Source: Chiloscyllium plagiosum
Taxonomy: Eukaryota
Reading direction: 5' to 3'
Assembly: GCF_004010195.1 (NCBI RefSeq)
Contig: NC_057754.1
Location: forward strand, 10,195,060 to 10,238,290
Length of the DNA: 43,231 bases
Below, piece after piece: positions 1 to 43,231 of this stretch. A program made the position numbers and the translations under genes. Positions within the stretch are counted from its first letter, which is position 1. Each line of letters begins with the position of its first letter. The notes under the pieces are model-generated. The model was not told the origin of the DNA, made no database searches, and worked only from the letters and a program-made list of their open reading frames with translations.

Positions 1-730
1 CTTTCCAAATACATGTACATCCTGTCCCTCAGGATTCCCTCCAACAACTTGTCCACCACCAACATCAGACTCACTGGTCTATAGTTCCCTGGCTTGTCCT
101 CACCACCTTTCTTAAACAGTGGCACCATGTTAGCCAACCTCCAATCTTCCGGCATCTCACCTGTGACTATCGATGATACAAATATCTCAGCAAGAGGCCC
201 AGCAATCACTTCTCTAGCTTCCCACAGAGTTCTAGGGTACACCTGATCAGGTCCTGAGGATTTATCCACCTTTATCCATTTCAAGACATCCAGCACTTCC
301 TCCTCAGTAACATGGACATTTTACAAGGTGTCACCATCTATTTCCCTACAGTCTATATCTTCCATATCCTCTTCCACAGTAAATACTGATGCAAAATATT
401 TGCCAAAGCTATCGCATGTCCCCTTTTTGCCCTCCTGATTTCCCTCTTAAGTATACTCCTAATTCCTTTATACTCTTCTAAGGATTCACTCGATCGATCC
501 TATCTATACCGTACATAAGTTTCCTTCTTTTTCTTAACCAAACCCTCAATTTCTTTAGTCATCCAGCATTCCCTATAACTACCAGCCTTTCCTTTCACCC
601 TAACAGGGATTTACTTTCTCTGGATTTTCGTTATCTCATTTCTGAAGGCTTCCCATTTTCCAGCCGTCCCTTTACCTGTGAATATCTGCCCCTACTCAGC
701 CTTTGAAAGTTCTTGCCTAATACCGTCAAC
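1..730 (-). mobile_element. CR1/HER1-type LINE ORF2 fragment (EN-RT linker and start of RT)
   Basis: Minus strand reads KVDKSSGPDQVYPRTLWEAREVIAGPLAEIFVSSIVTGEMPEDWRLANMVPLFKKGGEDKPGNYRPVSL, a typical CR1 ORF2 segment; internally deleted. Confidence 0.92.
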
Positions 731-734
731 ATCT

Positions 735-1515
735 TCCTCATCAAAATGTGGCAGAGTTTTGACAAATTTATGTATATCACTGTCTTCTCTTTTAGTATCC
801 GTCCTGTTAACTTGATTTTGCTAAGCCACAACTTCTCAAGTTCAAATTCTCTCTCTTTTTGTCTCTCCCTTTCTTCTCTCTCTTTGCTCAGCTAAAAACC
901 TTCTCTCTCTCTTTCCTCTCTCTCCACTCTCTCTTTATTTATCTTCTAAGACCATTTTCCTCAATTGTAACTGAAGTTTTTCTGCCTCTACTGCACTTGT
1001 CTGTTTCGCTGACACACTCAAGTGTTTGAGTAACCACTTTACAATTTCAGCTTTACTTTTGTCCTTGGTTAAATCCAAATGTAACTTATTTGCTCATTCT
1101 AAAAGTATGGTCTTTTTCTTTCCTTCTAAACTTTAGATTAGATTAGATTACTTTACAGTGTGGAAACAGGCCCTTCGGCCCAACAAGTTCACACCGACCC
1201 GCCGAAGCGCAACCCACCCATACCCCTACATTTACCCCTTACCTGACACTACGGGCAATTTAGCATAGCCAATTCACCTGACCTGCACATCTTTGGACTG
1301 TGGGAGGAAACCGGAGCACCCGGAGGAAACCCACGCAGACACAGGGAGAACGTGCAAACTCCACACAGTCAGTCGCCTGAGGTGGGAATTGAACCCGGGT
1401 CTCTGGCGCTGTGAGGCAGCAGTGCTAACCACTGTGCCACCATGCTGCCCTAAGGTCACCCCTCGGCCTTGACGAATTTGAGAATCCCCGAACCCCTAGC
1501 AATTTTAAGAACCAT
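735..1515 (-). mobile_element. Gmr1-like gypsy LTR retrotransposon gag N-terminal remnant (interrupted by a SINE, truncated by CR1)
   Basis: ATG at 1515 (MVLKIARG..), then KAEIVKWLLKHL, an E/R-rich coiled coil (EREFELEKL) and FVKTLPHFDEEDV in shifting frames; lies just downstream of an LTR and PBS. Confidence 0.7.
1134..1450 (-). mobile_element. HE1-type tRNA-derived SINE, full length
   Basis: Minus strand begins GGGCAGCATGGTGGCACAGTGGTTAGCAC (A box), has GGTTCAATTCCC (B box), a LINE-derived 3' end and a (TAATC)n tail; near-identical to 25930-26249. Confidence 0.93.
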
Positions 1516-1676
1516 TTCTATCACTATTAATTTAATCAACCACAAGTCACCAAAATTAAACAAATTGTCTCACCTACATTTTCTTTAAAGATCTAGGACA
1601 CTAACTTGCAAATGTATGAATCTGCTGGGAGTTTCATACCCCCATATCTATTCAAATCTGTCTAAACCAGTTCAGA

Positions 1677-1695
1677 TCACAGACCTGAGCCCCCA
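1677..1695 (-). other. Primer-binding site, tRNA-Pro-like (degenerate)
   Basis: TGGGGGCTCAGGTCTGTGAT begins 3 nt after the LTR end TAACA; the canonical PBS-Pro is TGGGGGCTCGTCCGGGAT. Confidence 0.7.
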
Positions 1696-1698
1696 AAC

Positions 1699-2410
1699 TG
1701 TTACGACATGAGGTAAACCCTCCTGCTTAATTTAAAACCAGCAACACAGAAAAGATTTATCCCGTGCAGAAATATCGAGTGGTTAAGAACTATTTAAAGT
1801 AAAAATTAACAACTTTATTTCTTCAAGTATAACAGAGAATAATTAACTGACAACTTTGTATAAGTCCTTGCTCTAACCAATCTTTTACCTTCCCTTCTAT
1901 AATACTAGTCCGATAAAACTCCCAATGGCGATTTACAAAACAACCCTTCTTATCTCAAAGCCAGGCAGAATTCAGTTCTTCTATTTGGATCTTCCTGTGT
2001 ATTCTTTTCTTCTTCTTCTTTGGGATTTCTGCATCACAGGTTACTGATTGAGAAAGGTACTTTTAAGAGAGCCATTGTTCAAGCAGTCTTTTACCCGCTG
2101 GGGCTTGGTGATTCTCCTCCCAACTGTTCAGTTTGTTCCCGGTCTTATACCCCAGACCATCAGATTGTGTCATTGGCTTTTAAGATTGTCAATATACTCA
2201 ATTCAAACTTGATTGAAAATAGGTTTTTTTTTGGTGAATAATTTAAGCTGATTGGCTGAATTAAAATCTGTTTTTTTGTCATTTCCAGACAACCAACTAC
2301 TCCAGTGCCTGGAGCCCATGTTACATTGTGTCTTACTGAGAACACTTAGTGATGTCACTGCTAGCTTTTAACTCTCTTGAAAGGTATAGTTCACCCACAT
2401 CTTCATAACA
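1699..2410 (-). mobile_element. 5' LTR of the Gmr1-like gypsy element (712 bp)
   Basis: TGTTA...TAACA inverted termini at 1699 and 2410; minus-strand TATAA near 2145-2149 and AATAAA at 1814-1819; followed by PBS and gag. Confidence 0.8.
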
Positions 2411-4068
2411 ATATAAATGACAATCAATCAAAAGAGAACCCAGAACTGATCCTTGTGGAACACCGCTGGTCACAGGCCTCCAGTCCAAAAAGCAACCCCC
2501 CTCTACCCTCTGTCTCCTGCCATTAAGCCAGTTATGTATCCAATTAGCAAGCTCAACCCAAATTCCATGTAACCTAACTTTACTAATTAGTCCACCATGT
2601 GGAACCTTGTCAAAGGCTTTACTAAAATTCAAATAAACGACACCTAGTGCTTTGCCATCATCAACCTATTTGGTAACTTCTACAAAAAACTCATCTGTTA
2701 TGGAAGGCTTATCCTTTCCATAACCATTTTGAAACTAAGAGAATGATGATCGCGAGAGCCAAAGTGCTCCCCCACTTTTAGTTCAGTCACCTACCCTGCC
2801 TTATTGCCCAAAAGAAGGCCTGGTTTTGCTCCTTCTCTAGCAGGAGCACCCACATATTGATAAAGAAAAGTTTCTTGAAAGTTTGACAAGTTCTTCACCA
2901 TCCATACCTTTAACACTATGATAGATCCAGTCAATGTTTGGAAAGTTAAAATCCCCCACTACTACAATCTTATTATCCTTACATATATTGGAGATCTTCC
3001 TACATATTTGTTTCTCAATTTCTCTTTCACCATTGGGGGGAACTCTACAGTACAATCCCATCAAAGTGATCTTTCCTTTCTTATTTGTAATTTCTACCCA
3101 TATATTTTCATTGACCACTTTTTCAGAAATATCTTCCCTAATTATAGCAGTAATGTATTCCTTAATGAAAAACGCCACTCCTACCCCTTCCTTTCTTTCC
3201 TACTTTTCTATCTTTCCTTACAGCATCTAAAACCCGGAACAATGAGCTACCAGTCTTGCCCATCTCTCAGCCACTTTTCCACAATAGCTATGATGTCCCA
3301 ATCCCATGTTCTTAAATATGCTCTAAGTTCATCAACGTTCCCTGTAGGACTCCGTGCATTGAAATGAATGAGTTTAGTTCTTCAGAGTTATTATATATTC
3401 TTGACTCTCTCATATATCTTTTCTAATTGACATGCTCTCCTCAAATTCAGAACCGTTCCCCCTTCAATCCTTCCAGTTACACTGCTACTTAGAATTCCTC
3501 CACTCGCCTTCTCCCTCAGTACAAAGTCTCCCTTAATAGAATGAGCAAATCTCCCTGCTAAAATATTGGTCTCTTTCCAGTTTAGGTTCGACCCATCCTT
3601 TTTGAACAGGCCTTTCAATTGCAACAGACATTCCAGTTGTCCAAAAACCTAAATCCCTGAACAATGCACCAGCTCTCAGCCATTGATTTATCTCCTTTAA
3701 CCTTTTGTTCCTTCCCTCGTTTGAGTTTGGCATTGGGAGTAAACCACAAATGACTACTTTTAAAGTTTTTATTTGTTAATCTTCTACCTAATCTAAAATT
3801 CTCTCTGTACGGTTTTAATCTTTTCCCTACAAATTTCATCCCTACCAATGTGTACAATAATTTCTGCCTTCTCAGTCTAGGCTTTAACAATATGCTCGAA
3901 ATATTTAGCGTTGTCCTTAATCCTAGCACCAGGAAAGCTGCAAACCTTCGTAAATTTACGCTCACAGCCACAGAATCGCCTGTCTGTGCCCCTGACTGGA
4001 TGGTCCCGATAACAACAATTATATTAAACGTTGTTGTGGTTCTGTTCGCCGAGCTGGGAATTTGTGTT

Positions 4069-4108
4069 GCAGACGTTTCGTCCCCTGTCTTGGTGACATC
4101 CTCAGTGC
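4069..4108 (-). ncRNA. Minimal type I hammerhead ribozyme motif (PLE family A)
   Basis: Minus strand GCA-CTGAGGA-T-GTCACCAAGACAGGGGAC-GAAAC-GTC-TGC: conserved core, stem II GTC/GAC, stem I GCA/TGC. Confidence 0.75.
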
Positions 4109-4388
4109 TTGGGAGCCTCCTGTGAAGCGCTTCTGTGATCTTTCCTCCGGCATTTATAGTGGTTTGAATCTGCCGCTTCCGGTTGTCAGTTCCAGCAGTC
4201 CGCTGCAGTGGTCGGTATATTGGGTCCAGGTCGATGTGCTTATTGATTGAATCTGTGGATGAGTGCCATGCCTCTAGGAATTCCCTGGCTGTTCTCTGTT
4301 CTCTAGGAATTCCTAGAGAAGCGGCAGATACAAATCACTATAAATGCCGGAGGAAAGATCACAGAAGCGCTTCACAGGAGGCTCCCAA

Positions 4389-4428
4389 GCACTGAGGATG
4401 TCACCTAGATAGGGGACGAAACGTCTGC
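4389..4428 (+). ncRNA. Minimal type I hammerhead ribozyme motif (PLE family A)
   Basis: GCA-CTGAGGA-T-GTC-A-CCT-AGAT-AGG-G-GAC-GAAAC-GTC-TGC; CUGANGA and GAAA boxes, GUC cleavage triplet, palindromic ACGT stem III. Confidence 0.8.
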
Positions 4429-4789
4429 AACACAAATTCCCAGCTCGACGAACAGAACCACAACAATGAGCACCCGAGCTACAAATCTTCTCACAGACTT
4501 GTATTAAATGTTGTCTACCTAACTTAAGAATCTTTCCAAGTGTCCAACAACTGACCGGCCCTTCCAGTTTCCTCGTAGAAACTATTGCCTTCAACATTTC
4601 CAAAAACTGAATAACTATTTAATAGAGGAATAGCCATTGGAGACTTCTGAACGATCTTCTTACTTTTCCTGACAGTCACCCACCTATCTGAATAATCCTG
4701 CTGGGTAATAACTTTTCCAAACCTACTAGCCATCTCATTCTGTACCTTACATATGGCCTTCTTAACAGTAGGCACAGAAAGCAAGGACA

Positions 4790-5872
4790 TGGGGAAATCT
4801 GCCTGTCTGAATACAGAATTGGCTGGCCCACAGAAAACAGAGGATGGTAGTTGACGGAAAGTATTCAGCCTGGAGCTTGGTGACTAGTGGTATTCACAGG
4901 GATCTGTTCTGGGACCTCTGCTCTTTGTGACTTTAATAAATGGCTTGGATGAGAAAGTGGAAGGCTGGGTTAGTAAGTTTGCCGATAACACGTAGGTTGG
5001 AGGAGTTGTGGATAGTGTGGAGGGCTGTTGTAGGTTGCAACGGGACATTGACAGGATGCAGAGCTGAGCTGAAAACTGGCAGTTGGAGTTCAAACTGGAA
5101 AAATATGAAGTGATTCATTTTGGAAGGTCAAATATGAATACAGATTGCAGGGTTAAAGGCAGGATTATTGGCAATATGGGGGAACAGAGGGATCTTGGGT
5201 CAATGTACATAGATCCCTCAAAGCTGCCATCCAAGATTATAGGGTTATTAAGAAAGTATATGATGTGTTGGCTTTGATTAGCAGGGGGTTTGAGTGTAAG
5301 AGCTGCAAGGTTATGCTGCAGCTCTGTAAAGCCCTGGTTACACCACACTTGGAATACTGCGTTCAGTTCTGGTCGCCTCATTATATGGAGGATGTGGAAG
5401 CTTTAGAGAGGGTGCAGAGGAGATTTACAAGATGCTGCCTGGACTGGAGGGCATGTCTTATGAAGAAAGGTTGAGGGAACTAGGACTTTTCTCATTGGAG
5501 CAAAGAAGGATGAGAGGTGACTTGATAGAGGTATACAAGATGGTGAGAAGCATAAATAGACTGTATAGCCAGATACTTTTTCCCAGGGTAGAAAAGGCTA
5601 TCACACAGGGGCATAATTTTAATGTGATTGGAGGAAGGCTTAGAGGAGATTCAAAGGTAGGTTCCTTACAGAGAGAGTGATGGTGCATGGAATACACTGC
5701 CAGCAGTGGTAATAGAGTCAGATACATCAGGGACATTTGAGCGACTCTTGGATAGGCACATGGATGATAGTAAAATGTTGGGTATGTTGGTTAGTTTGAT
5801 CTTAGAGTAGGCTAAAAGGTCGGCACATCATCGACAGTGGAAGGGCCTGTACTGTGTGCTGTACTGTTCTTT
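4790..5872 (+). mobile_element. CR1 LINE 3' portion (RT C-terminus and 3' UTR)
   Basis: [56 protein letters not shown]; frameshifted; GGGCCTGTACTGTG-type 3' end. Confidence 0.92.
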
Positions 5873-7199
5873 GTAACACCTTAATTATAAAATAAACTAC
5901 CTTTCATTACCTACAGAAAATAAAGTGAAAATGGAAGAAAAACTTACAAATATATATATCAAACATATAAAACTTAAATAAAATCAATCACTGAACTGAA
6001 TAACTGAACAAAACAAATTCCTCTTCAGTAAATTCCTTGAAGAAGGAAAGTCTTCCCCAATTCTGACCATGTGTAAGACTCTCCGGAACGAAAACACAAC
6101 TCCTTACTTTCTAAACAAAAAACTGTTTGGCTTTTCAAAACCAAACCTTTACAATGTAAAAAAACGTCTAATAAACTTAACGGCTCTTTCAATTTCTGAA
6201 TTAGGAATAAAAAACACTCAGTCATTCACTGTAGACCCTTAAAAGCTCATTTTTAAAAAGTCAGTTTGAAAAAGAAATGCACTTTTTAAGTTGCTCCTCC
6301 AAGGTTGTACTGGACACACCATCCATCAAACCTTTAAGGCAGAAGTAGACAGATTCTTTTTCATAGTGTAGGGAATCAAAGACTTGCATTGGGTGGATAG
6401 GAATGTGAAATTCAAACTCAAGCATATGAGCAATGATCTCTGATAGTGATTCACAAAAATGGAATAAAAACCTGCAGGTTCCACATTTGTAGCTATTTTC
6501 TGGAAGCAGATTTAGATTTATGGCAGCTCTTGCAAATATTGGTTTCTGAAACCATCTGGAATACCGTAGGTAGATGCACTGCCCTGTATCCTCCTTACAA
6601 TGTCAGTCTGAGCTGTTGGTATGATTGGAGGAGGATATCCTCTTTAGCAAAAGATCGGCTCAATCTTGATGAACTGGAAAAGTAATATTACATATTACTG
6701 AGCAGTTAGTTGATTGCATCCGAATTATCTGATCGGCTCTTGAGAGCTTTTCAGATTCAAGTTAAGACTAGAAGCACCTTATTAGGTTAGCTACTGAGAA
6801 CAATCACTGAAGCATGACACCCCTCTGGAGAACTTTTGTGGAACTCAAAGGAGAAGTATTGGTTAGTTCCTCCCAGGACTAATATTTTATCCTGATGGAG
6901 AATGCTTCTTTTCTGATGTCAGTTTACTCTTCCAGGTACTAAGTGCCCATAAGACAACCTCCATTTTGGATTGCAGTGGGGCTAATAGATGGCCACACTG
7001 TATGCTTGAGAGACTGACATTGCCCAGACTCTATCAAAATAACACCATGACAGAGTTGAATTAGATGATGAAACCTCAACTGTTGAACTCAAATTCTATT
7101 GATTACTGAGCAAACAAAGGTCCCAGCAATGATGGAGTTCCAGCTGAACCATTCAACTGAAGACATATATATTTCTTCACATATAAAGAATACCATATA

Positions 7200-7358
7200 G
7201 AGAGGAACCTCGATAATTCGAAGGACACTGGCGGGGAGTATTTCGTTTGGTTAATCAAATTCCAGATAATCGAATGCCATATAACATAGTTCAGCCAAGC
7301 ATTGGGATCTTGCACTCTTGCCAGATAATCCAATATTTGGATAATTGAGATTCCTCTG
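7200..7358. mobile_element. Tigger/pogo-like MITE
   Basis: TA-GAGAGGAACCTCGATAATTCGAA ... TTGGATAATTGAGATTCCTCTG-TA: imperfect terminal inverted repeats with TA flanks. Confidence 0.75.
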
Positions 7359-7447
7359 TATAATTTATATACAGTTGCTGCAAGCGTGGAGCGGAGGATC
7401 TTGAAGGAGAACTGTTCCTGGTGTTTTTGAATCTGTAGTCTGTACTG

Positions 7448-7613
7448 TTTGCCCGAAACGTCGATTTTGCTGCTCGTCGGATGCTGCCTAAATTGCCCGT
7501 AGTGTTAGGTAAGGGGTAAATGTCAGGATATGGTGGGTTGTGCTTCGGCAGGTCGGTGTGGACTTGTTGGGCCGAAGGTCCTGTTTCCATACTGTAAAGT
7601 AATCTAAAAAAAA
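7448..7613 (+). mobile_element. PLE family B 3'-end fragment (3' half of hammerhead) joined to the 3' half of an HE1 SINE
   Basis: TTTGCCCGAAACGTCGATTTTGCTGCTCGTCGGATGCTGCCT is followed directly by AAATTGCCCGTAGTGTTAGG...GGCCGAAGGTCCTGTTTCCATACTGTAAAGTAATCT. Confidence 0.75.
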
Positions 7614-7819
7614 ATACTATATACCACTACACCTTTCTGACCTGCTTTTTCTCTGTTAGTCTCATGGATTGTGTCTCACAAACTCCGTCTTCTTGTATCT
7701 GTCAGGAAAACAGGTTACGCGACATCTCCACCTTGCATCACACTAAATAACAACCTCCTGGAAGTGACCAAGGTCTTGGTTCTACAATGAGAGACAACCT
7801 CTTTTTTTTAAGCAGAAAT

Positions 7820-9060
7820 CAACACACAGACAAATGTGAGGTGGTACTTTGTGGTAGGAAGAATTAGGAGCTTAATCAGTGTTTTGGAAAGTTTGATACT
7901 CCGTAGGGCAGAGGAACCAAGGGAACTCAAAGTTGAAAAGACCCTCGTCACAAAATAAAGTTTAAATATAGGTCAGTAAGACCATGTAAGAAAATTAACA
8001 AGTGTACTTCTTTTCTGGTAGAAGTGAAAATAGGGGGATATGCCAAACCTTTGTCATACCTTGGTTAGACCAGCTTGGAGTACAGTGTGCTCCTCACAAT
8101 TCTAGTCACCATATTACAAAAAGGATAGAGAAGCAATGGTGTTGGTGCAGGGAAGATTCACAGAAGTAACAATAGTAATAAGTGAATTTGAAAATTCGGA
8201 AAGATTTAACAGAATGGCTCCTTTTCTCGAAAATAATTAAGGCAGAGGATTATCCAATAGAAGAATCCTTTAAGATTATGAACGTTTTTGATGGAGAGTT
8301 TTCAGATTATTCATTTCTGAGGAAGAAAACTAGAGCCCATCAATATCAGACAGTCTCCAAGAAACTGTACGGGCAGTTCAAAAGAAATGTTTTTACTGAG
8401 GGAGTGATGAGGTTATGGAACTCACGACCATGGGAGTGGCTGAAGTGAATGATATTTATGCATTTATGAGGAGAATAGACATACATATTAGTGAGAAGGG
8501 GAAATCAGATTACAATGATACATAGAAGCAAAGAATTTTACCGTATGGGGGAGGCTATTCACCCCAGCATGTCTGCCAGCTTCTGAAAGACCAGCCCACC
8601 GCGTACAAATGGAAAGGCAGGAGGAGGTTGTGGAGCATAAACCTGGCCTAGACTGGCTGGGTTGATGAGACTAATTCTATGCTTTATGTCCTATGTCTAC
8701 TGACCATCCAAAACAAAGAGGTTTCAGAGGGATATGGGCAGGATACGCAAGTTAGTGGTCAAAAACTTGGCAGGTGGAATGTAATGTGGGAAACTGTAAG
8801 GATACTCATTTTGGCAGGAAGAATAGAGGAGCTGAATATTGTTTAAATAAAGAAAGACTGCACAAAGCTGGAGAACAGAGGGATTTGGGGTCCTCTGGCA
8901 TAAACCACAAAAAGCAAGCATGCAAGTTGTAAGGGTAATAGAGAAGGCAAATGCAGCATTGGCCTTGATTTCAAAAGGTATGCAGCATATAGAGTGGGGA
9001 AGTCTTGCTCAAACTATTCAAGACTCTCAATAGACCACACCTGGAATACTATGAACAGAT
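7820..9060 (+). mobile_element. Old, degraded CR1 3' fragments
   Basis: Residual GTTAGACCAGCTTGGAGTACAGTGTG and AGACCACACCTGGAATACT (RPHLEY) motifs; KRNVFTEGVMRLWNS. Confidence 0.7.
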
Positions 9061-9593
9061 CAACACTCCATTAGTCTCCAGTATTCACACTATAATGAGA
9101 ATCACAGGAGATTTGACCTGCTGAAAGTTTAAGGTGTAGACAATAACGTTGTGAACTTTCTCTGCTGATCTTGTGTAAAAGGGCTGCTGTATATAAATGC
9201 GTTTGGTCTTGTGTCATACTTCAGTGAGACTGATCACATCCCTTGTTAGTGAGGATGCACAAACATAACTCAGACACAGATTGTGTTGCACTTCACTGAG
9301 GTTTGATCATTTCTCCAGCAAATAACTATTGTCTGTGAATGTGCGTTTAGAATCCTCTTGGAACACTGTTAGAAGCTTAACAGTGCAGCATCTATTTTTG
9401 AAATAATGTTTGAAATCGTTTCTTTTTCACAAATCTGTGGATATATTACCAAGACAGATTTAGAACATAGAACATTTGTTTTTTCATATATTCAGAATAT
9501 TAAACTTCACCCCAGTTACTGGGATTTTACATAAGCAGAAATAAACTGAACTGTCATAATGAAGACAGTACAATCCTGGAAGTGATTTTTTTT

Positions 9594-9927
9594 TAGATGA
9601 GATTAGATTAGATTCCAAACAGTATGGAAACAGGCTCTTCGGACCAACAAGTCCGCATCGACCTTCCGAAGAGTAACCCACCCAGACCTATCCTATAGTT
9701 ACCCCTGACTAATGCACCTAACACGATGGGCAATTTAGTATGGTTAATTCACCTAACCTGCACATCATTTGTGATTGTGGGAGGAAACTGGAGCACCTGG
9801 AGGAAACCCACGCAGACACGGGGAGAATGTGCAAATTCCACACAGACAGTCGCCCGAGGCAGGAATCGAACCCGGGTCCCTGGCGCTGTGAGGCAGCAGT
9901 GCTAACCACTGAGCCACCATGCTGCCC
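9594..9927 (-). mobile_element. HE1-type SINE, full length
   Basis: GGGCAGCATGGTGGCTCAGTGGTTAGCAC head, GGTTCGATTCC B box, (TAATC)n tail. Confidence 0.92.
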
Positions 9928-10149
9928 TTCTGTGTCATTTGTTCAAACATAAATTAAGTAACAGGGATTCAGTTTGTTCAAATATCTCAAACAGCTTTAT
10001 TAACTGGTTAGAATACAGCTTGCAGTTCCAGGTAAAGTGTACAATCTCCAGCTCACATGTTCCTTGCTAGACTGTACACAGCAACCAGTAATATGATTCC
10101 ACCCTGGTTCTTAGCTCATTAACAACCATAGCTTTGAAGGTGTTGACAC

Positions 10150-10655
10150 TGCAGTTAGTAACAGTATTCAATCCCTGCACAGCACTTGTGACTCACTGAT
10201 TTGCAGTAAATGAAGTGACTGAGTAAATCTCTACGCACACACAGACCAGGTGAAAAGTCGGCCATCTGTGACAACATTGTTGTGATTTTGGTAGACAAAA
10301 TTTCCTTTTAAAACTCTACTTGTAGGTCTTTGAAAACATCGGTTACTGGTTTGAATACATTGCTGTATACTGATGTGGAGTGTGTCTCATCCCACACCTT
10401 GACAGGTGAACTGCCTCTGTCCAGTGTGTGTGTGTGCTGGTGAACACTGATCCCACGTGATCACCTGAACCCAGTTCCACAATGAGAACACACACTCCTC
10501 AGTGCGAAAAGACTGATTGTACAGCAGCTGCCCAGAATCTTTACAGCTTGTGTCCAGGAATCACTGAATTGCTTCATGCACTGAGAGCAGATGAATGGTG
10601 TGGAACCGATCTGAATGCAGTGGTGCGCCCAGTGAATGTGGGAACTCTCATACAT
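10150..10655 (-). pseudogene. Decayed C2H2 zinc-finger exon
   Basis: Minus-strand remnants [23 protein letters not shown] and TGQRQFTC; many stops and frameshifts; its 3' end resembles the 3' end of the intact gene at 17313. Confidence 0.75.
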
Positions 10656-10659
10656 TCAG

Positions 10660-12040
10660 AGGCATATAGCAACAGGAATAGGCCATTGACCCTAGCCCAA
10701 CATTCAATACAATCAGGGCTGATCAAATACTGCAATGTCATTCATCCACCTCACCCGGTCACCTTATGATCTTATATCAGCAAGGATGCACAAGACAATG
10801 AGATATAGGCCATTCAGCCCATCACATCTGCAGTGCCATTCGAGCATGGCTGATATGTTTTTCAACTCCATTCATCTGCTTTTCCCCCTTACCAATCAAG
10901 AAGCTGTCTACCTGTTTTAAAGGCACACAACAGCCTTTTGTGGTGATGGATTTGTGGAACTCATCACTCCCTGGCTGAAGAAATTCCTCCTCATCTCATA
11001 AGAACGAGGAGCAGGAGTAGTCCATCTGGCCTGTCAGGCCTGCTCCGCCATTCAATAAGATCATGGCGGATCTTTTCATGGACTCAGCTCCACTTAGCCA
11101 CCCACTCACCATAACTCTTAATTCCTTTACTGTTCAAAAGTCTATCTATCTTTGCCTTAGAAACATTCAACGAGGTACAGGTTGACAACACTTTATCCAA
11201 AAAGCTCTAAAATCAAAGATTTTTCCGGAACCTTTTTTTCTCAATAATGATGTTGTTTGTTGTGCAAATAGTTAACTCAACTCCACACCCACTCGACCGA
11301 CGTCCCTCAGGCGTGACATAGTGGTGTGGCCCAGCACAGGCAGGCATCAATTCTGTCTCAGTGCTCGTAATAATCACAGGTGAACCTGCTGTTGGTAAGT
11401 TTTCAAAATTTTACTATGAAAATGTCATTTAATCCTTTATCCAAAAAAATTCCGAAATCCGAAAGACAGCTGGTCCCAAGGGTTTCGGATAAAGGATTGT
11501 CTACCTGTAATGCCAACCGCTTCAATGGGCAGGCAGTCCACAGATTCACAACTCTTTGGGTGAAGAACTTCCTCCTAAATCTGCCCCCCTTATTCTGAGG
11601 CGATGCCCCCTCATTCTAGTTTCACCTGCCAGTGGAAACAATCTCCCTGCTTCTATCTTATCTATTCCCTTCATAATTTCATATGTTTTGATAAGCTTCC
11701 CCTCACTCTTCTAAATTCCAATAAATATAGTTCTAGATTACTCAATCTCTCCTCATAAATCAACTCTCTCAACTCTGGAATCAATCTAGTGAATCTCCTC
11801 TGCACTCCCTCCAGTGCTAATACATCCTTTCTCAAGTAAGGAGACCAAAACTGCACACAGTACTCAAGGTGTAGCCTCACCAGCACCTTATACAGCTGTA
11901 GCATAATCTCCCCATTTTTAAACTCTATCCCTCTAGCAATGAACAACAATGTTCCATTTGCCTTATTAATTACCTGCTGCACCTGTGATTCATGCACAAG
12001 GAAACCCAGGTTACTCTACATAGCAGCATGCTGCAATTTT
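10660..12040 (-). mobile_element. Nested CR1 3' ends (RT C-terminus and 3' UTRs)
   Basis: ORF 11671-11997 reads [41 protein letters not shown]; several AGGAGTAGGCCATTCAGCCC-type termini. Confidence 0.85.
11178..11507. mobile_element. Tigger4/MER46-like MITE inserted in CR1
   Basis: TA-CAGGTTGACAACACTTTATCCAAAA ... TTTCGGATAAAGGATTGTCTACCTG-TA; about 25 bp TIRs, TA target duplication, subterminal CCGAAATCCGAAA repeats. Confidence 0.85.
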
Positions 12041-12047
12041 TCATGAT

Positions 12048-12945
12048 TAGTTCTGCAAGTACAAATTCACCCCACAAACTTGTTATGTGTGCGTTTAGGG
12101 GAGACTGAGTGAGTGTGTGCATGTGGGGGTGTGAGTGCCTGTGAGAGAGTGCGTGTGTCTGTGTGTGAGCATAATGGGGTATAAGTCTGTGAGAGTGCGT
12201 GTGGGGGTGTGAGTGCCTGTGAGAGAGTGTGTGTGTCTGTGTGTGAGCATAATGGGGTATAAGTCTGTGAGAGTGCATGTGGGGGGTGTATGTGTGAGCA
12301 TATGAGAGAGAGCTGGTGTATGAGAGACGGTCTGCATGAGTTTGTGGATCTGCAGGAGGTGTGTGTGTGCGCGCACGTGTGCATGTGCGTGCAAGAAAGT
12401 GTATAGTGCAGTGGAGTCACCTGTAGTGTGACGTGAATATCCCCATGGTCCTCATCAACCGGGACCTTGGGTTCATGTCACACAACAGGTGAGTTCACTG
12501 CACTATACACTCTCACACACACACACATATACAAGTTTGTGGGGTGAATTTGTACTTGCAGAACTACATTTTATTTTGCTCAAAAATTGCATAATTCCAT
12601 GTAAATCCCACTTTAGAAATAGAATCAGTCTGGCCGAACATTGGGACGCAGACAGACTACCACACACCTTCAATGAGTTGAGATAACCACCTATTGTTTC
12701 AAGCTATCTTGAGAATGGCAACTTTTAAAAAGTTCTGGGATTTACAATATGAAGGAACAGAAACTAACATGATCATTCTAAAAGAATGTGTTTAATATTA
12801 CATTCCATGACACTGCAATCCTGTTGCTATAAAGTCTGTGTGATTCTGCTCCACAACCAATTGCTGAAGGAGCAGCGCTCTGAAAGCGAGTATTTCCAAA
12901 CAAGCCTGTTGGACTATAACCTGATATTGTGTGAATTTTAACTCT
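12048..12945. mobile_element. Penelope-like element (family C, Neptune-like) 3' end with an inverted partial copy
   Basis: Plus copy from about 12446 encodes the ORF end LINRDLGFMSH and ends in a decayed hammerhead (12862-12892). 12048-12437 is the inverted copy of 12471-12566 with an expanded CA-rich tract. Possible TSD TTTCATGAT/TTTCGTGAT. Confidence 0.8.
12105..12300. repeat. GT-rich minisatellite, unit about 78 bp, about 2.5 copies, inside a PLE 3' UTR
   Basis: GTGAGTGCCTGTGAGAGAGTG(C/T)GTGTGTCTGTGTGTGAGCATAATGGGGTATAAGTCTGTGAGAGTGC occurs at 12130 and 12208. Confidence 0.85.
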
Positions 12946-13032
12946 TTCGTGATAATGATTGTGTTTAGGTCTCCTTGTCATCAATTATTGATAACTTATT
13001 TGTATCTTTCACAATGAAGACTGACACAAAAT

Positions 13033-13352
13033 GTTGTGGTTCTGTTCGCCGAGCTGGGAATTTGTGTTGCAGACATTTCGTCCCGTCTGGGTGACATCCT
13101 CAGTGCTTGGGAGCCTCCTGTGAAGCGCTTCTGTGATCTTTCCTCCGGCATTTGCAGTGGTTTGAATCTGTCGCTTCCGGTTGTCAGTTCCAGGTGTCCT
13201 TTGCAGTGGTCGGTACATTGGGTCCAGGTCGATGTGCTTATTGATTGAATCTGTGGATGAGGGGACGAAACGTCTGCAACACAAATTCCCAGCTCGGCGA
13301 ACAGAACCACAACAACGAGCACCCGAGCTACAAATCTTCTCACAAACTTTGA
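13033..13352. mobile_element. PLE family A 3' ends in inverted arrangement
   Basis: Minus copy 13033-13260 and plus copy 13261-13352; TSD ACACAAAAT at 13024-13032 and 13353-13361; hammerhead motif near 13069-13106 (minus). Confidence 0.85.
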
Positions 13353-14775
13353 ACACAAAATACCTGTTCAATGCCTCAACCATTTGCTCTTTCCCCATTA
13401 TTAAATCCCGCTGCTCACCCTCGAAAGGGCCAATGTTTACCTGAGCTACTTCTTTTGGTTTTCTATATTTGTAGAAGCTTCTACTATCAGTTTTTTTTAT
13501 ATTCTGAGGTAGCTCACTCTCATAATCCATCTTACCTTTCTTTAAAGCTTTCTCATTGCTTTCTGTTCACCTTTAACGATTTTCCAATCCCCAAGTTTCC
13601 CACTGATCTTTGTCACTTTGTATACATTAACTTTCAATTTGATACCTTCATTTTCTTTATTATCCGTGGCTGTTTATCACTTTTCCAAAAGCTCTTCCTT
13701 TTCAATGGTATGTACTATCTAATGAAAATGATCCTAATTTACTGAACCTCTCTTCCCAGCTAGTGCTCACCATACTAGGCAACATCCTGGTGAACCTCCT
13801 CTGCACCTTCTCCAAAGCCTCCACATCCTTTTGGTAATGTGCTGACCAGAACTGTATGCAGTATTCCATATGTGGCTGAACCAAAGTTGACTTGCCAACT
13901 CTTGTACTCAATACCCCAACCAATGAAGGAAAGCATGCCGCAAACCTAACTTGACCACTTTACTGACTGCGTTGCCATCTTCAGGGAACAATGGATCTGA
14001 ACATTCTCTGCACATCAATTTTCCCCAGGACTTTTCCATTTATTGTATAGTTCGCTCTTGAATTGAATGTTCCAAATGCATCATCTTGCCTTTGCCCAGA
14101 TTGAACTCCATCTGCCATTTCTCTGCCCAACTCTCCAATCAATCTATATTCTGTTGTATTCTCTGACAGTCCCCTTCACTATCTGCTACTCCACCATGTT
14201 AGTGTCATCTGCAAACTTGCTAATCAGACCACCTATACCTTCCTCCAGATCACTTATGTATATCACAAACAACAGTGGTCCCAACACAGATCCCTGTGGA
14301 ACACCACTGGTTACAGGTCTCCACTTTGAGAAGTTCCCTTCCATTACTACTCTCTATCTCCTGCTGCTCAGCCAGTTCTTTATCCGTCTAACTCGTACAC
14401 CCTGGACTGTATATGACTTTACTTTCTCCAGCAGCTTACCATGGGAAACCTTATCAAACACCTTACTGAAGTCCATGTACATAAAATCTACAGCCCTTCC
14501 CTCATCAATCAACTTTGTCACTTGCTCAAAGAATTCTATTAAGTTGGGAAGGCATGACCTTCCATGCACAAAACCATGCTGCCTATCACTGATAAGCCCA
14601 TTTTCTTCCCAATGTAAATAAGTCCTAGCCCTCAGTATCTTCTCCAGCAGCTTCCCCACCACTGACGTCAGGCTCACAGGTCTATAATTAGCTGGATTAT
14701 CCCTGCTACCCTTCCTAAACAAGGGGACAACATTAGCAATTCTCCAGTCCTCTGGGACCTCTCCTCCGTGTTCAA
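13353..14775 (-). mobile_element. CR1 ORF2 fragments (RT core and linker)
   Basis: KGSRDNPANYRPVSLTSVVGKLLEKIL..QHGFVHGRSCLPNLIEFFE..YMDFSKVFDKVSH; PHMEYCIQFWS. Confidence 0.92.
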
Positions 14776-14789
14776 GGAAGCGAGAATGG

Positions 14790-15800
14790 AAATAGTTGGG
14801 GCCTTAACTCTCCCTAACAGCGTTAGCAAAAGCATCCCCTAGGATATTAGTTCCAGTCCAGTACAGGTGTAGACCATCCAATTTGTAATGGTCCCACCTT
14901 TCCCAGAACCAATCACAATGTCCCAAAAATCTGAACCTCTCCCTCCTGCACCATCTCTCAAGCCACACATTCATCCTGCTTATTCTTTCATTCCTTCTCT
15001 GACTAGCATGTGGCACTGCTAGCAATCCTGAGATTACTACTTCTGAGGTCCTACTTGGACCTTAACTTGGCTCCTAACTCCCTATATTCTGCTGGTAGGA
15101 CCTCATCCCATTTTCTCCCCTACAACACTGGTGCCATATCACTACCACAACTGGCTGTTCACCCTCCTCCTTCAGAATGTTCTGCAGCCGTTCTGAACAC
15201 CAGTCGGGAGTGTGTTGCTGGAAAAGCACGAGAGGCTAGGCAGCATCAGAGGAGCAGAAGAATTGCCGTTTCAGGCATAAGCCCTTCATCAGGAATCCTC
15301 GATGTTGCTTGACCGGCAGTGCTTTTCCAGCAACACACTCTCGACTCTGATCTCCAGTATCTGTAGATCTCACTTTCTCCTTCTGAACAGCAGAGCCAGC
15401 CAGGGTGCCATGAATCTGGCTACTGCTGCCTTCCCCTGGTGAGCCATCTCCCCCAAACAGGTATACAGGGTGTTTTGGAGGGAGATGACCACAGGAGACA
15501 CCTGCTCTGCCTTCCTGCTCTTTCTCTACCTTTAGGTCACCCATTTCCTTTCTCCCTCAGCAATCCTGGTCTGTGGTGTGACTAATTCGCTAAAAGTGCT
15601 AACCACAACCTCCTCAGCATTGCGGATGCTCTGAAGTGAGCCCATCCGCAGCTCCAGAGCCACCACGCAGTCTAACAAGAGCTGCAGCTCGCCACACGTC
15701 CTGCATGTGAAGGAGTCAGGGACATCAGCCGTGTCCCTGAACTCCCACATTGAGCAGGAAGAGCATAACACGGGGCTGAGATCTCCTGCCATTTTTACTC
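14790..15800 (-). mobile_element. CR1 5' portion: ORF1 (zinc finger/leucine zipper plus SGNH esterase), disrupted
   Basis: MAGDLSPVLCSSCSMWEFRD..FTCRTCGELQLL; MNVWLERWCRRERFRFLGH..KLDGLHL. Confidence 0.88.
15200..15380. mobile_element. PLE family B 3' ends in inverted arrangement
   Basis: AGTCGGGAGTGTGTTGCTGGAAAAGCAC pairs with GTGCTTTTCCAGCAACACACTCTCGACT; mutated hammerhead near 15260-15296 (minus); TSD TTCTGAACA at 15191-15199 and 15381-15389. Confidence 0.8.
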
Positions 15801-15899
15801 TTAAGCTTAACTTAGTCCAACTATAATATCAAATAATAGATAAGTAAAAAAAGAAAAAAAAAAGAAAAATTTTTACCAATCGCATGATAAAAAAAAGAA

Positions 15900-16035
15900 G
15901 TGGAGGGAAAAGACATAGTAGAGGCAGCTAATCAGATTGTCTCAATCTTAGTAACAAAGGAGCTTCATGAGCTCCTTGCATTTGACATTGAACATGAGGA
16001 TGGCGGAAATAGGGGAAAGGGAGAGTTCTTCAAAA
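15900..16035 (-). mobile_element. L2-like LINE ORF2 fragment (duplicate of 16990-17125)
   Basis: Minus strand CKELMKLLCY/KIETI-type segment, alignable by eye with 16990-17125. Confidence 0.6.
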
Positions 16036-16054
16036 GAAACTAAGGTGTGAGACA

Positions 16055-16690
16055 AACAGACCCCAATGTACATATTTCTGCCTATGATGTGATTAACACT
16101 GTGAGTCCAGTCACTGCAATTTCTTATGAACTCGCTGATGTCTCAGAAGAGTAGATGAATGACCAAATCTCTTCCCATATTCTGAGTAACTGAACCATCT
16201 CTCCCCAATATGAACTTGTTGCTGGCTGATTGAATTGCCTCCTACATTTGCAGAACGTATCTTCCTCTCCTGAGTTAAATGTGCTGGTGTCTAAGGAAGG
16301 CACCTATCGTAGAATCATAGAATCCCTACAATGTGGAAACAAGCCATTCAGCCCAACAAGTCCACATCGACCCTCCGAAGAGTAACCCATTCAGACCCAT
16401 TCCCCCTAACCTATATTTACCCTTGACTCATGCACCTAACCTACACATCCCTGAACACTAGCCAATTCACCTAACCTGTACATATTTGGATCATCAACCT
16501 CTTCCCAAACACAGTGAAGGAAACTGCCTCTCCCCAGAGTGAGTGTGCTGAGGTACAGTGAGGTCAGATGATTGCTTGCACCCAATCCGACAGCAACAGC
16601 AAATTAATAGTCTCCCAGTGAGAATACTCTGATCAGGTCCCCAGAACTTTCACAAAGTCTGGGCATTAAATGATCTCTCATTACTTGCAG
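16055..16690 (-). pseudogene. Decayed C2H2 zinc-finger exon (3' part), interrupted by a SINE/LINE tail
   Basis: Colinear with the 3' end and UTR of the intact gene: ACAGACCCCAATGTACAT..GATGTGATTA..ATGAACTCGCTGATGTCTCAGAAGA versus ACAGATCCCAATGAACAT..GATGTGATTA..GTGAGCTCGCTGGTGTTTCAGAAGA; linker remnants CTCTCCCCAG. Confidence 0.78.
16308..16490 (-). mobile_element. 5'-truncated HE1 SINE (3' part)
   Basis: AGAATCCCTACAATGTGGAAACAAGCCATTCAGCCCAACAAGTCCAC...CAATTCACCTAACCTG matches the other SINE copies. Confidence 0.8.
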
Positions 16691-16749
16691 AGGACAAGTT
16701 TCACTACAACTCAAAGAAAAAGCAGAATTACTGAGGTTACATAATGACG

Positions 16750-17125
16750 ACTGTTTTAAAAGCTGGAGTCGGATATGTTCTTTCGAGACATGCTAGCACC
16801 AGCTGTCTTTGGGTTAAAACTAAAGAAGCTTCTCAGCAACAGCTTTTGGATTGGTTCAAAGTAACAATTCGACCACAAACTGTGAGGAGATGTACCAGAC
16901 AGGCTCAGAGACCTCCAATCACCTGCCAGAAAGTGAGATGCTTCTCCCTCCATGAGTTTGCAAGGATAGTGGGGTCAAGGGTGATCTATTGGAAAGGAGA
17001 CATGCAGCAGAGGCAAATGATCCGATTGTCTCAATCTCAGTGACCAAGTAGCTCCACGAGCTCTTCACACTTATTGTCGGAGGTGAGGACGGAGGAAGCA
17101 GGGGAAAGGGAGAGCTCTTCACGAG
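16750..17125 (-). mobile_element. L2-like LINE ORF2 fragment
   Basis: Minus strand SDNKCEELVE/YLVTEIETIGSFASAA, typical of the L2 EN-RT linker; degraded. Confidence 0.6.
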
Positions 17126-17312
17126 GACCCAAACTGGGATAATACGGTGAGCAATTATAAAGACTCAACACAATATATTTAATTCAAAGTTGATTTACTT
17201 GTCTTTTATGCACAATATTAACCCCTGGAAGTGGGATGAATTTGTGAATAATCACAGAAACAGATCCCAATGAACATGCTTCAGGACTGGATGTGATTAC
17301 CTGCAAAATCCA

Positions 17313-18527
17313 TCATTGGAGTGACTTGTGAGCTCGCTGGTGTTTCAGAAGACAAGATGACCGAGTGAACTTCTTTCCACACTCAGAGCAGGTGAACGGT
17401 CGCTCCCCAGTGTGAACTCGCTTGTGTGACAGCAGGCTGGATGACTGCGTGAATCCCTTCCCACACAGGGAGCAGGTGAATGGCCTCTCCCCAGTATGAA
17501 TACGCCGATGTACAGTGAGTTCAGATGATGTCCTGAACCCAGTCCCACAATGAGAGCACATGAATGGTTTCTCATCAGTGTGAACACGTTGATGGGACAT
17601 CAGTTCCTGGGAACTTTTAAAGCACTTCCCGCACTCTGGACATTTGAACGGTCTCTCGTTAGTGTGAACCCGCTGGTGTATCAGCAGGTTGGATAACTGA
17701 GTGCATCCCTTCCCACATTCTGAACACGTAAATGGCCTCTCACCAGTGTGAATTCGCTGATGTCTCAGCAAGTTTGACAAGCGAGTGAATCCTTTCTCAC
17801 ATTCGGAGCAGGTGAACGGCCTCTCTCCCATGTGAATCTGCTTGTGTGTCAGCAGGTTGCAGGAATCAATGAATTTCTTCCCACATTCAGAGCAGATGAA
17901 TGGTCTCTCCCCTGTGTGAACTCGCTGGTGTCTCAGCAAGCTGGATAACCGAATGAAGCCCTTCCTACACTTGGAGCAGGTGAACGGCCTCTCTCCGGTG
18001 TGAATTCGCAGATGTAAAGTGAGTTCAGACGATGATCTGAACCCAGTCCCACAGTGAGAACACTCGAATGGTTTCTCGTCAGTGTGAATACGTTGATGGT
18101 ACATCAGTTCCTGGGAACTTTTAAAGCACTTCCCACACTCTGGGCATTTGAATGGTCTCTCGTCAGTGTGAACCCGCTGGTGTATCAGCAGGTTGGATAA
18201 CTGAGTGCATCCCTTCCCACATTTGGAACACACAAATGGTTTCTCGCCTGTGTGAGCTCGCCGGTGTCTCAGCAGGTTGGATAACTGAGTGAATCCCTTC
18301 CCACACTCGGAACAGGTGAACGGTCTTTCCCCAGTGTGGCTACGCTGATGGATTTTCAGGGCAGATGAGTGATTGAATCCTTTCCCACAGTCACCACATT
18401 TCCACAGTTTCTCTCCAGTGTTAGTGCATTTGTGTCTTGACAGGCCAGATGATTGGCTGAAGTGTCGTCCACAGGCAGTACACGTGAATGGTTTCTCTCC
18501 ACTGTGAATGTAGCTTTCTCCTTTCAT
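17313..18527 (-). CDS. Poly-C2H2 zinc-finger protein, 14 tandem fingers (first lacks the second His), about 404 aa, single coding exon visible
   Basis: Uninterrupted ORF of CxxC-x12-HxxxH units joined by TGE(R/K)PF linkers. First ATG is at 18527 ([14 protein letters not shown]); the ORF-track start at 18533 is TTG. Splice acceptor about 110 nt upstream. Confidence 0.93.
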
Positions 18528-18636
18528 GTTCAAAGGCTGTTGAGTTTCAGACTACATTAAATGGAGCAACTCTGTCAGATTCTGATGTGATGCTTGGTTT
18601 CAGTTTCCCAACTGCAAATCCTCCTCTTTAATACTT

Positions 18637-18660
18637 CTGAAATTAAAACAGAAATGGCAG
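18637..18660 (-). other. Splice acceptor of the zinc-finger exon
   Basis: Minus strand CCATTTCTGTTTTAATTTCAG|AAGTATTAAAGAGGAGGATTTGCAG; same position relative to the GATTTGCAG block as the acceptor at 42098 of the second gene. Confidence 0.75.
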
Positions 18661-18694
18661 TTAGAGGGAACATTTAAAAACACTAAAGCAGATA

Positions 18695-19320
18695 GTTTTC
18701 ATTCTTTCATGGGATGTGGATATTCCTGGCAAGGTCAGCATTTATTGCTCACTCCTAATTTAACTGCAGAAGGTGATAATGGGCTGCCTTCTTGAACAAC
18801 TGCTGTCCATGTGCTGTCGGTAAACCCACATTATAGGGGAGGGAATTCCAGGATTTTAACCTGGAGGAATGGCAATATATTTCCCAGTCAGGATGGTAAG
18901 TAGCTTGGAAGGTGCTGCCATCTATCTGCTGCCTTTGCTCTTCAAGATGGAAGTTGTTGAGAGTTTGGAAGGTACTGTTTAAGGAGCTTTAGTGAAGTTC
19001 TGCAGTGCATCTTGTGGACAGTACACACTGCTGCCTCTGAGACTGGTTGCTATACAGAGTGGATGTTTACGGATGTTGTATCAGTCATGTGCTGCTCATC
19101 AGTTGGATACCTCTGTTCTAGATGGTATTGAGCTTTTTGAGTGTTGTTGGAATTGCACTCATCCAGACAAGTGGGAATATTCCATCATTTTCCTGACTTG
19201 AGTCTTATAGATGATGGACAGGCTTTGGGGAGTCAAGAAGTGTGTTACTTGCTGTAGAAATCCCAGACTCTGATCTGCTCTTGTAGCCACCGTATTTGTC
19301 TGGCTGGTGCAGCTAGTTTC
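18695..19320 (-). mobile_element. 3' end of a second CR1/L2-group LINE family
   Basis: Minus strand HFLTPQSLSIIYKTQVRKMMEYSHL..TTLKKLNTI, followed by a UTR ending AATAAATGCTGACCTTGCCAG. Confidence 0.75.
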
Positions 19321-19324
19321 TCAG

Positions 19325-19740
19325 AGACTGAGAGCTTTACAGTTTTAAAAGAGGCCTTTTGGTCCATCTTGTCAATACCAGTCATTATGCACCTTTCCAC
19401 TCTCGTCCCATTTTCCAGAACTTGGTCTGTAGCTTTATGTGCTATGGTGCTTCAAGTGATGGGATCTAAAGAACTCCTAAACATTCTGGTAATTTCTACC
19501 TCTACCATTCTTTCAGACAGCAAGTGCTAGATACCCACCACAGTCTTGAGTTAAAAAAAAACTTCCCTCTAAACCTCCTGCCCTTCACGGATCTCTCTAT
19601 TCAGAAATTATTCTTGTTATTAACTTTGTCTGTGTCCCTCATAAATTTTCCCATCTCAATCAGGTCTGCCCTTAGCCTTCGCTGCTCTAAGGAGAACAAC
19701 TCCCAGCCCATCTAGTCTCTCTTCATAATGCAAATGCAGG
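19325..19740 (-). mobile_element. Degraded CR1 3' end
   Basis: Minus strand GLGVVLLRAAKAKGRPD overlapping FSLEQRRLRADLIE; CR1-type 3' UTR. Confidence 0.7.
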
Positions 19741-20711
19741 CCCAGGACAGAAAAGTTAACATGAGAGCAAGATGTCCCATTAAGTAACAACACCTAATTT
19801 TTCATTTCAGCATTTTAGAGCCTTGAAGTCGAAATATTGAATCTAATGACTTCCATCACTTTGCCACTGATGGACAGTAGATGACTAGAGCAAGGTCTTG
19901 TAGGTGAGAAGGTCTATAGCCTTAAAACTTGTCTTTAAGCATTTAGACTAACATGTAATGCTGAATTATAGAACGCATTTACTGCACTAGAAAATAGACA
20001 GGCAGGAAGGCTCAAAAAAAAGCTTAAAGATTGCAAAAGATAGAGACACCTGGGCTTACCAAGTGATAACAGAATGCTGTAAGGCAATTCAGAACATTTG
20101 CCTTAGCATCGGTGAATCTGTGTGAACAGGACACCATATCATAACATCCACAGCCATTCCCTTGCGAAATTAATGACAGTGTTTGATTCTGACCCGAAAA
20201 CGAAATTAGGTCCTATCAAAAACTTTGTGATTACAAGTCAGATGTTGCCAATTATTGTATAATGGATTCTTATTACCCCCTTGCAAGCAGGGCAGACACA
20301 GAGAGAAAAAATACTTTGCTGTTACAAAACCCTGACTTGAGTGTTCAAAAGGACACTAAAGAGAGAGAGACAATTTTAGTGCTGAGGCTGTTGAAGCCAG
20401 GAGAAAATTAACTCTTAGTGCTTATCGATGATGGATTGAATTTAATTGCATTTTGGAACTTTGATGATATTGAATAGCCATTATCAGTTATTAAATACAA
20501 ACTCTGTAAAAGGTAATATTGATGAAGCCCTAACTTACGTGCAGACCACTCTACAGACCTTACAGACTGCCCCATTGTCAATTCTATCTAGTCAGATCTT
20601 ACGTCTTATTCGAATTTGAATCACAAACTTGAAAAGAAGGCATGTTTAATTCGAGCTGAAAATGTGTTGCTGGAACAGCGCAGCAGGTCAGGCAGCATCC
20701 AGGGAACAGGG

Positions 20712-20748
20712 GAATCGACGTTTCGGGCATAAGCCCTTCTTCAGGAAT
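20712..20748 (-). ncRNA. Minimal type I hammerhead ribozyme motif (PLE family B), intact core
   Basis: Minus strand ATTC-CTGAAGA-A-GGGC-TTAT-GCCC-GAAAC-GTC-GATTC. Confidence 0.8.
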
Positions 20749-20939
20749 GAGGAAATTGTGTCCAGCAGGCTAAGACAAAAGGTAGGGAGGAGGGACTTGG
20801 GGGAGGGGCGTTGGAAATGCAATAGGTGGAAAGAGGTCAAGGTGAGGGTGATAGGTCAGACTGGGGTGGGGGCGGAGAGGTCAGGAAGAAGATTGCAGGT
20901 TAGGAAGGTGGTGCTGAATTCGATGGATTTGACTGAGAC

Positions 20940-21778
20940 NNNNNNNNNNNNNNNNNNNNNNNNNNNNNNNNNNNNNNNNNNNNNNNNNNNNNNNNNNNNN
21001 NNNNNNNNNNNNNNNNNNNNNNNNNNNNNNNNNNNNNNNNNNNNNNNNNNNNNNNNNNNNNNNNNNNNNNNNNNNNNNNNNNNNNNNNNNNNNNNNNNNN
21101 NNNNNNNNNNNNNNNNNNNNNNNNNNNNNNNNNNNNNNNNNNNNNNNNNNNNNNNNNNNNNNNNNNNNNNNNNNNNNNNNNNNNNNNNNNNNNNNNNNNN
21201 NNNNNNNNNNNNNNNNNNNNNNNNNNNNNNNNNNNNNNNNNNNNNNNNNNNNNNNNNNNNNNNNNNNNNNNNNNNNNNNNNNNNNNNNNNNNNNNNNNNN
21301 NNNNNNNNNNNNNNNNNNNNNNNNNNNNNNNNNNNNNNNNNNNNNNNNNNNNNNNNNNNNNNNNNNNNNNNNNNNNNNNNNNNNNNNNNNNNNNNNNNNN
21401 NNNNNNNNNNNNNNNNNNNNNNNNNNNNNNNNNNNNNNNNNNNNNNNNNNNNNNNNNNNNNNNNNNNNNNNNNNNNNNNNNNNNNNNNNNNNNNNNNNNN
21501 NNNNNNNNNNNNNNNNNNNNNNNNNNNNNNNNNNNNNNNNNNNNNNNNNNNNNNNNNNNNNNNNNNNNNNNNNNNNNNNNNNNNNNNNNNNNNNNNNNNN
21601 NNNNNNNNNNNNNNNNNNNNNNNNNNNNNNNNNNNNNNNNNNNNNNNNNNNNNNNNNNNNNNNNNNNNNNNNNNNNNNNNNNNNNNNNNNNNNNNNNNNN
21701 NNNNNNNNNNNNNNNNNNNNNNNNNNNNNNNNNNNNNNNNNNNNNNNNNNNNNNNNNNNNNNNNNNNNNNNNNNNNNN
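20940..21778. other. Assembly gap (839 N)
   Basis: Run of n characters. Confidence 1.
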
Positions 21779-23029
21779 GGAGGAAAAGGTGGGGGTTGGG
21801 GCCAGTGTAGTTGCGGAAGATGGATTGTTCCACATATCCTACGAAGAGGCTGGCATAGCTGGGGCCCATGCGGGTGCCCATGGCTACTCCTTTCGTTTGG
21901 AGGAAGTGGGAGGATTGGAAAGAAAAGTTGTTCAGGGTGAGGACCAGTTCAGTCAGTCGAAGGAGGGTGTCAGTGGAAGGGTACTGGTTGGTACGGCGGG
22001 AAAGGAAGAAGCGGAGGGCTTTGAGTCCCACGCATTCTCTCCCCCCCCACGCATGTTTAATTCGAGACTAATTAATCATTTTAAATACAACCTTGCAGTA
22101 ACATTTCAGCCTCAGGTACAGAATGATATTGTGCTTAAGATAAAAAGCAGGAGTCTGCTCCCAGCTTAAAATTACTCTAAACCTACCATTGAAGAGATTC
22201 TGACACAATCTGGTGGGAAGCCATTTTATGGCCAAACGTTTGCCCTCCTTGATAAGAAGCCATTTCGCAAAACAATTGTATCAGACATGCAAGCTGTGCA
22301 AGGTTACTTTATGAACTTTCCAATTAGCTCAGACTGATAGGAGTTTATCTCACTAGTAAGCTGGGTATGTTTGTCCCACCTGATGGAAAGCTCAAGGCCT
22401 GTAGGAGTGATCAGTCAAGCACACACAGATCTGTCAATTAACTTTTCTGCCTTACAAATTATTGTCTTTCACTGTTATCTGTCTAATTAAGAACATGCAA
22501 TGTTTTTGTAAACTTTTGTATAAAGGAAGCCACTTTGTAGTGGATTCATTGGAGTAGCCTGATGGGGCACTTGAAGAGCTGGTACTCTACTCTCCTCACC
22601 TAGCTAGTTTAGCTTATAGGTATCAGTGTTATGTTGTAACAGTGATGCTATTAATGAATAAAGGGGATGATTAAAATTAAACTAAACTGTAAGAGGTTTT
22701 TATTCCAGACTTCCAAAGAGTACGATCTCCGGGATGAACCAAGAGAGAGAGGCTTACAGGTCTGAGTCCACAAGGGATTGCCTGGGCTGTCTCAATTCTG
22801 TACTACCTCTAATTCTACTTCTGGACCAGAAGTGCAAATCCCTCATGCCCCAGAGGTGTGTCATAAGGCATCCAAACAGGTTGATTAAAAATAACATGGA
22901 CCAACAGGTTGGTAATTGGCCAGATTGAATTTCTCCCACTTTATGTGGACTGGACAAACCTCAGCAACTTTTTTTCTTGGCTGGTTAGATTCCTGTATTC
23001 ATGATAAGAATTGTCGTTGTTCTGGAACA

Positions 23030-23270
23030 GATTAAGCTAGGAGAGTTAGTACTATCTGAAGAAATATTGTTGGAACACTGTATGAGCCCATAGTCTTTGC
23101 AAACTCCAGTGCCTTCAACAATTTCTTGATACTATGTGGATTGAATCTAATTGGGTGAAGACTGGTACCTGGAAATTTGAGAATATCAACAAGAGGCTGA
23201 AATGGACCACACTCTCTACCTTTTGACTGATGATACTTGTGAATACTCCTCAAATAATGGTTTCTTCCTA
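23030..23270 (-). mobile_element. CR1/L2-group LINE ORF2 fragment (possibly the same family as 18695-19320)
   Basis: PIRFNPHSIKKLLKALEFAKTMGSYSVPTIFL, a decayed version of the pre-RT K(A/S)xGPDxIP segment. Confidence 0.65.
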
Positions 23271-23699
23271 TCTATCTTTGAGTTATCAGCAAATATACTT
23301 TCCATATCTTCAGTCTCTTTGTCCACATTAGTTACATAAATTATGTTGAGGAATCTGGATGTCCTGGTATGTTACTGTTTACTGCAAGCTACGACACTGG
23401 CTTCTGGTTTCATTGATCCTAACATAGATAAAGTGTGGAATTACGACCAAGGAACAAGGGTAGGCCATTTCGATTCTGCTCTTCAATAATATAATGATTG
23501 ATTTGATTTTAACTTCAACGTTAGCACCTCCCTAATAATCCTACATCATTCAAAACGTGGGGTGAGAATTACTCCCCTCGTTACCATACTTCAGGCAGTA
23601 TTTCACACGGGTTGAGTGTCATTAAGTCTTGTCAGACCAGGCTCAAGGGAAACCTGGCAGTATCAACCATCCACAAAGAGACTAAAACAACTTTCCCTG

Positions 23700-24110
23700 T
23701 GGCATTTTGCCCCCTACAAATATGGCCACCGCGCGTGCAGCGATTGCATGCTGCCTTTATAAATGTGCGCGTGCACCAATTTGCACGTTGCCCCCTAAAA
23801 ACATGGCGGCCGCAAAAGCGGGCCCACCGACTGCCACCCAGAGGCCAAGGCGTCGTGAACGCGGCACCGCGTGACTCATATTTGTGGTTTGAAGCCCACA
23901 CTGGTTGTATACGAAGGAGCCTCTCTGATCAGTCACCTCCATTTGCCTTACTCACCCGATGTCTCTCGCGACTGCTCTGGTTACAAATAACCGACCCTTC
24001 TGCGAGTGACAATGCGCATGCCCTGGTTAGTGTCTGGTACTGCGCACGCTCGAGGAGGAAAGGTATTGCACATGCTCCGGTGAGAGCCTGATAATGCGCT
24101 TGCGCAAGAA
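23700..24110 (-). promoter_or_regulatory. CpG-rich promoter and non-coding first exon, probably of the 14-finger gene
   Basis: The main CpG-dense non-TE tract in the window. NRF1-like TGCGCATGC variants at 24013, 24041, 24067, 24095; TCTCGCGA at 23964; minus-strand donor GG|GTGAGT at 23956/23955; YY1-like AAACATGGCGGC at 23799-23810. Confidence 0.72.
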
Positions 24111-24269
24111 TCTTGTCTGCAGTTGGAGCCTTCTCTCTGTTGAAAAGTTTTCTTGTTAACTCTAAAATAATGTGTTTTTTTCCTGATCCCATTACAATGT
24201 GTACCATAGATATAAAATGATTAAGTCAATGAATATAGCAAACAAATGCATGAGATTTGTGTCGTAATT

Positions 24270-24850
24270 CTATCCTGGATGTGGTGAGTAACAGAGAGAA
24301 AAAAAATTCCCTCATGTCAGATGTAAACAGACTGATGGAGTCATGTGAGGTTTTTCCCATTTAGGGAACACTCAAACCCTTTCTCACCTTAACCATCGAC
24401 TATCAAATCATTGGAATTTTTAAACTGGAGGATTGACAGGGGCAAAAGCTGAACAGATCTTTTTGCACAGGTAACATATCTGAACAATCTCCCTCGGTGT
24501 TATGATTAGCCATTATTAGACTGGGATGGGCAAAGTTAAAAATCACACTACACGAGGTTACAGTCCAACAGGTTTATTTGGAAGTACTCTCTTTCGGAGC
24601 GCTGATCCTTCATCAGGTAGTGGGGCAGGATCATAAGACACAGAATTTATAGCTCAAGATGTTGTGCTCCTACCCCTCTGACTACCTGACAAAGGAGCAG
24701 CGCTGCAAAAGCTAGTACTTGCAAATAAACATGTTGGACTATAAGCTTGTGTTTGTGTGATCTTTAACTTTGTCTCTCAGTGTGACAGTGCAATCCTGTC
24801 AGTAAGTGGGATGACTGAGTGAATCGATTTACACATTCTCTGGGTAACAG
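24270..24850 (-). pseudogene. Very decayed zinc-finger remnant split by a PLE insertion
   Basis: Minus strand GATTCACTCAGTCATCCCACTTACTGACA (FTQSSHLLT) near 24796-24825; TCCTGGATGTGGTGAGTAACAG near 24273 resembles the ZNF 3' motif. Confidence 0.45.
24531..24773. mobile_element. PLE family C 3' ends in inverted arrangement (two hammerhead motifs)
   Basis: CAAAGTTAAAAATCACAC..AGTCCAACAGGTTTATTTGGAAGTACT..TTTCGGAGCGCTGATCCTTCATCAGGTAG pairs with CTACCTGACAAAGGAGCAGCGCTGCAAAAGCTAGTACTTGCAAATAAACATGTTGGACT..GTGTGATCTTTAACTTTG. Confidence 0.85.
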
Positions 24851-25929
24851 TCCTATTCTAGTAAGGTGCAAGTACAGAATTCAAGAAGGACTGTGAGGGT
24901 CTTGAGCAGTTTCACCAAGGAACTGAGGAGATATTGGAGGTTTTTGCAGGATTAAACGTGGATAAATCCCCTGGTCCAGCTGAGTTGTCTCCCAGGTTGT
25001 TGTGGAAGATGAGGAATGAAATTACATGTGCTCTGTCCCAAAGTTTTACTTTCTCCCTAGCCAAAAGAGAGATGCTAAAGGACTGGAGGGCAGCTCATTT
25101 AGTTCCACTTTTTAAGAAGGGTGGTAGACATGAACCAGGGAATTACAGTCTAGTGAGTCTCACATCAGTGGTCAAGAAACTGTTGAAAACTGTGAAGGAG
25201 GGAATTAATTGCCATTTGTCAAGGCAAGGTTTGATTCAGAATAATCAGCATGAAACTTTCTCAGAGGAAGGTCATAAAGTTACAGTCAGAGACGTGTACA
25301 GCATGGAAACAGACCCTTTGGTCCAACTTATCCATACCGACCAGATATCTTAATCTAGTTCCATTTGCCAGCATTTGACCCATATCCTCCAGACCCTTCC
25401 TATTTATATACCCATCCAAATGCCTTTTAACTGTTGCAATTGTACCAGCCTCCAACACTTCCTCTGGCAGTTCATTCCATACTCACACCAACCCTCTGCA
25501 TGGAAAGAGTTGTCCCTTAGATTCCTTTTAAGTCTTTGCCCTCTCACTTTAAACCTGTACCCTCTAGTAGACTGCCCTACCCTGGGGAAAAGACCTTGAC
25601 TCTTCACCCTATCCATACCTCCCCCCCATGATTTTACAAACATTTAAGTAATGCCGAACATGTCTGATTAAATGTTTTGAGGAGGTATTCGGGTGTGCAG
25701 ATGAGGATAATGAAGTTAATATAGTTAAATGGATTTCAGCAAAGTCTTTGACATAGAAACATAGAAAATAAATGCAGGTATGGTCCATTTGGCCGTTCAA
25801 TTCTGTACCACCATTCAATATGATTGTGGCTGATCATACATTTTTTTCTCCACACCCCTTGATCCCTTTAGCTGCAAGGGTCACAACCAGCTCCCTCCTG
25901 AATATATCTAATGAACTGGCCCCAACAGT

Positions 25930-26249
25930 GGGCGGCACGGTGGCACAGTGGTTAGCACTGCTGCCTCACAGCGCCAGAGACCCGGGTTCAATTCCCGACT
26001 CAGGCGACTGACTGTGTGGAGTTTGCACATTCTCCCCGTGTCTGCGTGGGTTTTCTCCGGGTGCTCCGGTTTCCTCCCACAGTCACAAAGATGTGCGGGT
26101 CAGGTGAATTGGCCATGCTAAATTGCCCGTAGTGTTAGGTTAAAAGGGTAAGTGTAGGGGTATGGATGGGTTGCGCTTCGGCGGGTCGGTGTGGACTTGT
26201 TGGGCCGAAGGGCCTGTTTCCACACTGTAAGTAATCTAATCTAATCTAA
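25930..26249 (+). mobile_element. HE1-type SINE, full length, young (CpGs intact)
   Basis: GGGCGGCACGGTGGCACAGTGGTTAGCACTGCTGCCTCACAGCGCCAGAGACCCGGGTTCAATTCCC ... GGGCCGAAGGGCCTGTTTCCACACTGTAAGTAATCTAATCTAATCTAA. Confidence 0.95.
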
Positions 26250-26866
26250 GAATTCTACAGGTTCACAACTCTCTGAGTGAAGAAATTCTTCCTCATCTCA
26301 GTCCTGAATGGCTTACCCCTTATTCTAAGACTGTGACCCCCTATTTCTGGACTTCCCCAATGTTGGAAACATTCTTCTCACACTCGGCCTATCCAGTCCC
26401 ATCAGGATTTTATATGTTTCTATGAGATCCCCCCCCCCCCCACCTCAATTCTTCTAAATTCCAGCGAATACAAGCCTAGCCGATCCAGCCTTTCTTCGTA
26501 TGTCAGTCCTGCCATCCTGGGAATCGGTCTTGCGAACCTTTACTGAACTCCCTCAATAGCAAGAATGTCCTTCCTCAGACTAGGAGACCAAAACTGTACA
26601 CAATACTCAATGTGTGGTCCCACCAAGGCCCTGTATAACTGCAGCAAGACATCCCGACTCCTGTACTCAAATCCTCTCACTGTGAAGGCCAGCTTTCCTT
26701 ACTGCCTGCTGTATCTGCATGCCAATCTGTTCCACCACTGCACCTCACTAACACAGGTCCCACAGAAAAGTCCATGAGATCCATGGTAACTTGGCAAGTT
26801 GGATTCAAAATTAATTTGGTGGTAGGGTACAGAGGATAGTGGTAGAAGCCTGTTTGTGTGACTGGA

Positions 26867-26951
26867 TGAAGGGCTTTTGTCTGAAAAGTCCATTTTCCTG
26901 CTCCTCGGACGCTGCCTGACCTGCTGTGCTTTTCCCGCACCACACTAATCT
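26867..26951 (+). mobile_element. 85-bp PLE family B tail insertion
   Basis: TGAAGGGCTTTTGTCTGAAAAGTCCATTTTCCTGCTCCTCGGACGCTGCCTGACCTGCTGTGCTTTTCC; TSD TGACTGGA at 26859-26866 and 26952-26959. Confidence 0.8.
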
Positions 26952-29067
26952 TGACTGGAACCCAATGTCAAGTGACATACCGCAAGGATTAGTGCTGGGT
27001 CCCTTTGTGATATATATAAAGGACTTATAAGAAAATGCGGGGGCAATGGTAAGTGAGTTTGCAGATGACATGAAGACTGGCAGGGTGGTTGGTAGGGAGG
27101 AAGAAGGTCTTAGGTTCCAGGAGGATAGTAAAGGATTGGTCAGATAAGCAGACCAACAGTAGATGGAATGTAACCATGAAAACCATGAGTTGATGCACTT
27201 TGGAAATAACAAGTCAAGGGAGTACTCAATGAATGTCAAAACACCAGGAAGTTCAGAGGAACAGAGGGATTTTGCATGCTTGTCCACAGATCTCCAAGGT
27301 CAACAGGACAGGTTAAGGCGTACGTTTCCCTTTATCAGTCAAGGCATAGGTTATAAGAGCAGGGAGGTTATGTTGGAGCTGGATGATACCTTAGTTGGAC
27401 CACAGCTGAAGTACTGTGTGCAATCTGGTCACCACATCATGAGGGATGTGATTGCACGGGAGGTGGGGCAGATGAGATTCCGAGGCTGTTGCCTGGGATG
27501 GAGAGTTTAGTCATGAAGAGAGGCTGGAAAAGCTCAGGTTGTTTCCTTCAGAGCAGCGGAGGCTAAGAGGGTGTTGATTGAAGTGTGTAGTATTATAAGG
27601 GGCAATGATAGGGTTGACAGAAAGCACCCATTCCCTTAGTTGAAGGGTCAGTAACAAGGATGCATAATTTTAAGGTAAAAGGCAGGAGGGTTTAAAGGGG
27701 ATTTGAAGAAATGTTCTTCACCCTGAGGGTGGTGGGAATCTGGAATGTATTGCCTTGGAGGGCAGTTAATTTGGGAAATCTCAACTGGTAAACAGTACTT
27801 GGATGAGAACTTGAAATGTCATAACATTCAAGGCTATGGACCAAATGCTAGAAAATAGGACTTGTTTAGATTGAGAGTAGTTTTTGGTGCTGCAGACTTG
27901 ATGGGCTGCTCTGTACGATTCTATGATGTAGCTGTGAATTTACAACTCACAGCAGCCTTTCAAGCTTTTGAGGTAATGAGCTCCATATTCTCAAGGTTCT
28001 CAGGTCAAAGAAAAGGCAAAATGGGTGCCACTGTGAGACGAGTTAGGAAGTTGAAATGTCATGCTTAATTTTGTTGTTATTATCACAATTGAAGCATATT
28101 CGTAGATTAATCAAATCTGCTTAACTGTAAGTGAAATAGCTTTTCATACTGGAATAACATATGACTCTGCTGAACCTCACTTAACAGTGCAATGCACTAT
28201 GTGGTTGTGAACAGAATGAAGGGAACACATAAGTATGTGTAAATTGCAAGACTATATAGAAATCTGGGTTTACCTCATTTCCATTTCACAAGGCCTGGTT
28301 ATGAGAACTTGCGACCTTCAAGTTTAAATGAGTGGGGTTTACATTTCTTCGCTTGTTCAGTCCTCATTGAGAGAAAATGGTGTTATCAACAGAGGAAGAC
28401 TGGGAGAGAGTTACAACAGAGAGCCAACAGGGGAAGATTGTCTGTCAGTCCTGCACTCTAAACAGAGAAAACCTTAACGGCTATGTTGGACTGCAGATAT
28501 AATTCAAACTTAATTTGTCATTTGTAAAGGAAGAACCAACTACATGATTTGCCAAGTTTGCAGTTCGAGAAAGATATCAGTTATTGTTTTTCCAGAGTTT
28601 TGTTGCAGAAAGTAGTCAGCAGAGTTAGCTCGGAAGCTATCAGAATGCATTTACATGTCTGTTAGCAGCAGATGTCTGAGCTGAGGCATTCACATTTGTG
28701 AAATTAAGGTTGCTTCGCCAAAAAGCCTAAAAATATTATCTCAGAGAAATCCTGTCCTCTCAGTTATGTGTGTGTGTGTCTGTCTGTGTGTGTGTGTGTT
28801 TATTAATATTTCAAGCCTCTGGTTAACTGCTGTGTTATGATTTGTTTTATATTTTGATGTTCCTGTGGTGTTATTTCACACAGTGGAGAGGGTGGTGTGC
28901 AGATAAAGCTGGGTTCTTGCTGTGTAATTTTGCTGCAAAATGCTCCCACTCCCCCTTCCAGCTAACCTTCTCTCTTTTATCCCAAGGAACTTCTGTTTGG
29001 AAAGATGCCATGTGAAGATCCAAAATGTTTGGGGCCAGGAAAGCCTTGAACAAGAACAACCTGCTCT

Positions 29068-29645
29068 TAGGGTTTAGAAAGGATTTACAAGGATGTTGCC
29101 AGGGTTGGAGGCTTTGAGCTATAGGGAGAGGTTGAATAGGCTGGAGCTGTTTTCCCTGGAGTGTCGGAGGCTGAGGGGTGACCTTATAGAGATTTATGAA
29201 ATCATGAGGGGCATGGCTAGGGTAAATTCCTGGGGTGGGGGAGTTCAGAACTAGAGGACATACGTTGAGGGTGAGAAAGGAAAGATATAAAAAGGACCTA
29301 AAGGGCAACTTTTTAATGCCGAAGGTGGTGTTTCTATGGAGTCGAGAGTGTGGTGCTGGAAAAGCACAGCAGGTCAGGCAGCATCCGAGGAACAGGAGAA
29401 TCGACATTTCGGGTAAAAGCCCTTCATCAGGAATGTGTTTGGAAATGAGCTGCCAGACGAAGTGGTGGAGGCTGGTACAATTGCAACCTTTAAAAGGCAT
29501 CTGGATGGACGTATGAATAGGAAAGGTTGAGAGGGATATGGGCCAAATGCTGGCAAATGGGACTAGATTAGGTTAGGATATCTGGTCGGCATGGACAAGT
29601 TGGACCGAAGGGTCTGTTTCCTTGCTGTACATCTCAATGACTCTG
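29068..29645 (+). mobile_element. CR1/HER1 3' end
   Basis: LPGLEALSYRERLNRLELFSLECRRLRGDLIEIYEIMRG; 3' UTR ends TTGGACCGAAGGGTCTGTTTCC. Confidence 0.9.
29340..29436 (-). mobile_element. PLE family B tail with hammerhead motif, inserted in CR1
   Basis: Minus strand ATTCCTGATGAAGGGCTTTTACCCGAAATGTCGATTCTCCTGTTCCTCGGATGCTGCCTGACCTGCTGTGCTTTTCCAGCACCACACTCTCGACTC. Confidence 0.82.
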
Positions 29646-30204
29646 TAACAGGAAGGAACAAACATGGAAGAGCAGTTTTTCTGTAAATTGGCTTTTTTTT
29701 TTAAAACTTGTCGTACCTGAAGAAAAAGAATTGGGTTTGGTTAGTGAAATTTTTGTCTGGCAGTTCACTTCTGCAACAGTGTGTGTTCATGTTTTGTGGG
29801 TATCTCATCATTTCGAATTTTACTTCTCAAGACTGTGTCTTGACCGAATGTATAAGGACATCTCCGAATCTCACTCTGTAAACATACTTATGTCTTTGTG
29901 TTAGACCGCCAGTGACAGCCATGTTCTGAAGTAAGATCCGAAGAATAGAAATATGATTCCAACCAGATAATCTGTTTAGTCTTGTCTTTGTGAGATAAAT
30001 ATTGAGCAATTCACCAGGAAGGATTCTCCTGATGTTTGGAAATAACATGATGAATGATCAATGGAGAGAGCTTCCTCTAATGCTCAATTCAATTCTTCAG
30101 ATTTTATAAGGTCATTTCCAACAAATCTCCGAATCTCGAGAAAGGAATCTCCTTACTGACTTCTCACCTCCCCAGCTGTTTCTGAGCTTCAGCAGATACA
30201 TATG

Positions 30205-30540
30205 TCACCGACTCAACCTTTCCTCATCAGACAATATGTCCATTCCAACCGTTAGTTGAATATTCTCTGAACTGCTTCCAATAGATTTCCTTAAATAAAG
30301 ATACCAATACTTCCAGTATTCCAGATGCCCTTTACAGCTGAAGCATAATCTCTTCAATTTTGTATTTAATTTCCTTTGTAATAAACAATAGCATTCTTTG
30401 AACTTTCCTAAACATTTGTTGTACCTGTATATCAACTTTTTGCAATTTATGCAGGACACCCAGATCTTTCAGGATATGTTTCTCAACCCTATTCTTCTGC
30501 CTTCTCCCCATAACCCCCTCATTGATCAAGAACCTATTGC
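30205..30540 (-). mobile_element. Degraded CR1 fragments
   Basis: DLGVLHKLQKVDIQVQQ..MLLFITKEIKYKIEEIMLQL; GHLEYW; SDEERLSR. Confidence 0.75.
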
Positions 30541-30542
30541 TT

Positions 30543-31203
30543 TGGGGAAAATCACCAGCCTCGGAGTCAGAGTCGGGGTTCAATGACAGAGTTTATTGTA
30601 CAAGGAAATATCGGAGCTCTAGCGAGAGAAAGACACCAACAGTACAGTGGTCAGCTATGAGTCTTCTCTCAACCCAGAGCACATGTCAAGATACTTTTAT
30701 ACATTTTGTAATAATAGGTCAGTGATGAGGTTATTTGTAACATGGTTTGTTTATGGTAATCATTGCAGAATCGTTAATAGTTTTGGTGCAGTCATTGTCA
30801 GTTCCAGTGCAGCCTTTGTTAATTCAGCACATTCGTTGTCAGTTTCAGAACAGACATTGTCAGATTACTGCAGCCCTAACTATTAGGATTTCGTATTGAG
30901 TCTATATCAAGCTGTCAGCATTTCAGTCAAAGGTGTTGGCTGGACCCGGACTCCCTAGCAGGCAGTGTACGCTACTCGTGTACTCTCTCCCCCACACGCC
31001 TTAAACTAATCAACTAAGTTGTGAGTGCATTGTACTGGCATTCTGGTGGCCCCAGGCAGTGTCTGTATTCGCTCTGCTGTCTTTCTCCATATTGTGGTAC
31101 GTCAGCCATCTTGTGTGTCAAGTGGCCAACTGATGGCTCAGCGGCCATCTTGTGTGTCCATGTGCCTAGTGTCACTCTGCCCTGTGCCATCTCGCACTTC
31201 ACA
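30543..31203 (-). mobile_element. 3' LTR of an endogenous retrovirus (about 660 bp)
   Basis: Starts TG immediately after the polypurine tract AAAGGGGGG (31212-31204); TATAAAA at 30701-30695; AATAAA at 30597-30592; ends TTTTCCCCA. Confidence 0.75.
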
Positions 31204-31299
31204 CCCCCCTTTGTGATCAAGGAGGTGACTTCGGAGATCTCCCGCAGACCACCCAATTCACATGTAGAGGTAGGTCATCTCTGGGAGCTCCTCCTCCCG

Positions 31300-32030
31300 A
31301 GGTGTATCATGGAGTGCCAATTTCATTGGGGGCTGTTCCGTGGTGACACTCGCTGCTGGTACAGTTCTGGTCAGTAGCAACTTACAGCAGAGCTTTAAAC
31401 ACCAAGGCCCACACAGAATACCAGCGTGAGGAGAACTATCCCATGTGCTAAATAGGGTCCCTAAGATTTACCTAGCAACCAATTTTGCCAGCTGTCTGTA
31501 ATTGTGGCTCCCTGTCGAAAACTATCTAGCTGGTCTCGGATATTCTTGATGGCTTCTGTAAGGCTAAAAGAGGCATCAATAACATGGGTGATATAATGTC
31601 ACCAATAGTTGTACAAACTCCCCCATGCTGTGCTAATTGATAATCCACCACGTAATGTGTCTGCTATGTGTCGAGTCTGAGTTCAGCCAGCTCTGTATTA
31701 ATTTTTTTCCAGGGCTTTTGAGGTATTATTGCCTAAGATAGTCAGGCCAGATACAAGATACAAGATCATTTTGATTTTTAGCGCTGACAACCCCTACTGT
31801 GCCCCCCAAAGATAAAGAATCCATATCCCAATGATGACCCCAAAGTGGTGGGGACCTGCTGGTCAGCACGGAACTCCTGACTGATGGAGCGGGTCACTAT
31901 CTTTCTCTGAATATATATCCCCCACTGGGGCATGGTACAGTAAGGGATTACCCCTACTGAAAACAGGTTTGGGAGGTCTGGGGTGTCTGTGGCATAAGTC
32001 CCCCTAAACAGAAAAACAAATCCCTTTGCC
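31300..32030 (-). pseudogene. env: ERV env remnant (TM subunit; SU mostly deleted)
   Basis: RKIVTR|SI cleavage-like site (about 31906-31889), fusion-peptide-like LGYGFFIFGGTVGVV, heptad NTELAELRL, immunosuppressive-domain-like QTHYVVDYQLAQHGGVCTTIG, WQNWLL and hydrophobic anchor GIVLLTLVFCVGLGV; stops and frameshifts. Confidence 0.82.
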
Positions 32031-32159
32031 GTCGGTAACGTACATTGTCCTGTCCTTCCATCTGTCTATCCACCCGTATCGCCCCTGATCCCCCGGGCAC
32101 TCCCTCCCCGTCCCTGTCTGCACCTGGGGAATGGTCAATGACATTAGTTTGGTCACAGG

Positions 32160-33045
32160 AGTCTTTAAACGGTGTTAGTTGGGTCCAGTGCTTCCATGTG
32201 CCTTTCCCTTTAATAACCCCACTTATTACCACATCATATGGCCTATTCCATTTTGGGGCAAAGCCTGGTCTGTCAGGCAATGCTCACACTTGGACACGGC
32301 TTCCTGATGCAAGGACCTCAGGGAAGATTTCGACTTCCCCTGCTTTGTCCTTTTTGTCCTTCTGGGAGGTGATAGGAAATGCGATTTTTTTTGTTTAATG
32401 CCGAGTAATTGACAGACAGTCTTAATTTCGTTCCCTGTGAAATGTGTCCCTTCTTCAGTGTCGATCTGGAGGGCTCCCCCACCTCGGTATTACCTCCTCT
32501 ACCAATATTCTGGCTACAGTGGATGTGGTGCAGCTTTTGGGTAGGAATGCTTCCAGCCACCAGGTAAATTGGTCTATGATGACCAGGCAGGATGTTTTCC
32601 CACGGGAGGGTGGTAGTAGCCCTGTAAGATCTATTTGAAGGTGTCTCCAGGGTCCCCTAGGTTTGGACTGGTGTCCCATCCTAACTTTTATGAGTCTCCC
32701 TGGATTATGTTGTGCACAAACCATGCATCTGTGGCAGTACTTGGCCACATCTCCTCCCACTCCCTTCCACCACCACTCTCTCCCTCGGCTTCCTATAATG
32801 GCCTCTCCACCTGTATGGGAGAGCCCATAGTGCAGTTCAAGCAATGTGTTCTGTATACGTGCTGGTGCCAACACCTTGTCTGCTCATCTCCAGACACCAT
32901 CCTCCCCTTTGACTGCTGCCTGCAGTCTCCATTGCTCTCTCTCTTCCTGCAGGGTATCCTCCTGTAGCTGCAGAATTTGGATAATGTCTTTTGCTATTTC
33001 AACAGTGGCTATTGCAGCCTCGTCAATGGCGACTTTTCCTAGGGC
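32160..33045 (-). pseudogene. pol: ERV pol remnant: end of RNase H and integrase (class I, gamma/epsilon-like)
   Basis: HYGLSHTG..WWW..CHRCMVCAQHN (HHCC), PWRHLQIDLT..LVIIDQFTWWLEAF..VIPRWGSP (first D), frameshifted IDTEEGTHF, and C-terminal FAPKWNRPYDV; part of the core is deleted. Confidence 0.9.
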
Positions 33046-33049
33046 TTTC

Positions 33050-33295
33050 TGAGCTGAAGGATGTTGTAGGTTACAGAGAGACATAGATAAGCTGCAGAGC
33101 TGGGCTGAGAGGTGGCAAATGGAGTTTAATGCGGACAAGTGTGAGGTGATTCACTTTGGTCAGAGTAACTGGAATGCAAAGTACTGAGCTAATGGTAAGA
33201 TTCTTGGTCGTGTAGATGAGCAGAGAGATCACGGGGTCCAGGTACACAGATCCTGGAAAGTTGCCACCCAGGTTGACAGGGTTATTAAGAAGGAT
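33050..33295 (+). mobile_element. CR1 RT fragment truncating the ERV
   Basis: GCCRLQRDIDKLQSWAERWQMEFNADKCEVIHFG. Confidence 0.9.
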
Positions 33296-33299
33296 AGCT

Positions 33300-33710
33300 G
33301 GTCACACCAACTAGCCACGAAATGACATGACCAGCTATCCTTCGTAGCCACACACTCAGATGACAAGCAACATGAGTTCGACTGGGACAACACTACTATT
33401 ATAGGACAAGCCAAACAGAGAACAGCCAGGGAATGCCTAGAGCCATGGCACTAATCCACAGGATCAATCAATAAGCACATTGACCTGGACCCAATATACC
33501 GGCCACTGCAGGAACTGACAACCAGAAGCGGCAGATACAAATCACTATAAATGCTGGAGGAAACATCACAGAAGCGCTTCACAGGAGGCTCCCAAGCACT
33601 GAGGATGTCACCCAGACGGGACAAAACGTCTGCGACACAAATTCCCAGCTCGGTAAATAGAACCACAACAACGAGCACCCGAGCTACAAATCTTCTCCCA
33701 AACTTTGAAC
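33300..33710 (+). mobile_element. PLE family A 3' end (GIY-YIG C-terminus, UTR, mutated hammerhead)
   Basis: HQLATK*HDQLSFVATHSDDKQHEFDWDNTTIIGQAKQRTARECLEPWH*STGSINKHIDLDPIYRPLQ; GCACTGAGGATGTC..GACAAAACGTCTGC near 33596-33633. Confidence 0.87.
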
Positions 33711-34255
33711 CTAGGGTTTATGTCACGCTACATGTAACCCTACACTATTCTGTATCTGTAAAATCTTTCTTACCCCGTCCTGTTTTGACACCATCTTGAT
33801 AACTTATGATCTATTTACTTTTGTTAGTTTGTACAGTTTTGGATTATTTATTACTTTGGTTACACCCTCGGCATGCAACTCGTGTAACTGTCATGTCATT
33901 GGTTTGTCTCCAGCACCACCTTATTCTGAATTTTTTTGTAATTATCTTTCTGCCTCAACTAATCGGATAATAGTCACCTTGCTATTGATGTTGACACTTT
34001 GCTCACACCATCTGACGCTTTTGATCACCTGCAGAGACTTATTATTCAACCTGTCGACCTCCACTCACACCATTTGTGTGGTCTTTTGATCTTACTGCAT
34101 ATAAATTCTGTGCCTGTGCGTTTCTCTTCACTTCACCTGACAAAGGAGCAGCACTCCAAAAGTTTGTGACTTCAAATAAACCTGTTGAACTATAACCTGG
34201 TGCTGTGTGATGACTGATCTTATCCACCTCAGTCCAACACCAACACCTCCACATC
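33711..34255 (+). mobile_element. PLE family C-related 3' end
   Basis: Begins with the ORF end LGFMSRYM*; ends CACCTGACAAAGGAGCAGCACTCCAAAAG..AAATAAACCTGTTGAACTATAACCTGGTG..CAGTCCAACACCAACACCTCCACATC. Confidence 0.78.
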
Positions 34256-34356
34256 TCTGATCATGAATACTTGACGCTCTTCCAAATAAGTTTCTAAATT
34301 TGCAAAATTATTCAGGGATCATAACTTCCCTTACATTCTCAAAACATTTCTCTCAG

Positions 34357-35020
34357 TTAGAACATTACAGCGGAGTACTGGCCTTTGAGTCTCAATGGTG
34401 CGCCAACCTGTGGAACCAATCTGAAGCCCTCTAACCTACACTATTCCATTTTCATTCATATGTCTATGCAATGACCATTTAAATGCCCTTAACTTTGGTG
34501 AGTCTACTACTGTTGCAGGCAGGCCATTCTGCACCCCTATTACTCTGAGTAAAGAAACTACCTTGGACATCTGTCACCCCTCAATTTAAAGCTATGTCCC
34601 TTCGTACTACCCATCACCATCGGAGGAAAAAGGCTCTCACTGTCCACACTGTCTAACCCTTTGATTATCTTGTATTTCTCAGTTAAATCACCTCTCAACC
34701 TTCTTCTCTCTGACGAAAACAGCCTCAAGTCCCTCAGCCTTTCCTCATAAGACCTTCCGTCCATACCAGGCAACATCCTAGTACATCTCCTCTGAACTCT
34801 TTGCAAAGCTTCCACATCCTTCCCATAATGCGGTGACCAGAACTGTATGGGAGAGAGGCCGCACCAGAGATTTGTACAGCTGCAGCATGACCTCATGGCT
34901 CTGAAACTCAAACCCTCTACCAATAAAAGTTAACACACAGTACGCCTTCTTAACAACCCTATCAAGCTGGATGGCAACTTTCAGGGATCTGTGTACAAGG
35001 ACACAGAGATCGCTCTGCTC
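34357..35020 (-). mobile_element. CR1 3' end
   Basis: QFWSPHYGKDVEALQRVQRRCTRMLPGMDGRSYEERLRDLRLFSSERRRLRGDL. Confidence 0.9.
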
Positions 35021-35348
35021 AAGTTGACTGATCCTAGAGTGTGTCTTTCTCCCTTAAAAATTCTACAAATATCTGATTAGGTTTCTTTCTTGTACACCTA
35101 CATTTCAATTAATGCTGACACCTCTGATATGGAAAGTTCTACTCAGACTTTGTGAAAACACTTGCCAGTAAAAAAAAATGGTGGTGCCCAAATTAGCACA
35201 ATAAATCTGAGTGACTGGAATGGAAGGACTTCATTGGCAGTACATTGGGATAGGGGGATGATTCTCACTTTAGGGGCTGTACAGGACAGACATGCGAGAT
35301 GTGCAGAGTTCAAATCCTGGACAAGCTCCCATTGACTGTTTTTATTCT

Positions 35349-35688
35349 GGGTGGCTCAGTGGTTAGCACTGCTGCCTCACAGCACCAGGGATCCAGGTTC
35401 AATTCCAACCTCAAGGCGACTGCGTGTATGGAGTTTGCACATTCTCCCAGCATCTGTATGGGTTTGCTCCAGTATTCTCCCATTGTCAAAAGATGCGCAG
35501 ATTTGGTGGATTGGCCATGCTAAATTGCCCATAGTGTCCAGGGACGTGCATGTTAGTGGGTTAGCCTTGGGAAATACAGTGTTACAAGGATAGGGTAGAA
35601 GGGTGGGTCCAGGCGAGATGCTGTTTAGAGGATCGGTGTGGACTCAATGGACCAAATGACCTGCTTCCACACTGTAGAGACTCTGTGA
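35349..35688 (+). mobile_element. Older HE1-type SINE
   Basis: GGTGGCTCAGTGGTTAGCACTGCTGCCTCACAGCACCAGGGATCCAGGTTCAATTCC head; TGGCCATGCTAAATTGCCC core; LINE-like tail. Confidence 0.85.
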
Positions 35689-35724
35689 CTACTGGGAGGG
35701 GTTAGAGGGTGTCAGGACAATATC

Positions 35725-36444
35725 CTCTTCAGTTCACAAGCTTTAGATACAAACTTACAATCATTGAATATTGCTGCTTTGACTGTTTCATATGCTGTTG
35801 ATTGTTGTCTGAGCTGGTGTACAGTCAGAGCTGTACCTGTTGAAATACTTCATAACATTAAGATCCTCTTGGCCATTTTGTCTGTCCAACTACCTGCTCA
35901 AATTAGGTAAAATACGTGTTGACTCCATCCTTTTTAAATTGAGACACAAAGCTCGGGTAAATCAATTTCCTCAGTGGAACCATAATCGTCTTTCAGACTA
36001 CCTATTTCTTCCTTCTCTGTTCTAAGTTTTCCTTTGACAAACTCATTTTCTCCAATTTCCTTCTCTTTGGAGTTTGCTTATTTGAAATCCATTTCATTTT
36101 CTCTCTCTCTCTCCATTATTCCATGTTTTTCTTCATCTTCTCATTCTGTTACTCTCCAATTTACATTTTCTTCAATTTCCAGTCTTATTTTTATTTTTCA
36201 TTCGCCAAGTCCTGTCTTTTTTCATTTATACCAGCTAATTCCAACTGAGACACCCTGGTTCTAAGTTTCCTTTCTTCAATTCTAAATGTTGTATAATGAT
36301 TTCAAGGATCTTGTCCTTACAATATCTTACACTAACGTCTACCTTCAATTTTTCTGCTCTCAATTTAGCTTTCATTACAAATTTTAGATAATCCATTGTT
36401 ATATCTTGAACTGCCAGAAAATTCTTAGCAACATCCAAATCCAT
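35725..36444 (-). mobile_element. Second Gmr1-like gypsy gag remnant
   Basis: MDLDVAKNFL..KDKILEIIIQHLEL, E/K/R-rich coiled coil, then FVSQFKKDGVNTYFT*FEQVVGQTKWP and AYETVKAAIFNDCKFVSKA, resembling the Gmr1-type gag pattern F.E..VD.YF..FE......WP ... Y..VK.AIL.AY.L..EAYRQ. Confidence 0.68.
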
Positions 36445-36597
36445 TGTTAGGTTTTAAATTCTGCCCTCCCCACCCCCCACAGTTGCTTCATGTCCCAGAA
36501 CCATTCCATAGCTTTTAGTTTAACAAGACAGACACAGATCCCTTTTAAATCGAATTTACTCTGAAATCCCATCAACAGTCCCCAGTTGCCCTCTACT

Positions 36598-37760
36598 TGT
36601 TATGATCCCAGCTGATGTTATTGTTGGAGAAGCCAAACAGAAACCTGATAATTTGATTTGATATTAATAATATGGTCTCTTATTGAAACAAAGTGTACAA
36701 TGCTGCAGACTTTGCTTTAACAATAAAACAGAAGTTTATTAGCAAGAGATAAATATAAAACAAAATAAGCCAAGCTATTTACTTACAAAAGAAATTCAGT
36801 TTTTTTAAACAGCACAGTAAGTGTATAATCCCACTAATCACAAAAAAATTGTAAAGAAACAAAACAGCCTTTATATATAATACCCAAAACATCACTCATT
36901 GAAACATAGAAACTAGAAGCAGGAATAGACTATTCAGCCTTTCAAGCCTGCTCCACCATTCAGTATGATCGTGACTGATCCTCATCTCTACCATCTTCCC
37001 ACTTCCTCCCTGTACTGCCTGTTGCCTTTAAAATCTAAAAAAAATTATCCAACTGTTTCTTGAACATATTCAGCGACTTGGCTTCACAGCCTTCTGTAGT
37101 AGAGAATTCCACAAGTTCACTATTGTTTCAGTGAACAAATGTTTCATCATCGCAGTCCTAAGACTTATGCAGTACTCACACCAGAGCCCATGTGTCCAAC
37201 ACCTTTGTAGGTTTAAGACACTTCTTGCTTGGACTGAAACTAGAGATATTTCTCCATGGAGCTACATGGCTTAAAATCTACTCAGCTTTAAATAACGGCT
37301 TAAGGTTTTAATTCCAACACCCCTGGTTTGGGACAAACTCTAACTGTTCATTTTTAGGTAACCTCGTTCATTATACCTCCTTGCCTCTTTGCAACTGCAT
37401 AGACATCGTATTCCAATAATCTCAGCTGGCTGCTCAAAACTCAATAAAACTGAAACCTAAAGTTTCCCTCTCAAAGTCATGGGGATTTCCCTTAAATGTT
37501 AAGAACAGAAGTTTCTAGGAATCTGTATCAAACCTTGAGGCCCCATTAATTTTCTTGCTGGATTGCACAACACCATTAGTAGTGCACACAAACACATTCA
37601 ATCTACAGCCAGGCCTTCAAAAACTGGTTTTAAAATAAATCACCATGGCTACAATATGTACAATCTAATTATTAACTTAACAGAAAACACACCAATTATT
37701 AACTCAAATACCAAACCAAAATTGCAATACATGATATTCAATATATATGTATATGTACAG
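36598..37760 (-). mobile_element. Probable 5' LTR of the second gypsy element (far boundary uncertain; CR1 3' UTR inserted near 36900-37160)
   Basis: TGTTA terminus at 36598; on the minus strand it is followed after a short spacer by TGGGGACTGTTGATGGGAT (degenerate PBS-Pro) and then gag. Confidence 0.5.
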
Positions 37761-37789
37761 TAGGTTAATACAGAAGACAAAAATCACAT

Positions 37790-38765
37790 GAGTGAGGGCT
37801 AATTTCTGAACTTGGATTGGAGGATTGAATAACCAATAAGATAGTTCAGATAAATGGGTCCTTTCTGGTTGGCAGTCAGTGGGGTGCCACAGGGTACAGT
37901 CCTTGGGCCCCAGCTATTTACAATCCTCATTAATGCCTTCGATACAGGATAAAATGTATTACAGCTAAGTTTGCAGATGACACTCTAATAGATGGAAAAA
38001 TTCATTGCAATGATGAAATAAGAAATTTAAGAAATGGATATGGATACATTATGTGAGTGGGCCAAATTTTGGCAGATGAAATTTAACATGGGTTGGTGTG
38101 AGGTTATTAATTTTGGTCAGAGGAATAGAAAAGCAATTTATTATCTACCGTAAGTGGAGAGAACTATCAGAGTTCTTCGGAGCAGAGGGATCTGGGTGTC
38201 CTCATGTATTAATCGCAGAAAACTAGTATTAGGTCTCACAGTTTATAAAGGAAGACAAATGGAATTTGGCAGTTATTGCTATTGGAATACAGTATAAAAG
38301 TAGGGATGTGTTGCTGTAACTGCACAAGGCATTTGTTTGACCACATCTGAAGTAACATGCATAATTTCAGTCCCTTTACTTGAGAATGGACGTAGTTGTA
38401 TTGGAAGCCTCGTCAGTGGAGGTTCACTAGATTCATTCCAGAGTTGAGGGGTTAGTTACGATCAGAGATTGAGTATGAATAGAGATTCAGCAGTTTAAGC
38501 CGATACTCTCTGGAGTTTAGAAGAGTGAGAGAAGATCTAACTGAGGGATATAAGATGCTAAGGGGATTGACAAAGTTGACTTAGAAAAGATGTTTCCTTC
38601 TGGGGCAATTGCGAATGAGGGGTCATAACTTTTGGGTGTAGGTTAACAGATTTAAAACAGGTAAGGAAAAATTACTTATCCCCAAGGGTTGTGAATTGGT
38701 GGATTCACTATTCCAGAGTATGATGGATGCTGGGTCATTGAGTAGGTTTAAGGAGTCACTTGAGG
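37790..38765 (+). mobile_element. Old CR1 RT-to-3' fragment
   Basis: GVPQGTVLGPQLFTILIN, AKFADDT, YSLEFRRVREDLTEGYKML. Confidence 0.85.
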
Positions 38766-39539
38766 TAGTTTACAGAAGGTAAGTAAGGCAAAGCTCTCAG
38801 AATTAACAGTCAAGCTGCAGTTGAGGTTGCGTGTGCCTGAGAAAAAGGGAGGTAAGTGCAGCAGGAGCTCAGCATTTACAATTACCAGGAATACAGTCAG
38901 AATCATTGGAAATAACTAAAATCTAATTGCAAATGGAGAAAAAAGCATAGTCCTGGTAACAAAAAGCAAAAGAGAGGCAAAAGCAAAAGACAAGGATATG
39001 GATCGAGGTTTTGAACTTCAAATTAAACAACATCTTCCACTGACCCAATCAATCAAAATCTCTGTAGTCTTAGATAACCTTCTTCACTGTCCACTATCCC
39101 AGCAATTTTGGTGTCATTCACAAACTTATTAATCACACCTTCTGTATTCGCATTTAAAATCATTTTTATAAATGACAAGCAAAAATGAACAAAGTGATGG
39201 ATGACCATCTCACTCAGCTCCTGCTTTTGCCTCAGCCAGGCTGTTCCAATGCATTATACAACTGAGGTTGGTACAATAAATTGAACAAAAAAACAACCAG
39301 CTATGTCATGTCCACAAAAGTAAGACAAATCTAATCCTACGAATTAATTCTGTTCTCCATTCTCAGCAAAATGATGGAATTGGGCAACATTTCTATCAGA
39401 CAGTATTGACTCAGCAATAACCAGCTCACTGATCCACCAGGGCCACCATTGCAGATTGTTGGGGTACACTCATGTCCTTTTGGGAAAGAAACTGCCACCC
39501 TTACCCAGACTGACTTACACATGTAATTGCATGCATTTT

Positions 39540-40370
39540 ATCCTTTGCTATTTCCGCCACCTACAATCAGATCCCACCACCAGAGATGTATTTCCCTCCC
39601 CAGTCCAAAATGTGTTCCGCAGAGACCATTCCCTCCATGACTCCCTCGTTAGATCCATGCCTCTCCCACCAACCCATCCTCCACTCCTGGCACCTTCCTT
39701 TGGCACCGCAAGAGGTGTAAAACCTGCGCCCACACCTCCCCCCCCACCTCCATTCAAGGCCCCAAAGGATCCTTCCACATCTGGTAGAGATTGTCCTGCA
39801 TGTCCAAACACCTCATCTACTCTGTCCATTGCTCTTGATGTGGTCTTCTCTACATAGGTGAGACAGGATGCCAACTTGCGGGACATTTCAGAGAACATCT
39901 TTGGGACACACACATCAATCAACGCCGCTGCCCAGTGACCGAACACTTCAACTCCCCCTCCCACTCTGCCAAGGACATGCAAGTCCTCCATCGCCAAATT
40001 TTAGCCACCCGATGCTGGGAGGAACACTTCATCTTTCACCTTGGGACCCTCCAATCTCACAGGATCAACGTGGATTTCACCAGCTTCCTCATTTCCCCTC
40101 CCCCCACCTTATCGCAGATCCAACCTTCCAACTCGGCACCGCCCTCTTGAACTGTCCTACCTGTCCATCTTCCTCCCCACCTATCTGCTCCACCCAACCT
40201 CATCCACCTATCGCATTCCCAGCCACATTTCTCCCAGCCCCAGCCTCACCGCGCCTCATTTATCTCTCAGCCCCCCTTGGGCCACCCCTACATTCCTGCT
40301 AAGAGCTTATGCTCCTCTCCTGCTCCTCAGATGGTGCCTGACTGGCTGTTCTTTTCCAGCACATTTTTTG
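39540..40370 (+). mobile_element. PLE family B (Neptune-like) 3' half: linker Cys motif, GIY-YIG endonuclease, UTR
   Basis: FRHLQSDPTTRDVFPSP..FRRDHSLHDSLVRS, KRCKTCAH, LIYSVHCS*CGLLYIGETG..FREHL, VTEHFNSPSHS, FHLGTLQSHRINVDF; decayed hammerhead/tail at 40292-40362. Confidence 0.9.
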
Positions 40371-41032
40371 ACTTTAAAGTGAGAAGGACCAGACCAGATG
40401 AGAGCAAAAGCTGTTAAAAATTGCAGCTAACAGAGGGAAGTTAGACACTCCGCGATTTAGTGGAAAGTGGGTCGAGGACTAGCTGTTGGGTCTTATGGAC
40501 CTGAAGACCTCTGGGAGGTTGGAGAGGAACTGGAGGAAGATGTGAGTTCAGGGGTCAAACAAGATGGAACTTCAGAGACAATTTCAGGGAAAGGAAGGAC
40601 ACCAAGAGGCAGCTCATTGGATTGTCTAACTCTGAATGACAAAGAGATTCCATGAACACCTCACAGAATGGAAGATAAAGAAAGGAAAAAAAAAATTCAA
40701 GAGAGAGTACTAAAGACTTTAGAAAGCCTCATTTGGCTGTGAATTTAACATAAACGTGATAATAGTCTTGATTAAAACCCATAACTGGGCTGAAATTTAA
40801 AGATCAACAGAAGAACATGGCTGTGGCTTAATGTGATTAACAGCAAAATCCAATTCCTCCAGTCAGAAGGAGGTCAACTCAAAGAACACCAACATGTATT
40901 AGAGATTTTAAAACTACTTGATACATTACATTTAAGACAAAATTTCATTGTCACCCAGGTCATCCGGCAGAGGAGGGGGGGGAAGAAAACACGATGACAC
41001 AGGGGCTTCTTCACAGTAACAACCAGTCGCTG

Positions 41033-42037
41033 TCATTGCTCATGAACCCGCTGGTGATGCAGCAGTTTGGATTTCATAGTGAATCCCTTCCCACACTCGG
41101 TACAGGTGAATGGTCTCTCCCCAGTGTGAATCCGCTGGTGTACAGTGAGTTGCGTTGACCACTTGAACCCAGTCCCACAGTGAGAGCACCTGAAGGGTCT
41201 CTCGTCTGTGTGAACACGTTGATGGGACACCAGGTCTCCAGATCTTTTAAAGCATTTCTCACAGTCTGAACAGTTGAAAGGTCTTTCCTCTGTGTGGAGT
41301 CGCTGGTGTTTCAGCAGGTTGGATTTCTGAGTGAATCCCTTGCCACACTCAGGGCAGGTGAATGGCCTCTCCCCAGTGTGTGTTTGCTGATGTACAGTGA
41401 GTTGGAACGACTGCCTGAACCCAGCTCCACAGTGGGAGCACACGAACGGTCTCCGATCAGTGTGAACCCGTTGATGTGACATCAGGTCCCCAGACCTTTT
41501 ATAGCATTTCCCACAGTCTGAGCACTGAAAAGGTCTCTCCTCTGTGTGAACTTGCTGGTGTTTCAGTAGGATTGATTTCCGAGCGAATGTCTTCCCACAT
41601 TCTGAGCAGCTGAATGGTCTCTCCCCAGTGTGAATCCGTTGGTGTTCAATGAGGTCAGACGATTGCTTGAACCCAGCCCCACAGTGAGAGCAACTGAAGG
41701 GTCTCTCGCCAGTGTGAACACGTCGATGTAACTTGAGGGCCCCTGAACGTTTATAGCACTTTCCACAGTCCAGGCATTGAAAAGGTCTCTCCTCAGTGTG
41801 AACTTGCTGGTGTTTCCGCAGGATGGACGATCGCATGAATCCTTTCCCACACTCGGAGCAGACAAATGGCATTTGTCCAGTGTGAATGTATTTATGTTGT
41901 GAGAGGGCAGATGACCTGCTGAAGCCTTGTCCACACGTACAACATGTGTACGGTTTCTCCCCACTGTGAATGGTGCTTTTTCCTTCCATGTTCAAAATCC
42001 AATGATATTTAGGCTGCAATAAACTGGGCAACGCCAT
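41033..42037 (-). CDS. Poly-C2H2 zinc-finger protein, 11 tandem fingers
   Basis: Uninterrupted ORF with 11 canonical fingers and TGERPF/TEERPF linkers. ATGs at 42037 and at 41989 ([14 protein letters not shown], homologous to the start of the other gene). The frame stays open back to the acceptor at 42098, so an upstream coding exon outside the window is possible. Confidence 0.93.
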
Positions 42038-42097
42038 CAGATCTGAAGTGATGTTCGGTTTTAATCTCCTCACTGCAAATCTTCTCCTTGTAAAACT

Positions 42098-42125
42098 CTG
42101 TGAAATTGGTTGAAAACATAAAAAG
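42098..42125 (-). other. Splice acceptor of the second zinc-finger exon
   Basis: Minus strand TTTTATGTTTTCAACCAATTTCACAG|AGTTTTACAAGGAGAAGATTTGCAG. Confidence 0.75.
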
Positions 42126-42159
42126 GGAGGTGGAGTGAGAACACAGAAAAAGAAACAAA

Positions 42160-43040
42160 GGTGATAAGACCATAAGATGTAGGACGAGAAAGAGGTAATT
42201 CAACCCAGTGAGGCTGCTGTCACCATTCAATGAGATCGTGGCTGATCTGTTAATCCTCAGCTCAACCTTCCTGCCTTGTCCCCTAACTGATTAAAATTGG
42301 ATTATCACAGTCTTGGATACATTGAGCAGCCCAACCTTTACAGTCCTCTGCAGTCAAGAATGACAGATTCAGTACCCCCTTAGCGAAGGAATTCCTCCAC
42401 ATCTCTGTCTTAAATATGGGATTACTTACACGGAGATTATGTTCTCCGGTCCTAGACTGTTAAACAAGAAGAAACAATCTCTCTGATCTACCCTGTCAAA
42501 CCTCTAAGAATCTTTTATTTTGAATAAGGTCTTCTCTCATTCTTCTAAGCTCCAATGAGCAAGCTGGGCCTGTACTCAATTTCATCTCCTGAGAAAATCA
42601 TCTCATGACCGGGATCAATCTCTCCAACATTCTATAGACTGCCTACCCAAAAATAAGGAGAGTAAAACTGGTCACAGTATTGCAGGTGTAATCTGACAAA
42701 TGTCTTGTCCAGTTTTAGCAACGTATCCCTAATTAAATAGAATAGGGTATAAAAATAAGGGTCAACCTTTCTGATTAAAGGAATCTACCATGCCTGCCTC
42801 TACCACCTCTGCTGGCAACGTGTTCCAAATGCCCACCACCCTCTGTGTGAAGTACCTGCCGGGTGTATCCCCGTTAAACTTTCCACCTCTCACCTTGAAA
42901 GCATGATCTCTCGTTATTGAATCCTTCACCCTGGGAAAAAGCTTGTCTCTATCCACCCTGTCTATACCCTTCATGATTTTGTAAACCTCAATCAGGTCCC
43001 CCCTCAATCTCCTTTTTTTCTAGTGAAAATAAACCTATCC
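42160..43040 (-). mobile_element. Two CR1 3' fragments
   Basis: RGDLIEVYKIMKGIDRVDRDKLFP..YFTQRVVGIWNTLP (42762-43007); an older copy with its 3' UTR at 42160-42730. Confidence 0.85.
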
Positions 43041-43044
43041 TACT

Positions 43045-43231
43045 CTGTTGCCTCCCTGGTGCCAGGGTCCGGGACGTCTCCGATCGGGTGTATAAGGTTC
43101 TAAAAGGGGAGGGCGAACAGCCAGAAATCTTGTTACATATTGGCACTAATGATATAGCCAGGAAAAGGATCGAGGATATAAAAAGTGATTTCAGGGAGTT
43201 AGGATGGAAGCTGCAAAGCAGGACGAACAGA
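43045..43231 (+). mobile_element. CR1 ORF1 SGNH-esterase fragment (runs off the window)
   Basis: CCLPGARVRDVSDRVYKVLKGEGEQPEILLHIGTNDIARKRIEDIKSDFRELGWKL. Confidence 0.9.

What the first reader, a model, noticed from the sequence alone, without database searches (positions are those of the whole stretch)
4069..40362. About 15 minimal hammerhead-ribozyme motifs from three Penelope-like families in 43 kb
Seen: three sequence families share CTGANGA-N-stem II-GAAA followed by a tiny palindromic stem III. Family A is GCACTGAGGATGTC..GACGAAACGTCTGC (4069-, 4389+, 13069-, 13261+ half, 33596+). Family B is TTCCTGA(T/A)GAAGGGCTT(A/T)TGCCCGAAACGTCGA (7448+ half, 15260-, 20712-, 26862+, 29398-, 40292+). 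Family C is CCTGATGAAGGAGCAGCGCTCCGAAAGCTA (12862+, 24580-, 24684+, 34136+). Each family is tied to a recognisable PLE ORF end in this window. Known: PLEs carry minimal type I hammerheads whose palindromic stem III is thought to favour dimeric cleavage. Inference: this genome carries a very high load of ribozyme-tipped retroelement tails, and the cores at 4069, 4389 and 20712 look intact.
Basis: partly seen in the sequence, partly recalled or inferred. Interest (0 to 1): 0.7.

Follow-up and report, generated by a model that had tools for sequence, protein, structure and literature searches.

The report
Shark Penelope retroelement hammerhead fossils
These are real but mostly broken copies of a small RNA motif already known from the ends of Penelope-type jumping genes; this shark-like genome holds over 100,000 copies with an intact-looking core, and many short ones start just before the motif, likely because they were copied from RNA it had not cut.

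Summary
All 15 sites are real ends of three Penelope-like element (PLE) families: A is Poseidon-type, B and C Neptune-type. Only 3 of 15 keep an intact minimal-hammerhead core (4105-, 4392+, 20744-), none from C. They come from at most 12 insertions, as three pairs are inverted arms. Paired bases covary between families and among A subfamilies. The class is known (Cervera and de la Pena 2014). The window's density is ordinary here. Exact patterns count at least 103,567 intact-looking cores genome-wide, controls 0, against about 4,000 (coelacanth) and 9,000 (Xenopus) in print. Two extras. (1) Short B and C copies begin 3-10 nt before the core, 30 nt after a TATA-like box, and not at the cut site, so templates were likely uncut, promoter-started RNA. 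(2) In A the whole 2,503-nt unit is coding, with start and stop codons overlapping inside the ribozyme. Cleavage itself is untested. The scan noted both extras before, in this and other shark genomes.

The parts
4029..4501 (.). One family A (Poseidon-type) insertion: inverted arm without tail (4029-4300, minus) and direct arm with tail (4318-4501, plus); duplication TATTAAA at 4022 and 4502
4069..4108 (-). Intact minimal hammerhead A (C3 at 4105, C17 at 4072); the loop II stop codon is changed to AAG in this copy
4389..4428 (+). Intact minimal hammerhead A (C3 4392; predicted cut after 4425); holds the ORF start ATG (4398-4400) and the stop TAG of the upstream ORF (4406-4408)
13033..13352 (.). 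One family A insertion: minus arm with C15.2>T and a 2-nt loop deletion (C3 13103), plus arm starting inside stem II (13260); duplication ACACAAAAT at 13024 and 13353
33304..33710 (+). Family A 3' end with GIY-YIG C-terminus; hammerhead at 33596 has G12>A
7448..7492 (+). Family B half-motif (3' half only), running into SINE-like sequence
15200..15380 (.). Short two-armed family B insertion; the minus arm begins at 15296, 4 nt before C3 (the predicted transcription start); core has U16.1>G; duplication TTCTGAACA
20656..22050 (-). Family B (Neptune-type) insertion with RT remnant and an assembly gap (20940-21778); duplication of 16 nt at 20640 and 22051; lies upstream of a splice acceptor of a C2H2 zinc-finger gene on the same strand, likely in its intron
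20713..20748 (-). Intact minimal hammerhead B (C3 20744; predicted cut after 20717); initiator-like A at 20748
26862..26944 (+). Decayed family B end (5' core broken)
29341..29435 (-). Short family B copy beginning about 5 nt before C3; stem II mismatch and C15.2>T
39510..40362 (+). Old family B 3' end with zinc-finger linker and GIY-YIG remnant; the motif at 40296 has lost GAAACGUC
12048..12943 (.). Family C (second Neptune-type family) insertion; ORF end LNRDLGFMSHNR* at 12492; decayed motif at 12861
24508..24774 (.). Head-to-head family C pair (C3 24616 minus, 24687 plus), both decayed; likely one insertion
   Evidence: no duplication found
34096..34256 (+). Short family C copy, G8>A and G12>A

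Best explanation
The 15 sites are mostly decayed ends of at most 12 insertions from three Penelope-like retrotransposon families, each carrying a minimal hammerhead motif that likely sits at the very start of the element's transcript and was likely left uncut in the RNA that got copied into DNA. Steps. (1, inferred) A promoter in the pseudo-LTR starts transcription about 4 nt (B) or 8 nt (C) before the core; read-through gives a second copy of the motif at the RNA's 3' end. (2, shown by copy ends here and in vitro for the anole element) Reverse transcription starts inside the RNA at two sites about 35-40 nt apart, downstream of the motif; both DNA ends of the target can be primed, which gives inverted arms, one with and one without the 'tail'. 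(3, inferred) Priming on the 3' copy runs through the motif into the ORF end; priming on the 5' copy runs off the transcript start after roughly 100-140 nt and gives the abundant mini-copies. (4, inferred from the published class) One motif alone cannot fold, because stem III has no loop. It would cut only as a dimer or with the element's protein. A cut would remove the 5' leader, and in family A the start codon, so it would act as an off-switch or a late processing step, not as a requirement for insertion. (5, shown) Inserted copies then decay, fastest at CpGs in the core.
For: Anatomy matches the published minimal hammerhead. Covariation between families: stem I pair 1 is A-U (A), C-G (B, C); pair 2 is C-G, U-A, A-U; stem III is ACGU (A, B) or AGCU (C); 2 copies have the U3-A8 swap (these rows were chosen by the descriptor). 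Among 12 random-sample A copies not filtered for pairing plus 2 window copies, stem I pair 3 is paired in 14 of 14 rows as G-C 7, U-A 5, C-G 2; 87% of cells pair, 0 of 500 shuffles reach that, and slid controls give 26-47%. Linked proteins are PLE-type: RT motif YVDD and GIY-YIG in A without the CX2-5CXXC linker; linker present in B and C. 5' breakpoints in 763 kb of random sample, anchored downstream of the cut site: B 28 of 69 at risk end at -10..-1 (0.041/nt) against 10 of 115 around the cut site (0.015/nt, like neighbouring bins) and 4 of 38 at -60..-21; C 19 of 35 against 0 of 45. B peaks at -4/-3 on the A of an initiator-like TCATTCC, 30 nt after a TTTATCT box (42 of 53 box matches at one spacing); C peaks at -9..-7, about 30 nt after TATAAA (15 of 24 at one spacing). 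Whole-genome exact counts of one B core fall 30,936 > 23,715 (to -3) > 9,537 (to -7) > 6,289 (to -11), steepest across -3..-7. In raw RNA reads of one public run, B-type reads pass into mixed flanks at 20748 (71 reads) and 20747 (27). A 3' ends cluster at +68-70 and +105-110 from the ATG. The anole element uses unprocessed RNA in vitro.
Against: No cleavage, transcription start or promoter activity was measured. Family A shows no clear pile-up at its predicted start (2 of 82 at -25..-16, in loci biased to long copies). About half of the pile-up copies are arms of inverted pairs and so not independent; non-inverted copies still give 18 of 86 (B) and 9 of 23 (C) at -10..+5. B bins from +20 to +45 are inflated by divergent subfamilies that lack a reference. 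The whole-genome drop between -3 and -7 could partly reflect subfamilies with another upstream sequence. Within B and C, core columns are no more conserved among copies than flanks, so selection is visible only between lineages. Related sequences can beat the shuffle control without structure, and two of its five measures were not above the shuffles.
Confidence: 0.7

Rival explanations
1. Cut-and-circularise: paired motifs in the two pseudo-LTRs cut out a unit-length RNA that is ligated into a circle, and the circle is the template (Cervera and de la Pena 2014). In family A the circle would also be the messenger, since only re-joining restores the start codon to the ORF.
For: Same-strand motif pairs about 2.5 kb apart exist (2,488 nt without gaps in L171). 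The A unit is 2,503 nt and its ORF 2,514 nt, so a circle would encode exactly one protein. Copies that run from ORF end through the motif into ORF start need a template continuous across the cut site.
Against: A linear transcript with both terminal repeats supplies the same junction. A circle has no end at -4/-8, where many B and C copies stop. No excess of ends at the cut site. Core mutants did not change insertion by the anole protein in vitro, and no RNA-seq ends mapped to its cut site.
Confidence: 0.15
2. The pile-up just upstream of the core marks a block to reverse transcription or a template switch caused by the folded or protein-bound motif and its palindromic stem II, not a transcript start; the motif is then mainly a structural signal.
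For: Many breakpoints lie at 0..+19 and are inverted junctions with stem II microhomology. 62 of 178 sampled copies are arms of mini-palindromes under 260 nt.
Against: Peaks differ by family (-4 against -8) in step with a promoter-like box 30 nt upstream; non-inverted copies show them too. A structural block should stop the enzyme before it has copied the whole motif.
Confidence: 0.2
3. The motifs are no longer catalytic in these lineages, or ride along as parasites of the element; their shape persists for promoter, coding or protein-binding reasons.
For: Monomers do not fold into the active shape. The active dimer is far above the predicted minimum energy for all three types. B stem I has a U-U mismatch in 56 of 95 copies. 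Naiad PLEs thrive without the motif.
Against: The catalytic core is kept across three unrelated families, with compensated stems and a U3-A8 swap. The anole motif cleaves with protein and is rescued by a double mutant. Nearest-neighbour energies omit core tertiary contacts.
Confidence: 0.1
4. Some copies act on host RNA, for example the intact B copy at 20744 cutting the zinc-finger pre-mRNA in which it likely lies.
For: Sense orientation, 2.1 kb upstream of an acceptor supported by two RNA contigs. In the random sample 38 of 178 copies have a same-strand family neighbour within 3.5 kb.
Against: This copy has no same-strand intact partner in the window. It is identical to 30,936 others, so its intactness reflects youth. 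B-type reads come from both strands about equally (273 against 227).
Confidence: 0.05

Closest known systems
Minimal hammerheads (min-HHR) in pseudo-LTRs of metazoan PLEs, including fish Xena, Poseidon and Neptune (Cervera and de la Pena 2014, PMC4209133)
   Same: No loop III, palindromic 15.2/16.2, extra base between positions 9 and 10.1, G10.1-C11.1, short stem I, U3-A8 variant, dispersed single copies, and opposite-strand pairs 100-700 bp apart.
   Different: The paper's main text names no cartilaginous fish (its supplement was not read). It reports about 4,000 motifs in coelacanth and 9,000 in Xenopus; here at least 103,567 by exact patterns, with a different method. Stems are shorter here (stem I 2-4 bp, stem II 4-6 bp).
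PAc, Poseidon element of Anolis carolinensis (Frangieh et al. 2024, PMC11167929)
   Same: Start codon at the start of stem II with the cut site 26 nt (PAc) or 28 nt (family A) downstream; two reverse-transcription starts that define the tail; both strands primed; uncut RNA as template.
   Different: In family A the upstream ORF also ends inside the ribozyme, so the unit has no non-coding part. The passages read do not say this of PAc; its GenBank supplement could not be read.
Inverted and partial-tandem PLE insertion structure with 30-40 bp tail (Craig et al. 2021, PMC8557442)
   Same: 5'-truncated copies, inverted arm, tail at one end only; linker motif separates Neptune from Penelope/Poseidon; transcription start inside the pseudo-LTR.
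   Different: The passages read do not place the start within 10 nt of the ribozyme or describe a truncation peak there.
Non-LTR retrozymes (Li et al., bioRxiv 10.64898/2026.07.22.740005)
   Same: Type I hammerheads related to PLE pseudo-LTRs; reported in one chondrichthyan.
   Different: Retrozymes are tandem arrays with two or more complete motifs; the window has none.

Membership tests
Minimal type I hammerhead (min-HHR) | Core C3UGANGA9 ... G12AA A15.1 ... U16.1 H17 | tested here: met
   3 of 15 window sites; majority form of all three families
Minimal type I hammerhead (min-HHR) | Self-complementary 15.2/16.2 with no loop III | tested here: met
   ACGU in A and B, AGCU in C
Minimal type I hammerhead (min-HHR) | Extra base between 9 and 10.1; G10.1-C11.1 pair | tested here: met
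   U in A, A in B and C; G-C is the commonest pair
Minimal type I hammerhead (min-HHR) | Compensatory changes in stems I and II | tested here: met
   Between families and among A subfamilies; almost none within B or C
Minimal type I hammerhead (min-HHR) | Self-cleavage after N17 as a dimer or with protein | not testable with these tools
   RNA lays showed no end pile-ups, but the one raw library is poly(A) single-cell and cannot show such ends
Rfam hammerhead families | Covariance-model match | tested here: not met
   No hammerhead hit up to E 10; expected without stem III
EN+ Penelope-like element | Single ORF with RT and C-terminal GIY-YIG endonuclease bearing two cysteines in the core | tested here: met
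   A: 837-aa majority ORF with YVDD and PCKDCTKHYIG; B and C: C-terminal parts only. Pfam gave only a sub-threshold RVT_1 hit; relatives carry GIY-YIG PF01541
EN+ Penelope-like element | Pseudo-LTRs, inverted truncated arm, 30-40 bp tail at one end | tested here: met
Penelope/Poseidon clade (A) and Neptune clade (B, C) | CX2-5CXXC linker absent (Poseidon) or present (Neptune, Nematis) | tested here: met
   Absent in A; CNRRRCKTC in B; CHGRRCETC-like in C
Penelope/Poseidon clade (A) and Neptune clade (B, C) | Placement in an RT phylogeny | not tested
   No reference set was fetched; Nematis is not excluded for B and C
Non-LTR retrozyme | Tandem repeat with two or more complete motifs on one strand | tested here: not met
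   No such array in the window

The most novel reading that the evidence does not exclude
In the Poseidon-type family A the hammerhead is a 40-nt switch that holds both the start and the stop codon of a gene filling the entire 2,503-nt repeat. Cutting strips the start codon from the linear RNA, and re-joining makes a circle that encodes exactly one full-length 837-residue protein: a retrotransposon whose messenger can be a ribozyme-made circle.
Probability: 0.12. Interest if true: 0.75.

Novelty: new member of a known kind. Interest (0 to 1): 0.35.

Why it matters
The motif and its host elements are known, and 12 of the 15 copies are broken. The value lies in scale and in what the fossils record. 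At least 103,567 intact-pattern cores (about 180,000 by sampling, inside about 800,000 motif-bearing ends) is over ten times the published vertebrate counts, though methods differ. What PLE hammerheads do is still open. The copy ends argue that insertion used uncut, promoter-started RNA and not ribozyme-cut or circular RNA, and they give exact positions to test by cap mapping. The start/stop overlap in family A gives a concrete translational-switch hypothesis.

Tried and rejected
Rfam scan: no hammerhead, four chance-level hits. Loose pattern count: barely above chance. Monomer folding: z-scores -1.0 to +1.3 and no active fold; homodimer minima are also inactive shapes, so energy gives no support. 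'Window unusually rich': rejected. '15 independent ribozymes': rejected. Searches were faulty (anchoring offsets; inverted copies among the references; a wrong family C pattern) and are replaced. The majority sequence carried gap letters or a 1-nt frameshift; the spacing test resolved it (16 of 18 copies have the extra base). Transcription-start pile-up in family A: not seen. Sequencing runs: no RNA holder listed on record. Lays listed no places where many molecules begin or end, and run X23 gave no reads; these are no test of cleavage. The 5:1 strand bias on L171 may come from oligo-dT priming on the A-rich strand. Three near-full A copies checked all have early stops. No tRNA genes. Five literature searches listed no paper on shark PLE hammerheads, on a stop codon inside the motif or on a truncation peak at the start site; the library lacks most subscription papers and Repbase.
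Full report
Setting. The window is G000:C45:10195060-10238290 of a 3.56-Gb genome. The closest named proteins to its PLE ORFs come from Chiloscyllium punctatum, Rhincodon and Stegostoma, so it is likely a carpet shark. It holds two C2H2 zinc-finger exons among LINE, SINE and retrovirus-like remains.

Observation. DNA profiles built from 36-40 genome copies per family hit all 15 sites; a reversed control gave none. A strict minimal-hammerhead descriptor keeps only C3 at 4105-, 4392+ and 20744-, against 1 hit in 60 shuffles. The other 12 are halves or carry core changes. In 95 sampled B copies the weakest core columns are CpGs: C11.1-G12 is intact in 53, C15.2-G16.2 in 53 and C17-G1.1 in 61, while non-CpG core bases are 90-99% conserved, like the flanks. 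This is neutral decay after insertion. Target-site duplications join 4105-/4392+ (7 nt) and 13103-/13260+ (9 nt) and bracket the B insertions at 15292 (9 nt) and 20744 (16 nt). Shared words of 5-7 nt at six other sites are too short to trust, and none was found for the C pair. At most 12 insertions remain.

Is it a hammerhead? The anatomy is that of the min-HHR of Cervera and de la Pena (PMC4209133; parts 1-3 of 4 read, supplement not read). Among 196 descriptor-passing copies in the loci then held (overlapping fetches not removed), stems swap between families: stem I is GCA/UGC in A, UC/GA in B and CAC/GUG in C; stem III is ACGU or AGCU; two copies have U3-A8. To avoid circularity I aligned 12 of the 17 unfiltered A hits of the random sample (left out: one without a locatable core, one near-duplicate, two lacking the 5' half, one with a core deletion) plus two window copies. 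Stem I pair 3 is paired in 14 of 14 rows in three pair types; 87% of cells pair; 0 of 500 shuffles match that, though two of the five measures did not exceed shuffles. Rfam has no matching model. Folding shows no active monomer, as expected without loop III. Cleavage is untested.

Which elements? Family A is Poseidon-type: RT plus GIY-YIG, no linker zinc finger. B and C carry the CX2-5CXXC linker and are about 27-39% identical to each other in the pieces compared, so they are two Neptune-type families (definitions from passages of PMC8557442). No tree was built.

Load. In 80 evenly chosen 10-kb stretches (763,119 non-N bases) 178 of 195 profile hits span the 3' core: one per 4.3 kb, or about 790,000 genome-wide; 40 pass the descriptor, about 178,000 (23 with stem I of 3 bp or more, 5 with 4 or more). 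Clustering makes the Poisson limits too narrow. Four random stretches reach 13-14 hits with probability 0.12-0.17, so the window is ordinary. Whole-genome exact patterns give 82,543 (B), 17,609 (C) and 3,415 (one A 40-mer), with backward controls 0. The published counts are about 4,000 and 9,000 by another method.

Family A anatomy. In copies with a 5' motif, the ATG formed by A9, the extra U and G10.1 opens a long frame (MSPRQGTKRLQHKF..., open for 150 codons in 4 of the 8 copies translated). The GIY-YIG frame runs without a stop to a TAG in loop II (L091). Modal spacing over tiled anchors gives a 2,503-nt unit and a 2,514-nt ORF of 837 codons plus stop, overlapping by 11 nt. In alignment A2 the ATG is present in 12 of 14 rows and a stop at the loop position in 10 of 14; for old subfamilies I did not show that this stop closes the ORF, and two of the ATG bases are fixed by the ribozyme anyway. 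The start codon in the motif is known for the anole element PAc (PMC11167929; parts 1-2 of 4 and three near-empty supplements read). 3' ends cluster at +68-70 and +105-110 from the ATG, matching its two reverse-transcription starts and tail. In B and C the ORF ends about 100-370 nt before the motif.

Where copies begin. With a model of the sequence downstream of the cut site, so that cut-site ends are not missed, 142 of 159 B hits and 51 of 52 C hits were placed. Break rates per base were 0.041 (B) and 0.054 (C) at -10..-1 from C3, 0.015 and 0 around the cut site, and 0.003-0.004 at -60..-21. Nine B ends lie within 2 nt of the cut site, several of them divergent subfamilies and not true ends. 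B peaks at -4/-3 (15 copies) on an initiator-like A, 30 nt after TTTATCT; C peaks at -9..-7, about 30 nt after TATAAA (promoter spacing rules are from my own knowledge). Whole-genome counts drop most steeply between -3 and -7 (40% kept, against 77% before and at least 66% after). Reads of one public RNA run leave the element into mixed flanks at 20748 and 20747; these are genomic junctions inside host transcripts, not RNA ends. Window examples are the arms starting at 15296 and 29435. Family A shows no such peak in biased loci. 101 of 178 sampled copies have a divergent inverted partner within 3.5 kb, 62 within 260 nt.

Mechanism. Every copy with a whole motif needed a template continuous across C17. 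The peak at a promoter-defined position favours linear, uncut, promoter-started RNA over circles. This agrees with PAc, whose ribozyme needs protein and whose insertion does not need cleavage. The motif is then likely a conditional cutter acting late or as an off-switch. In the window no intact same-strand pair exists, so these copies are likely inert.

Literature and earlier notes. Also seen: part 1 of 5 and passages of bioRxiv 10.64898/2026.07.22.740005 (its supplements are closed), and passages of PMC13725137 on ribozymes aiding translation in RNA viruses. Searches listed nothing on shark PLE hammerheads. Earlier scan notes report the codon overlap, the start-site reading and the back-to-back insertions in this and other shark genomes. 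My notes predate that look-up; the agreement is not independent evidence.

Verdict. Real, correctly named, a new member of a known kind; mostly dead copies; interest 0.35 for the scale and the testable mechanistic clues.

Noticed in passing
window 17313-18636 and 41033-42100, minus strand: Two long C2H2 zinc-finger exons (13 and 11 Pfam finger stretches). The first has a splice acceptor at 18637-18638 supported by two RNA contigs; a GT donor near 23956 and a CpG-rich stretch at 23700-24100 suggest its first exon and promoter.
   Followed up: partly
window about 30500-33050, minus strand: Decayed retrovirus-like or LTR-element fragment with integrase zinc-binding and core matches (32455-32880) and an env-like stretch; described only.
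   Followed up: partly
L120, L123, L125, L127, L128, L131, L208, L211, L214 and others: Mini-palindromes under 260 nt made of two PLE arms joined at the motif (62 of 178 sampled copies); they could be mistaken for MITEs.
   Followed up: partly
L206:4141-4187 (-), L128:7008-7054 (+): A further B-like family with the U3-A8 core swap and a longer stem II, not present in the window.
   Followed up: partly
L129:2197-2639 (-): Two intact B motifs on the same strand 334 nt apart: a natural tandem suited to a dimer cleavage test.
   Followed up: no
P0001, P0010, P0014, P0123: Database gene models in sharks and rays (MAP3K7, a divergent kinase, a chitinase-domain protein, nicotinamide riboside kinase isoforms) include PLE ORF sequence: exonisation or misannotation.
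   Followed up: no
window 1141-1450, 9600-9930, 25930-26250, 35350-35680: Copies of a SINE-like repeat, resembling the shark HE1 family (name recalled, not tested).
   Followed up: no
L173-L190: Most near-full-length family A copies contain assembly gaps, as does the B insertion at window 20940-21778, so full-length PLEs are under-represented in this assembly.
   Followed up: partly
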